Made by a program: the position numbers and the translations under genes
Assembly: GCA_903813345.2 (NCBI GenBank)
Contig: CAIIXF020000001.1
Location: forward strand, 248,001-312,000
Reading direction: 5' to 3'
From: Owenia fusiformis
Taxonomy: Eukaryota
DNA length: 64,000 nucleotides
Part shown: positions 1 to 64,000 of the stretch, piece after piece
Layout of the letters: each line of letters opens with the position of its first letter
Position numbering within the stretch: the first letter of the stretch is position 1
Notes under the pieces: model-generated
Told to the model about the DNA's origin: nothing
What the model saw: only the letters and a program-made list of their open reading frames with translations
Databases searched by the model: none

Positions 1-1383
1 CTACAAGTGAATAACATTATTTAAACATGTACCAAATGGATGTACATCGGGCTGTGTACAATGGGTCACTACAAATGAATAACATTGTTTAAACATGTAC
101 CAAATGGATGAACATCGGGCTGGGTACAATGAGTCACTACAAGTCAATAACATTATTTAAACATGTGCCAAATGGATGTACATCGGACTGTGTACAATGG
201 GTCACTACAAGTGAATAACATTATTTAAATATGTACCAAATGGATGAACATTGGGCTGGGTACAATGAGTCACTACAAGTCAATAACATTATTTAAACAT
301 GTGCAAAATGGATGTACATCGGGCTGTGTACAATGGGTCACTACAAATGAATAACATTGTTCAAACATGTACCAAATGGATGAACATCGGGCTGGGTACA
401 ATGAGTCACTACAAGTGAATAACATTATTTAAACATGTACCAAATGGATGTACATTGGTCTGTGTACAATGACTCACTACAAGTGAATAACATTATTTAA
501 ACATGTACCAAATGGATGTACATCGGGCTGTGTACAATGGGTCACAACAAGTGAATAACATTATTTAAACATGTACCAAATGGATGTACATCGGGCTGTG
601 TACAATGGGTCACAACAAGTGAATAACATTATTTAAACATGTACCAAATGGATGTACAGCGGGCTGTGTACAATGGGTCACTACAAGTGAATAACATTAT
701 TTAAACATGTACCAAATGGATGTACATCGGGCTGTGTACAATGGGTTACAACAAGTGAATAACATTATTTAAACATGTACCAAATGGATGTACATCAGGC
801 TGTGTACAATGGGTCACTACAAGTGAATAACATTATTTAAACATGTACCAAATGGATGAACATCGAGCTGGGTACAATGGGTTACAACAAGTGAATAACA
901 TTATTTAAACATGTACCAAATGGATGTACATCGGGCTGTGTACAATGGGTTACAACAAGTGAATAACATTGTTTAAACATGTGCCAAATGGATGTACATC
1001 GGGCTGTGTACAATGGGTCACTACAAGTCAATAACATTATTTAAACATGTGCCAAATGGATGTACATCGGGCTGTGTACAATGGGTCACTACAAGTCAAT
1101 AACATTGTTTAAACATGTACCAAATGGATGTACATCGGGCTGTGTACAATGGGTCACTACAAGTGAATAACATTATTTAAACATGTACCAAATGGATGTA
1201 CATCGGGCTGTGTACAATGGGTCACTACAAATGAATAACATCATTTAAACATGTACCAAATGGATGGAGATTGGGCTGTGTACAATGAGTCACTACAAGT
1301 CAATAACATCATTTAAACATGTACCAAATGGATGTACATCGGGCTGTGTACAATGGGTTACAACAAGTGAATAACATTATTTA
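1..1383. repeat. 68-bp minisatellite, ~20 copies, runs off the window start
   Basis: Unit ctacaagtgaataacattatttaaacatgtaccaaatggatgtacatcgggctgtgtacaatgggtca, starting at 1 and 69. Confidence 0.97.
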
Positions 1384-2010
1384 TCCCACGATTAATGTGT
1401 TATCTGTACAATAACAGCTATTGATATTTCTGATATTATTAAAATCCGTGTGATATTTTCCAGAAAATCGTTTATCAAACTCTTATGCGTGTGATATCGT
1501 TTATCTCACGCATATCCGTGTGATATCACATTTGCATTTCGCGCCACAATATTGTTGGAACTTAGGTCAGATAATTTATTCTCTTTTGGGAAAATAGGTC
1601 CGTTAATTTATTCTCTTTAAGTTTCATTGATGTATTGAATTACGATTGTGTATATAATTTGATTAGAAGGCTGCTAACTAACGATTAAAAATGGTATTTA
1701 TGACGAACTATATCATGTTATTTACTTTTAATTGTTAAAATAAAGTGTTTCAAATATTCAATTGATATTCTAATTTCTAGTTTATATTGTCTGCCAATGT
1801 CCTGGAAATTGGATCAGAACATCACAAGGTGATTGTAATCATGTGATAAACCCAATATGACATAATTTCTCGTGATATCATTTTATCGCCTCGTAGATAT
1901 CAAATATCAACACTCATTCGCTTCGCTCACTCGTGTTGATATTTGCTATCAACTCGGCGATAAAAATGATATCACTCAAAATGATGTGATATTCTGTATT
2001 TATTCCATAA
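1381..2010. mobile_element. Non-autonomous hairpin-containing interspersed element, family uncertain
   Basis: Starts ttatcccac where the minisatellite ends. Long imperfect hairpin at ~1873-1972 (tgatatcattttatcgcc...caacac / gtgttg...ggcgataaaaatgatatca) with a cgcttcgc apex. Organisation resembles 61841-62585 in reverse orientation. Confidence 0.5.
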
Positions 2011-2421
2011 TAACATGTTTCCCCGGGAAAATAACAGGGAATAAAATTGATATTCAAAAAATTTACATATCAGCCAAAATCCCGTAAATCCAGTAATTTC
2101 TCTAGTGTTATTAATCATTTATATTTTTAATTAAAACTTGTTAATAAAAGTAGAAAATGTTATATGATAAATTGTATCATTTTATGTCACAATCATTGGG
2201 TGATGACATATAAAAATTAAAAGTAAGTTTTAGAAAATCATTATTGAATAAATAGGTTATTGATGGTCGTGATGGAATATGAATTTTTTCCTTGAGGCCG
2301 ATATTGGCCTCAGAAAATATCATATTGACACTCGGGCTATCGCCCTCAATCAATTTGACATCTATTTTTGTTAATTACAAAATATACAAAGAAATCATGC
2401 ATTTTTGTGAATTCAGCTTAC

Positions 2422-2595
2422 TTGAACAAGTTGGTGGTATGCCACTCCATCCACCTTCCACGCAGGTTCTTAAGCTCTGTCCATTGAGCGAGTAACCCTC
2501 CATGCAACTGTAAAATGCCAGGTTACCAAAGCTGTTGCCATCGACCTTCACCATTCCATTCTTAGGGTTTGGTAGGGTCATGTTGCATGAAATTG
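2422..2595 (-). CDS. Exon: Sushi domain S4'
   Basis: PISCNMTLPNPKNGMVKVDGNSFGNLAFYSCMEGYSLNGQSLRTCVEGGWSGIPPTCS; acag acceptor, gtaagc donor. Confidence 0.92.
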
Positions 2596-5500
2596 CTGTA
2601 ATAAAAGGCAAATACTATGTCAAATACAGAAAAATGGGGATATTAGGTTTTTTGACTGTCAGGCTTGCAATTATATGATTGGTCAAAATCTGGTGACTTG
2701 TCATGGAAGATCTAAAAAATGTTCACTGGTCATGCTCACTCAGTAAATTATATAGTTATACAAATTATCATAGTTAGCATTACATATTATACCGGTTTGA
2801 ACATAAACATAGTTCAGAGCTATTAGAATTCCGTTTTTCTGCACCGCAACAGAAAAAAGTAGAATTTTTAGTTTTAGTTTTGCAAAAGTTTGCAGAATAT
2901 AGAATTTCTGTTGATTTTTGCGCAATTCATGCTTTGAAAACATAAATTGAACTGAAAGCTTACCTAGCCTTGTTGTAGGTGCTTGTAGATCATTTGAATC
3001 AATTTTAGCTCACTTTTGTAGCGATTTAAACAGAAAACGTTTTATTTTTTGAGGCTGCTTTGTAAGGAACACCAAAATATAAGAAGACTAGGAACACGTT
3101 TTCTATTGCTCCTAGCCAATATATCATCTTTATATTGTTACTAAATATAATTGTGTCCAAATACATGTACACATTAGAAATATATGGCGGTTTTATTTTG
3201 ATTTTCACACTATTTTGGCAAAAATTCCATGAAAAAATCCATGTTAAAATGCAGAATTTTTGCAGAATTTCACATTTTAGCTTGCAGAAATTTGATTTTT
3301 TCTTGCAGAATTTGCATTTTGTAGCACAGAATTCTAGTAGCTCTGATAGTTAGAAAGTACATAATATCATATAAAATTAAATGACATTACACCATATCTA
3401 ATGCATCAAAAATATATCAGTGATAAGTACAGGCATGGGTTCAGGGCTCAGGAGGGCTATCATTTCAATACTTTCAGAGATAATACTTCTCAAGTTAAAT
3501 TTTTTTTTAATCTTTAAAAAGGTTTTTGCCAACTGACTAATGTCATAATGATGTCACCTAGGGTGCAAAATATTTTTAATATGCTACAACATCGAAGTGG
3601 CACATCAAATATGACATGTTATTATTGAAAAGTGTGTTCTTTGTTCAATCTTTGCATTAATTGGTGTTAAAACATATTTTCAATCCTTACATTGGGCTTT
3701 TAACAATAACAATTTTGATCACATATGGTTTTCTAACTCATATTTATCAGCAATATTTCAAATGCAGACCTTAATATTATATCTCAAGATGAGCTTATAA
3801 AAACAGCAGCTGCTAAATTTTGTGTTAACTGCTGGTGTATGAAAAATAATATTAATCCGGCCCACAGCAATGAGAGCAGTAGGCTGTGAGAGGTTCCCCA
3901 CCTTTGAGTAATTATGTCTTAATATACAGGGTGTTCAAAAAAAAACGCAACCCAAAGAAATCGCTGTATCTTGAAAAATAGTGGTTCAATTATGTTCATA
4001 TTTTCAGGAAATAAAGGAGAGACTGTGTATGTATAGCTCCTGTAAATGGTTAGTTGTAAAATATGATGCCTTGGACACCTGCTCAAAAGACAGTTGTACT
4101 AGGAAAATACGAAAAACGCAGTCAGGGGTGACTGCAACCTCAAATAAAAAATTGAATAACTTTTTAACCATAGTGTTTTTGCTCTTCAAATTTGTCACAA
4201 ATCATCTTCATTCACTGTATGGTAAATCTGTAGAGTGAAATCAAAATCACTTCAGGGACTTTACAGTCATGGTTGAAATGATTTCAAATCGCACTCAAAC
4301 ACCCTGGTTCAGGGAGACTTAAGAAGGCATTTTGACCATGACTGTAAAGTCCCTAGAGTGATTTTGATGAAACTCCACAAATTCACCACACATTGAATGA
4401 GGATAATTTGTGCCAAATCTGAAGTGCCAAAACCATGGTTAGAAAGTTATTTGGTTTTATTGTTGTGGCTGTCACCTCTAACTGCGTTTTCATGTTTTCC
4501 TAGAACAACTGTCATTGGAGCAGGTGTTCAAGGCATCATGTTTTACAACTTACTGACAACAGGAGCTATACATACACAGTCTCTTCTTTCTTTTCCTGAA
4601 AAAATGAACATAATTGAATTAGTATTTTCCAAGATATAGTGATTTTCCATTCGCGTTTTTCGTATTTTGCTAGTACAACTGTCTTTTGAGCAAGGGTCCA
4701 AGACATCATGTTTTACAACTAACTAACAACAGGGGCTACACAGTCTCTTCTTTCTTTCCTGAAAATATGAACATAATTGGATGAGTATTTTCCAAGATAT
4801 AGCGATTTCCTTGGGTTGCGTTTTTTTTAACACCCTGTACACAAAAAAAGAATCCTTTCTATATATACTGTTTGCTTATATGGATATAAATTAGAAGCAA
4901 AATCCAACAATATAAAGCTTAAAATATGACCAAATTGATCTGTATGGCTATAAATTATGGACTGAACCATATGCCTGTAAAATATGAATATGACTAAAAT
5001 TGACTATTTGAGTTAAAAGTAAAATCCAGAATGACAAACAGAGGCTCTGTCTATATCTCAAACTTTGTTTAATGAGATGATGAGACAAGTGCATATAAAG
5101 CCTGCTTATAAAGTATGCATGTAAGCAGATGCATTTGGTTGGGAATGATGAATTTGAAAATGCTGCTCCTCACTGTTATGATGCTTTGTGGCATACTTGC
5201 TATTACAAAGACTCAGGAACTAAGTGGAGATGTCAATGTGATGAAAGGTATGCAAATATGATTAGCCTTTAGCAGATTAATTGATGTAGATGCAGCTCAG
5301 CTAGAAGTGATGTGAAAAGTTGTTCAATATTTAAAATTTTGTGAAGCTGACTGACCTGCTGGATGAAACAACTGAATTATTGTGAAATAACTTTTTAATT
5401 GTATATGCTTGTAAGGAGAGGTAAGTATGTAAGTAAAACGTATTGACCTGAAATTAGATGTGAACTGGTGAAGTATATTCAAAAGCGACATGAACAAGGA

Positions 5501-8500
5501 ATTAATATGACAAATCGCATTATCTAGTTGCTCACAATATTCAATTCTGACGTCTTATTTGAGCTTCTGAGAACTTGTAGATGATTTTGAAAAAAACTGG
5601 TCAATTTGAAGAAAGTTAAAAAAATACCTTTTTGACTTTTTTGACTTTGAAAAGGTCATTAACGAATCTTAAGTTAGATTTGAAAGGATATTAACTGTAT
5701 TGATGAATGGATGAAATGTAATAAGATGAATTTAAACTATAGTAAAACAAGATTAATGAAAATAGGAAATACCTCAAAGTATGGAATTGATAAAGATGCC
5801 ATATAACATTATCAAATAATGTAATTGAAAATGTTGAAACTTGTAAATATTTAGGTGTTATTGTGGATGACAAATTAGCATTCAAAGTACTTATTGACAA
5901 GCCCATGATATTGAAAAGCTTTCTTGTAAGATAGGTATTTTTAGAAGGCTTAAACCATTTGTTTCAAAGGAAGCACTCATCACAATTTATAATACAATCA
6001 TATTACCAGAATTTAATTACTGCTCTGGGGAGAATGTTATAATAAAATCTATCTGACTAGACTAGAGAAACTTCAAAAGATGGCAGCACAAATTAAACTG
6101 GGAGCTAATTTTGATGTTTCAAGTGGCACTTTACTTGAGTCCCTAAATTGGACTCCAATTCAGGAAATGATTAGATACAGGAAATCAATTTTAATGTACC
6201 AGACCATTTCAGGCATCTCTCCCCCATATATTTAGAACTGTTTCAAAGAGACAAAGTCTGTCCATAATTATGCTACTAGAGCAGTTGTGGAAAATTCACT
6301 TTATGTACCAAAACCTAAACTTGAAATATTTAAGAAAAGCATATCATATAGCGGTTCACATCTTTGGAACAAGCTTGATAAGACTGTCAAAGAGTCTGAT
6401 TCTGTAAACTCAAAGCATATAAACAATTGTATCAGATCAGAAAATGAAAATTATGTAAATGCATTATTTAAAGACATTGTTCCTTATATTCATGTAATTC
6501 TATAATACAGTAAGTTGTTCTCTATGTTTCATGTAAATGCATACTTTGAAGATGCATATATATGAAATTGTTCCATATGTCCTATATATCTATTTGTATG
6601 TTTCTATATTTATTGTACATATTGTAAATAATTGTAAATTATTACTGGGCCTCTAGGAAGACCAGTTTTGTACTGATAGAGCTACCCAGAATAAATATAG
6701 TTTTCAAATCAAATCAAATCAAATCAACTTCTGAAAACTTGTACAGTAGATGATTTTGAAAAAAACTGAAATCAGTATTTGTTAATTTCTTGGAAGTTAT
6801 TGATAGAGGTCCAATAAATAAATGAGCCATGTTAACATGAAAAGGGAGAAGAAGGTCATGAACGCAAATATGCAGGTTGGCCCGAAAATTAACATTTTAC
6901 AATGTGTTAAGTATATTATGGCTACATTATGCATCATGCTTGCTAAATGAACAACTGATGCTATGATAAAAAGATGCTTTGAGAAAAGGCATTAACGTGA
7001 CAAAATAGCACCACCTAGTTGATCACAATATTATGAGTTCAATCTTAAGTCAGATTTTAACTTCTGAGAACTTGTTGATTTCCAAAAAGTAGTCAATTTG
7101 AGGCAAGTTGAAAAATACCTTGAGAAGGGCATTGTAGATGATTTTGAAAAAAACTTGTAAAGTCAGATTTGAACAACTGAGAAATTGTAGATGGTTTTGA
7201 AAAATAATTGGTCAATGAGAAGCAAGTTGAAAAATACCTTTTTGACCTTGAGAATATCACTGAAGGTCAAATGCCAAATCTAAAGTCATTCAAGAGTTGA
7301 CCAATATGTTAATTTTGGATATTGTAGGACCTAATTAACTTGTTTTGACATGATTAAAATGCAAAACTATTATCATAAATTTTTGAAAAAATAATAAAAT
7401 GTTGTAAAACATTTATTTTGAATTGAACGTTTGATTACATTACATTTACCAAAATAAAGTTAAACAAGTATTTATTGATCACAGCCTAAACTAGGATTTG
7501 GAAATAGCCTGGGAAACAAATTGAATTTGATAATATTGAACAGGTAGTCAATATGTTTACTTTTTGTTTTCTATTAAAATGGATATTGATATTTTATAGA
7601 TGAACCAATCAAGAATGATATTTCTGATGAAAATCTTGAAGAGACAGTGTCAAGAAATAAAAGAAAGGAAAGGATTGGTTGCCCCCCAAGCTATTGGTGC
7701 CTGTTAAGATATATGAACATGTGATGCGTTGATCTAATCATACAAAATAATGTACACTGAAAGACAACCTTACGAGATACAGAGCCGTTTGCTATATGTC
7801 ACATTGTGTACACTTGATATTACATAATAAATATCAAATATATATTTATTCTACTTCCAACTATGAAATTCTTATGTGTTAAACAGGTATCAGGAACGTT
7901 GACTTGGGGATTCAACTTTGCAGTTTCCTGGTGAATTGACAGTGTAACATATCATAACCATCATTTCAAAATATTTAATGCACTAGTGTCTTCTGTGCCT
8001 GCCTCTTAATTCAAGCTCCCATCCTCATCAAAGTATCATACAAGACCACCCTGATATGTCATAATTCAAGCTCCCATCCTTATCAAAGTCTCATACAAGA
8101 CCACCCTGATATGTCATAATTCAAGCTCCCATCCTCATCAAAGTCTCATACAAGACCACCCTGATATGTCATAATTCAAGCTCCCATCCTTATCAAAGTC
8201 TCACACAAGACCACCCTGATATGTCATAATTCAAGCTCCCATCCTCATCAAAGTCTACCACCCTGATATGTCATAATTCAAGCTCCCATCCTTATCAAAG
8301 TCTCATACAAGACCACCCCGATATGTCATAATTCAAGCTCCCATCCTCATCAAAGTCTCACACAAGACCACCCTGATATGTCATAATTCAAGCTCCCATC
8401 CTTATCAAAGTCTCACACAAGACCACCCTGATATGTCATAATTCAGCTCCAATCCTCATCAGTCTCACACAAGACCATCCTGATATGTCATAATTCAAGC

Positions 8501-11500
8501 TCCCATCCTTATCAAAGTCTCATACAAGACCACCCTGATATGTCATAATTCAGCTCCAATCCTCATCAAAGTCTCATACAAGACCACCCTGATATGTCAT
8601 AATTCAAGCTCCCATCCTTATCAAAGTCTCATACAAGACCACCCTGATATGTCATAATTCAAGCTCCCATCCTTATCAAAGTCTCATACAAGACCACCCT
8701 GATATGTCATAATTCAGCTCCAATCCTCATCAAAGTCTCATACAAGACCACCCTGATATGTCATAATTCAAGCTCCCATCCTTATCAAAGTCTCATACAA
8801 GACCACCCTGATATGTCATAATTCAGCTCCAATCCTCATCAAAGTCTCATACAAGACCACCCTGATATGTCATAATTCAAGCTCCCATCCTTATCAAAGT
8901 CTCATACAAGACCACCCTGATATGTCATAATTCAAGCTCCCATCCTTATCAAAGTCTCATACAAGACCACCCTGATATGTCATAATTCAAGCTCCCATCC
9001 TTATCAAAGTCTCATACAAGACCACCCTGATATGTCATAATTCAAGCTCCCATCCTCATCAAAGTCTCACACAAGACCACCCTGATATGTCATAATTCAA
9101 GCTCCAATCCTCATCAAAGTCTCACACAAGACCACCCTGATATGTCATAATTCAAGCTCCCATCCTTATCAAAGTCTCATACAAGACCACCCTGATATGT
9201 CATAATTCAAGCTCCCATCCTTATCAAAGTCTCATACAAGACCACCCTGATATGTCATAATTCAAGCTCCCATCCTTATCAAAGTCTCATACAAGACCAC
9301 CCTGATATGTCATAATTCAAGCTCCCATCCTTATCAAAGTCTCACACAAGACCACCCTGATATGTCATAATTCAAGCTCCCATCCTTATCAAAGTCTCAT
9401 ACAAGACCACCCTGATATGTCATAATTCAAGCTCCCATCCTTATCAAAGTCTCATACAAGACCACCCTGATATGTCATAATTCAAGCTCCCATCCTTATC
9501 AAAGTCTCATACAAGACCACCCTGATATGTCATAATTCAGCTCCAATCCTCATCAAAGTCTCATACAAGACCACCCTGATATGTCATAATTCAAGCTCCC
9601 ATCCTTATCAAAGTCTCATACAAGACCACCCTGATATGTCATAATTCAAGCTCCCATCCTTATCAAAGTCTCATACAAGACCACCCTGATATGTCATAAT
9701 TCAAGCTCCCATCCTTATCAAAGTCTCATACAAGACCACCCTGATATGTCATAATTCAGCTCCAATCCTCATCAAAGTCTCATACAAGACCACCCTGATA
9801 TGTCATAATTCAAGCTCCCATCCTTATCAAAGTCTCATACAAGACCACCCTGATATGTCATAATTCAAGCTCCCATCCTTATCAAAGTCTCATACAAGAC
9901 CACCCTGATATGTCATAATTCAAGCTCCCATCCTCATCAAAGTCTCACACAAGACCACCCTGATATGTCATAATTCAAGCTCCAATCCTCATCAAAGTCT
10001 CACACAAGACCACCCTGATATGTCATAATTCAAGCTCCCATTCTCATCAAAGTCTCACACAAGACCACCCTGATATGTCATAATTCAAGCTCCCATCCTT
10101 ATCAAAGTCTCACACAAGACCACCCTGATATGTCATAATTCAAGCTCCAATCCTCATCAAAGTCTCATACAAGACCACCCTGATATGTCATAATTCAGCT
10201 CCAATCCTCATCATAGTCTCATACAAGACCACCCTGATAAGTCATAATTCAAGCTCCCATCCTCATCAAAGTCTCACACAAGACCACCCCAATATGTCAT
10301 AATTCAAACTCCCATCCTCATCAAAGTCTCACACAAGACAACCCTGATATGTCATAATTCAAGCTCCAATCCTCATCAAAGTCTCACACAAGACCACCCT
10401 GATATGTCATAATTCAAGCTCCCATTCTCATCAAAGTCTCACACAAGACCACCCTGATATGTCATAATTCAAGCTCCCATCCTTATCAAGGTCTCACACA
10501 AGACCACCCTGATATGTCATAATTCAAGCTCCCATCCTTATCAAAGTCTCACACAAGACCACCCTGATATGTCATAATTCAAGCTCCAATCCTCATCAAA
10601 GTCTCACACAAGACCACCCTGATATGTCATAATTCAAGCTCCCATCCTCATCAAAGTCTCACACAAGACCACCCTGATATGTCAAAATTCAAGCTCCCAT
10701 CCTCATCAAAGTCTCACACAAGACCAATCTGATATGACATAATTCAAGCTCCCATCCTCATCAAAGTCTCATACAAGACCACCCTGATATGTCATAATTC
10801 AAGCTCCAATCCTCATCAAAGTCTCACACAAGACCACCCTGATATGTCATAATTCAAGCTCCCATCCTCATCAAAGTCTCACACAAGACCACCCTGATAT
10901 GTCATAATTCAAGCTCCCATCCTTATCAAAGTCTCATACAAGACCACCCTGATATGTCATAATTCAAGCTCCCATCCTCATCAAAGTCTCACACAAGACC
11001 ACCCTGATATGTCATAATTCAAGCTCCCATCCTTATCAAAGTCTCATACAAGACCACCCTGATATGTCATAATTCAAGCTCCCATCCTTATCAAAGTCTC
11101 ATACAAGACCACCCTGATATGTCATAATTCAAGCTCCCATCCTCATCAAAGTCTCACACAAGACCACCCTGATATGTCATAATTCAAGCTCCAATCCTCA
11201 TCAAAGTCTCACACAAGACCACCCTGATATGTCATAATTCAAGCTCCCATCCTTATCAAAGTCTCACACAAGACCACCCTAATATGTCATAATTCAAGCT
11301 CCCATCCTCATCAAAGTCTCACACAAGACCACCCTGATATGTCATAATTCAAGCTCCCATCCTTATCAAGGTCTCACACAAGACCAATCTGATATGTCAT
11401 AATTCAAGCTCCCATCCTTATCAAAGTCTCACACAAGACCACCCTGATATGTCATAATTCAAGCTCCAATCCTCATCAAAGTCTCACACAAGACCACCCT

Positions 11501-14500
11501 GATATGTCATAATTCAAGCTCCCATCCTTATCAAAGTCTCACACAAGACCACCCTGATATGTCATAATTCAAGCTCCCATCCTCATCAAAGTCTCACACA
11601 AGACCACCCTGATATGTCATAATTCAAGCTCCCATCCTTATCAAAGTCTCACACAAGACCACCCTGATCAAGGTCTCACACAAGACCACCCTGATATGTC
11701 ATAATTCAAGCTCCAATCCTCATCAAAGTCTCACACAAGACCACCCTGATATGTCATAATTCAAGCTCCCATCCTTATCAAAGTCTCACACAAGACCACC
11801 CTGATATGTCATAATTCAAGCTCCCATCCTTATCAAAGTCTCACACAAGACCACCCTGATATGTCATAATTCAAGCTCCCATCCTCATCAAAGTCTCACA
11901 CAAGACCACCCTGATATGTCATAATTCAAGCTCCCATCCTTATCAAAGTCTCACACAAGACCACCCTGATATGTCATAATTCAAGCTCCAATCCTCATCA
12001 AAGTCTCACACAAGACCACCCTGATATGTCATAATTCAAGCTCCCATCCTTATCAAAGTCTCACACAAGACCACCCTGATATGTCATAATTCAAGCTCCC
12101 ATCCTTATCAAAGTCTCACACAAGACCACCCTGATATGTCATAATTCAAGCTCCCATCCTTATCAAAGTCTCATACAAGACCACCCTGATATGTCATAAT
12201 TCAAGCTCCCATCCTTATCAAAGTCTCACACAAGACCACCCTGATATGTCATAATTCAAGCTCCCATCCTTATCAAAGTATCATACAAGACCACCCTGAT
12301 ATGTCATAATTCAAGCTCCCATCCTTATCAAAGTCTCATACAAGACCACCCTGATATGTCATAATTCAAGCTCCCATCCTCATCAAAGTCTCACACAAGA
12401 CCACCCTGATATGTCATAATTCAAGCTCCAATCCTCATCAAAGTCTCACACAAGACCACCCTGATATGTCATAATTCAAGCTCCCATCCTTATCAAAGTC
12501 TCATACAAGACCACCCTGATATGTCATAATTCAAGCTCCCATCCTTATCAAAGTCTCATACAAGACCACCCTGATATGTCATAATTCAAGCTCCCATCCT
12601 TATCAAAGTCTCATACAAGACCACCCTGATATGTCATAATTCAAGCTCCCATCCTTATCAAAGTCTCACACAAGACCACCCTGATATGTCATAATTCAAG
12701 CTCCCATCCTTATCAAAGTCTCATACAAGACCACCCTGATATGTCATAATTCAAGCTCCCATCCTTATCAAAGTCTCATACAAGACCACCCTGATATGTT
12801 ATAATTCAAGCTCCCATCCTTATCAAAGTCTCATACAAGACCACCCTGATATGTCATAATTCAGCTCCAATCCTCATCAAAGTCTCATACAAGACCACCC
12901 TGATATGTCATAATTCAAGCTCCCATCCTTATCAAAGTCTCATACAAGACCACCCTGATATGTCATAATTCAAGCTCCCATCCTTATCAAAGTCTCATAC
13001 AAGACCACCCTGATATGTCATAATTCAAGCTCCCATCCTCATCAAAGTCTCACACAAGACCACCCTGATATGTCATAATTCAAGCTCCAATCCTCATCAA
13101 AGTCTCACACAAGACCACCCTGATATGTCATAATTCAAGCTCCCATTCTCATCAAAGTCTCACACAAGACCACCCTGATATGTCATAATTCAAGCTCCCA
13201 TCCTTATCAAAGTCTCACACAAGACCACCCTGATATGTCATAATTCAAGCTCCAATCCTCATCAAAGTCTCATACAAGACCACCCTGATATGTCATAATT
13301 CAGCTCCAATCCTCATCATAGTCTCATACAAGACCACCCTGATAAGTCATAATTCAAGCTCCCATCCTCATCAAAGTCTCACACAAGACCACCCCAATAT
13401 GTCATAATTCAAACTCCCATCCTCATCAAAGTCTCACACAAGACAACCCTGATATGTCATAATTCAAGCTCCAATCCTCATCAAAGTCTCACACAAGACC
13501 ACCCTGATATGTCATAATTCAAGCTCCCATTCTCATCAAAGTCTCACACAAGACCACCCTGATATGTCATAATTCAAGCTCCCATCCTTATCAAGGTCTC
13601 ACACAAGACCACCCTGATATGTCATAATTCAAGCTCCCATCCTTATCAAAGTCTCACACAAGACCACCCTGATATGTCATAATTCAAGCTCCAATCCTCA
13701 TCAAAGTCTCACACAAGACCACCCTGATATGTCATAATTCAAGCTCCCATCCTCATCAAAGTCTCACACAAGACCACCCTGATATGTCAAAATTCAAGCT
13801 CCCATCCTCATCAAAGTCTCACACAAGACCAATCTGATATGTCATAATTCAAGCTCCCATCCTCATCAAAGTCTCATACAAGACCACCCTGATATGTCAT
13901 AATTCAAGCTCCAATCCTCATCAAAGTCTCACACAAGACCACCCTGATATGTCATAATTCAAGCTCCCATCCTCATCAAAGTCTCACACAAGACCACCCT
14001 GATATGTCATAATTCAAGCTCCCATCCTTATCAAAGTCTCATACAAGACCACCCTGATATGTCATAATTCAAGCTCCCATCCTCATCAAAGTCTCACACA
14101 AGACCACCCTGATATGTCATAATTCAAGCTCCCATCCTTATCAAAGTCTCATACAAGACCACCCTGATATGTCATAATTCAAGCTCCCATCCTTATCAAA
14201 GTCTCATACAAGACCACCCTGATATGTCATAATTCAAGCTCCCATCCTCATCAAAGTCTCACACAAGACCACCCTGATATGTCATAATTCAAGCTCCAAT
14301 CCTCATCAAAGTCTCACACAAGACCACCCTGATATGTCATAATTCAAGCTCCCATCCTTATCAAAGTCTCACACAAGACCACCCTAATATGTCATAATTC
14401 AAGCTCCCATCCTTATCAAAGTCTCACACAAGACCACCCTGATATGTCATAATTCAAGCTCCCATCCTTATCAAAGTCTCATACAAGACCACCCTGATAT

Positions 14501-17500
14501 GTCATAATTCAAGCTCCCATCCTTATCAAAGTCTCACACAAGACCACCCTGATATGTCATAATTCAAGCTCCCATCCTTATCAAAGTCTCACACAAGACC
14601 ACCCTGATATGTCATAATTCAAGCTCCCATCCTTATCAAAGTCTCACACAAGACCACCCTGATATGTCATAATTCAAGCTCCCATCCTTATCAAGGTCTC
14701 ACACAAGACCACCCTGATATGTCATAATTCAAGCTCCCATCCTTATCAAAGTCTCACACAAGACCACCCTGATATGTCATAATTCAAGCTCCCATCCTTA
14801 TCAAAGTCTCATACAAGACCACCCTGATATGTCATAATTCAAGCTCCCATCCTTATCAAAGTCTCACACAAGACCACCCTGATATGTCATAATTCAAGCT
14901 CCCATCCTTATCAAAGTCTCATACAAGACCACCCTGATATGTCATAATTCAAGCTCCCATCCTCATCAAAGTCTCACACAAGACCACCCTGATATGTCAT
15001 AATTCAAGCTCCCATCCTTATCAAAGTCTCATACAAGACCACCCTGATATGTCATAATTCAAGCTCCCATCCTTATCAAAGTCTCACACAAGACCACCCT
15101 GATATGTCATAATTCAAGCTCCCATCCTTATCAAAGTCTCATACAAGACCACCCTGATATGTCATAATTCAAGCTCCCATCCTCATCAAAGTCTCACACA
15201 AGACCACCCTGATATGTCATAATTCAAGCTCCCATCCTTATCAAAGTCTCACACAAGACCACCCTGATATGTCATAATTCAAGCTCCCATCCTCATCAAA
15301 GTCTCACACAAGACCACCCTGATATGTCATAATTCAAGCTCCCATCCTTATCAAAGTCTCACACAAGACCACCCTGATATGTCATAATTCAATCTCCCAT
15401 CCTCATCAAAGTCTCACACAAGACCAACCTGATATGTCATAATTCAAGCTCCCATCCTTATCAAAGTCTCACACAAGACCACCCTGATATGTCATAATTC
15501 AAGCTCCCATCCTCATCAAAGTCTCACACAAGACCACCCTGATATGTCATAATTCAAGCTCCCATCCTTATCAAAGTCTCACACAAGACCACCCTGATAT
15601 GTCATAATTCAAGCTCCCATCCTTATCAAAGTCTCACACAAGACCACTCTGATATGTCATAATTCAAGCTCCCATCCTTATCAAAGTCTCACACAAGACC
15701 ACCCTGATATGTCATAATTCAAGCTCCCATCCTTATCAAGGTCTCACACAAGACCAATCTGATATGTCATAATTCAAGCTCCCATCCTTATCAAAGTCTC
15801 ACACAAGACCACTCTGATATGTCATAATTCAAGCTCCCATCCTTATCAAAGTCTCACACAAGACCACCCTGATATGTCATAATTCAAGCTCCCATCCTTA
15901 TCAAAGTCTCACACAAGACCACTCTGATATGTCATAATTCAAGCTCCCATCCTTATCAAAGTCTCATACAAGACCACTCTGATATGTCATAATTCAAGCT
16001 CCCATCCTTATCAAAGTCTCACACAAGACCACCCTGATATGTCATAATTCAAGCTCCCATCCTTATCAAAGTCTCACACAAGACCACTCTGATATGTCAT
16101 AATTCAAGCTCCCATCCTTATCAAAGTCTCATACAAGACCACCCTGATATGTCATAATTCAAGCTCCCATCCTTATCAAAGTCTCACACAAGACCACCCT
16201 GATATGTCATAATTCAAGCTCCCATCCTTATCAAAGTCTCACACAAGACCACCCTGATATGTCATAATTCAAGCTCCCATCCTTATCAAAGTCTCACACA
16301 AGACCACCCTGATATGTCATAATTCAAGCTCCCATCCTTATCAAAGTCTCACACAAGACCACCCTGATATGTCATAATTCAAGCTCCCATCCTTATCAAA
16401 GTCTCACACAAGACCACCCTGATATGTCATAATTCAAGCTCCCATCCTTATCAAAGTCTCACACAAGACCACCCTGATATGTCATAATTCAAGCTCCCAT
16501 CCTTATCAAAGTCTCATACAAGACCACCCTGATATGTCATAATTCAAGCTCCCATCCTTATCAAAGTCTCACACAAGACCACCCTGATATGTCATAATTC
16601 AAGCTCCCATCCTCATCAAAGTCTCACACAAGACCACCCTGATATGTCATAATTCAAGCTCCCATCCTTATCAAAGTCTCACACAAGACCACCCTGATAT
16701 GTCATAATTCAAGCTCCCATCCTCATCAAAGTCTCACACAAGACCACCCTGATATGTCATAATTCAAGCTCCAATCCTCATCAAAGTCTCACACAAGACC
16801 ACTCTGATATGTCATAATTCAAGCTCCCATCCTTATCAAAGTCTCATACAAGACCACCCTGATATGTCATAATTCAAGCTCCCACCCTTATCAAAGTCTC
16901 ACACAAGACCACCCTGATATGTCAGGTTAACATTTAGAGAGAAAACTCAACCAACTTACGATCACATCTTGGGTCAGAGCCCGAGAATTTTCCATTTGGC
17001 TGACATGTTCTTTTGGATTGGCCATCTGTGACGAGGGTGTATCCACGGTTGCACTTGTAATCTACGGTTTCTCCCACAGGGAAATCGTTAAAGGCTCCTA
17101 TCTTCTCACCATTAGCTGGGTCTCCTGGGTCACCACAGGATGTTGTGCCTTCATCTAGATAGGAAATTCAAAGTACAGTGAAAATTTCCAAGTGGAACAC
17201 TTCTTAGAGGTACAAAGAGATGCACTTATACAGGTTTTACTGTAATGAACAAAGCTTTAGAATGCACAAACATGCCCAAAGGTAGGATTGTGGTCTCATG
17301 GATCAAACAGAGGTCAGCAAAATGAAAACTGCTCTACCATTGCGCTATATGGGTGGAGAATACCTTATCTGATCTGTGGAGAACCCATTACAAATAAACT
17401 TACTATTGCAAAAGGGTAGAGTTCCACTCCAGGTGCCATCGTCCTGGCATGTACGGGTTGTCTGTCCATTCAGGCCCACTCCTGCTGCACAACGGAAAGT

Positions 17501-17691
17501 GGCCAAACTGCCAATATTGAGGCCATCAGAGAGGTCAACGGCACCTTTAGAAGGGAGGCCAGGGTCGCCACACTTCACCACTGGAAACACATGTAAAAAT
17601 ACAGTGAGGTATCAACGGGGGTCCACTTACACAGATTTCTTCTTCTTCTTACTATAAAGCACAGTGGTCTGTTTGTCTTTCTGTCTTTCTG

Positions 17692-17724
<33 letters not shown>

Positions 17725-20700
17725 GTCCAGACATCTCCTCCTAGAGCTTTTGGTCTTGGGCCTTCATACTTGGTCGATAAACTAAGTGAGAAAGTGGGCA
17801 TTCTACGAAGGTCAGAAGTCAAGGTCATTCCAAAGTCAATTTATAGGTATTGGCATTTTAAGACCCTGGGGCCTGCTGTTACCCTTGGGGATCATGATTA
17901 GTTGACCTGAAGTCAAAGTCAATGTTTATGTTCCGAGGTCATCTCAAGGTCTAATGTGAAAATCAGGTATTTATGTTTTAAAGCCTTTGGGCAAGTCCAC
18001 CTCAATTCAAGAATCAAACAAGGTCAAATGATCAATATACAGGTATTTAGCATTTTATGAGGGCTGCTGTGACCCTTGGTGATCCACTCAAACGGATAGA
18101 TTGCTAGTTATTGTACATGTAATATCATTTAAGATTCTATATTCATCTATTAATACATCATTAATTCATTGTTTTAATTTTTGGCTGCAGAGGTCTTAAT
18201 TTATACATGTACCAGCAATACATGTGTAGTTATATGTGCTTCTATACCAACACAACATTGGCACTTTTTTGGCAGCTTTTTGAAGTAATTTCTTTAAATT
18301 ATTATTACCATTAGATTCTTTGAAAACATAGGATAAGGGCTATGCTAAGGGCTGATGTGAAAAAGTCAGTCCACCTCGGTGGGAATTGAACCCACAACCT
18401 ACCGATTAGATCTCGAATGCTCTTCCAGTTGAGCTACGGAGCCGACTGCTTTAACACAACACTGCATAAATGGCTATCCTCGTATTTATCACTACATTAT
18501 GATTACTTACAAAGACAGTCAGGCAGCACACCATCCCAGTCCCCATACTCCATACACATAACGGGGTACTCTTTCATACCATTCCTAAAGTTGTATTTGA
18601 TGTTGCACTTGTATGTCAAGATATAGCCTTGTGGGTAGAATCCTGCAGTATTCTGAGGTTGTCCATTCTGAAGCCTTGGTAGCAGAGAAGATGAACAGCC
18701 AACCACTGAAAACAATGACACATTGTAAATATAATGAGCAGCCAACCACTGCAAGCAATGACACATTGTAAATATAATGAGCAGCCAACCACTGAAAACA
18801 ATGACACATTATAAATATAATGAGCAGCCAACCACTGAAAACAATGACACATTGTAAATATAATGAGCAGCCAACCACTGAAAATAATGACACATTGTAA
18901 ATATAATGAGCAGCCAACTACTGAAAACAATGACACATTGTAAATATAATGAGCAGCCAACTACTGAAAACAATGACACATTGTAAATATAATGAGGAGC
19001 CAACCACTGCAAACAATGACACATTGTAAATATAATGAGCAGCCAACTACTGAAAACAATGACACATTGTAAATATAATGAGCAGCCAACCACTGAAAAC
19101 AATGACACATTGTAAATATAATGAGCAGCCAACCACTGAAAACAATGACACATTGTAAATATAATGAGCAGCCAACCACTGAAAATAATGACACACTGTA
19201 AACATAATGAGCAGCCTAACACTGAAAGCAATGACACATTGTAAATATAATGAGTAGCCAACTACTGAAAACAATGACACATTGTAAATATAATGAGTAG
19301 CCAACCAGTAAGTGACATTATCATCAGAAAATTAATGTCACTGCTGTTTTTTTAATATAAGTTTCCATACGTTATATAAAAAATAATCAAAAAATATAAA
19401 AATCGGATAGAAGGGGAAGTTGATAGAGGGTGAGTAATATGTCTTTGAGATGGAACTTTATACAAATTTGTGAATTTGTGAAATGAACTCAGTTACTAAG
19501 TAAGAAACTTGATGTTACACCTCTGAAGAGTGAAAAACAGGGAAGTTTGGAGTTATACGTAATAAAGTCAAGTAACATATTGTATCATGTCTTATACTCA
19601 TTACTCTCCCCCTCCATCCAATTTGTATATAACGTATGGAAACTTATTTTTAAAAACAGCAATGACATTAAATTTGTGATGATAATGTCACTTACAAATT
19701 ATTTTTTTTTGCCTGATTTATTAACATTGAATTTTGCATGTTGGTGACAATGCACCTTTTTTAATAGATCTTATATCTTAGAAGTGTATCGGTCATTTAG
19801 CAATTCAATTGCAAACTTTCTCTTGAAAAAATAAATCATCCAGATTAGTTGAATATTCTTGCAGAAATTGCCTACTCCCCCTCCATCCATTTTGTTTGAT
19901 CATCGGGCGTGCATGTTTTATATATATATATATAACTGCCACGATGGACTTATAATAATCAGGATGAAATTGACTTATGGTATGACCTTGACCTATAACC
20001 TTTTGATCATCAAGGTTGTTAAACAGGGAGATAGATGCAAGTTAGAAATAACATAAATAACAGAACAGAGCTATTACCCTTGTATTTGATCCAGAATCCT
20101 TTATCTGTATCATCCAGGTTGAGCTCAGTGTCAAAGGTCAACCTTACTTCACTCTCTGTACTGGTCATTGGAGCAATAGTCTTTCTCCCACAGAGATTCA
20201 GTTTGTCTTTGAAACCTGAAAGCATAATATGTAATCATTTATGTAAAAGTCAATCTATTTAAATGTCAATAACTATACAGTAAAACCTGTGCATATGAAA
20301 CACTCTCCACACTACAGATTGTCCTTAGATTTCACTTTGGAATAGAACACTTTCAAAGTATTTAAATGTCAATAACAATACAGTAAAACCTGTGCATATG
20401 AAACACTCTCCACACTACAGATTGTCCTTAGATTTCACTTTGGAATAGAACACTTTCAAAGTATTTAAATGTCAATAACTATACAGTAAAACCTGTGCAT
20501 ATGAAACACTCTCCACATTACAGATTGTCCTTAGATTTCACTTTGGAATAGAACACATTCAAAGTATTTAAATGTCAATAACTATACAGCAAAACCTGTG
20601 CATATGAAACACTCTCCACACTACAGATTGTCCTTAGATTTCACTTTGGAATAGAACACTTTCAAAGTATTTAAATGTCAATAACTATACAGTAAAACCT

Positions 20701-23700
20701 GTGCATATGAAACACTCTCCACACTACAGATTGTCCTTAGATTTCACTTTGGAAAAGAACACTTTCAAAGTATTTAAATGTCAATAACTATACAGTAAAA
20801 CCTGTGCATATGAAACACTCTCCACATTACAGATTGTCCTTAGATTTCACTTTGGAATAGAACACATTCAATCTATTTAAATGTCAATAACTATACAGTA
20901 AAACCTGTGCATAGGGAACACTCTCCACATTACAGATTGTCCTTAGATTTCACTTTAGAATAGAACACTTTCAAAGTATTTAAATGTCAATAACTATACA
21001 GTAAAACCTGTGCATAGGGAACACTCTCCACATTACAGATTGTCCTTAGATTTCACTTTGGAATAGAACACATTCAATCTATTTAAATGTCAATAACTAT
21101 ACAGTAAAACCTGTGCATAGGGAACACTCTCCACATTACAGATTGTCCTTAGATTTCACTTTAGAATAGAACACTTTCAAAGTATTTAAATGTCAATAAC
21201 TATACAGTAAAACCTGTGCATAGGGAACACTCTCCACACTACAGATTGTCCTTAGATTTCACTTTGGAATAGAACACTTTCAAAGTATTTAAATGTCAAT
21301 AACTATACAGTAAAACCTGTGCATATGAAACACTCTCCACATTACAGATTGTCCTTAGATTTCACTTTGGAAAAGAACACTTTCAAAGTATTTAAATGTC
21401 AATAACAATACAGTAAAACCTGTGCATATGAAACACTCTCCACATTACAGATTGTCCTTAGATTTCACTTTAGAATAGAACACTTTCAAAGTATTTAAAT
21501 GTCAATAACTATACAGTAAAACCTGTGCATATGAAACACTCTCCACATTACAGATTGTCCTTAGATTTCACTTTAGAATAGAACACTTTCAAAGTATTTA
21601 AATGTCAATAACTATACAGTAAAACCTGTGCATAGGGAACACTCTCCACATTACAGATTGTCCTTAGATTTCACTTTGGAATAGAACACTTTCAAAGTAT
21701 TTAAATGTCAATAACAATACAGTAAAACCTGTGCATATGAAACACTCTCCACACTACAGATTGTCCTTAGATTTCACCGCGGAATAGAACACTTTCAAAG
21801 TATTTAAATGTCAATAACTATACAGTAAAACCTGTGCATATGAAACACTCTCCACACTACAGATTGTCCTTAGATTTCACTTTGGAATAGAACACTTTCA
21901 AAGTATTTAAATGTCAATAACAATACAGTAAAACCTGTGCATATGAAACACTCTCCACACTACAGATTGTCCTTAGATTTCACCGCGGAATAGAACACTT
22001 TCAAAGTATTTAAATGTCAATAACTATACAGTAAAACCTGTGCATATGAAACGCTCTCCACACTACAGATTGTCCTTAGATTTCACTTTGGAATAGAACA
22101 CTTTCAAAGTATTTAAATGTCAATAACTATACAGTAAAACCTGTGCATATGAAACACTCTCCACACTACAGATTGTCCTTAGATTTCACCGCGGAATAGA
22201 ACACTTTCAAAGTATTTAAATGTCAATAACTACACAGTAAAACCTGTGCATAGGGAACACTCTCCACACTACAGATTGTCCTTAGATTTCACTTTGGAAT
22301 AGAACACTTTCAAAGTATTTAAATGTCAATAACTATACAGTAAAACCTGTGCATAGGGAACACTCTCCACATTACAGATTGTCCTTAGATTTCACTTTGA
22401 AATAGAACACTTTCAAAGTATTTAAATGTCAATAACTATACAGTAAAACCTGTGCATAGGGAACACTCTCCACATTACAGATTGTCCTTAGATTTCACTT
22501 TGAAATAGAACACTTTCAAAGTATTTAAATGTCAATAACTATACAGTAAAACCTGTGCATAGGGAACACTCTCCACACTACAGATTGTCCTTAGATTTCA
22601 CTTTGGAATAGAACACTTTCAAAGTATTTAAATGTCAATAACTATACAGTAAAACCTGTGCATATGAAACACTCTCCACACTACAGATTGTCCTTAGATT
22701 TCACTTTGGAATAGAACACATTCAAAGTATTTAAATGTCAATAACTATACAGTAAAACCTGTGCATATGAAACACTCTCCACACTACAGATTGTCCTTAG
22801 ATTTCACTTTAGAATAGAACACTTTCAAAGTATTTAAATGTCAATAACTATACAGTAAAACCTGTGCATAGGGAACACTCCCCACACTACAGATTGTCCT
22901 TAGATTTCACTTTAGAATAGAACACTTTCAAAGTATTTAAATGTCAATAACTATACAGTAAAACCTGTGCATATGAAACGCTCTCCACACTACAGATTGT
23001 CCTTAGATTTCACTTTGGAATAGAACACTTTCAAAGTATTTAAATGTCAATAACTATACAGTAAAACCTGTGCATATGAAACACTCTCCACACTACAGAT
23101 TGTCCTTAGATTTCACTTTGGAAAAGAACACTTTCAAAGTATTTAAATGTCAATAACTATACAGTAAAACCTGTGCATATGAAACACTCTCCACACTACA
23201 GATTGTCCTTAGATTTCACTTTGGAAAAGAACACTTTCGAAGTATTTAAATGTCAATAACTATACAGTAAAACCTGTGCATAGGGAACACTCTCCACACT
23301 ACAGATTGTCCTTAGATTTCACTTTGGAATAGAACACCTTCAAAGTATTTAATTGTCAATAACTATACAGTAAAACCTGTGCATAGGGAACACTCTCCAC
23401 ACTACAGATTGTCCTTAGATTTCACTTTGGAATAGAACACTTTCAAAGTATTTAAATGTCAATAACTATACAGTAAAACCTGTGCATATGAAACACTCTC
23501 CACACTACAGATTGTCCTTAGATTTCACTTTGGAATAGAACACTTTCAAAGTATTTAAATGTCAATAACTATACAGTAAAACCTGTGCATATGAAACACT
23601 CTCCACACTACAGATTGTCCTTAGATTTCACTTTGGAATAGAACACATTCGAAGTATTTAAATGTCAATAACTATACAGTAAAACCTGTGCATAGGGAAC

Positions 23701-26700
23701 ACTCTCCACACTACAGATTGTCCTTAGATTTCACTTTGGAAAAGAACACTTTCGAAGTATTTAAATGTCAATAACTATACAGTAAAACCTGTGCATATGA
23801 AACACTCTCCACACTACAGATTGTCCTTAGATTTCACTTTGGAATAGAACACTTTCAAAGTATTTAAATGTCAATAACTATACAGTAAAACCTGTGCATA
23901 TGAAACACTCTCCACACTACAGATTGTCCTTAGATTTCACTTTGGAAAAGAACACTTTCAAAGTATTTAAATGTCAATAACTATACAGTAAAACCTGTGC
24001 ATAGGGAACACTCTCCACACTACAGATTGTCCTTAGATTTCACTTTAGAATAGAACACTTTCAAAGTATTTAAATGTCAATAACTATACAGTAAAACCTG
24101 TGCATAGGGAACACTCTCCACATACAGATTGTCCTTAGATTTCACTTTGGAGTAGAACACATTCAAAGTATTTAAATGTCAATAACTATACAGTAAAACC
24201 TGTGCATATGAAACACTCTCCACACTACAGATTGTCCTTAGATTTCACTTTGGAAAAGAACACTTTCAAAGTATTTAAATGTCAATAACTATACAGTAAA
24301 ACCTGTGCATATGAAACACTCTCCACACTACAGATTGTCCTTAGATTTCACTTTGGAATAGAACACTTTCAAAGTATTTAAATGTCAATAACTATACAGT
24401 AAAACCTGTGCATATGAAACACTCTCCACACTACAGATTGTCCTTAGATTTCACTTTGGAATAGAACACTTTCAAAGTATTTAAATGTCAATAACTATAC
24501 AGTAAAACCTGTGCATATGAAACACTCTCCACACTACAGATTGTCCTTAGATTTCACTTTGGAATAGAACACTTTCAAAGTATTTAAATGTCAATAACTA
24601 TACAGTAAAACCTGTGCATATGAAACACTCTCCACACTACAGATTGTCCTTAGATTTCACTTTGGAAAAGAACACTTTCGAAGTATTTAAATGTCAATAA
24701 CTATACAGTAAAACCTGTGCATAGGGAACACTCTCCACACTACAGATTGTCCTTAGATTTCACTTTGGAAAAGAACACTTTCGAAGTATTTAAATGTCAA
24801 TAACTATACAGTAAAACCTGTGCATATGAAACACTCTCCACACTACAGATTGTCCTTAGATTTCACTTTGGAATAGAACACTTTCAAAGTATTTAAATGT
24901 CAATAACTATACAGTAAAACCTGTGCATATGAAACACTCTCCACACTACAGATTGTCCTTAGATTTCACTTTGGAAAAGAACACTTTCAAAGTATTTAAA
25001 TGTCAATAACTATACAGTAAAACCTGTGCATAGGGAACACTCTCCACACTACAGATTGTCCTTAGATTTCACTTTAGAATAGAACACTTTCAAAGTATTT
25101 AAATGTCAATAACTATACAGTAAAACCTGTGCATAGGGAACACTCTCCACATACAGATTGTCCTTAGATTTCACTTTGGAGTAGAACACATTCAAAGTAT
25201 TTAAATGTCAATAACTATACAGTAAAACCTGTGCATATGAAACACTCTCCACACTACAGATTGTCCTTAGATTTCACTTTGGAAAAGAACACTTTCAAAG
25301 TATTTAAATGTCAATAACTATACAGTAAAACCTGTGCATATGAAACACTCTCCACACTACAGATTGTCCTTAGATTTCACTTTGGAATAGAACACTTTCA
25401 AAGTATTTAAATGTCAATAACTATACAGTAAAACCTGTGCATATGAAACACTCTCCACACTACAGATTGTCCTTAGATTTCACTTTGGAATAGAACACTT
25501 TCAAAGTATTTAAATGTCAATAACTATACAGTAAAACCTGTGCATATGAAACACTCTCCACACTACAGATTGTCCTTAGATTTCACTTTGGAATAGAACA
25601 CTTTCAAAGTATTTAAATGTCAATAACTATACAGTAAAACCTGTGCATATGAAACACTCTCCACACTACAGATTGTCCTTAGATTTCACTTTGGAATAGA
25701 ACACTTTCAAAGTATTTAAATGTCAATAACTATACAGTAAAACCTGTGCATAGGGAACACTCTCCACATACAGATTGTCCTTAGATTTCACTTTGGAATA
25801 GAACACTTTCAAAGTATTTAAATGTCAATAACAATACAGTAAAACCTGTGCATAGGGAACACTCTCCACACTACAGATTGTCCTTAGATTTCACTTTGGA
25901 ATAGAACACTTTCAAAGTATTTAAATGTCAATAACTATACAGTAAAACCTGTGCATATGAAACACTCTCCACACTACAGATTGTCCTTAGATTTCACTTT
26001 GGAATAGAACACTTTCAAAGTATTTAAATGTCAATAACTATACAGTAAAACCTGTGCATAGGGAACACTCTCCACATACAGATTGTCCTTAGATTTCACT
26101 TTGGAATAGAACACTTTCAAAGTATTTAAATGTCAATAACTATACAGTAAAACCTGTGCATATGAAACACTCTCCACACTACAGATTGTCCTTAGATTTC
26201 ACTTTGGAATAGAACACATTCAAAGTATTTAAATGTCAATAACTATACAGTAAAACCTGTGCACAGGGAACACTCTCCACACTACAGATTGTCCTTAGAT
26301 TTCACTTTGGAATAGAACACTTTCAAAGTATTTAAATGTCAATAACTATACAGTAAAACCTGTGCATAGGGAACACTCTCCACATACAGATTGTCCTTAG
26401 ATTTCACTTTGGAATAGAACACTTTCAAAGTATTTAAATGTCAATAACTATACAGTAAAACCTGTGCATATGAAACACTCTCCACACTACAGATTGTCCT
26501 TAGATTTCACTTTGGAAAAGAACACTTTCGAAGTATTTAAATGTCAATAACTATACAGTAAAACCTGTGCATAGGGAACACTCTCCACATACAGATTGTC
26601 CTTAGATTTCACTTTGGAATAGAACACTTTCAAAGTATTTAAATGTCAATAACTACACAGTAAAACCTGTGCATAGGGAACACTCTCCACACTACAGATT

Positions 26701-29700
26701 GTCCTTAGATTTCACTTGTGAATAGAACACTTTCAAAGTATTTAAATGTCAATAACAATACAGTAAAACCTGTGCATATGAAACACTCTCCACACTACAG
26801 ATTGTCCTTAGATTTCACTTTGGAATAGAACACTTTCAAAGTATTTAAATGTCAATAACAATACAGTAAAACCTGTGCATATGAAACACTCTCCACACTA
26901 CAGATTGTCCTTAGATTTCACTTTGGAATAGAACACTTTCAAAGTATTTAAATGTCAATAACTATACAGTAAAACCTGTGCATATGAAACACTCTCCACA
27001 CTACAGATTGTCCTTAGATTTCACTTTGGAATAGAACACTTTCAAAGTATTTAAATGTCAATAACTATACAGTAAAACCTGTGCATATGAAACACTCTCC
27101 ACACTACAGATTGTCCTTAGATTTCACTTTGGAATAGAACACATTCAAAGTATTTAAATGTCAATAACTATACAGTAAAACCTGTGCACAGGGAACACTC
27201 TCCACACTACAGATTGTCCTTAGATTTCACTTTGGAATAGAACACATTCAAAGTATTTAAATGTCAATAACTATACAGTAAAACCTGTGCACATGGAACA
27301 CTCTCCACACTACAGATTGTCCTTAGATTTCACTTTGGAATAGAACACATTCAAAGTATTTAAATGTCAATAACTATACAGTAAAACCTGTGCACAGGGA
27401 ACACTCTCCACACTACAGATTGTCCTTAGATTTCACTTTGGAATAGAACACTTTCAAAGTATTTAAATGTCAATAACTATACAGTAAAACCTGTGCACAG
27501 GGAACACTCTCCACACTACAGATTGTCCTTAGATTTCACTTTGGAATAGAACACTTTCAAAGTATTTAAATGTCAATAACTATACAGTAAAACCTGTGCA
27601 TAGGGAACACTCTCCACATACAGATTGTCCTTAGATTTCACTTTGGAATAGAACACTTTCAAAGTATTTAAATGTCAATAACTATACAGTAAAACCTGTG
27701 CATATGAAACACTCTCCACACTACAGATTGTCCTTAGATTTCAATTTTGAATAGAACACTTTCAAAGTATTTAATTGTCAATAACAATACAGTAAAACCT
27801 GTGCATAGGGAACACTCTCCACACTACAGATTGTCCTTAGATTTCACCGCGGAATAGAACACTTTCAAAGTATTTAAATGTCAATAACTATACAGTAAAA
27901 CCTGTGCATATGAAACACTCTCCACACTACAGATTGTCCTTAGATTTCAATTTTGAATAATACACATTCAAAGTATTTAAATGTCAATAACTATACAGTA
28001 AAACCTGTGCATATGAAACACTCTCCACACTACAGATTGTCCTTAGATTTCACTTTGGAAAAGAACACTTTCAAAGTATTTAAATGTCAATAACTATACA
28101 GTAAAACCTGTGCATATGAAACACTCTCCACACTACAGATTGTCCTTAGATTTCACTTTGGAATAGAACACTTTCAAAGTATTTAATTGTCAATAACTAT
28201 ACAGTAAAACCTGTGCATATGAAACACTCTCCACACTACAGATTGTCCTTAGATTTCACTTTAGAATAGAACACTTTCAAAGTATTTAAATGTCAATAAC
28301 TATACAGTAAAACCTGTGCATATGAAACACTCTCCACATACAGATTGTCCTTAGATTTCAATTTTGAATAGAACACTTTCAAAGTATTTAAATGTCAATA
28401 ACTATACAGTAAAACCTGTGCATAGGGAACACTCTCCACATACAGATTGTCCTTAGATTTCACTTTGGAATAGAACACTTTCAAAGTATTTAAATGTCAA
28501 TAACTACACAGTAAAACCTGTGCATAGGGAACACTCTCCACACTACAGATTGTCCTTAGATTTCAATTTTGAATAGAACACTTTCAAAGTATTTAAATGT
28601 CAATAACTATACAGTAAAACCTGTGCATAGGGAACACTCTCCACATACAGATTGTCCTTAGATTTCACTTTGGAATAGAACACTTTCAAAGTATTTAAAT
28701 GTCAATAACTATACAGTAAAACCTGTGCATAGGGAACACTCTCCACACTACAGATTGTCCTTAGATTTCACTTTGGAATAGAACACTTTCGAAGTATTTA
28801 AATGTCAATAATTATACAGTAAAACCTGTGCATATGAAACACTCTCCACACTACAGATTGTCCTTAGATTTCACTTTGAATAGAACACTTTCAAAGTATT
28901 TAAATGTCAATAACAATACAGTAAAACCTGTGCATATGAAACACTCTCCACACTACAGATTGTCCTTAGATTTCACTTTGGAATAGAACACTTTCAAAGT
29001 ATTTAAATGTCAATAACTATACAGTAAAACCTGTGCATAGGGAACACTCTCCACACTACAGATTGTCCTTAGATTTCACTTTGGAATAGAACACATTCAA
29101 AGTATTTAAATGTCAATAACTATACAGTAAAACCTGTGCACAGGGAACACTCTCCACACTACAGATTGTCCTTAGATTTCACTTGTGAATAGAACACTTT
29201 CAAAGTATTTAAATGTCAATAACTATACAGTAAAACCTGTGCATATGAAACACTCTCCACACTACAGATTGTCCTTAGATTTCACTTTGGAAAAGAACAC
29301 ATTCAAAGTATTTAAATGTCAATAACTATACAGTAAAACCTGTGCATAGGGAACACTCTCCACACTACAGATTGTCCTTAGATTTCAATTTTGAATAATA
29401 CACATTCAAAGTATTTAAATGTCAATAACAATACAGTAAAACCTGTGCATATGAAACACTCTCCACACTACAGATTGTCCTTAGATTTCACTTTGGAATA
29501 GAACACTTTCAAAGTATTTAAATGTCAATAACTATACAGTAAAACCTGTGCATATGAAACACTCTCCACACTACAGATTGTCCTTAGATTTCACTTTGGA
29601 ATAGAACACTTTCAAAGTATTTAAATGTCAATAACTATACAGTAAAACCTGTGCATATGAAACACTCTCCACACTACAGATTGTCCTTAGATTTCAATTT

Positions 29701-32700
29701 TGAATAATACACATTCAAAGTATTTAAATGTCAATAACTATACAGTAAAACCTGTGCATATGAAACACTCTCCACACTACAGATTGTCCTTAGATTTCAC
29801 TTTGGAAAAGAACACTTTCAAAGTATTTAAATGTCAATAACTATACAGTAAAACCTGTGCATATGAAACACTCTCCACACTACAGATTGTCCTTAGATTT
29901 CACTTTGGAATAGAACACTTTCAAAGTATTTAATTGTCAATAACTATACAGTAAAACCTGTGCATATGAAACACTCTCCACACTACAGATTGTCCTTAGA
30001 TTTCACTTTGGAATAGAACACTTTCAAAGTATTTAAATGTCAATAACTATACAGTAAAACCTGTGCATATGAAACACTCTCCACACTACAGATTGTCCTT
30101 AGATTTCACTTTGGAATAGAACACATTCAAAGTATTTAAATGTCAATAACTATACAGTAAAACCTGTGCATAGGGAACACTCTCCACACTACAGATTGTC
30201 CTTAGATTTCACTTTGGAATAGAACACTTTCAAAGTATTTAAATGTCAATAACTATACAGTAAAACCTGTGCATATGAAACACTCTCCACACTACAGATT
30301 GTCCTTAGATTTCACTTTGGAATAGAACACTTTCAAAGTATTTAAATGTCAATAACAATACAGTAAAACCTGTGCATATGAAACACTCTCCACACTACAG
30401 ATTGTCCTTAGATTTCACTTTAGAATAGAACACTTTCAAAGTATTTAAATGTCAATAACTATACAGTAAAACCTGTGCATATGAAACACTCTCCACATAC
30501 AGATTGTCCTTAGATTTCAATTTTGAATAGAACACTTTCAAAGTATTTAAATGTCAATAACTATACAGTAAAACCTGTGCATAGGGAACACTCTCCACAT
30601 ACAGATTGTCCTTAGATTTCACTTTGGAATAGAACACTTTCAAAGTATTTAAATGTCAATAACTACACAGTAAAACCTGTGCATAGGGAACACTCTCCAC
30701 ACTACAGATTGTCCTTAGATTTCAATTTTGAATAGAACACTTTCAAAGTATTTAAATGTCAATAACTATACAGTAAAACCTGTGCATAGGGAACACTCTC
30801 CACATACAGATTGTCCTTAGATTTCACTTTGGAATAGAACACTTTCAAAGTATTTAAATGTCAATAACTATACAGTAAAACCTGTGCATAGGGAACACTC
30901 TCCACACTACAGATTGTCCTTAGATTTCAATTTTGAATAATACACATTCAAAGTATTTAAATGTCAATAACAATACAGTAAAACCTGTGCATATGAAACA
31001 CTCTCCACACTACAGATTGTCCTTAGATTTCACTTTGGAATAGAACACTTTCAAAGTATTTAAATGTCAATAACTATACAGTAAAACCTGTGCATAGGGA
31101 ACACTCTCCACACTACAGATTGTCCTTAGATTTCACTTTGGAATAGAACACATTCAAAGTATTTAAATGTCAATAACTATACAGTAAAACCTGTGCACAG
31201 GGAACACTCTCCACACTACAGATTGTCCTTAGATTTCACTTTAGAATAGAACACTTTCAAAGTATTTAAATGTCAATAACAATACAGTAAAACCTGTGCA
31301 TATGAAACACTCTCCACACTACAGATTGTCCTTAGATTTCACTTTGGAGTAGAACACTTTCAAAGTATTTAAATGTCAATAACAATACAGTAAAACCTGT
31401 GCATATGAAACACTCTCCACACTACAGATTGTCCTTAGATTTCACTTTAGAATAGAACACTTTCAAAGTATTTAAATGTCAATAACAATACAGTAAAACC
31501 TGTGCATATGAAACACTCTCCACACTACAGATTGTCCTTAGATTTCACTTTAGAATAGAACACTTTCAAAGTATTTAAATGTCAATAACAATACAGTAAA
31601 ACCTGTGCATATGAAACACTCTCCACACTACAGATTGTCCTTAGATTTCACTTTAGAATAGAACACTTTCAAAGTATTTAAATGTCAATAACAATACAGT
31701 AAAACCTGTGCATAGGGAACACTCTCCACACTACAGATTGTCCTTAGATTTCAATTTTGAATAATACACATTCAAAGTATTTAAATGTCAATAACAATAC
31801 AGTAAAACCTGTGCATATGAAACACTCTCCACACTACAGATTGTCCTTAGATTTCACTTTGGAATAGAACACTTTCAAAGTATTTAAATGTCAATAACTA
31901 TACAGTAAAACCTGTGCATAGGGAACACTCTCCACACTACAGATTGTCCTTAGATTTCACTTTGGAATAGAACACATTCAAAGTATTTAAATGTCAATAA
32001 CTATACAGTAAAACCTGTGCACAGGGAACACTCTCCACACTACAGATTGTCCTTAGATTTCACTTGTGAATAGAACACTTTCAAAGTATTTAAATGTCAA
32101 TAACTATACAGTAAAACCTGTGCATATGAAACACTCTCCACACTACAGATTGTCCTTAGATTTCACTTTGGAATAGAACACTTTCAAAGTATTTAAATGT
32201 CAATAACAATACAGTAAAACCTGTGCATATGAAACACTCTCCACACTACAGATTGTCCTTAGATTTCACTTTGGAATAGAACACTTTCAAAGTATTTAAA
32301 TGTCAATAACTATACAGTAAAACCTGTGCATATGAAACACTCTCCACACTACAGATTGTCCTTAGATTTCACTTTGGAATAGAACACATTCAAAGTATTT
32401 AAATGTCAATAACTATACAGTAAAACCTGTGCATATGAAACACTCTCCACACTACAGATTGTCCTTAGATTTCACTTTGGAAAAGAACACATTCAAAGTA
32501 TTTAAATGTCAATAACTATACAGTAAAACCTGTGCATAGGGAACACTCTCCGCACTACAGATTGTCCTTAGATTTCAATTTTGAAATAGAACACTTTCAG
32601 TTTGGCTTGGCAATTTTCTTGTCCTCCTTTTATAAGTATGGCCTAGAGATAAATAACTTATTTTTGTTCTCATAATTGAGCATGTGAATGGATTTCAAAA

Positions 32701-35700
32701 CATCTAGTTTAGTGTTCATGGATGCAGAAAGTTACCCGAAAATGATATATCCATTGCATGCAGTAAGTAATTTTTTTTGGTATAACCAAACATATGAGTT
32801 AAAAATAAATTGTGTGGTTTTCTTAATGTTTTTACGAAAAATAACACGCTCTGACACAGCAGACAGATTTTTCGATACCAGCCTGTGAAAATAAAAATAA
32901 TTTCATGGATTTCATGGAACACAAAACTTTTTGGAATGGCTTGAATCAACTTTCTAAATGGTTCTAAAAACTCTAATAAATATGATATCACCATTTCAAA
33001 TTGATTTAAAATATTTTTGAATCAGAATTAATCATTGAAATAAAATGAAATAATTTCAAATGTTGATTAAATTAACACAATTCATGAATGATTTTTACAT
33101 AATCATGTCCTTGTGAACCTGGGATGAAGATAGAAACTACAAAGATATGAATAAATACAACTTATGATTCCTGACAACCCAACAGCCTAGCCTAGTAACA
33201 GTATGTACATGACAATACATGACACATGAAGACACAAGAAAATTGGTCAATTTGAAGCAAGTTGAAATACCTTTTTTACCGTGAGAAGGTCATTGAAGGT
33301 CAATCTTTTTTGACCTTGAAGGATGTCATTTAAGGTCAAATCTTTAGTCAGCGTTGAAGTTTTGAGAACTTGTAGATGATTTTGAAAATAAATTGGTCAA
33401 TTTGGAGCAAGACCCTTTTTACCTTGAGAAGGTTATTGAAGGTCAAATCTTAAATCTAAAGTCAGATTTACACTTTTGATAACTTGTAGATGATTTGTTT
33501 TGATAACTTGTAGATAATTTTGAAAAAAATTGTCAATTTGAAGCAAGTTGAAAAAAGACATTTTTGACCTTTTTTAACCTTTTTTGACCTTGAAAAGGTT
33601 ATTGAAGGTCAAATCTTAAATCTAAAGTCAGATTTACACTTTTGATAACTTGTAGATGATTTGTTTTGATAACTTGTAGATGATTTTGAAAAAAATTGTC
33701 AATTTGAAGCAAGTTGAAAAAAGACATTTTTGACCTTTTTTAACCTTTTTTGACCTTGAAAAGGTCATTGAAGGTCAATCTTTAAGTACTAAGTCAGATT
33801 TGAACTTCTGAAAACTTGTAGATGATTTTGAAAAAAATTGAAGTCAGTCTAAATGGTATTTGTTAAGTTATTGGAAGTTGTAAGCTTTGTTACAGATGCC
33901 GATCGCAGCGAACCGCCGCCACAAGAAACGGAGACCATAACAATTGGTCACCACTTTTTGGTGGTGACATAACAAATCTGGAAGATTTATTTTTTAAGAG
34001 AAAGTTTACAATTGAATGGCTAATTGAATAGGCGCACAACATGGAGAAATATGTTAGGTCTTCTAGGATTTTTTTTGAACTGATGGGCTTCTAAGATATA
34101 AGATCTAAAAAGGCGCAGCATCACCAAGGTGCGAAATGCCAATGTTTTTTGCTTTAAATCAAGCAATACATGACCTGCTATAAATACTTGTAAGTGACCT
34201 TATTGCCAAAGAACTATTGCCATTGTTGGTTTTGTAAAATATGTTACCAACTTTATATAAAAAATAATCGAAAATAATCAAAATTGAATATAGGGGGAGG
34301 AGTGAATGGAGGGGGGAGTAATTTGTCTATAAGACATATGAGAGATGTAACTTGACTTTGTTTCTAACTCATCAGAGTTGGAACAAATTTATGATGAAAA
34401 CAATGTACAAATTTCACAAATGACAGATAGATAGTATTGAAGTTACAGATGCAAAAATGTGAGTTGGGGACATTTGGCGATAAATCACTGACATTTCTTT
34501 CAACTTTAAAGACATATTACTCCCCCTTCCATTCACTCCCCCCTCTGTTCACTTTTAGTTATTTAAGATTATTTTTATCTAACATATGGAAACTTATTTT
34601 TAAATAAATAGTACCGTGGGTACTGGGCTCACATGGTGTTGCTCAAAAGTGAATGATGGCTAAAATGGCAGTAAATAAAAAAATGGATATAATTCTTTGC
34701 CAATTTTTTGCCGATTTTTGTGACAAAATTATTTCATACAATTACTTTTTACAGTGAAAGAGCTTTTTACAATGTAGGACACCTGAAATTATTTGTAAGG
34801 CTAGGAAATGGGCCAAATGTGAATTTCCCGAGACTATGGCAGCCATTTTGAAAATAGGTGAGCTTTTGAGCAGGAGTCATAGGGGGGTTTTCTATATTGA
34901 TGTTGAACAAAAATAAATTAAAATGGGAATCCAAGGTTTTAAAACGGGCCAATTGTTGACAGACGGAGGGACAGACAGATAGACGGACGCATGGACAGAC
35001 AGATGGACAGACGGACAAGTGAGTTATTGCAATAGCTCACCATGTGAGCTAATAATAATAAAAAACAGCAAAGACATTAATTTTGTGATAATAATGTCAC
35101 TTATAAGTATTCATAATAGGTCGTGTAGACCATTATTGCTTGATTTATAGCAAAAACACTGACATTTGCACATTGTGACGCTGTGCCTTTGTTAATAGAT
35201 CTTATATCTTAGAAGTATATCGGTTCAAAAAAAACCTAGACCTCACATATTTTCCCATTTCGTGCATCTATTTTATTAGCGATACTTTCTCTTAAAAAAA
35301 TAAATCTTCCAGATTTGTTGAATTTTCTAGCAATGTTCAGCTACTGCCCCCTCCATTTATTTCTTCCGATTACCAGGCGTGTAAAAGGTCAAGTCAGTGA
35401 TGGCCTATAGTGCAGATGTGTGACAATGTTCCACCTTGGATTAAGTACTAAGTTTACTTAATACATCATAGTGTCTATAGCAATCAATAGTCCCTAGAGG
35501 TTTATCACTAAATCAACAGACCCTTACATAAGAATGGAGATTAAAGTACTTTCCAGGAGAAAACATTAGTTTAGTTGAGAGAATTATCTGGAAATAGAAT
35601 TATGTAATTAGAGTGGTGTATTGAACTTGTAAGTTGAGATCTTTACTTGCCTTAACTGAATTAACTAAATACAGCAGCTCAACAGGATGATGGAAAATTC

Positions 35701-38700
35701 AAAGGTGATGGCCATTTTGAAAAGTAGAGCTTATCTGTGGCATTGAGAAAATACAAAAATGTTTTTAAAACCAAAGGATTCAATATCCTTAACAAAAGAA
35801 TAATAACTAGATTTGTGAAATTGAACAAGTTCAATTTAAGACTCCAGATTTATTTGACCTAGATAGATCAGTAAAGAGCTGAGTAAGTAACTGAGTAATT
35901 AGCTGAGTAAGTACCTTAGTAGTAGTTGAGTTAGTAGCTGAGTAAGTAACTGAGTAAAAAGCTGAGTAGGTAGCTGAGTAAGTAGCTGAGTAAGTACCTG
36001 AGTTAGTAGCTGAGTAAGTTGCTAAGTAAGTAATAACTAATTAAGTAATTGAGTAAGTAGTCAAATAAGTAGCTGAGTAGGTAGAGAGGTAAAGTAGGGT
36101 ATGCAGGAATTTTTGAAAGTATATTTGATCAATCTGCATCGTGAATACTGGCAAGTGCGAATTTCAAACTTCAAAATGGCGTAGAATCTAAACCGGGGGT
36201 CGGATTGCAATTTTAATTTCAGATCCGGATTCCTGAGGAAATTCTACCCCTAATTCATAACTCATACTTTAAAATTGGAGATTTTTTTATTTTGACCTAC
36301 ATTTCGGACACCATATCTCAAAAGTGGGTCAAAAAACTTATTGACGGCAAAATGTTACATTATTAGCACACTCTTTGCTACAAGTATACAAAATTTCGGA
36401 GAATATCATTGAAGTGTAGTGTCAGAATCGCAAAATAAAAAAAACTATGAATTTGACCTAGATTTTGAACTAGGTATTTTGGTGTCCAAACTTTGAAGGA
36501 AAGTAGCTTTTGAGGTCCCCTTCTTCTATGGGCTTTCATTATGTTTAGCTGTACTCATTCTTTATCTCGTATTTTTACACTTCAAAAAATTATTCGGTCC
36601 CATTGATTTAACATGGGGCACCAAATTTAGCGATTTTTGAGATCTCAAAACGCCATAACTTCAGAACAAGTAGTCGGACCGAAATTTGGTTTGCAGATCT
36701 AGATTTCTGAGAAAATTCTACCCTTAATTCATAACTCATACGTTAAATTTGGAAAACTTTTTACTTTGGCCTACTTTTTGGACACCATATCTCAAAAGTG
36801 GGTCAAAATACTTTCTGACGGCAAAACGCTAACACTATTAGCATACTCTTTGCTACCTGTATACAACATTTTAAAGCAAATCATTTAAATATAGTGTCAG
36901 AATCGCAAAAATAAGGGATAACTATAAATTTGACCTAGATTTTGACCTAGGCATTTTGGTGTCCAAATTTGGGAGCTAAGTAGCCTTTGAGGTCCCCTTC
37001 TTTAATAGCTTTCATTATATTAAGCTGAACTCAGTCTATATCTTGTATTTTACACTTCACAAAAATCTTTTTTTTCCATTGACATAACATGGGGCACCAA
37101 ATTTAGCGATTTTTGAGCTATCAAAACGACATAAATTCCAAACCAAAAGTCGGATTTAAATTTGGTTTGCAGATTTGGATTCCTGAGAAAATTCTACCCT
37201 TAATTCATAACTCATACGTTAAATTTGGAGAATTTTTTAGTTTGACCTACTTTTCGGACACCATATCTCAAAAGTGGGTCAAAATACTTTCTGACGGCAA
37301 AAGGCTTACACTATTAGCACACTCTTGGCTACATGTATACAAATTTTTGAAGAATATAAATAATCTGTAGTGTCAGAATCGCAAAATTAAGGAAAAACTT
37401 TGAATTTGACCTAGATTTTGACCTAGGCATTTTGGTGTCCAAATGTTTATGAAAAGAAGGTCTTGTGGTCCCTTTCTTTTATGGGCTTCCATTATGTTTA
37501 GCTGTGCTTAGTCTATATCTTGTATTTTACACTTCAAAAAAATATTTTTTCCCCTTGAATTAACATGGGGCACCAAATTTAGCGATTTTTGAATTTTCAA
37601 AACGCCATAACTTCTGAACCGGAAGTCGGATCGAAATTTGGTTTTCAGATTCTGAATCCTGACGAAATTCTACCCCTAATTCATAACATATACGTTAAAT
37701 TTGGATTTTTTTTATTTTGACCTACTTTTTGGACACGCCATAACTTCCGAACCGGAAGTCGGATCGAAATTTGGTTTGCAGATTCGGATTTCTGAGAAAA
37801 TTCTACCCTAAATTCATAACTCATACGTTGAATTTGGAGAACTTTTTATTTTGACCTACTTTTCGGACACCATATCTCAAAAGTGGGTCAAAATACTTTC
37901 TGACGGCAAAAGGCTAACACTATTAGCACACTCTTCGCTACCTGTCTACAAAATTTGGAAACAAATCATTAAAGTGTAGTGTCAGAATCGCAAAAATAAG
38001 TTAAAACTTTGAATTTGACCTAGATTTTGACCTAGGCATTTTGGTGTCCAAATTTTTATGAAAAGAAGGTCTTGTGGTCCCTTTCTTTTATGGGCTTCCA
38101 TTATGTTTAGCTGTGCTTAGTCTATATCTCGTATTTTACACTTCAAAAAAATATTTTTTCCCATTGAATTAACATGGGGCACCAAATTTAGCGATTTTTG
38201 AATTTTCAAAACGCCATAACTTCTGAACCGGAAATCAGATCGAAATTTGGTTTTCAGATTCTGAATCCCGAGAAAATTTCCTATAAGACTGATATCCTCG
38301 ACATTGGATTCGGTGAAATTTGTTTTGGACCTCGTTTTCGGACACTGATATCTCGAAATCGGTTTGAGATACCAAAAAACTAAATCGACCCTAGGTTTTC
38401 TACTTTTTTATGAGGAACACAATGAAAAAAACCAGGATCAAAAATATTGAAGGACGACCGAGATAATGGGAAAAAGTGACAAAGTACTGGATTTGACCTA
38501 GTTCTTGACCTTTGACCTAGATAAAAATTTGACCTAATTTCCCAGAAAGCCAGATACATTCCCTAGTTAATCATGTAAGCAGCTTAAAGTAAGCTCTTCT
38601 AGTTGGTGAGAAATCTGGGAAGGAGGAAGAAGAAGAATAATAATAATAATAAAGAAAACTGGCAAAAGCAATAGACTCCAGATTTTCATCTGGAGTCTAA

Positions 38701-41700
38701 TTACCCCTCACATAGGCATCCACAGGGAGGCTGCATTTTGCCAAGTTTTTTGAGGTAAGGAAGCTACATGTATAGGCTTCAAGATAATTTATTTTGGGGT
38801 TTATTTGGGAATCAAAAATTGAGACATTAAATCAAGTAGGCATCACACATTAGGTAGCCCAGTTCAATTTGTTCAAATTAAAACACTTATTACACAAAAC
38901 CATTTATTCACCATCGGTCCATAGTGCAACACAAATATAAGCCAAATCTGCCTAATGGTATTCAAGTAATTTCCTGAACAGATGGGAGGACTGATTTTAA
39001 GGGAGCATCAATAAAATTGTAAATAAACTGCTTCGATCTATTTCTACTCGGAAACGGTACAGAGAATATTCACTAAATGCTTTATATTGGGGGCTTTGTA
39101 ATTTCCCTAGTCTACATAATCCCTCGTGTTGCTTTGTATAATGCACCTTGTGACGCACATCAACTCCCAACTCCCACACACATGCACACAATGGATGTGT
39201 AGTATCTACTTAAACATGAATATACCGTTGCAATTCAGATTCAGTAAAAAAGGTAACCATGGTAACAAAGAATATAATGCAGAGTGATTGTGTTTGTTGA
39301 TCATCTGAGTGACACTTGGATTTAATAGAAGTATTGATCTAAAGGGATTACTGATGAAATCATTGGATAAGGTAGCATTAACACAACATCATCATGTAAT
39401 ATGCACTCCTGCTTGTAAGGTGATGGTAATGTCAATTAAGAAGCAAAACACAAGAACCTGCCTAATACCTGCATGCTCAGATAGAAACACTTATCGGGTA
39501 CATGTATGTCCCTCTGAAAAGGTTAATCCACTAGAGACACTGGATATGATGAAATGTGAAGCAATTTGGTACACAAAGGAACACTCGATATCATGAATAT
39601 GTTATTGTCAGTTATTGTTATTTATTGGCTTTCAAATGCACAGAATAGGCTTGTGAGATTAACATGGACATCAATGGAATATCAATCAGGGAATAGCATG
39701 TCATACTGTCATCATATTGATAACTATATAAAATAGAAAACAATCAACATGAAAACCAGCAGGGCATGACTACATTCTACAGGGATCACATTTGTTAGTC
39801 TTAACTGTTGTTAGCCATTGGGAGATAAATGTCCACTGACATTTTAGAAACAAGGCATGAAATAAACATGATCAGATAAATATTTTGCAAGGGAATAGTA
39901 TTAATTGGATGAGGACTCTACCAATATAGTTGCTACCGGCAACTGATTTTATTATTTATCTTGGTGGTATGGAGCAAGCATGGTGGACAAACCCTAGTAA
40001 GTATATAAAATCTGATGAATATATAAGGAAAATCATTATTAGCTGGCCTGTTATTATCTCAATAGATCAATAAGGCACAATCATTAGTGAAGAAGTGCTT
40101 CTACAAGCAACTAGTTAATAATGACAACTTCACAAAGAGCATATCCTATTGAACAAAGGATTGTTATGATTAATGGTGGATGCTTTATTTTATTTTAATA
40201 TGTTAGCAACATTACACCTGGCAGGCTCTTTATCAAATAGGATCAAAGGATCACTATTAGGCCTTGTTTACCATCCCTTGGGGAATTTACTGTAAAATGA
40301 AATACATAATTTCACCATAATATAGAAAAGTGCAGTATATTATGGAATATGAGTATCCACCATAATATAGATAAGTGCAGTATATTATGGAATATGAGTA
40401 TTCACCATAATATAGATAAGTGCAGTATATTATGGAATATGAGTATTCACCATAATATAGATAAGTGCAGTATATTATGGAATATGAGTATTCACCATAA
40501 TATAGATAAGTGCAGTATATTATGGAATATGAGTATTCACCATAATATAGATAAGTGCAGTATATTATGGAATATGAATATTCACCATAATATAGATAAG
40601 TGCAGTACATTATGGAATATGAGTATTCACCATAATATAGATAAGTGCAGTATATTATGGAATATGAGTATTCACCATAATATAGATAAGTGCAGTATAT
40701 TATGGAATATGAGTATTCACCATAATATAGATAAGTGCAGTATATTATGGAATATGAGTATTCACCATAATATAGATAAGTGCAGTATATTATGGAATAT
40801 GAATATTCACCATAATATAGATAAGTGCAGTACATTATGGAATATGAGTATTCACCATAATATAGATAAGTGCAGTATATTATGGAATATGAGTATCCAC
40901 CATAATATAGATAAGTGCAGTATATTATGGAATATGAGTATTCACCATAATATAGATAAGTGCAATTATATTATGGAATATGAGTATTCACCATAATATA
41001 GATAAGTGCAGTATATTATGGAATATGAGTATTTACCTTCTGGCATAAATGACTTGAAGTGTTTTATTTTTCAGGTGCAAAAGACAAGTGCAAGAATTGA
41101 TAACAATTTGTCAGCAACAAGATTAGAATTTGGAACACGAAACAAAGGCAATCAATTATTTGCATTCTGTTTCAAATGCAATCACTATTACACGAGAGGC
41201 AAAGAGATCCATACTGAGACAAGCAACAGTGGAGAATATCCTAGTGGGTGATTAACTGACAATGGGGAATGAGTTGTGCTTCTGTATCCTCAGTGACACT
41301 GATGACAGCAGTGACACTAATGAACATAGTGAACATGTGCCTCTGCAAAAGTTCAACCAGAACAACCTGGACAGAATACCAGATCACAAACAATCAAAGG
41401 TTCCTATCATTGAGAACACCCAGAATGATAATGGAATGGACATCCATAGTGACAGACCACATGATTTATTCTCTCATGACGTGACTAACATGGATCCTGG
41501 ACTCCTAAGCTGTAGAAGTTGCTATGAACGTTATGGTCAAGAAGAGAGACAGCCATTTATTCCAGACAAAAAACACTCGTTATGCAGTATATGCTATGAT
41601 AACATGAAAGAGGTGCATGGTGAACCGTTCCCTTGTCACATGTGTCATGATTCTATTTATTCAGCGCCATGTAAGAAAATTAAGTTCACTGATCCATATG

Positions 41701-44700
41701 ACATTGACATGTTAGAGCTAATTGAGGCCTGGGATGCCAAGCATGGGGCCTCACATAAGCATGGAGCCTCACATAAGCATGGGGCCTCACATAAGCATAG
41801 GGCCTCACATCACCACTGAGTATGGACAACAAAGGACAATTTCAATTTTTAAAGTCTTTGTTAAAATTATTGTTAATTGTGCAGTTAAGTGAACCAGAAA
41901 CATATAAAATGCTGTTAGTATTGGTCATCATTAGTAAAAACTTATTTTTCAAAAGTTTGACATCAAACTAATAAAATTACACTACAGCCTATTTTCTGGT
42001 GTGACTCATTCGCTAGAATTAAATGAAGGACCCATGGCCCTGTGCTCACACAGTATAGAACCTTTAGAGGAATATTGATTTGATTTGATTTGATTTGATT
42101 TGTAGTCTCGAACTTTGAGAAACTAAGATAGCACAGTTTGAGACCTAGTTTGATGACCTTGACCTTTGACCTTGAAAATTTAAGTTTTTCTGAGCTCAGT
42201 AGGTCTTTTGTGATTAAGCCAAAATTTGAATCTAAAAATCAATTTGAATAATCAACTTTGTGACCTTAAAAAGGTCACTGAAGGTCAGAAAATGTTACCT
42301 TTTGACATCAAAATCGGTAATTTATCAGGTAAATTCACTGAAGGAAGGAAAAATTTACTTATTGACGTCAAAATCAGCAATTTCACGGGTTTCTGCAAAC
42401 TTGGGAAATGGCGAAGACTGGTCAAATAGGCATTATGGATATGCATAAAATGAATGTGGATATGACTCCAATATGAATATAGCAGTTTCAATTTGTGTGG
42501 CCAATGTTGATGGACGTCATTTGTTGCTGCTGCATCAGTGTCTTCATTTGTTGCCTTTTTTCTTCTTTATTGTCTTCTTTTTTCTTTCTTTGACTTGATT
42601 GTCTTGTATTAGATTGTGAATGTGATGTTTGTAATTTTCTTTTTTCAGTATCCAGACTTGAGACATAGGTGGGTTAAACATTTTGATCCAGCCAGAAAAC
42701 TCTCCCCTTACGTTTACTGGTTCTTTCGTTGTCTTATACATGTATTGGATATGTCTTCAATCATGATGTGTCTTCTTACTTCTCTTAGTTTACTCTCTTT
42801 GCGGAGAGTAATACTTCTTCTTTCATGGTCATTTGTTAATTTTGTCAGATGGACCAACGGATGGATGGACAGACGGACAGACGCCAAGTCGATCCCAAAG
42901 ACTCACTGTGTGAGCCAATTCAAATTGACACAAGTTGAAAAATACCCATTATTATCATATTTTAACATCAAATATTGGTAAAAAAACAGTAACAATTTAA
43001 TCCTAACATATACTAAGTAATTTGTAGAGTGGTTAAATCTAGTAAGAATTTAATTCACTGCAAGAAATGATGAAGTATAAGGACAAACTTTGAGAAACTT
43101 GTCAATCACAAAACCTGCCACTCTTGACTTAATACATGAGAGAGTTCACTGAAAATGTCCTACTTTTTGTAAAGTGTTAATTGTTTTGTCAATTTAATTC
43201 CAAGAGCTTTGAAATCTTCAGAGAACATATGTTGCACATACAGCAACTATCACTACTCATATGAAAGTTTTAACAAAGTGTCTGGTATTTAGAGAAAATT
43301 TGACTTTTTGACGTCAAAATTGGCAATATCTCAGAAACCAGGTGAACTTGGTAAATGGCGGTGAAAGGTAAAATAGGCAGTATGGATGCATAAATGAAAT
43401 TGGATATGACTCGATACAAATTGAAGTTTTAATTTGTGTGGCAAATGTTGACGTTATACGCAATATTACTAAACACAAGTGAAATTCGGAAGAATGAATG
43501 GACCAACAGACGGACGGACAGATGGACCAACGGATGGATGAACAGATGGATGGATGGAAGCCTAGACAATCTCATAGGCTCACCGTGTGATCCAAAAATA
43601 TAAGACTTACCTTAAGAATAAGGCTGTCACTTACTGCCTGAAGTTAGTAAACATTAATGAATGTCAGCACATAGACTTTGTTGCGTCAACCATTTAGCAT
43701 AAGCACAATATTCAAGAGATATTTAGTTAACTGTAAAACTCACTTTCTTCTTCATGAGTCCTGGAAGTTATATTACACACTACAACCGAACACATGTGAA
43801 ATTCAAATTTTTGGTTCACTTTATTTTGAGCACACATGTGCACATGTTAGTCACTTTGAACTATACTTTCACATTTAAATGGCGAGTCGATCTGTAAATG
43901 AAGTCCTTTTTATTTTACATGCAAAAAAATAACCAGAAGAAGCAAACTTTGTGCAGATTTCCCCTATTGTAAAGATAAAATTAAAAATTGCCTAACATTT
44001 ATTTATCAGCTACTATGCTTAAAATAAAGCTGATATAGTTACATTTAAGAATTTTTCCCAACTTCTGGAAGGTAAATGATTGTCTCAATCTTCAGCTTAT
44101 TTTAATTTGGTATCTAGCGAGTCAGTCAGGAGTTAAAATATGCTATCATTCATATACGATTCATATCAAATCATTGTTCCTATGCTTTAACATGGAACTT
44201 TCTTTAGCCAGTGAATAACGAACAAGATAACAACAACGCCAAGGCATAGCAAATCCCAAAGAACAGCATTGGCTGCCATTTTTGAAAATGGCTGCCTATT
44301 AGCCAAATTGTCACCCAAGAGTGTCATATGCTGCTTACTGTTCAAATATAAAATTTCAACAGAACAGATCCTTTACTCTTCCAGTTAATGCAAAATTCGT
44401 AAAGTATCACACATAAAAATTCGCTCCACTACATGTCCAGTAAACAACAGCGTAAAATAGCATACATACTGCAAAGTTGCTGCCATATTTTAAAATGGCC
44501 ACTCATGAGCCAAATCATCACAGGAGGCACAACGTGCTTCTAATTATTCACATATAATTTCAACAAAGTAGCTCCTTTACTTCTCCAGTTAAGGCAAAAA
44601 ATGCAAAATAACACACATAATAAAAATGGTGACCATTTTTCAAAATGGCTGTGCACTGGCAAAATTGTCATAAAAGTATAAACAGGGTGGTCCAAAAAAA

Positions 44701-47700
44701 TGGGACACTCGTATTTCAAAAAATAAATATTGATTTTCTTGTTGAAAACATGTCATACCAGTGGATAGAGAATTTATTCATCTTTAATTTGGTATATCAT
44801 AAGTTCAAATTTTATATCATGTCTGTCAACCAGCGTTCATAATATAAATGACGTCATATTTGTTTCAAAACGGATTTTCCAAACCTTGCAAAAACCAAGT
44901 TTTTTTGTCAACTCTATTTATATAAATAGACATTCAATATATCCACCATTTTGATTAATTATGGCCCTCTATTTTGTCCTAAACTGCTGTTGATACAATG
45001 AATTCCACTTCTCAGCAATTCTATTCTTAATAAGGGACTGAGTAGATGTAAGGGGTTCATGCTACACCAATTCTGTTTGTTCTCCCAATACGTGGTAGTC
45101 CCAGACATTGACATCTGGTAGTCCCAGACATTGACATCTGGTAGTCCCAGACATTGACATCGGATCATCCAATCATGTTTTCTTGGACCATCCTGATATG
45201 AGCTCATTTTCCAGTCATTACATTTTCCAACAAGATGGGGCACCAATCAATAAATCCCATAAGAGTGTCAAAGGTTTAAAGGAAATGTGCCTAGAATCAT
45301 CCCCTTAATCACTGCCCGCCCCAAAACCCAACATCTGGGACTACCACGTATTGGAAGAACTATCAGAATTGGTGTACCATGAAACCTTCACATTCATTCA
45401 GTCCCTTAGAGAAATTCATTGTCTCAACAGCATATAAATTATGCTATTGACCAATTTAAGCCAAAACTGAGGGCTATAATTGATCAAAATGTTGGATATA
45501 ATCACTAGGGCAGAGCATTTGTACTGAAAGGAGCGTTTTCAGTACAAATATGTACTGAAAAATGTACTTGTTTTGTTTCGGTACAAATTTAAGTATATTT
45601 TTGTACTGAAAAATGCACTGAATTTTTTTCAGTATATTTTTCAGTACAAATTCATGTACTGAAAAATATACTGAATTTTAAGTGAAAAATGCACTGAAAA
45701 TTTAAGGATAAATTTAAGTACAAATATATACTGAAAAATGTACTGAAATTTAAGTGCAAAAGTCAGTATAAAAATGTACTGAAAAATATACTGAAATTTA
45801 AGGATAATTTTAAGTGTAAATATATGCAATGAGAAATATTTGTGCCAAATAATGGAAATAAGAGAAAACGTAAATGTAAGGCATACTTTATAAACTCTAA
45901 ATCACTCAAAAAGTTCTTAGAATGGTGAAAAAGTGAATGATTTTAAAAAAAAATTTGGCCGGGGGGGGGGGGGGGGGGGTTCGCTTGGACCCCTGAAACC
46001 CCCCCAACAGGAATGCTATTACATTATGAAATTATTTTGGATGCTTCCTAAATTACAGCAGCCTTTAACCAAACTTAAAAAAAGAGTCTCTCTGTAATCA
46101 GGTTTTGTTTTGCCTTGTCAAAATATTTTGTTTTGTTAGTGGATTAATAAAGTTTCTTTAGACACATCCTTTAAAGCAGACTCTAATCAAACTGGAGAGG
46201 CTAGGTTTACTGTAATCAAGTGATTTCCTTTTTAGAAGTTATGTTTATGGATTGTTTATGGATTCATTGAAAACGGCCTAAATCACTCAAAAAGTTCTTA
46301 GAATGGTGAAAAAGTGCATGATTTTAGAAGATTTTTTGGCCAGGGGGGGGGGGGGTGGGGTTCGCTTGGACCCCTGAACCCCCCCCCCCCCCAACAGGAA
46401 TGCTATTACATTATGAAATTATTTTGGATGCTTCCTTTACAGCAGACTTTAACCAAACTTAAAAGAGTCTCTCTGTAATCAGGTTTGTTTTGCCTTGTCA
46501 AAATATTTTGTTTTGTTAATGGATTAATAAAGTTTCTTTAGACACATCCTTTGAAGCAGACTCTAATCAAACTGGAGAGGCTAGGTTTACTGTAATCAAG
46601 TGTTTTCCTTTTAATAAGTTATGTTTTTGGATTAAATTATTTAAGACGCATCCTGTAATAATATCTGATTTCATTTTCTTCATCAATAAATTTCTTTTTA
46701 GCCAGATCAAACCTATCAAATATAATGCATATATAAGGGTTATGTACTGGGAGGTTTTGGATACCCATATTTCCTGAGGGATAAACCCTTTATTCAAAAC
46801 TGATCGTACATAACATGTGTATTCCATACCTTTTGAGGTTTCTACTTATTAAGTTCTAAAATTCAAAAACATTAAAGGTACACATTTTCTCAGTCTTAAA
46901 AATAAGTTTTTCATGAGATTTTCACTCATATTGCTTGAGCAAATTAATTAATTGATATCAAAATTAAAATATACAGGGTGACCCAAAAAAAATGCAACCC
47001 TCCATTTCTTCTATATTTTTCTTAAATGGAGGTAAATTGCTCTGCGATTTGGCACACAAGGACTTCATTCAATGTGGGATCCTCTGGCAAAGTTTTAATA
47101 ATCATAGTCTTATATTGATAGAGTTATGGTTGTTTCAAAATATGCTCCAGATGTCGTCAATTTCGCTGAAAACAAACTTGCAATGTTCAAGGAAAACTGT
47201 TCATAACACGGATACATTCTTCCCCATGGGTATGGCTCAAATTTTGCAGCAATTGCTTGTTGGAGTTCTGCAATTGTGGTAGGGTTATTTTCATACACAT
47301 TATCCCTTAAATAACCCCATATATAGAAGTCAGGGGCATTGAGATCAAGACTGCGGGATGACCATGGGTTCTCCGTCCTAGGAGAGATAATTTTCTCATA
47401 GACATGAGTAGTGAGCCAGGCTATGCTATCATTAGAAGTGTGAGGAGTAGCTCCATCCTTCTAGAACCACTGTTCTTGTCTATTGAAGCCTCTATGTCAC
47501 TCTAGAACTGCCAAGAACTTCCAGGGAACGCCAATATTGCGCTGTGTGTTAACAGTAACAGTGTTGTCATTATCAACCTCAAACCAAAAGGGGCTGATGA
47601 TATCATGTTTGGGAATTAGCAGCCCAAGCTGTGCATTTAACAGAATGAAGGGGCCTTTGAAGCACTTCATCTGGAATTTGTGATCCCAGAACACGTTATT

Positions 47701-50700
47701 TATTGAGTTTACATGTTCAGAAAGAAGGGAATGTGATTCATCAGAAAACCTAACATTGGAAATGGACGACATTTGGAGCATATTTTGGAACGACCATAAC
47801 TCTATCAATATAAGACTATGATTATTGAAACTTTGCCAGAGGATCCCACATTGAATGAAGTCCTTGTGTGCCAAATCTCAGAGCAATTAACCTCCATTTA
47901 AGAAAAATATTGAAGAAATGGAGGGTTGCATTTTTTTTGGGTCACCCTGTATAACATGAACATAGAACCTCATTTGTTCAAGTATAGCAAAATCCATGGT
48001 ATAGATGTCAAAGTCAGGAAGATGTCGTAATTCAAAATCTAAGTATATTTTTCAGTATAAATTTACACTTAAATATGCCCTTAAATTTCAGTATATTTTT
48101 CAGTACATATTTGCACTTAAAATCACACTTAAATTTCAGTATATTTTTAAGTACATATTTGCACTTAAAATCACACTTAAAATTCAGTATATTTTTCAGT
48201 ATAAATATATACTGAAAAATGTACTTAAAATTTCAGTACATTTTTCAGTACATATTTATACTGAAATTTGCACTGAAATTTTAAGTATATTTTTCAGTAC
48301 ATATTTATACTGAAAAATATACTTAAAAATTCAGTACATTTTTCAGTACATATTTGTACTGAAAACGCTCCTTTGAGTACAAATGCTCTGCTTTAGTGAT
48401 TGAACGTCTGTTTTAGATGTAAATAAAGTTGACAATAAAATTTGGTTTTTGTAATGTTTTGAAACGAAAATGACGTCATTTATATTATGGACACTTGTTG
48501 ACAGACATTATAACTTATGATATACCAAATTAAAGATAAGTAAATTCCCAATCCATTGGTATATAATATGACATATTTTCATAAATAAAATAAATATTTA
48601 TTATTGAAACACGATACTACAGCCCCAAGTCTTTAGGGAATACATGGTATATAACATTTAATCAGACAAAAATGCAAGAAGCAGTATATGAATATGCATA
48701 GTACATAAAAAAATATGCATTGTGCTTTATACCTGTGATAACTAAGCTGTCTTCTTCACAGTTATTGGAATCCCTGAGTTTAAAGTCCAACACGGTGAGT
48801 TGGATTCTTTGTCCCTGTCCTGCTTTTATGTTCCAGACACAAGTGTCTCCCTCATCATAGTCCTCCTCAGGGTAACCTGGACTCAAGATCTCACCCTCAG
48901 GATCCAACAGGGTGCCCCCACAATTAGGGATAGCTACAAAATATGGAGTGCTTACTTTAAGTCATGACTAACAAATTAGTTTCAATACAGCACATACACT
49001 ACAATTGCACCAAGTCATGCCTAAGACTTAGTTTCAATATAGCACATATACTACAATTGCTCCAAGTCATGCCTTAGACTTAGTTTCAATATAGTGCATA
49101 CACTACAATCACTCCAAGTCATACCTTAGACTTAGTTTCAATATAGTGCATATACTACAATTGCTCCAAGTCATGCCTTAGACTTAGTTTCAATATAGTG
49201 CATATACTACAATTGCTCCAAGTCATGCCTTAGACTTAGTTTCAATATAGTGCATACACTACAATCACTCCAAGTCATGCCTTAGACTTAGTTTCAATAT
49301 AGTGCATATACTACAATTGCTCCAAGTCATGCCTTAGACTTAGTTTCAATATAGTGCATATACATGTACTACAATTGCTCCAAGTCATGCCTTAGACTTA
49401 GTTTCAATATAGTGCATATACTACAATTGCACCAAGTCATGCCTAAGACTTAGTTTCAATATAGCACATATACTACAATTGCTCCAAGTCATGCCTTAGA
49501 CTTAGTTTCAATATAGTGCATACACTACAATCACTCCAAGTCATGCCTTAGACTTAGTTTCAATATAGTGCATATACTACAATTGCTCCAAGTCATGCCT
49601 TAGACTTAGTTTCAATATAGTGCATATACTACAATTGCTCCAAGTCATGCCTTAGACTTAGTTTCAATATAGTGCATATACTACAATTGCTCCAAGTCAT
49701 GCCTTAGACTTAGTTTCAATATAGTGCATATACTACAATCACTCCAAGTCATGCCTTAGACTTAGTTTCAATATAGTGCATATACTACAATTGCTCCAAG
49801 TCATGCCTTAGACTTAGTTTCAATATAGTGCATATACTACAATTGCTCCAAGTCATGCCTTAGACTTAGTTTCAATATAGTGCATATACTACAATTGCTC
49901 CAAGTCATGCCTTAGACTTAATTTCAATATAGTACATATACTACAATTGCTCCAAGTCATGCCTTAGACTTAGTTTCAATATAGCGCATATACTACAATT
50001 GCTCCAAGTCATGCCTAAGACTTAGCTTCAACATGGCGCATATACTACAATTGCTCCAAGTCATGCCTTAGACTTAGTTTCAATATAGCGCATATACTAC
50101 AATTGCTCCAAGTCATGCCTTAGACTTAGTTTCAATATAGTGCATACACTACAATCGCTCCAAGTCATGCCTTAGACTTAGTTTCAATATAGCACATATA
50201 CTACAATTGCTCCAAGTCATGCCTAAGACTTAGTTTCAATATAGTGCATATACTACAATTGCTCCAAGTCATGCCTTAGACTTAGTTTCAACATGGCGCA
50301 TATACTACAATTGCTCCAAGTCATGCCTTAGACTTAGTTTCAATATAGCGCATATACTACAATTGCTCCAAGTCATGCCTTAGACTTAGTTTCAATATAG
50401 TGCATACACTACAATCGCTCCAAGTCATGCCTTAGACTTAGTTTCAATATAGCACATATACTACAATTGCTCCAAGTCATGCCTAAGACTTAGTTTCAAT
50501 ATAGTGCATATACTACAATTGCTCCAAGTCATGCCTAAGACTTAGTTTCAATATAGTGCATATACTACAATTGCTCCAAGTCATGCCTTAGACTTAGTTT
50601 CAATATAGTGCATATACTACAATTGCTCCAAGTCATGCCTTAGACTTAATTTCAATATAGTACATATACTACAATTGCTCCAAGTCATGCCTTAGACTTA

Positions 50701-53700
50701 GTTTCAATATAGCGCATATACTACAATTGCTCCAAGTCATGCCTTAGACTTAGTTTCAATATAGTGCATATACTACAATTGCTCCAAGTCATGCCTTAGA
50801 CTTAGTTTCAATATAGTGCATATACTACAATTGCTCCAAGTCATGCCTTAGACTTAGTTTCAATATAGTGCATACACTACAATCGCTCCAAGTCATGCCT
50901 TAGACTTAGTTTCAATATAGCACATATACTACAATTGCTCCAAGTCATGCCTAAGACTTAGTTTCAATATAGTGCATATACTACAATTGCTCCAAGTCAT
51001 GCCTTAGACTTAGTTTCAATATAGTGCATATACTACAATTGCTCCAAGTCATGCCTTAGACTTAGTTTCAATATAGTGCATATACTACAATTGCTCCAAG
51101 TCATGCCTTAGACTTAGTTTCAACATGGCGCATATACTACAATTGCTCCAAGTCATGCCTTAGACTTAGTTTCAATAAAGCACATATACTACAATTGCTC
51201 CAAGTCATGCCTAAGACTTAGCTTCAACATGGCGCATATACTACAATTGCTCCAAGTCATGCCTTAGACTTAGTTTCAATATAGCGCATATACTACAATT
51301 GCTCCAAGTCACGCCTAAGACTTAGTTTCAATATAGTGCATATACTACAATTGCTCCAAGTCATGCCTTAGACTTAGTTTCAATATAGCACATATACTAC
51401 AATTGCTCCAAGTCATGCCTAAGACTTAGCTTCAACATGGCGCATATACTACAATTGCTCCAAGTCATGCCTTAGACTTAGTTTCAATATAGCGCATATA
51501 CTACAATTGCTCCAAGTCATGCCTTAGACTTAGTTTCAATATAGTGCATACACTACAATCGCTCCAAGTCATGCCTTAGACTTAGTTTCAACATAGCGCA
51601 TATACTACAATCACTCCAAGTCATGCCTTAGACTTAGTTTCAATATAGTGCATATACTACAATTGCTCCAAGTCATGCCTAAGACTTAGTTTCAATATAG
51701 TGCATATACATGTACTACAATTGCTCCAAGTCATGCCTTAGACTTAGTTTCAATATAGTGCATATACTACAATTGCTCCAAGTCATGCCTTAGACTTAGT
51801 TTCAATATAGTGCATATACTACAATTGCTCCAAGTCATGCCTAAGACTTAGTTTCAATATAGTGCATATACATGTACTACAACTGCTCCAAGTCATGCCT
51901 TAGACTTAGTTTCAATATAGTGCATATACTACAATTGCTCCAAGTCATGCCTAAGACTTAGTTTCAATATAGTGCATATACATGTACTACAATTGCTCCA
52001 AGTCATGCCTTAGACTTAGTTTCAATAAAGCGCATACACTACAATCGCTCCAAGTCATGCCTTAGACTTAGTTTCAATATAGTGCATATACTACAATTGC
52101 TCCAAGTCATGCCTTAGACTTAGTTTCAATATAGTGCATATACTACAATTGCTCCAAGTCATGCCTTAGACTTAGTTTCAATATAGTGCATATACTACAA
52201 TTGCTCCAAGTCATGCCTTAGACTTAGTTTCAATATAGTGCATATACTACAATTGCTCCAAGTCATGCCTTAGACTTAGTTTCAATATAGTGCATATACT
52301 ACAATTGCTCCAAGTCATGCCTTAGACTTAGTTTCAATATAGTGCATATACTACAATTGCTCCAAGTCATGCCTTAGACTTAGTTTCAATATAGTGCATA
52401 TACATGTACTACAATTGCTCCAAGTCATGCCTTAGACTTAGTTTCAATAAAGCACATACACTACAATCGCTCCAAGTCATGCCTTAGACTTAGTTTCAAT
52501 ATAGTGCATATACTACAATTGCTCCAAGTCATGCCTTAGACTTAGTTTCAATATAGTGCATATACTACAATTGCTCCAAGTCATGCCTTAGACTTAGTTT
52601 CAATATAGTGCATATACTACAATTGCTCCAAGTCATGCCTTAGACTTAGTTTCAATATAGTGCATATACTACAATTGCTCCAAGTCATGCCTTAGACTTA
52701 GTTTCAATATAGTGCATATACTACAATTGCTCCAAGTCATGCCTAAGACTTAGTTTCAATATAGTGCATATACATGTACTACAATTGCTCCAAGTCATGC
52801 CTTAGACTTAGTTTCAATATAGTGCATATACTACAATTGCTCCAAGTCATGCCTTAGACTTAGTTTCAATATAGTGCATATACTACAATTGCTCCAAGTC
52901 ATGCCTAAGACTTAGTTTCAATATAGTGCATATACATGTACTACAATTGCTCCAAGTCATGCCTTAGACTTAGTTTCAATATAGTGCATATACTACAATT
53001 GCTCCAAGTCATGCCTTAGACTTAATTTCAATATAGTACATATACTACAATTGCTCCAAGTCATGCCTTAGACTTAGTTTCAATATAGTGCATATACTAC
53101 AATTGCTCCAAGTCATGCCTTAGACTTAGTTTCAATATAGTGCATATACTACAATTGCTCCAAGTCATGCCTTAGACTTAGTTTCAATATAGTGCATATA
53201 CTACAATTGCTCCAAGTCATGCCTAAGACTTAGTTTCAATATAGTGCATATACATGTACTACAATTGCTCCAAGTCATGCCTTAGACTTAGTTTCAATAA
53301 AGCGCATACACTACAATCGCTCCAAGTCATGCCTTAGACTTAGTTTCAATATAGTGCATATACTACAATTGCTCCAAGTCATGCCTTAGACTTAGTTTCA
53401 ATATAGTGCATATACTACAATTGCTCCAAGTCATGCCTTAGACTTAGTTTCAATATAGTGCATATACTACAATTGCTCCAAGTCATGCCTTAGACTTAGT
53501 TTCAATATAGTGCATATACTACAATTGCTCCAAGTCATGCCTTAGACTTAGTTTCAATATAGTGCATATACTACAATTGCTCCAAGTCATGCCTTAGACT
53601 TAGTTTCAATATAGTGCATATACTACAATTGCTCCAAGTCATGCCTAAGACTTAGTTTCAATATAGTGCATATACTACAATTGCTCCAAGTCATGCCTTA

Positions 53701-56700
53701 GACTTAGTTTCAATAAAGCGCATACACTACAATTGCTCCAAGTCATGCCTTAGACTTAGTTTCAATATAGTGCATATACTACAATTGCTCCAAGTCATGC
53801 CTAAGACTTAGTTTCAATATAGTGCATATACATGTACTACAACTGCTCCAAGTCATGCCTTAGACTTAGTTTCAATATAGTGCATATACTACAATTGCTC
53901 CAAGTCATGCCTAAGACTTAGTTTCAATATAGTGCATATACATGTACTACAATTGCTCCAAGTCATGCCTTAGACTTAGTTTCAATAAAGCGCATACACT
54001 ACAATCGCTCCAAGTCATGCCTTAGACTTAGTTTCAATATAGTGCATATACTACAATTGCTCCAAGTCATGCCTTAGACTTAGTTTCAATATAGTGCATA
54101 TACTACAATTGCTCCAAGTCATGCCTTAGACTTAGTTTCAATATAGTGCATATACTACAATTGCTCCAAGTCATGCCTTAGACTTAGTTTCAATATAGTG
54201 CATATACTACAATTGCTCCAAGTCATGCCTTAGACTTAGTTTCAATATAGTGCATATACTACAATTGCTCCAAGTCATGCCTTAGACTTAGTTTCAATAT
54301 AGTGCATATACTACAATTGCTCCAAGTCATGCCTTAGACTTAGTTTCAATATAGTGCATATACATGTACTACAATTGCTCCAAGTCATGCCTTAGACTTA
54401 GTTTCAATAAAGCACATACACTACAATCGCTCCAAGTCATGCCTTAGACTTAGTTTCAATATAGTGCATATACTACAATTGCTCCAAGTCATGCCTTAGA
54501 CTTAGTTTCAATATAGTGCATATACTACAATTGCTCCAAGTCATGCCTTAGACTTAGTTTCAATATAGTGCATATACTACAATTGCTCCAAGTCATGCCT
54601 TAGACTTAGTTTCAATATAGTGCATATACTACAATTGCTCCAAGTCATGCCTTAGACTTAGTTTCAATATAGTGCATATACTACAATTGCTCCAAGTCAT
54701 GCCTAAGACTTAGTTTCAATATAGTGCATATACATGTACTACAATTGCTCCAAGTCATGCCTTAGACTTAGTTTCAATATAGTGCATATACTACAATTGC
54801 TCCAAGTCATGCCTTAGACTTAGTTTCAATATAGTGCATATACTACAATTGCTCCAAGTCATGCCTAAGACTTAGTTTCAATATAGTGCATATACATGTA
54901 CTACAATTGCTCCAAGTCATGCCTTAGACTTAGTTTCAATATAGTGCATATACTACAATTGCTCCAAGTCATGCCTTAGACTTAATTTCAATATAGTACA
55001 TATACTACAATTGCTCCAAGTCATGCCTTAGACTTAGTTTCAATATAGTGCATATACTACAATTGCTCCAAGTCATGCCTTAGACTTAGTTTCAATATAG
55101 TGCATATACTACAATTGCTCCAAGTCATGCCTTAGACTTAGTTTCAATATAGTGCATATACTACAATTGCTCCAAGTCATGCCTAAGACTTAGTTTCAAT
55201 ATAGTGCATATACATGTACTACAATTGCTCCAAGTCATGCCTTAGACTTAGTTTCAATAAAGCGCATACACTACAATCGCTCCAAGTCATGCCTTAGACT
55301 TAGTTTCAATATAGTGCATATACTACAATTGCTCCAAGTCATGCCTTAGACTTAGTTTCAATATAGTGCATATACTACAATTGCTCCAAGTCATGCCTTA
55401 GACTTAGTTTCAATATAGTGCATATACTACAATTGCTCCAAGTCATGCCTTAGACTTAGTTTCAATATAGTGCATATACTACAATTGCTCCAAGTCATGC
55501 CTTAGACTTAGTTTCAATATAGTGCATATACTACAATTGCTCCAAGTCATGCCTTAGACTTAGTTTCAATATAGTGCATATACTACAATTGCTCCAAGTC
55601 ATGCCTAAGACTTAGTTTCAATATAGTGCATATACTACAATTGCTCCAAGTCATGCCTTAGACTTAGTTTCAATAAAGCGCATACACTACAATTGCTCCA
55701 AGTCATGCCTTAGACTTAGTTTCAATATAGTGCATATACTACAATTGCTCCAAGTCATGCCTTAGACTTAGTTTCAATATAGTGCATACACTACAATTGC
55801 TCCAGATTTAAGCTCTGACAACAAAGTGAATGTACATCTAACTTAAATTCTCAGAAAAATGGTGACCATTTTGAAATTCAGCAGTCATCAAATTAGTCCT
55901 GTATGTTCAGTTGTCGATCTATGCCATTTATACATATATGGTATGATAACATTTTGAATATTTTCCTCATATTATGTACATTCTCCTCTTTTACAGTGGA
56001 TGAAAAACTGGGGTGACTCACTCCCCATTTTTGGTATATGACCTGTGACCCGACCCACGACACCCAACCCAACTCTATCCTACACCTATCATATATTTAT
56101 AAAATTTGAACAAAATCTGTCAACCAGTATTCGAGTTATCCCTCTGACACATGAATGGATTGACAGATGAATGGATGGATGAACGAGCAGATGAAAGGAC
56201 GGACAAAAGTACAAACGGCCTCTCTATATCCCCACAAACTTAGCTGAGTTGGATAATGATACCCTTATACACTGTATTGCTTACCTTGGTACTGTATACT
56301 GAATCCCTTAGCACCAGATTTACTCGTAGACCTTGTTAGTGAGATGCACATTCTGTTAGTTGTGGGATAGAGGATGTCTGGCCAATTCTTGGCAACCAGG
56401 CCTGCCCCTCCACGGTACCTCCTTAGCTTAGGGTCAGGGGGAAAGAGATCATCCCCCTCACAGTCTGCCCCATCATATATATTCAACTCATCTCCCTAGT
56501 AGGGAAAACATATCCATATATAGTCCTTTTGGAAAAAATATGTAGAAAGGGCCCAAGGAAAAATGGCAGTTAGAAGCTGTGTTGCAAAAAAGGAAGATAA
56601 AAATAGGATTTAAAAATTATAGCATTGGGTTATTAGATTTACCTCATTCAAGTCCATGTCTTCAACAAAGACTTTCAGCCTCATCCTGCTGTTTACTCTG

Positions 56701-59700
56701 ACATTCCACTGACATTTGAAGCCTGTGGGGTAAGGTTGGGGGTAGCTGGGGGACACGATAGAGCCAGCATCTAGACGGAAGTCACCACCACACTTACCAA
56801 CTGGAAACAAAAATATCTTAAATATCATGAAGCATCTTCAGTACCCAACCAGAAAGTATTTCTAAATGTTTCTTACTTCTTTAACTATGCTTATGATCAC
56901 TTAGCATCACTTTTGATTGTTGCTTCATTGTCTTGGACCTTATTAACTTCAGACATTTTGTTTAACAGTCATGATCCCTGTACTGGTTGAGTTGTTTAGA
57001 TCTGCCACCAGATGGCGCATTTATCGCTTTATCCCATATATGGCCAAGGCGTTAGTTTCCTTGTTTTCAGTTACAGTTTGAAAACTGAGGTGCATAATTT
57101 TCTATCAATAAGACTGTCTGAGACATATTTCTACAAACTTATATGGGATATTAACTTATATATATATATCTTTGCACACACCTGGCATAGTAGGAGTGGG
57201 TGTTACAAGGGCAGACTCATTCTTGCATTCAGTGATGAATGCACTCCATTTGGCATTTTCCTGACATGTGATCATAAATGTTGCCAGTCCATTTATAGTG
57301 AAGCCAGGGTCACATGTGTAGGTAGCCTGGTCACCAAACCTCTCCCCACTCATAGAGACCATTCCATTTGAGATGTTGTAGAGTGGGCCACAATTGATCC
57401 CTGAAGTGTTTAAAATATGTTTTCCTTTACATATGTAACATTAATGGCTATACAGCTGCTAACATAAACTGGAGCAATATATTCAATATCTGCTTTGATC
57501 TCAGAAAAGCATCAACAACATGACAAGATTCATGTAAAATAGAGGGCATCGGGTAATAGGGACAAACAAGGTATATATAATAAAGGACGATTCTCGGTTT
57601 GGAGAACAGTCTCCTGGGCTAATAATGTTTTCATGAAAAATATAGAAATATTACCCAAATTAAACTATGAATATTCAAAAGAGGACATTTAAATCTACAA
57701 GATGTAAAAATGACAAATTGGTCTGAAGCAGGGGTAACGCTCAATAAGACCGATTCAATAAAATACAAGTCTCGATTTGGGGAAAGAAGTTCATCAGTGT
57801 ACTGCGCTAATAATTTTTTGCAAAAAATATAGAAATATTACCCAAATTAAATTATGACTATTTAAAAGAAGACATTCAAATCTATATTATGTAAAAAAAA
57901 TCAAATCTGTCCGAAGCAGGGATAATGCTCATTTAGATTGATGAACTTCGTTCTCCAAACCGAGAATCGTCCTTTAACCACTGCATTTTCTAGATATAAT
58001 AGCCATTGCTGGGAATTAAAAAATGTCAGTCAATGAGGCAGAATCGATAATATTACATCTGTACATGTGCAGTTAAAGTTGCTATATTAGCAATGCATTA
58101 AAATGTTAATTAAAAGTAATGAAAAGCCCTTAAGAGGTAATTTGACATACTTGTGCAATAAGGAGCTTTTCCACTCCATTGGCCATTCTCCAAGCATGTC
58201 CTTGTTTTCAAACCATTCAGTTTCCAGCCTGCCTGGCAAGTGTATGTCACCATATCCCCAAATCCTGTGCCGGAGGTTGTCACTGTGCTCAGTGGATGTT
58301 TGTCAGGAGCTCCACATTTAGACTCTGGAAGACATAAAATGTTATCATTCAATGATTTGAGTACCATACATAAAACACTGTGCCTTAGAAAGTCTGTACT
58401 GTTCTTATGGTTTCTTAAAAGGGGCTAGCTGAATCATTGAGGGCGCAATATTTTCTGTATTTTCTGAGAAATTATTGAATCATTTTTTTATTCAATGATA
58501 TTTTTCAACAGAAAATGACACTTACATGTCCAAGCATATGGAACAATGAAGACATGAAAATACAGTCCATATTTACATCAGACGGGCCAATCAGATCTAT
58601 ATCAAACTGGTTGAACCAAAATATTTAGAATTAGTGTCAAATTACAGTCTTAATGAATTCAAAAATACTTACGGACACATGCAGCAAATGTTCCACTCCA
58701 CTGTCCATTGGCTTGACACTGTCTTATTGGGTTGCCTTTCAAAACATAACCATCATTACACAGGTAGGTTGCCAATGTACCAAACTGCTTGCCAGTCACT
58801 GACACTATTCCATTCCCAGGGTTCCTCAGAACTTCGTCACATGTCACAACTGAAACACATTATAACATTCACACATCACATAACTGTAGTTACAATTTAT
58901 TTCATGATGTAACATATCGGTGTATTAAAAAAACATTTGTACTCAATGCCCTAAGTGGGCATCTCAGTGCCAATATCAAATTGTGTTCCAGGGCAACTAA
59001 TGTACATACAATTTACAAAGCATGGCTTTATGTAGGTTTCCTTGGAGCGACACAACTTCAAGATATGACTTTATTTTAATGTTGTAAAAGAAAGATTCCT
59101 TTTAAAAATGATCTATCTGAGTAATTTAGTATTTTTCAAAATTCTTATTTTTGAACCAAATCAATGTTACAAGCTTACTGCCATTTTTCCATTTTCAATT
59201 CATAGTGCCCTATTCAAAAAATAATGACATAGTTTTCGCAAAGTAACAGTTAAGCAAAACGTCAACTTACGTATACATAATACATCAGGCCCAGACCAGT
59301 AGCCATCTGCCCCACACGTCCTCACAGGGTTGTCTTTTGCCTTAAAGCCAGTATCACACTTATAGCTGATTGTGGCCCCCACAGTGAAGTCATTACCTAC
59401 AACTTTACCATTGGCAGGGTCTCCAGGATCTCCACAACTAGTTACTTTGCCAGAGCCTGCAATTGTCAAGCATGTGCTAAATAAGCACTGTACAGTTAAA
59501 CTTGTGTATTATATGTATCTCTCTCAATTCAGCACTTTCATATGTGAACATGTTTCTAATCTGAAAAGCCTGCAATTGTCAAATATATATTTGATTAAAC
59601 TGTACTGTACACTTAAACTTGTGTCTAAACACTTTTTAATTGAACATGTCTCTTTTTTGAATTTAGCATATGCATGTATTGACTCATATATCAGAACCAC

Positions 59701-62700
59701 TTAATTTGACCATTTTTGGCTGATATCAAGCAGCACATACAACCTGTCTTTAGATAGGTGCCAATACATCATATGGCTGTCAAATAAATATCTTAAATTC
59801 AAAGTTCAAAAGTGACTTCATGCAGCTTTGCAACCAAATATATAATATAACCTATACTGGCGATTACTAGAGTGCTGCTAACTCGATAAAAGGCTGGCGC
59901 TGGCTTGAATTGTCTGTGGTTCTAGCCAGGATAAAGATACCAGTTCTTCAACTCGACAATGGGAAGAACTGCTCTACCTTAGTGACTAATATGTCATGAT
60001 ATGACATCTAAAGAGTCAATAAAAGATATATAATATAAAAACCACATTAAATAAAACACCAGGATTACTTCCAAAGTAAAATATGATTTCAAGTTTTTAC
60101 AAATATTCTAAATAAACCAAACCTTGACAGGTTGGGACATATCCAGACCAGATGCCATCTTGTTGGCATATTCTGATGGCATTCCCAGATAGTTTGTAAC
60201 CTGAAATAGAAAATACAAAATAACAAAAATACACTGCTAAGAATAAGTACTGACCCATATTTGAATACCCAGAGCACTGAACTGTGAATTAGCTGAAAGG
60301 ATCAGTTCAGATATAGAAAGTTAGTGTCTAATTCAGTTTTGGTTGACCAGTATAGCCAATAATGTATGGCCAATGGACATATTGCATAAATCAATGATAT
60401 TATTAAGCTGTTAGTATAGTCTTTTATGACCCAGAGCCAAAAACATATGATCAATGGACATATTTCAAATGTGTACACATTGAACAAATCTTTCTACATA
60501 CCAGGTTTACAAGTGAATGTAGCTACACTGCCTGGGGCTCCTCCATTGCTCTTGGATACCATACCATTGGCAGGTAGGCCTACATCCCCACAGCTTACTT
60601 CTGCAACATAATAATAAACAGGTGTGAAATATATCAAGAATTAATGGATCTGAATATTAGTACTACATTTGCCTGAACATGCCCCAACATATTTTGGTGA
60701 TCATTATTTACTTGTAAATTCTTTGGGTATTACATTTGCCTGAACATGCCCAAACATGTCTGGGTGATCGTTATTTAGTTGTACATCCTTTGGGTATTAC
60801 ATTTGCCTGAACATGCCCAAACATGTCTGGGTTATCATTATTTACTTGCACATTCTTTGGGTATAGGTACTACATTTGCCTGAACATGCCCAAACATGTC
60901 TGGGTGATCATTATTTACTTGCACATTCTCACAGGCTGGTATCGAAATATTTGTCCGCTGTGACGGAGCATACTATTTTTCATAAAAACACTAAGAATAC
61001 TTCACGATTTATTTTTTAACTCATATGTTTCGTTATACTATACTAAATTGCTTACTCCATGCAATGGATATATCATTTGCGGGTAACTTTCACTTCTGTT
61101 TGAAGTCCAATTACGCTGGGAAGAAAAGCTATTGAAAATTTTTAAATCTTTTATAAAAAATAATGTTTAATTTTTTTGTCCGCTGTGACGGAGCAGTTGC
61201 AAATGTGAACTGTGAAAATGCTCCGTCACAGCGGACAAAAATATTAATATTATTTTTTATTAAAAAAATTAAAAAGACCCAATGCATTAATATCTCATTA
61301 ATACATTCAGAGTTATGCTTAAAACATATGTTAATATTATCGTGTCACTATATCATGCCATTAAAAAGTTAAAAAAGAAATGGTACATTTTAGAGTTTGA
61401 TACTCTGGTGCCGTTTTTAATAACTCCTAGCGTTATTGGACTTCAAACAGAAGTGAAGGTTACACGCAAATGATATATCCATTGCATGGAGTAAGTAATT
61501 ATCTTTGATATAACGAAACATATGATTTAAAAAATAAATCGTGAATCATTCTTAGTGTTTTTATGAAAAATAGCATGCTCCGTCACAGCGGACAAATCTT
61601 TCGATACCAGCCTGTGATTCTTTGGGTATAGGTATTACATTTGCCTGAACATGCCCAAACATGTCTGGGTTATCATTATTTACTTGCACATTCTTTGGGT
61701 ATAGGTACCACATTTGCTTGAACATGCCCAAACATGTCTGGGTTATCATTATTTACTTGCACATTCTTTGGGTATAGGTATTACATTTGCCTGAACATGC
61801 CCAAACATGTCTGGGTGATCATTATTTACTTGCACATTCTGTACTGGATAAAGCATAAGAATGAGATTTTATAAGAAATAATACACCGAAGGCCGAAGGC
61901 CTGAGGTTATTATTTCTTATCAAATCGAATTCGAATGCTTTATCTTACTTAAATCACACACATTCTTATTACAGGTAAATGGTCTATTATATTACAGTTA
62001 AAAGGTCTTTAATCCGGAAAAATGTGATTTCTTTTGTATTGACTATTCAAACTGTGAATTTTGCAAACTTCAACCAGGCTAACAATGACCCTGGCTCTTA
62101 TTGGTTAAAATTTGTTGTTATATAGCCAATTAATTGTAACAACAAAAAGAGTTGGTTGCATTGACCTCATGAGTGTGAGTTGATGTAAGTGACTGAGTGG
62201 GCTATAATTATTCTAGCTTCAGTGCACTACAGGTGACTGTCCAGTCCAGAACATTGAATTTGAATACAGCAGAATATTTGTAAGTAAGATAAGATCAATG
62301 ATGTAGATAGCAACAAAAATTGATAAATTGTTTTATTCTAAAGAATGCACAGTAACAAGAGAAGGGTACATGTATTTTTACATATATATATTGTTTTTTA
62401 GGGAATGAAAACTATCAAAAACTGTCAATGGTCATTTATGTCTCACTTGTTTTTGATAGCTTGCCAAGTGTACATTCTTTAAAAACAATAGAAAAATAAT
62501 GCACTTTCCTTTTGATAAAACCATACATTCTTAAAAATAAACCACAGCAAATTCTATTGTGTTGCTACCCAAGTGGGATTTAATTGGGTATAGGTACTAC
62601 ATTTGCCTGAACATGCCCAAACATGTCTGGGTTATGATTATTTACTTGCACATTCTTCGGGTATAGGTACTACATTTGCCTGAACATGCCCAAACATGTC

Positions 62701-64000
62701 TGGGTTATCATTATTTACTTGCACATTCTTCGGGTATAGGTATTACATTTGCCTGAACATGCCCAAACATGTCTGGGTGATCATTATTTACTTGCACATT
62801 CTTTGGGTATTACATTTGCCTGAACATGCCCAAACATGTCTGGGTTATCATTATTTACTTGCACATTCTTTGGGTATAGGTACTACATTTGCCTGAACAT
62901 GCCCAAACATGTCTTGGTGATCATTATTTACTTGTACATTCTTTGGGTATTACATTTGCCTGAACATGCCCAAACATGTCTGGGTGATCGTTATTTACTT
63001 GCACATTCTTTGGGTATTACATTTGCCTGAACATGCCCAAACATGTCTGGGTTATCATTATTTACTTGCACATTCTTTGGGTATAGGTATTACATTTGCC
63101 TGAACATGCCCAAACATGTCTGGGTTATCATTATTTACTTGCACATTCTTTGGGTATAGGTACTACATTTGCCTGAACATGCCTAAACATGTCTGGGTTA
63201 TCATTATTTACTTGCACATTCTTTGGGTATAGGTACTACATTTGCCTGAACATGCCCAAACATGTCTGGGTTATCATTATTTACTTGCACATTCTTTGGG
63301 TATAGGTATTACATTTGCCTGAACATGCCCAAACATATCTAGGTGCATAATTATTTACTTGCACATTCTTTGGAAAGGTACTAAATTTACCTGAACAAAC
63401 AACATATCTGGGTGATCATTATAATTACTTGCTCATTGTTTGGGAAGTAAAGGTACTACATTTACCTGAACATGCCCCAACTGTTCCAATCCAATTGTTG
63501 TTGGCCTGACAGACCACTACAGTCTCTATTAGCCCTGTCTTGAACCTGCCATTGCCATTACATCTGAACTTAGCTTGGAAACCTGTGGGGTAGTAACTCT
63601 GGGTGTTGGACAGGAATGTCCCTGAGGCCTTGGGAAGCTCAGATTGGGGACAACCAATAGCTGAAAGTGTAAGTCATTTATTTTATCATTTTCATTAATA
63701 ATGAAGGAATAGATACATTTGATTGTTATTCGAATAGAAATAGGATGAAGAATATTTACGTCAAGTATACTATACAGTGTATCAGGATAATTTTGACATA
63801 TATTCAGACTTCATTCTCAATATTGTTGAATCAACTGCAATTTGCCCTTTATTTTGGGGACTATTATGCCTTTCTAACAATGATCCTCCTCCCTCTTAAC
63901 AAGTACATGTACTTACATCTGTATGTCAGCCAGAAGCCCTTTTCAGTCTCTGCAAACAAACTATCTGTGATTGGTGCAATGCCAGTCTTAAATGTCACTG
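2422..64000 (-). CDS. Multi-exon CUB and Sushi(CCP) domain extracellular protein, partial at both ends (16 exons in window)
   Basis: Exons in transcription order: 63917-64000, 63466-63660, 60502-60600, 60123-60200, 59271-59456, 58673-58849, 58151-58324, 57182-57400, 56643-56800, 56285-56495, 48733-48933, 20078-20215, 18511-18705, 17404-17580, 16960-17154, 2422-2595. All introns are GT-AG; all are phase 1 except 56496-56642 (phase 0). The spliced frame is stop-free and gives 4-Cys Sushi and CUB motifs. Confidence 0.92.
2815..3345. mobile_element. MITE with CAGAGCTA TIRs and 6-bp TSD (hAT-like, tentative)
   Basis: atagtt|CAGAGCTATTAGAATTC ... GAATTCTAGTAGCTCTG|atagtt; subterminal tgcagaa repeats. 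Confidence 0.8.
3927..4837. mobile_element. Tc1/mariner-type foldback MITE
   Basis: TA|CAGGGTGTTCAAAAAAAAACGCAACCC ... GGGTTGCGTTTTTTTTAACACCCTG|TA; arms are inverted almost to the centre, and the right arm has an internal duplication. Confidence 0.9.
5145..7724 (+). CDS. Nested antisense two-exon gene for a 75-aa secreted prepropeptide with a one-disulfide C-terminal peptide
   Basis: Exon 1 5145-5247 (AAG|gtatgc) and exon 2 7600-7724 (ttttatag|), phase 1. Product MMNLKMLLLTVMMLCGILAITKTQELSGDVNVMKDEPIKNDISDENLEETVSRNKRKERIGCPPSYWCLLRYMNM*. TATAAA at 5094-5099, AATAAA at 7826-7831. Confidence 0.7.
5684..6725 (+). mobile_element. 5'-truncated, frameshifted LINE (CR1/L2-group ORF2 C-terminus plus 3' tail)
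   Basis: Fragments KYLGVIVDDKL, IGIFRRLKPF, IYNTIILPEFNYC, LEKLQK, LNWTPIQ, HNYATR and FKKSISYSGSHLWNKL; ends in (AAATC)n after aataaa. Sits inside the intron of the nested peptide gene. Confidence 0.85.
8007..16924. repeat. 55-bp minisatellite, ~160 copies
   Basis: Unit taattcaagctcccatcctYatcaaagtctcaYacaagaccaccctgatatgtca; caagacc recurs at 8041 and 8096. Confidence 0.98.
16960..17154 (-). CDS. Exon: Sushi domain S3'
   Basis: ctag|NEGTTSCGDPGDPANGEKIGAFNDFPVGETVDYKCNRGYTLVTDGQSKRTCQPNGKFSGSDPRCD|gtaagt. Not in the ORF track. Confidence 0.92.
17176..17242. mobile_element. Tiny TA-flanked pogo/Tc1-type MITE remnant
   Basis: TA|CAGTGAAA ... CAGGTTTTACTG|TA. Confidence 0.5.
17404..17580 (-). 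CDS. Exon: Sushi domain S2'
   Basis: LVKCGDPGLPSKGAVDLSDGLNIGSLATFRCAAGVGLNGQTTRTCQDDGTWSGTLPFCN; 177 nt. Confidence 0.92.
18372..18443 (-). mobile_element. tRNA-derived SINE head or tRNA pseudogene (Arg-TCT-like)
   Basis: Minus strand GGCTCCGTAGCTCAACTGGAAGAGC...GATCTAA...GTGGGTTCAATTCCCAC: A box, B box and T arm intact; acceptor and anticodon stems mismatched. Confidence 0.7.
18511..18705 (-). CDS. Exon: Sushi domain S1'
   Basis: VVGCSSSLLPRLQNGQPQNTAGFYPQGYILTYKCNIKYNFRNGMKEYPVMCMEYGDWDGVLPDCL; 195 nt; ttttcag acceptor, gtaagt donor. Confidence 0.9.
18692..19308. repeat. 43-bp minisatellite, ~14 copies, overlapping the acceptor of exon 18511-18705
   Basis: Unit gagcagccaaccactgaaaacaatgacacattgtaaatataat; ctg recurs at 18706, 18749, 18792, 18835. 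Confidence 0.97.
20078..20215 (-). CDS. Exon: C-half of CUB domain B
   Basis: GFKDKLNLCGRKTIAPMTSTESEVRLTFDTELNLDDTDKGFWIKYK; completes the CUB begun at 48933 across a 28.5-kb intron. Confidence 0.9.
20251..32598. repeat. 103-bp tandem array, ~120 copies
   Basis: aaatgtcaataac recurs at 20261, 20364, 20467 and onwards. Confidence 0.98.
32730..32887. mobile_element. Truncated right end of the same Transib-like MITE family as 60930-61616
   Basis: gatatatccattgcatg...ttcgataccagcctgtg matches ~61460-61616. Confidence 0.8.
33240..33870. repeat. Degenerate tandem copies of a dispersed repeat
   Basis: aacttgtagatgattttgaaaaaaattggtcaatttgaagcaagttgaaaaa...gaccttg recurs several times; also seen at ~5560-5680, ~6725-6800 and ~7050-7290. 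Confidence 0.75.
33971..35381. mobile_element. Long inverted-repeat DNA element (left end lost) with a HINE-like insertion at ~34590-35052
   Basis: aacaaatctggaagatttattttt... / ...aaaaataaatcttccagatttgtt inverted arms; right end ggcgtg|TA; related partial copy at ~19310-19912. The inner element has a (GACA/GACG)n tract and the 3' hairpin tagctcaccatgtgagcta. Confidence 0.7.
35805..38702 (+). mobile_element. Helentron-associated (HINE/DINE-like) element carrying an internal ~475-bp tandem array
   Basis: 5' palindrome aaattgaacaagttcaattt followed by agactccagattt; 12-bp agctgagtaagt tract; core repeats (gacaccatatctcaaaagtggg at 36307, 36781, 37257, ~37866); (AGA/AAT)n tract; 3' hairpin tagactccagattttcatctggagtcta at 38672-38699. 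Confidence 0.7.
39253..39266. promoter_or_regulatory. Second RFX X-box-like motif (GTAACCATGGTAAC)
   Basis: One mismatch from the palindromic consensus GTTNCCATGGNAAC. Confidence 0.4.
39929..39943 (+). promoter_or_regulatory. RFX X-box motif (GTTGCT-ACC-GGCAAC)
   Basis: Fits GTTRCY-N1-3-RGYAAC; lies ~55 nt upstream of a GTAAGT donor (39997-40002) that could end a first non-coding exon of the nested RING-like gene. Confidence 0.5.
40311..41032. repeat. 45-bp minisatellite, ~16 copies
   Basis: Unit ttcaccataatatagataagtgcagtatattatggaatatgagta. Confidence 0.97.
41262..41819 (+). CDS. Nested antisense 185-aa protein with degenerate RING-HC-like zinc finger, candidate N-myristoyl/palmitoyl motif and His-rich tail
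   Basis: Non-repetitive ORF MGNELCFC...CRSC-x17-H-x2-CSIC-x13-CHMC... ending in four KHGASH-type repeats. Strong acceptor ttttatttttcag at 41062-41074 upstream; AATAAA at 41970-41975 downstream. Confidence 0.7.
   Translation: MGNELCFCILSDTDDSSDTNEHSEHVPLQKFNQNNLDRIPDHKQSKVPIIENTQNDNGMDIHSDRPHDLFSHDVTNMDPGLLSCRSCYERYGQEERQPFIPDKKHSLCSICYDNMKEVHGEPFPCHMCHDSIYSAPCKKIKFTDPYDIDMLELIEAWDAKHGASHKHGASHKHGASHKHRASHHH
45503..48398. mobile_element. Non-autonomous CACTA/EnSpm-type element
   Basis: AT|CACTAGGGCAGAGCATTTGTACTGAAAGGAGCG ... CGCTCCTTTGAGTACAAATGCTCTGCTTTAGTG|AT: CACTA termini, 2-bp TSD, many subterminal (g/a)tactgaaaaat repeats in both orientations. Confidence 0.8.
46974..47949 (-). mobile_element. 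Internally deleted Tc1/mariner transposon, DD41D (rosa-type), with transposase pseudogene fragments
   Basis: TA|CAGGGTGACCCAAAAAAAATGCAACCC TIRs of ~190 bp. Minus strand reads FSDESH, then WF*KDGATPH...RSLDLNAPDFYIWGYLRDNVY; 41 residues lie between the second and third catalytic Asp. Confidence 0.88.
48733..48933 (-). CDS. Exon: N-half of CUB domain B
   Basis: AIPNCGGTLLDPEGEILSPGYPEEDYDEGDTCVWNIKAGQGQRIQLTVLDFKLRDSNNCEEDSLVIT; tgtag acceptor, gtataa donor. Confidence 0.92.
48958..55804. repeat. 52-bp minisatellite, ~130 copies (some 58-bp variants with an extra catgta)
   Basis: Unit ctccaagtcatgccttagacttagtttcaatatagtgcatatactacaattg; gactta recurs at 49025 and 49077. Confidence 0.98.
56285..56495 (-). 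CDS. Exon: C-half of CUB domain A
   Basis: ctag|GDELNIYDGADCEGDDLFPPDPKLRRYRGGAGLVAKNWPDILYPTTNRMCISLTRSTSKSGAKGFSIQYQ|gtaagc; phase 0-1. Confidence 0.9.
56643..56800 (-). CDS. Exon: N-half of CUB domain A
   Basis: VGKCGGDFRLDAGSIVSPSYPQPYPTGFKCQWNVRVNSRMRLKVFVEDMDLNE (CGG...G.I.SP.YP..YP....C.W motif); phase 1-0. Confidence 0.92.
57182..57400 (-). CDS. Exon: Sushi domain S6 plus Thr/Pro linker
   Basis: RINCGPLYNISNGMVSMSGERFGDQATYTCDPGFTINGLATFMITCQENAKWSAFITECKNESALVTPTPTMP; tcag acceptor, weaker gtgtgt donor that gives the required phase 1. Confidence 0.85.
57584..57973. mobile_element. MITE with AGG termini at a TTAA-like site (Kolobok-like)
   Basis: ataa|AGGACGATTCTCGGTTTGGAGAAC ... 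GTTCTCCAAACCGAGAATCGTCCT|ttaa: perfect 24-bp TIR, with two internal degenerate direct repeats. Confidence 0.8.
58151..58324 (-). CDS. Exon: Sushi domain S5
   Basis: QSKCGAPDKHPLSTVTTSGTGFGDMVTYTCQAGWKLNGLKTRTCLENGQWSGKAPYCT; ccag acceptor, gtatgt donor. Confidence 0.92.
58673..58849 (-). CDS. Exon: Sushi domain S4
   Basis: LVTCDEVLRNPGNGIVSVTGKQFGTLATYLCNDGYVLKGNPIRQCQANGQWSGTFAACV; tcag acceptor, gtaagt donor. Confidence 0.92.
59271..59456 (-). CDS. Exon: Sushi domain S3
   Basis: GSGKVTSCGDPGDPANGKVVGNDFTVGATISYKCDTGFKAKDNPVRTCGADGYWSGPDVLCI; gcag acceptor, gtaagt donor. Confidence 0.92.
60123..60200 (-). CDS. Exon: C-half of Sushi domain S2
   Basis: ttcag|GYKLSGNAIRICQQDGIWSGYVPTCQ|gtttgg; 78 nt. 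Confidence 0.88.
60502..60600 (-). CDS. Exon: N-half of Sushi domain S2
   Basis: gcag|EVSCGDVGLPANGMVSKSNGGAPGSVATFTCKP|gtatgt; 99 nt. Confidence 0.88.
60930..61616. mobile_element. Transib-like MITE (CAC...GTG termini, 5-bp TSD) inserted in the minisatellite
   Basis: attct|CACAGGCTGGTATCGAAA ... TTTCGATACCAGCCTGTG|attct; ~190-bp inverted arms; internal inverted pair of tgtccgctgtgacggagca. Confidence 0.85.
61841..62584. mobile_element. Non-autonomous element without obvious TSD inserted in the minisatellite, family uncertain
   Basis: Interrupts the unit at gcacattct|ttgggtatagg. Long hairpin gataaagcat...ataagaaataa-(ccgaaggccgaagg)-ttatttcttat...atgctttatc; ends gtgggatttaa. Confidence 0.65.
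63466..63660 (-). CDS. Exon: Sushi domain S1
   Basis: tttcag|...SIGCPQSELPKASGTFLSNTQSYYPTGFQAKFRCNGNGRFKTGLIETVVVCQANNNWIGTVGACS|gtaaat; 195 nt, phase 1-1. Not in the ORF track. Confidence 0.9.
63917..64000 (-). CDS. Exon (5'-truncated by window): C-terminal strands of a CUB domain
   Basis: Translates VTFKTGIAPITDSLFAETEKGFWLTYR (CUB-type GF-x-x-x-Y end), followed by donor GTAAGT at 63916-63911. Not in the ORF track. Confidence 0.85.

Follow-up and report, generated by a model that had tools for sequence, protein, structure and literature searches.

Why should tandem repeat arrays with unrelated units lie beside the exons of a single gene? The question is raised by a 64-kb stretch of Owenia fusiformis DNA, the window of this analysis. 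Tandem repeat arrays that are locus-specific within the window make up about 32.2 kb, or about half of it (array-free length 31,773 nt). The initial annotation had described seven large arrays, every one of them at or near a splice site, and had traced the pattern to a mechanism tied to exon edges.

The host gene lies on the minus strand and encodes Sushi and CUB domains. Its exons were found from minus-strand stop-to-stop open reading frames (ORFs) and Pfam, and their borders were set from AG/GT sites. Pfam Sushi or CUB domains were present in 10 of the 12 exon ORFs scanned. The 12-exon version encoded 740 amino acids without a stop, and a tblastn search of the window with that protein added exons B2, A2a and A2b (Table 1). 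No further Sushi- or CUB-like piece of the window matched in tblastn below an E-value of 0.3. The model predicted from sequence has 15 exons with AG/GT borders in the window and is spliced to an open frame of 858 amino acids (0 stops), with 48 and 63 stops in the other two frames of the spliced model. The introns between exons A2a and F were array-free (147–750 nt). One Sushi domain was split over exons A2a and A2b (99 and 78 nt) by a 301-nt intron; the other Sushi domains were each contained in a single exon.

In three raw RNA runs with the same species label, read depth over the exons in 16900–20290 was 0–1.5 and no exon-exon joint was seen. A joint that 'goes back' (20289>17223) was present in 2, 7 and 11 reads of the three runs. 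In it, the two 21-nt stretches 20269–20289 and 17223–17243 are linked through 18 other letters. The 103-bp unit and the stretch 17230–17244 have 15 identical bases in common. The reads joining 20269–20289 and 17223–17243 probably come from a transcribed repeat at another genomic site.

Table 1. Exons and introns of the host gene, tandem repeat arrays and other repeats of the window. Introns are given in the order of transcription.
Feature	Position	Strand	Length or copies	Evidence and remarks
Exon A (Sushi)	63466–63660	-		Pfam, borders
Exon A2a	60502–60600	-		tblastn, borders
Exon A2b	60123–60200	-		tblastn, borders
Exon B	59271–59456	-		Borders, spliced frame
Exon B2	58673–58849	-		tblastn, borders, spliced frame
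Exon C	58151–58324	-		Pfam/borders
Exon D	57182–57400	-		Pfam/borders
Exon E	56643–56800	-		Pfam/borders
Exon F	56285–56495	-		Pfam/borders
Exon G (first half of CUB domain)	48733–48933	-		Pfam, borders
Exon H (second half of CUB domain)	20078–20215	-		Borders, spliced frame
Exon I (Sushi)	18511–18705	-		Pfam, borders
Exon J (Sushi)	17404–17580	-		Pfam, borders
Exon K (Sushi)	16960–17154	-		Pfam, borders; donor GT starts at 16959
Exon L (Sushi)	2422–2595	-		Pfam, AG/GT borders, open spliced frame
Intron A>A2a			2,865 nt	
Intron A2a>A2b			301 nt	
Intron A2b>B			666 nt	
Intron B>B2			421 nt	
Intron B2>C			348 nt	
Intron C>D			750 nt	
Intron D>E			381 nt	
Intron E>F			147 nt	
Intron F>G			7,351 nt	
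Intron G>H			28,517 nt	
Intron H>I			1,372 nt	
Intron I>J			930 nt	
Intron J>K			249 nt	
Intron K>L			14,364 nt	
68-bp array	1–1383		20 copies	TRF; truncated by window start; near end 1,038 nt from exon L donor
55-bp array	8007–16924		~163 copies	TRF; far end sharp; sense strand G-rich
43-bp array	18691–19307 (to 19335 with degenerate outermost unit)	-	x14.3	TRF and sequence; 94% matches
103-bp array	20256–32599		120 copies	TRF; far end sharp
45-bp array	40311–41037		16 copies	TRF; middle of the 28.5-kb intron G>H; adjoins nested ORF without support
52-bp array	48976–55804		130 copies	TRF; 480 nt from exon F donor
73-bp array, three blocks	60660–60929, 61617–61840, 62584–63481 (overall 60645–63481)	-	x3.9, x3.1, x12.5	TRF
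Nested ORF	41262–41819	+	185 aa	Starts MGNE; RING-like Cys/His pattern; 18-bp x4 coding repeat in tail
476-bp repeat	36162–38358		x3–4.5	TRF; mid-intron
12-bp array	35877–36084		x17	TRF; mid-intron
166-bp repeat			x2.5	TRF; mid-intron
380-bp repeat			x1.9	TRF; mid-intron
170-bp repeat			x1.9	TRF; mid-intron
48-bp array	48034–48365		x6.8	Mid-intron; subterminal repeat of the inverted-repeat transposon 44755–48562
Inverted-repeat transposon (outer)	44755–48562			Sequence; 48-bp subterminal repeats
Inner element	46970–47953			195-nt arms, 96% complementary; nested in 44755–48562
689-bp element	60929–61617		689 bp	193-nt inverted arms, 92% complementary; inserted into 73-bp array
Dispersed repeat (transposon fragment)	19336–19911			Abuts 43-bp array far end; in-window copies 33971–35381; DNA depth 1,600–170,000 vs ~80 baseline
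tRNA-Arg-like sequence	18369–18444	-		Rfam tRNA 36.8 bits, ARAGORN; 66 nt downstream of exon I donor

All seven large arrays were recovered with TRF, and their units, which had been called unrelated, did not cross-match. For six of the seven, no second copy of the unit was found in the window; the 73-bp unit formed three blocks within one shared intron. The claimed proximity to splice sites held for five of the seven, the 55-, 103-, 52-, 43- and 73-bp arrays. The splice coordinates given for three of these were exact in the sequence (donor G at 16959, last intron bases at 20216 and 48934). The 55-bp array ended 35 nt from the donor of exon K (approximately 28 nt when a degenerate partial unit is counted), and the near end of the 103-bp array lay 40 nt upstream of the exon H acceptor. 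The 52-bp array lay 42 nt from the exon G acceptor; a degenerate partial unit, judged by eye, reached to approximately 21 nt. The 43- and 73-bp arrays overlapped junctions as described, the 43-bp unit holding an acceptor and the 73-bp unit a donor.

The 68-bp array is cut off by the window start, so that a distance can be given for its near end alone, 1,038 nt from the donor of exon L. The 45-bp array did not fit the pattern. It had been placed at the acceptor of a nested gene (41074), which is a motif only, and it is at least 7.7 kb from any junction of the host gene. The candidate acceptor consists of a pyrimidine tract and CAG; 100 equally good motifs were counted in the 31.7 kb of non-array DNA, and the chance of such a motif within 45 nt of the array is approximately 13%. 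The nested ORF matched the Pfam family zf-RING_5 with an E-value of 3.7e-4, which does not reach the cut-off, and proteins of near length included no homologue. The statement that no array sits free in mid-intron stood for the many-copy arrays of 43–103-bp units and failed for few-copy and transposon-borne arrays, which do lie mid-intron (Table 1). No array remnants were found at far-side splice sites.

The two arrays that overlap junctions showed directly what they were made from. In the 43-bp unit, 28 nt of intron with the polypyrimidine tract and AG are followed by 15 bases from the start of exon I. The tract and AG are kept in all 13 upstream copies as well as at the authentic site, and the degenerate outermost unit is without AG. 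The result is a series of 14 tandem, near-identical 3′ splice sites (18706–19307, minus strand). Splicing in silico at any of the 13 acceptors upstream would put 43n extra bases into the transcript and lead to a premature stop, so that only the last acceptor keeps the 858-amino-acid frame. The 73-bp unit carries the donor and, ahead of it, the final 16 bases of exon A. Its exon-end motif was found at the authentic donor and in 19 further copies, one with GT and 18 with GC. The authentic donor of exon A and the closest copy, approximately 75 nt downstream, both read CAG/GTAAAT. The GC in the other copies could go back to a disarmed founder copy from which the array grew, or to selection against additional donors. 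Since both units hold exon bases together with a splice site, the two arrays are copies of the junction itself and thus were not delivered by transposons. No boundary-spanning end unit was found for the 55-, 103- and 52-bp arrays by a shuffle test of the junction flanks: the similarity of these units to the flank was matched by 259, 42 and 69 of 500 shuffles, respectively, and was not significant.

The arrays account for much of the length of the introns that hold them. In the five inflated introns, arrays and not transposons were the largest single contributor (F>G 93%, K>L 62%, A>A2a 49%, G>H 46% and H>I 46%), which supports the proposal of a non-transposon route to intron growth. The 73-bp array fills intron A>A2a, from exon A to 44–58 nt before the acceptor of exon A2a. 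The array contributes 1,396 nt to this intron, and insertions of 687 and 738 nt and the 44–58-nt flank make up the rest; when array and insertions are taken away, the intron comes to approximately 100–115 nt. The arm family of the 689-bp element inserted into this array was also present at 32727–32887, 128 nt past the far end of the 103-bp array. In intron H>I, the array takes up 630 nt and a dispersed repeat 576 nt; the other 166 nt belong to neither, and without array and transposon the intron reduces to approximately 166–240 nt. The nine array-free introns (147–930 nt, median 381 nt) are partly transposon themselves. In the longest of them, I>J, a tRNA-like SINE head is present and high-depth repeat takes up at least 570 nt. 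The tRNA-Arg-like sequence in it is likely a tRNA-derived SINE; DNA depth around it rose to approximately 38,000, compared with a baseline near 80.

Transposon-type repeats were found in the far flanks of the big arrays, except that the 480-nt far flank of the 52-bp array had no repeat match within the window. Compared with other window DNA, the far flanks showed similarity only to the inverted-arm family at 32727–32887. Among 33 further intron ORFs, no transposon Pfam family was matched at E ≤ 0.01, and one DUF match was below the cut-off. Two ORFs, 47110–47460 and 6017–6505, which we take to resemble transposase and LINE tails, were without a Pfam match. The three largest arrays (28 kb in total) contained no transposon insertion, whereas their flanks hold many. 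Either the bulk of these arrays is younger than the flank insertions, or the arrays purge insertions. The transposon edges that could be placed were 66–231 nt from junctions and never within 45 nt, compared with 42 nt or less for the anchored arrays. An ordinary explanation can be that transposons near splice sites are more harmful than local duplications.

Whether the anchoring exceeds chance depended on the introns against which it was measured. The pattern was noticed post hoc in one window, and this applies to all probabilities given here. With uniform placement in today's array-free window, seeds buried in exons being excluded, approximately 6.5% of seeds overlap one of the 30 junctions or come to lie no more than 42 nt from it, and the probability of at least five anchored arrays among seven was 2e-5. 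Today's introns are the wrong yardstick, however, because the 73-bp array fills its intron, intron H>I shrinks to a short remainder, and the array-free introns hold transposons. In a model with short introns, a seed was allowed only if it left the 6 nt next to the donor and the 20 nt next to the acceptor untouched, or if it spanned a junction. The probability of at least five anchored arrays among six was then 0.91 for an ancestral intron length of 150 nt, 0.35 for 200 nt, 0.11 for 250 nt, 0.04 for 300 nt and 0.008 for 400 nt. With lengths drawn from the nine array-free introns, it was 0.005 when weighted by length and 0.02 when unweighted. Short-intron geometry can therefore explain the anchoring pattern, provided that introns K>L, G>H and F>G were short in ancestry as well.

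We lean towards an explanation in which the anchoring reflects local duplications in originally short introns, without a special exon-edge mechanism. The ancestral introns of the Sushi/CUB gene would have been short, roughly 100–400 nt, and local tandem duplications of 43–103 bp would have arisen in five of them. Only duplications that left one intact set of splice signals would have survived. The survivors would lie between approximately +30 of the donor and approximately −40 of the acceptor, the latter being the branch-point zone, or would span a junction with a spare copy. If the intron is short, no tolerated duplication can be more than a few tens of bases away from an exon. Such seeds may then have grown by unequal exchange or slippage into arrays of 0.6–12 kb, and transposons may have piled up in the unique DNA on the far side of the array. 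Through array growth and far-side transposons together, an array would now look anchored to one exon of a giant intron. The typical distance from branch point to 3′ splice site is 19–37 nt, as given in the accessible part of PMC10078293, and the acceptor gaps of 40–42 nt observed here are just outside this range. For introns K>L, G>H and F>G we infer the ancestral length, as we do the order of events and the selective filter in general. Three observations are not predicted by originally short introns: the G-rich sense strand in five of the five anchored arrays, the freedom of the three largest arrays from transposon insertions, and the distance of at least 66 nt between the placed transposon edges and junctions.

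These observations leave room for a process coupled to exon edges, as proposed in the initial annotation, in which R-loops, transcription–replication conflict at a paused polymerase or breaks at exon nucleosome borders would seed duplications beside junctions. We regard this as fairly unlikely. It would account for the low probabilities obtained with uniform placement and with empirical intron lengths, and for the position of the arrays closer to junctions than any transposon edge. It would also agree with the strand composition, since the non-template strand was G-rich in all five anchored arrays (GC skew of the sense strand +0.56, +0.25, +0.25, +0.17 and +0.05; non-array DNA −0.02). The skew was clear in the three largest arrays (+0.56 at 8007–16924, +0.25 at 20256–32599 and +0.25 at 48976–55804), and the 55-bp array, with the highest value, has GGG runs. 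However, the GC content of the arrays is only 33–41%, the skew of the 73-bp array (+0.05) is near zero, and five equal signs out of five, noted post hoc, have a chance of 1 in 32. Moreover, short-intron geometry fully explains two arrays, and the 45-bp array is away from verified junctions. With introns A>A2a and H>I at approximately 100–115 and 166–240 nt and array-free introns of 147–930 nt, a mechanism linked to exon edges need not be invoked. A more elaborate form, which we hold to be rather improbable, is that exon-edge seeding coupled to transcription or splicing acts in this lineage and that the arrays then expand, giving rise to giant introns without the help of transposons; it would also make the 14 tandem acceptors and 20 donor-type sites that the spliceosome has to resolve.

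It is improbable that the arrays were retained for a role in splicing, either as dense binding sites that define exons beside long introns or as regulators of exon choice. Tandem repeats near splice sites affect human splicing (accessible part of PMC10078293) and have been linked to alternative splicing in C. elegans (PMC4039745, likewise in part), and the 55-bp unit has G-runs close to a donor. Against such a role, arrays of 7–12 kb far exceed a plausible enhancer size, and since the units are unrelated to each other, the arrays have no motif in common.

A local, non-transposon origin of the arrays, which the initial annotation had put forward, is supported: two units hold exon bases and a splice site, and no flanks or units are common between arrays. 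In one DNA run, which is rough and possibly from the assembly sample of the window itself and then not independent support, the single-copy baseline was 71–83. On the same terms, bins of the 43-bp array had a depth of 52–525, at most 14 copies times the baseline, which fits a single locus. At the edge of the 103-bp array, a bin reached 9,903, which is roughly what 120 copies at a depth of 80 would give, and true dispersed repeats nearby had a depth of 1,500–170,000. DNA contigs break at the arrays. Searches of metagenome contigs gave neither a relative of exon G nor an exact match to 39 bases taken from the 103-bp unit. Of the arrays in the window, only the 48-bp one was found to be bounded by conserved transposon termini or inverted repeats, and none of the seven large ones.

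Satellite-like arrays borne by Helentron and MITE elements have been described in bivalves, including oyster and clam genomes (PMC7492417, PMC3879986 and PMC8268682, each in the part available). Like these elements, the window has short-unit arrays in gene-rich DNA, and its 48-bp subterminal repeat is of the same kind; unlike them, the seven large arrays are without common termini or a second locus in the window, and two contain exon sequence. Delivery of the arrays by transposons with internal tandem repeats, as members of dispersed families, is thus very improbable: a transposon-borne array does exist in the window and the 45-bp array, next to an orphan ORF, may be a further case, but two units contain host exon bases, no array has flanks, inverted repeats or units in common with another site in the window, the depths of the 43- and 103-bp arrays contrast with 38,000–170,000 for true dispersed repeats nearby, and three independent insertions 35–42 nt from splice sites would be as improbable as the pattern itself.

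The preferred reading, local duplication in short introns, has a precedent in human minisatellites whose first monomer lies across an exon-donor boundary. These include F7 intron 7 (37 bp), CBS intron 13, the interferon-induced 6-16 gene, LAMIN B2 and PDGF, as listed in the accessible part of PMC1557585, to which the comparisons with F7 below also refer. The 43- and 73-bp arrays both have two traits of the F7 type, a head-to-tail unit of 10–100 bp and an end unit that spans the boundary. As in F7, the end of the exon and the donor are part of the 73-bp unit, so that the 5′ splice site recurs down the intron, and the origin of the array is local and independent of transposons. Exon sequence accounts for 16 bases of the 73-bp unit, ahead of the donor, compared with 4 exon and 33 intron bases in F7. 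The pseudo-sites of F7 are identical to the authentic site, whereas 18 of the 19 pseudo-donors here have GC. Unlike in F7, the 73-bp array fills the whole intron and is split by insertions, at least one of which is a transposon. On the acceptor side, this type has a counterpart in the 43-bp array, with tandem 3′ in place of 5′ splice sites. In the literature surveyed, which was available in part, we found neither an acceptor-spanning array nor a genome-wide excess of minisatellites at exon edges. Internal tandem repeats at exon–intron boundaries of human segmental-duplication genes lengthen introns and can change splicing, according to the accessible part of PMC2812944. In that source the repeats comprise approximately four units of approximately 30 bp and were derived from the comparison of paralogues; here, several arrays of tens to 160 units occur in one gene.

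If the anchoring is only geometry, the locus is a worked example of how short introns may grow to 7–28 kb mainly through single-locus arrays rather than transposons. It also provides two natural settings for splice-site competition, which can be compared with the human F7 model of splice-site choice: a series of 14 near-identical 3′ sites of which the last alone is in frame, and an array of donor copies that have GC except in the nearest one. If an excess of arrays at exon edges were to survive controls genome-wide, it would point to a new mutational link from exon definition or transcription to the birth of repeats.

Follow-up and report, generated by a model that had tools for sequence, protein, structure and literature searches.

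A 68-bp minisatellite in an Owenia fusiformis Sushi-CUB gene, probably a mirage of the next exon start

Mirages in amphioxus and the host gene in Owenia

Tandem repeats that span an exon-intron boundary have been described in amphioxus, where they are called "mirages" and lie in globin genes (available text of PMC3087553). The BflGb6 mirage comprises the end of an intron and the start of an exon in 3-6 units of 150-160 bp, and the BflGb9 mirage covers the 3' border of an exon. Earlier work on Adh3, as quoted in the same text, gives mirage units of 10-72 bp. AG or GT is kept by many of the copies, not by all, and RT-PCR found regular splicing despite the mirages; the generating mechanism is called unclear in that part of the paper (PMC3087553). 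The mirages of PGBD5 and troponin C are also from amphioxus, according to the accessible portion of PMC3902484. A literature search, with most subscription journals outside its reach, found no mirages outside amphioxus. The Rogers model, as cited in the available text of PMC3087553, explains intron gain or growth by tandem duplication across AG/GT signals.

The window analysed here, a stretch of 64,000 nucleotides from Owenia fusiformis, begins inside a 68-bp tandem array (1-1383, minus strand). Tandem Repeats Finder reports 20.3 copies with 92% matches, no indels and a score of 2381, and the array is cut by the window's left end. It sits on the gene's strand in the intron that follows the Sushi exon 2422-2595 of a minus-strand gene. 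Its units run head to tail on that strand, with a piece of exon-like sequence in each unit and a splice signal in most, and it probably belongs to the mirage kind that is already known. Like the BflGb6 mirage, it appears to join the 3' end of an intron to the 5' part of the next exon, head to tail within a gene. AG is found in many of its copies, not in all, as in the amphioxus mirages, and 68 bp is within the range given for Adh3. The acceptor-side and donor-side forms known from the amphioxus globins are both present in this gene as well, in a 43-bp and a 73-bp array (see below). The three arrays of this gene have at least 20 (68-bp), 14 (43-bp) and 18 (73-bp) copies, however, compared with 3-6 in BflGb6. 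Unlike the amphioxus mirages, the 68-bp array runs off the window before an exon border is reached. As in the Rogers model, a duplication that carries a splice signal would put extra copies in the intron and lengthen it, but here no new intron position arises; an existing intron is inflated by a duplication that has grown into a minisatellite of 20-plus copies.

The host is a multi-exon animal gene made up of Sushi and CUB modules. Its open frames, flanked by splice signals as expected, are found at about 63.6, 60.6/60.2, 59.4, 58.8, 58.3, 57.3, 56.7/56.4, 48.8/20.1, 18.6, 17.5, 17.0 and 2.5 kb. All seven exons submitted to Pfam returned Sushi (PF00084) or CUB (PF00431), with three of these hits below the curated cut-off. 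Exon 2422-2595 (E2.5, minus strand) has the acceptor ttacag at 2596-2601, the donor GT at 2421-2420, phase 1 at both ends and a Sushi (PF00084) E value of 5.7e-09, and it is the exon that would join the predicted exon outside the window. The Sushi exon S5 (SKCGAPDKHPLST...; 58151-58324, minus strand, exon start at 58324, Sushi E value 1.4e-10) is the in-window paralog of the exon start in the array. The first cysteine is the third full codon in eight of the nine real Sushi exons of the gene.

The gene contains an internal duplication: blocks 63660-57182 and 18705-2422 (minus strand) share at least four Sushi modules, identically ordered, and two CUB modules lie between the blocks. This duplication of the Sushi block is old. 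The best full-length exon matches between the two blocks are colinear and pair E63.5 of the first block with E18.6 of the second (score 100), the split exon at 60.6/60.2 kb (E60) with E17.5 (score 158, 30 identities), E59.3 with E17.0 (score 144), and E58.75 with E2.5 (score 125). Because the blocks are colinear and S5 takes the fifth place in the first of them, an S5-type exon is expected after exon 2422-2595. The sequence-only reading, an earlier note made from the letters of this DNA, had named S5 as the next module on the grounds of the protein's periodicity, and the colinear block order bears this out.

Searches among known proteins found no product of this gene. A protein search with exon 2422-2595 (proteins of 101-2000 aa) returned one candidate and none scored, and a search with the ORF in the array (4-156, minus strand; 28-90 aa) returned no candidate. 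Among the best 150 of 7135 protein representatives by Sushi-repeat number, exon 2422-2595 had no ortholog and no HC..PD.HP motif was found. In blastp of nine exons against the best 150 of 7135 representatives, identity was at most 61% over 41-67 residues.

The 68-bp unit and its likeness to a Sushi exon start

Each 68-bp unit, read on the minus strand, has 41 nt that resemble an exon start, followed by 27 nt that resemble an intron end with a terminal TAG; their consensus is TGACCCATTGTACACAGCCCGATGTACATCCATTTGGTACATGTTTAAATAATGTTATTCACTTGTAG. Along the gene strand a unit reads ...ttattcacttgtag|TG ACC CAT TGT..., and it can also be written as TGACCC...GGTACA followed by TGTTTAAATAATGTTATTCACTTGTAG. 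Within the array, ...CATCCATTTGGTACA is followed by TGTTTAAAT.... In a consensus copy (unit 1157-1224) the exon-like part is 1184-1224 (minus strand), consisting of TG and 13 codons that encode THCTQPDVHPFGT, and the intron-like part is 1157-1183 (minus strand; tgtttaaataatgttattcacttgtag). The intron-like 27 nt give the next unit its AG and its pyrimidine-rich stretch. The exon-like 41 nt have a GC content of 0.46 and the remaining 27 nt one of 0.22, a shift within the unit that fits an exon-plus-intron origin.

Since exon 2422-2595 ends in phase 1 with A as its last base, a unit spliced to it reads A+TG, a methionine codon. A splice from 2422 to the base after TAG would translate as M followed by THCTQPDVHPFGT and CLNNVIHL, up to a stop. 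This is the layout that the sequence-only reading had written down, and its (M)THCTQPDVHPFGT peptide and phase-1 fit agree with the acceptor, donor, phase and last base of the exon. An in-frame stop, which had been claimed for each copy, is indeed found after 22-23 codons in 20 of the 20 copies in the window. The terminal TAG is replaced by TTG in six of the 20, so that the AG reported as changed to TG in several copies is retained in 14. The same reading had counted at least 20 decoy 3' splice sites; plausible acceptors are present as described, but with 14 copies keeping AG a figure of 20 is too high for the window.

The variation among the copies is spread evenly over the unit. Thirteen of the 41 exon-like columns and seven of the 27 intron-like columns are variable, with four, three and five of them at codon positions 1, 2 and 3. 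This even spread indicates copies without coding constraint, as expected for non-coding duplicates. Sets of variants are common to the copies at 69-136, 205-272 and 341-408, which are every second unit. The 68-bp unit has no other occurrence in the window, and a metagenome scan with its 23-nt core gave no matches.

The likeness to Sushi exons was assessed by an in-register comparison of 2 nt and 13 codons downstream of each phase-1 acceptor. The unit scores 37 (BLOSUM62) with S5 (SKCGAPDKHPLST), with identity at 6 of 13 residues and at 23 of 41 bases, and from -15 to 13 with eight other Sushi exon starts. The paralogous exon starts E63.5 and E18.6, E59.3 and E17.5, and E58.75 and E2.5 score 30, 43 and 37 with 18-24 of 41 bases identical, while non-paralogous pairs of Sushi exon starts score between -20 and 18. 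The unit peptide T-H-C-T-Q-P-D-V-H-P-F-G-T has its cysteine at the third full codon, a phase-1 start and the xxP...G pattern of the gene's modules. In a scan of all 127,924 six-frame positions with the S5 13-mer, scores above 25 were found only in S5 itself (74) and in copies of the array (27-37). When the targets were ten Sushi exon starts, about 1.2 million comparisons gave a background maximum of 32, reached twice, and no background position equalled 37. The resemblance to the S5 start that the earlier note had pointed out is therefore as strong as that of true paralog pairs and above all background.

At the DNA level the signal is weaker. An in-register identity of 23 of 41 bases also occurs at two background positions. 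In a gapped local alignment of the 68-bp unit to the exon junctions, the best score was 12, equal to the 95th percentile of the null (12) and not above shuffled sequences. Pfam made no Sushi hit at E values up to 10 on the 21-residue unit peptide, which spans no more than the initial fifth of a module; this miss weighs little because 21 residues are too short. The same search gave weak sub-threshold hits to MBT and Vts1, which were taken as chance. Given the weak DNA-level tests, the case for homology rests mainly on the protein-level score together with position and phase. Taken together, the view that the 68-bp unit represents an amplified 3' splice site with about 41 nt of an S5-type Sushi exon start is well supported.

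The unit stems from an old paralog of S5 and is no recent copy of S5 itself. Paralogous exons of this gene have 53-57% DNA identity, and the unit has 56% identity to S5 over 41 bases, which is like that of the paralogs and thus points to a paralogous source. The array was also considered as a donor-side copy of exon 2422-2595, and this was rejected; the best donor-side scores were 10, 10 and 8, all with other exons, against a shuffled median of 9.

Sister arrays and other minisatellites in the window

The same gene carries one acceptor-side and one donor-side array of the proposed kind. The 43-bp array (18691-19307, minus strand) is made of 28 nt of intron end (..cattgttttcag) and the first 15 nt of the Sushi exon 18705-18517, with a score of 53 against a null 99th percentile of 15. 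Its unit is tatatttacaatgtgtcattgttttcag|TGGTTGGCTGCTCAT, and the last copy is the real acceptor, continuous with exon 18705-18517. A pattern search found 14 unit starts including the real one, and cag precedes 12 of the 13 others.

The 43-bp array also has long stretches that are open in all three minus-strand frames, with ORFs of 101-150 aa. The acceptor three units upstream of the real one is in frame (129 nt), and its use would add a hydrophobic 43-residue insert if no stop-bearing variant lay between. A stop-bearing variant (TAG) is present in 4 of the 13 copies.

The 73-bp array (62584-63481, minus strand) starts in the last bases and the donor of the Sushi exon 63660-63466 (gcatgttcag|gtaaat), and its start reads gcatgttcag|gtaaatgtagtacc. 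The unit scores 24 against the exon end and 12 intron bases, where the shuffled 99th percentile is 13.5. Further blocks of the 73-bp (and a 67-bp) family lie at 61617-61840 and 60660-60929 (minus strand). Eighteen further 73-bp copies in the three blocks have GT in one case and GC in 17. The three blocks are parted by other sequence, as if insertions had split one array. In the 43-bp and the 73-bp arrays alike, the authentic splice site belongs to the copy that is joined to the exon body.

Seven tandem arrays in the window have periods of at least 40 bp and at least 10 copies each. The 55-bp array (8007-16924; two overlapping Tandem Repeats Finder rows with about 67 and about 96 copies) begins 35 nt from the donor at 16960, the 103-bp array (20256-32599; 120 copies) begins 40 nt from the acceptor at 20215, and the 52-bp array (48976-55804; about 130 copies) begins 42 nt from the acceptor at 48933. 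The 45-bp array (40311-41037) lies 219 nt upstream of the 187-codon ORF 41256-41819 (plus strand) and is the only one that is far from the exons of this gene. These four arrays were tried as derivatives of exon borders and rejected, since their acceptor and donor scores were not above those of shuffled sequences. A splice site with an exon edge is thus part of three of the seven arrays (43, 73 and 68 bp), and three others (55, 103 and 52 bp) start 35-42 nt from a splice site. The 68-bp array is like the 55-, 103-, 52- and 45-bp arrays in period, copy number, homogenisation (92% in the 68-bp array) and intronic place, but unlike them its unit carries an exon start.

Several other elements occur in the window. 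The ORF 41256-41819 lies on the strand opposite to the gene, inside a large intron, and encodes a Cys/His-rich stretch. It was placed near RING-finger clusters in the Atlas with a best score of 0.90, which is to be taken as a lead only. The tail of this ORF has HKHGAS repeats, encoded by an 18-bp tandem repeat at 41739-41810. Judged by eye, the ORFs 47110-47877 (minus strand), 46968-47282 (plus strand) and 5898-6505 (plus strand) resemble what is left of a mariner/Tc1-type transposase and a LINE reverse transcriptase.

Origin of the array and alternative explanations

The 68-bp array is proposed to be a mirage-type minisatellite derived from ~27 nt at the end of an intron joined to ~41 nt at the start of the next Sushi exon, with a probability of roughly 0.7. 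A 68-bp segment across the 3' splice site would have been duplicated in tandem, and then expanded and homogenised, presumably through slippage or unequal exchange. Because such a duplication spans the end of the intron and the start of the exon, the copies end up within the intron, upstream of the acceptor that is authentic. Their source would be an exon paralogous to S5, the fifth module in the second Sushi block of the gene. The authentic exon would then lie to the left of position 1, after the last copy, and would begin like TGACCCATTGTACACAG. This prediction follows from the logic of tandem duplication and from the analogy with the 43-bp array, and an intact Sushi exon beyond the left end of the window is likely on these grounds.

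The copies in the window would be non-coding pseudo-acceptors, and use of any upstream copy would give a premature stop. The spliceosome would normally take the copy that is joined to an exon body and a downstream donor (exon definition), and the array would mainly inflate the intron. The sequence itself shows the array with its phase and AG, the homology of the exon-like part and the two sister arrays. We infer the exon outside the window, the way in which the array expanded and the disuse of its copies; a use of the copies as decoys is speculation.

Raw reads of three RNA runs and contigs of one DNA run (X1) were compared with 1089-3000, a stretch that takes in the edge and part of the array. 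A high-copy repeat cluster (1381-2357) lies between the array and exon 2422-2595, and the X1 word depth over it is 4,000-335,000, against 64.4 for single-copy sequence. RNA reads from other copies of these repeats break off at 1379-1381 and 1996-2004, and the cluster probably consists of transposable elements. The gene-strand 5' edge of the array (about 1380-1383) adjoins this cluster, a point that the sequence-only reading did not contain. One X1 contig lacks 1381-2357, and 35 other letters link its array to 2358 (joint 1228 to 2358); these letters are absent from the window at up to 3 mismatches. The cluster resembles an insertion polymorphism at the edge of the array.

In the haplotype of this X1 contig about 100 nt separate the donor of exon 2422-2595 from the start of the array, and the ancestral intron was therefore probably short, with the array making up most of it. 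The array edge of this contig is only 4 nt ahead of the exon-like part (gtag|TGAC), after the 35 unrelated letters. Since a start of 4 nt misfits an intact first unit with the full 27-nt intron part, the edge has been rearranged in at least one haplotype. The X1 word depth on consensus-like copies is 9,856 and 14,233, which is ~150-220 times single-copy, although this depth is not a copy number. As it is far above 20 x 64, there are likely to be copies beyond the 20 seen, further left or possibly at other loci. One RNA read pair (X22) lies on exon 2422-2595 and none on the array copies at 1089-1344, the gene itself not being covered by the three runs.

The main alternative is an orphaned or relocated array, which would have the same S5-type origin but no intact exon after it, because the gene has lost that exon or is itself truncated or in decay at this point, or because the repeat family occurs elsewhere too. 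In its favour, the far end of the array is beyond the window, the X1 word depth of ~150-220 times single-copy would allow other loci, the 5' edge differs between haplotypes, and three RNA runs gave a single read pair on exon 2422-2595. However, exon 2422-2595 is intact and has a good phase-1 donor, and the array is exactly where the next acceptor is expected, on the right strand. The authentic exon also adjoins both of the arrays of this gene that can be checked (43-bp and 73-bp). An orphaned array is thus unlikely, though it is the alternative that fares best.

An ordinary intronic minisatellite that resembles a Sushi exon start by chance is a far weaker candidate and very improbable. Four of the seven arrays in the window (55, 103, 52 and 45 bp) have no exon-derived part, and neither the local DNA alignment of the 68-bp unit to the junctions nor Pfam with the peptide speaks for homology. 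Against this, the score of 37 exceeds every background position, the maximum being 32 over about 1.2 million comparisons. The paralog matched is the one that was predicted, and the match lies on the gene strand, right after AG and in the phase that is needed, with the cysteine at the position fixed in the family. Chance would also have to account for the GC shift between the two parts of the unit.

That the copies are functional, whether translated as repeats or micro-exons or serving as decoy acceptors under regulation that lead to nonsense-mediated decay, is likewise very improbable. In favour of it, 14 of 20 copies have a plausible acceptor, and the CUB exon at 48933 uses the form ttgtag| as its real one. 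Against it, 68 is not a multiple of 3, a stop follows after 22-23 codons in every copy, the substitutions have no codon-position bias, AG is lost in 6 of 20, and the published mirages are reported in the available text of PMC3087553 to leave splicing undisturbed; the lack of RNA reads on copies 1089-1344 says little since the gene is not covered.

The positions of the seven arrays raise the question whether the birth of minisatellites in this genome is tied to splice junctions and does not occur just anywhere in introns, perhaps in an animal outside the lancelets. Such a general tie is improbable. If it were true, and not a mere trace of formerly short introns, it would mean a junction-associated mutational process that inflates introns. 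New introns and exons could draw their raw material from this process, as could splicing control based on decoys.

The array as a mirage would be a clean example of introns growing by repeated copying of their own splice borders, and of an exon outside the sequence in hand that can be predicted from its duplicated start. With three arrays in one gene, on the acceptor and the donor side, it would be a good case for how splicing passes over at least a dozen additional sites that are near-perfect. One may also ask whether donor copies are disabled more readily, since GT is changed to GC in 17 of 18 copies of the 73-bp array and AG to TG in 6 of 20 copies of the 68-bp array. For the annotation of genes of this kind, such copies can mislead gene predictors.

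Follow-up and report, generated by a model that had tools for sequence, protein, structure and literature searches.

We found that a two-exon gene on the + strand, at 5145-7724 of the window (the whole 64,000-nucleotide stretch of DNA analyzed here), is real, transcribed, and spliced. The explanation that we favor, and consider reasonably probable, is that this locus is a gene for the precursor of a secreted cyclic signaling peptide of the neuropeptide or hormone kind. Its seven-residue ring, CPPSYWC, appears from sequence to belong to a class written C-P-P-G-[L/Y/F]-W-C, which includes secreted precursors of anthozoans with many repeats and the Conus venom peptide GCPPGLWC-amide. Short two-exon peptide genes escape ORF-based annotation and many homology-based annotations; here, such a gene comes with both transcript support and a recognizable core.

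Gene structure and transcript evidence

The coding part of exon 1 (5145..5247, + strand) encodes an N-terminus that resembles a signal sequence, followed by the first part of the pro-region; it consists of 34 codons plus one base and is followed by GTATGC. The coding part of exon 2 (7600..7724, + strand) completes codon 35 and continues through residue 75 to a TGA stop at 7722-7724. Joined across a phase 1 GT..AG intron of 2,352 nt (5248..7599, + strand; donor AAG/GTATGC, acceptor TTTTATAG/AT, with TTTTATAG reaching up to 7599), the two parts give 228 nt, or 75 amino acids and a stop. A first-pass annotation had proposed this two-exon, 75-aa, phase 1 structure together with an RNKR site and a C-X5-C pair, and the sequence and its translation bear it out. 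Both exons occur once in the window (tblastn, blastn), and neither matches any family in Pfam.

That annotation had also called for RNA support for a spliced + strand transcript, and such support was found in X5, which we treat as an RNA-type run (its RNA nature is guessed, not given). One X5 contig (record 9) spans 5079-5247 with 0 differences and ends exactly at the donor. Another (record 16) places its letters 29-268 on 7598-7837 and carries 28 extra letters in front; these 28 loose letters and the two ambiguous letters AG add up to 30, which is the overlap expected for neighboring contigs built from 31-letter words. Because one contig ends where the donor lies and the other takes up at the acceptor, and because the overlap is of the fitting length, we infer a transcript joined at 5247/7600. 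The GT..AG orientation is compatible with the + strand only. X5 depth is zero at 4900-5001, 6838-6939, 7348-7551, and 7858-7950, the second and third of these being unique stretches of the intron. In X1, contiguous genomic pieces run over both junctions, and the locus is therefore no assembly artefact.

The contigs also delimit the untranslated parts of the transcript. The 5' part, to the limit of the RNA-type contig, covers 5079..5144 (+ strand), and the 3' part covers 7725..7837 (+ strand), with an AATAAA at 7826-7831 (102 nt 3' of the stop codon), the contig end at 7837, and an X5 depth of 0 from 7858 on. A TATAAA at 5094-5099, 46 nt 5' of the ATG at 5145, had been read as a promoter element; since the X5 contig begins at 5079, this motif lies inside the transcript and a promoter role is unsupported. 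Two further ATGs, both within the X5 contig, precede the one at 5145. The first, at 5080, begins a short upstream ORF, and the second, at 5115, is in frame with no stop before 5145 (ORF 5115..5261), so that a product longer by 10 residues, of 85 aa, is possible.

X5 depth on the contigs is low, at about 8-9. X5 also covers the early intron, with a depth of 9.28 in the bin 5206-5307, above what record 9 alone gives, and with a separate contig inside the intron (record 10, 5399-5550); besides the spliced transcript there is therefore one that is unspliced or has an alternative end and that lacks the peptide. In X12 and X13, two raw RNA runs with some 12 million reads apiece, exon depth was 0 to 0.41, and we read these near-zero values as restricted expression.

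The same low depth, the shortness of the transcript, and its absence from both of the two raw RNA runs would suit a spliced non-coding or repeat-driven transcript, in which the open frame and the ring would be fortuitous or disused. This reading also draws on the ATGs at 5080 and 5115 ahead of the main ATG, on an intron that is rich in high-copy repeats, on the coexisting unspliced form, and on word-index searches that returned no identical or near-identical protein. We nevertheless consider it quite improbable, as the frame stays open through the phase 1 junction and encodes a ring behind an R-x-K-R site, an acidic spacer, and a signal-like start, and as the exons are unique in the window and not derived from repeats.

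The predicted precursor and its peptide

Residues 1-19 are hydrophobic (GRAVY 1.94) and have a single Lys at their front, and a start at ATG 5115 would lengthen this N-region. An acidic spacer follows, with 9 D+E in 29 residues and a pI of 4.05. At residues 53-56 stands RNKR (7653..7664, + strand), an R-x-K-R site of convertase type; R-x-K-R is a cleavage site of furin and the PC convertases, and cleavage here is predicted from the sequence. KER (residues 57-59) comes directly after RNKR and forms, with R56, a second R-x-x-R. The predicted released peptide comprises 19 aa (residues 57-75; 7665..7721, + strand), or 16 aa with a cut behind R59, and has a pI of 8.86 (K+R 3, D+E 1). The calculated masses in the reduced state are about 2361 Da for the 19-aa form and about 1947 Da for the 16-aa form. 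Its Cys pair, C62 and C68, is spaced C-X5-C and encloses the ring CPPSYWC (7680..7700, + strand), which is common to the CPPG[L/Y/F]WC family. After the ring there is a 7-residue tail, LLRYMNM, and then the stop; no Gly/basic amidation signal follows C68. These computed compositions agree with the layout of hydrophobic N-terminus, acidic spacer, RNKR, and two-Cys tail that had been claimed for the product. As monobasic cleavage calls for a basic residue at -4, -6, or -8, and none stands at these positions before R71, we rejected a monobasic cut after R71.

Under the signaling-peptide explanation, a prepropeptide of 75 aa, or of 85 aa if ATG 5115 is used, would lose its signal peptide, the hydrophobic N-terminus, by a cut placed after about A19 or T23. 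A convertase of furin/PC type would then remove the acidic pro-region at RNKR56, perhaps with another cut after R59. In the released peptide of 16-19 aa, a C62-C68 disulfide would close the 7-residue ring CPPSYWC and leave the tail LLRYMNM free. Finally, the cyclic peptide would act on a receptor as a signal, with production limited to a particular tissue or stage.

Relatives in anthozoan precursors

The first-pass annotation had recognized no known family; relatives do exist. A phmmer search with exon 2 against 1.84 billion representatives gave three matches (E 3.6e-5 to 6e-4), with significance reached via summed repeats: each match comprised 3-9 matched stretches, and single stretches scored 10-14 bits only. 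All three are multi-copy precursors with signal-like N-termini, in which rings CPPGLWC, CPPGFWC, or CPPGYWC lie between basic sites. A profile built from these three relatives found 81 proteins at E<=0.01, every named one of which is anthozoan. Counted across the family, there are 496 rings in 82 proteins, CPPGLWC (219) and CPPGYWC (81) among them. Pro stands at ring position 2 in 436/496, Pro at position 3 in 328/496, and Trp at position 6 in 392/496; at position 4, where the window ring has Ser, 440/496 have Gly and 9/496 have Ser. CPPSYWC and CPPGYWC are identical at 6/7 positions.

We also ran a profile made from the family's 372 distinct ring units against the window's 3,171 six-frame ORFs (89,457 aa). 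The exon 2 ORF ranked first (E 0.026), and the runner-up ORF had an E value of 3.2. Moreover, CPPSYWC is the sole CPxxxWC among the 45 C-X5-C strings in these ORFs. Given the first rank in the window and the sole CPxxxWC, the match to the family profile is probably more than chance, and both results count against a fortuitous ring in a non-coding transcript. The likeness covers no more than the ring and a few basic residues that precede it; since it is confined in this way, with stretches of 10-14 bits, convergence with the CPPGxWC family is possible.

Other searches added little to this set, and none showed an orthologue of the window gene. The 40-aa peptide of exon 2 gave no match in word-index protein searches, neither among proteins of 71-2000 aa nor among those of 22-70 aa, a result that does not by itself prove novelty, and the ESM Atlas gave no usable match for exon 2. 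A literature text search found no mention of the ring string CPPSYWC. Membership of the relatives in Lustrin_cystein was rejected, as they match it only in part (about 23-44 of 46 profile positions), which we attribute to a CPxGxxC sub-motif in common. A metagenome scan with one relative, P0003, found three AT-rich loci with CPPGFWC/CPIGFWC repeats, none of which resembles the window DNA; one high-GC bacterial locus from the same scan was spurious.

The anthozoan precursors are uncharacterised proteins of Nematostella, Actinia, Stylophora, Pocillopora, Acropora, Montipora, and Desmophyllum. They share with the window gene a C-x5-C ring of seven residues with Pro at 2 and 3, an aromatic residue or Leu at 5, and Trp at 6, as well as basic cleavage sites shortly before the ring. 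They differ from it in copy number, holding from 2 to more than 10 rings (at least 2 in 81/82), whereas the window gene holds one. They differ also in what comes after the ring: GKKR follows 128/496 of the family rings, and KKKR, RKKR, or xxKR follows many others, whereas the window gene has no site there. Further, each anthozoan precursor was called as one ORF, 91-521 aa long, whereas the window gene has an intron in its pro-region. In its residues, the window gene departs from its anthozoan relatives by Ser4 for Gly4 and by a 7-aa tail without an amidation signal.

Such differences might mark the locus as the remnant of a CPPGxWC precursor that once held many copies and has decayed to one unit, still transcribed and with a product not processed like the family's. 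The single unit, the replaced Gly4, the lost basic and amidation sites after the ring, and the tail running to the stop are what this idea would lead one to expect; the complete signal-like start, the intact R-x-K-R right before the ring, the clean splice sites, and the poly(A) signal are not. There is also no trace of more units in any nearby frame, and blast and ring-profile searches found no further ring unit in any frame of the window. We regard a remnant as highly improbable and continue to favor a gene for a functional signaling peptide.

One member of the anthozoan set may offer a connection to known neuropeptides. In PMC6152798, a related ring is tied to the neuronal NvLWamide-like gene of Nematostella. 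The anthozoan relative P0045 is probably NvLWamide-like, although the same paper prints the peptide as QCPPGLWGC, which is not identical. It also shows that the PPGLW core of the CPPGLWC relatives is found in cnidarian GLWamides. The latter are linear peptides with an amidated Trp, whereas the window peptide has SYW for GLW and is predicted to be cyclic and not amidated. The parts available from a paper on Nematostella receptors name no cyclic CPPGLWC peptide. The core appears to tie the window gene to a large anthozoan CPPGxWC family for which the literature we found consists only of Conus work and the NvLWamide-like passage.

The contryphan comparison and the peptide's possible role

A likeness to cone-snail contryphans had been noted from the sequence alone, and it proved better founded than claimed, as a Pro-Pro contryphan with the sequence GCPPGLWC-amide has been published. 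According to PMC12631695 and PMC7601563, this peptide of Conus, contryphan-Bt1 or Be828, belongs to the O2 superfamily and was detected in venom. It shares with the window ring a 23-membered, 7-residue disulfide ring, a Gly before the first Cys, Pro-Pro at positions 2-3, and a W-C end. The former source lists as contryphan features Pro at positions 2 and 5, the PWC triad, an amidated C-terminus, and a D-residue at position 3 (PMC12631695). CPPSYWC has the 7-residue ring with Pro2 and the W-C end. It has Tyr5 in place of the Pro5 of the PWC triad; Be828 is also without Pro5 and is termed contryphan-like in the same paper (PMC12631695). Amidation at the last ring Cys is not indicated, as no Gly follows C68 and the chain continues for 7 more residues. 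Position 3, which in contryphans becomes a D-residue through post-translational change, is Pro in the sequence of the window ring. Our literature search for "contryphan-like" returned cone-snail work alone.

The precursors of contryphans and other conopeptides are small, hold a single copy, and end with the peptide. The window gene has this layout too, its peptide forming the extreme C-terminus behind an acidic pro-region, and this would suit a defence, venom, or antimicrobial peptide: the precursor and its processing would be the same, and the product would be exported against other organisms, as contryphans are in venom. The shared ring class with contryphan-Bt1/Be828 of the O2 superfamily points the same way (PMC12631695 and PMC7601563). 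We judge such a role possible but not likely. A net charge of only about +2 (K+R 3, D+E 1) is weak for a cationic antimicrobial peptide, the PWC triad and amidation signal of a venom contryphan are missing, and the larger set of relatives consists of multi-copy precursors like those of neuropeptides. There is no direct support for the antimicrobial and toxin readings that had been offered for the gene, and a signaling role remains the one that we prefer.

The anthozoan CPPGLWC ring is identical to the ring of the Conus venom peptide. In its satellites and base composition, the window may be similar to bivalve genomes. If it stems from a bilaterian that is not a cone snail, the gene might be an endogenous contryphan-type gene that links the anthozoan, Conus, and single-copy bilaterian forms, a proposal that we consider unlikely. 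If true, it would argue for an ancient eumetazoan family of cyclic-peptide signals; contryphans would then be either recruits from that family or mimics of its members in prey. The window gene could help to settle whether contryphans descend from an endogenous signaling peptide or imitate one. Its single-copy, tailed, non-amidated form is a natural variant for asking which features of the ring a receptor reads.

Host-gene setting and intron content

The gene had been described as antisense within an intron of a CUB/Sushi gene. It does sit in a 14-kb, repeat-filled gap between two exons on the - strand that match Sushi (PF00084), one in the downstream flank at 2375..2614 (E 1.4e-08) and one in the upstream flank at 16934..17167 (E 2.1e-12), both presumed to belong to the host gene. 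The antisense position between Sushi exons thus stands, and the gene is nested in a host intron provided that both exons form one gene. Within the intron of the peptide gene itself, very high-copy repeats occupy 5512-5715 and 6940-7347, with depths up to 76,253. Between them, at about 5716-6740, lies a fragment that, judged by eye, resembles a retrotransposon. A scan of the window with Rfam and ARAGORN yielded a tRNA-like element and nothing else. A RING ORF of the window was absent from a 15-billion collection, and the ESM Atlas gave no taxon for it. The window as a whole is rich in satellites and has a G+C content of 33%.

Structure and transcription of the peptide gene

The sequence agrees with the two-exon coding structure proposed in the first-pass annotation. 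Exon 1 (5145-5247, + strand) runs from the ATG at 5145 through 34 codons plus one base and is followed by GTATGC at 5248; an AT-rich tract and the AG at 7598-7599 terminate the intron, and exon 2 (7600-7724) completes codon 35 and closes with a TGA stop at 7722-7724. Joined by script, the exons form a 228-nt frame whose sole stop is terminal. The 75-aa product comprises a hydrophobic segment (residues 1-23, GRAVY 1.57; 1.94 for residues 1-19), an acidic segment (residues 24-52, 9 D+E, pI 4.05), RNKR (residues 53-56) and a segment (residues 57-75) with exactly two cysteines, at 62 and 68. An in-frame ATG at 5115 would put ten residues ahead of the annotated start. Each exon is single-copy within the window, judged at both the protein and the DNA level.

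To assess transcription, we compared four of 14 listed sequencing runs from one organism (X1, X5, X12 and X13) with positions 4900-7950. X1 behaves like DNA; its contiguous genomic pieces at 4965-5586 and 7425-7923 span both junctions and differ little from the window, so the locus is present outside the assembly. X5 behaves like RNA, its RNA type being a guess by software. A 169-nt X5 contig matches 5079-5247 with no difference and ends exactly at the donor, and letters 29-268 of a 268-nt contig are placed on 7598-7837, ending 6 nt beyond AATAAA. Depth in X5 falls to zero over unique intron sequence (bins 6838-6939 and 7348-7551), in the bin 4900-5001 upstream of 5079, and beyond 7857. The 28 unplaced letters of the longer contig, together with an AG that fits either side, make 30, which is the overlap expected between adjoining contigs of 31-letter words; this overlap length suggests that the letters come from the end of exon 1. 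The GT..AG of the intron is compatible with the + strand only. With contigs that stop at the donor and resume at the acceptor, X5 bears out the anticipated spliced + strand transcript, which carries an open 75-codon frame. TATAAA (5094-5099) and AATAAA (7826-7831) were both correctly located, but the X5 contig begins at 5079, putting TATAAA inside the transcript. A short upstream ORF begins at 5080, within the same contig.

X5 depth in the bin 5206-5307 (9.28) exceeds what the exon 1 contig could supply by itself, and intron depth within 5248-5550 includes a contig on 5399-5550 (0 differences), with none in later unique intron parts. This suggests that an unspliced or early-terminated isoform coexists with the spliced one; read through from exon 1, the unspliced form reaches a stop after four further codons. 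In X12 and X13, two raw RNA runs sampled at about 12 million reads apiece (some 6 in 100 of the reads in each), exon depth was only 0 to 0.41, so expression is restricted or low.

Relatives of the ring

The peptide had no match in Pfam, two word-index searches or the ESM Atlas, and its ring string, CPPSYWC, was absent from the literature searched. An exhaustive phmmer search with the 40-aa exon 2 peptide against 1.84 billion representatives matched three proteins (E 3.6e-5, 6.3e-5 and 6.0e-4; 3-9 matched stretches each). All three have a signal-like N-terminus and a repeated ring flanked by basic sites, with four copies of AGCPPGLWCGKKR, three of CPPGFWC, and about ten of CPPGYWC and its variants. 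The first-pass annotation had recognised no known family; these CPPG[L/Y/F]WC proteins are candidate relatives. A profile of the three retrieved 81 proteins at E<=0.01 (8,000 candidates scored); those named are from Nematostella, Stylophora, Pocillopora, Acropora, Montipora, Desmophyllum and Actinia, all Anthozoa, and are annotated as uncharacterised or misnamed in every case. Pfam has no model for the family, whose members reach only part of Lustrin_cystein. Multi-copy CPPGFWC/CPIGFWC precursors also lie on AT-rich metagenome contigs (29-36% G+C; L001 54-551, L002 304-1035 and L003 2127-2485), and the family thus extends past named anthozoans into AT-rich animal genomes. L003 also has an ORF that, read by eye, resembles an animal retrotransposon fragment.

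Across 82 proteins we counted 496 C-x5-C rings, 219 of them CPPGLWC and 81 CPPGYWC. Proline occupies position 2 in 436 and position 3 in 328; position 4 is Gly in 440 and Ser in 9, position 5 is L/Y/F in 450, and position 6 is Trp in 392. The flanking motifs include GKKR after 128 rings and FEKR before 109. CPPSYWC agrees with the family ring at 6/7 positions. When the window's 3,171 six-frame ORFs were scored with a profile built from 372 distinct units, the exon 2 ORF came out on top (E 0.026 versus 3.2 for the next best), and the exon 2 ring is the only CPxxxWC among the 45 C-x5-C strings of those ORFs. The likeness is restricted to the ring and the basic residues immediately before it, with single stretches of 10-14 bits.

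Similar rings are known from cone-snail contryphans. Be828 is given as GCPPGLWC-amide, and the hallmarks of contryphans as a PWC triad and amidation, together with Pro at positions 2 and 5 and a D-residue at position 3 (PMC12631695). Contryphan-Bt1, of the O2 superfamily in Conus eburneus venom, is listed in a table row as GCOPGLWC-amide with hydroxyproline (PMC7601563). The Nematostella NvLWamide-like gene (Nv242283), known through work on NvLWamide-like neurons, has predicted peptides printed in the relevant passage as QCPPGLWGC (PMC6152798). We think that P0045, a Nematostella protein with CPPGLWCGKKR and CPVGLWCGKKR units, is this gene. Within the main-text literature searched, no account of such ring peptides was found outside cone snails and the one NvLWamide-like passage. 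Processing of the repeat unit of P0002, a protein encoded on a 304-kb ENA contig, would give the contryphan-Bt1/Be828 octapeptide-amide of Conus, a connection drawn in no paper that we found; the CPPGLWCGKKR unit also occurs in anthozoan proteins, up to about ten times.

Classification, processing and role

From its sequence, the peptide gene would work like anthozoan precursors and contryphans, yet it fails defining features of each. Anthozoan precursors are multi-copy, whereas the window gene is single-copy, departs from their ring by Ser4, lacks a processing site after the ring and has an intron. Unlike contryphans, its peptide has no PWC triad or amidation signal and would carry a tail. 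Since it fails these features, we assign it to neither group and file it as a putative variant of the CPPxxWC cyclic-peptide kind.

By analogy with secretory precursors, the signal peptide would be removed co-translationally, with A19 and T23 both fitting the small-residue rule at -1 and -3. A convertase would cut at R-N-K-R56, possibly with a second R-x-x-R cut after R59, and C62-C68 would be oxidised. The sequence past the ring offers neither an amidation Gly nor a basic site, so the tail LLRYMNM should remain. A defence peptide is the less favoured role, given that the relatives are multi-copy, neuropeptide-type precursors, one of them probably a neuronal marker gene, and that the product is weakly cationic; these points favour a receptor-directed signalling peptide.

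Genomic setting and repeats

Pfam identifies - strand Sushi exons at 2375-2614, 16934-17167, 17345-17611, 57156-57440, 58110-58424 and 59200-59508, and CUB exons at 48662-48961 and 56610-56837. The peptide gene sits between the first two Sushi exons, and is antisense within an intron if both belong to one gene. Tandem repeats make up over half of the window, with arrays at 1-1383, 8007-16924, 20256-32599, 40311-41037, 48976-55804 and 62584-63481, mostly in introns of the presumed CUB/Sushi host gene. The long arrays have periods of 68, 55, 103, 45, 52 and 73 bp, and the 55-bp and 103-bp arrays show strong GC skew. A repeat in the peptide gene's intron (5512-5715 and 6940-7347) is of very high copy, with summed contig depth up to 76,253 versus about 7-12 for unique DNA in X1, and is strongly strand-biased in raw RNA reads (631 vs 97 in X12); positions 33412-33828 hold a related 166-bp tandem form. 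A tRNA-Arg(TCT)-like element at 18369-18444 (- strand; Rfam 36.8 bits, also called by ARAGORN) adjoins a 43-bp tandem array (18691-19307) and is possibly not a gene but the head of a tRNA-derived repeat. Finally, a single-exon + strand ORF at 41262-41819 encodes 185 aa, with MG at the N-terminus and a His-rich tail of HGASHK repeats. Its similarity to a RING finger is weak (zf-RING_5, E 3.7e-4, under the Pfam cut-off). The exact sequence is in the ESM Atlas and absent from a 15-billion collection, and the ORF may represent another nested + strand gene.
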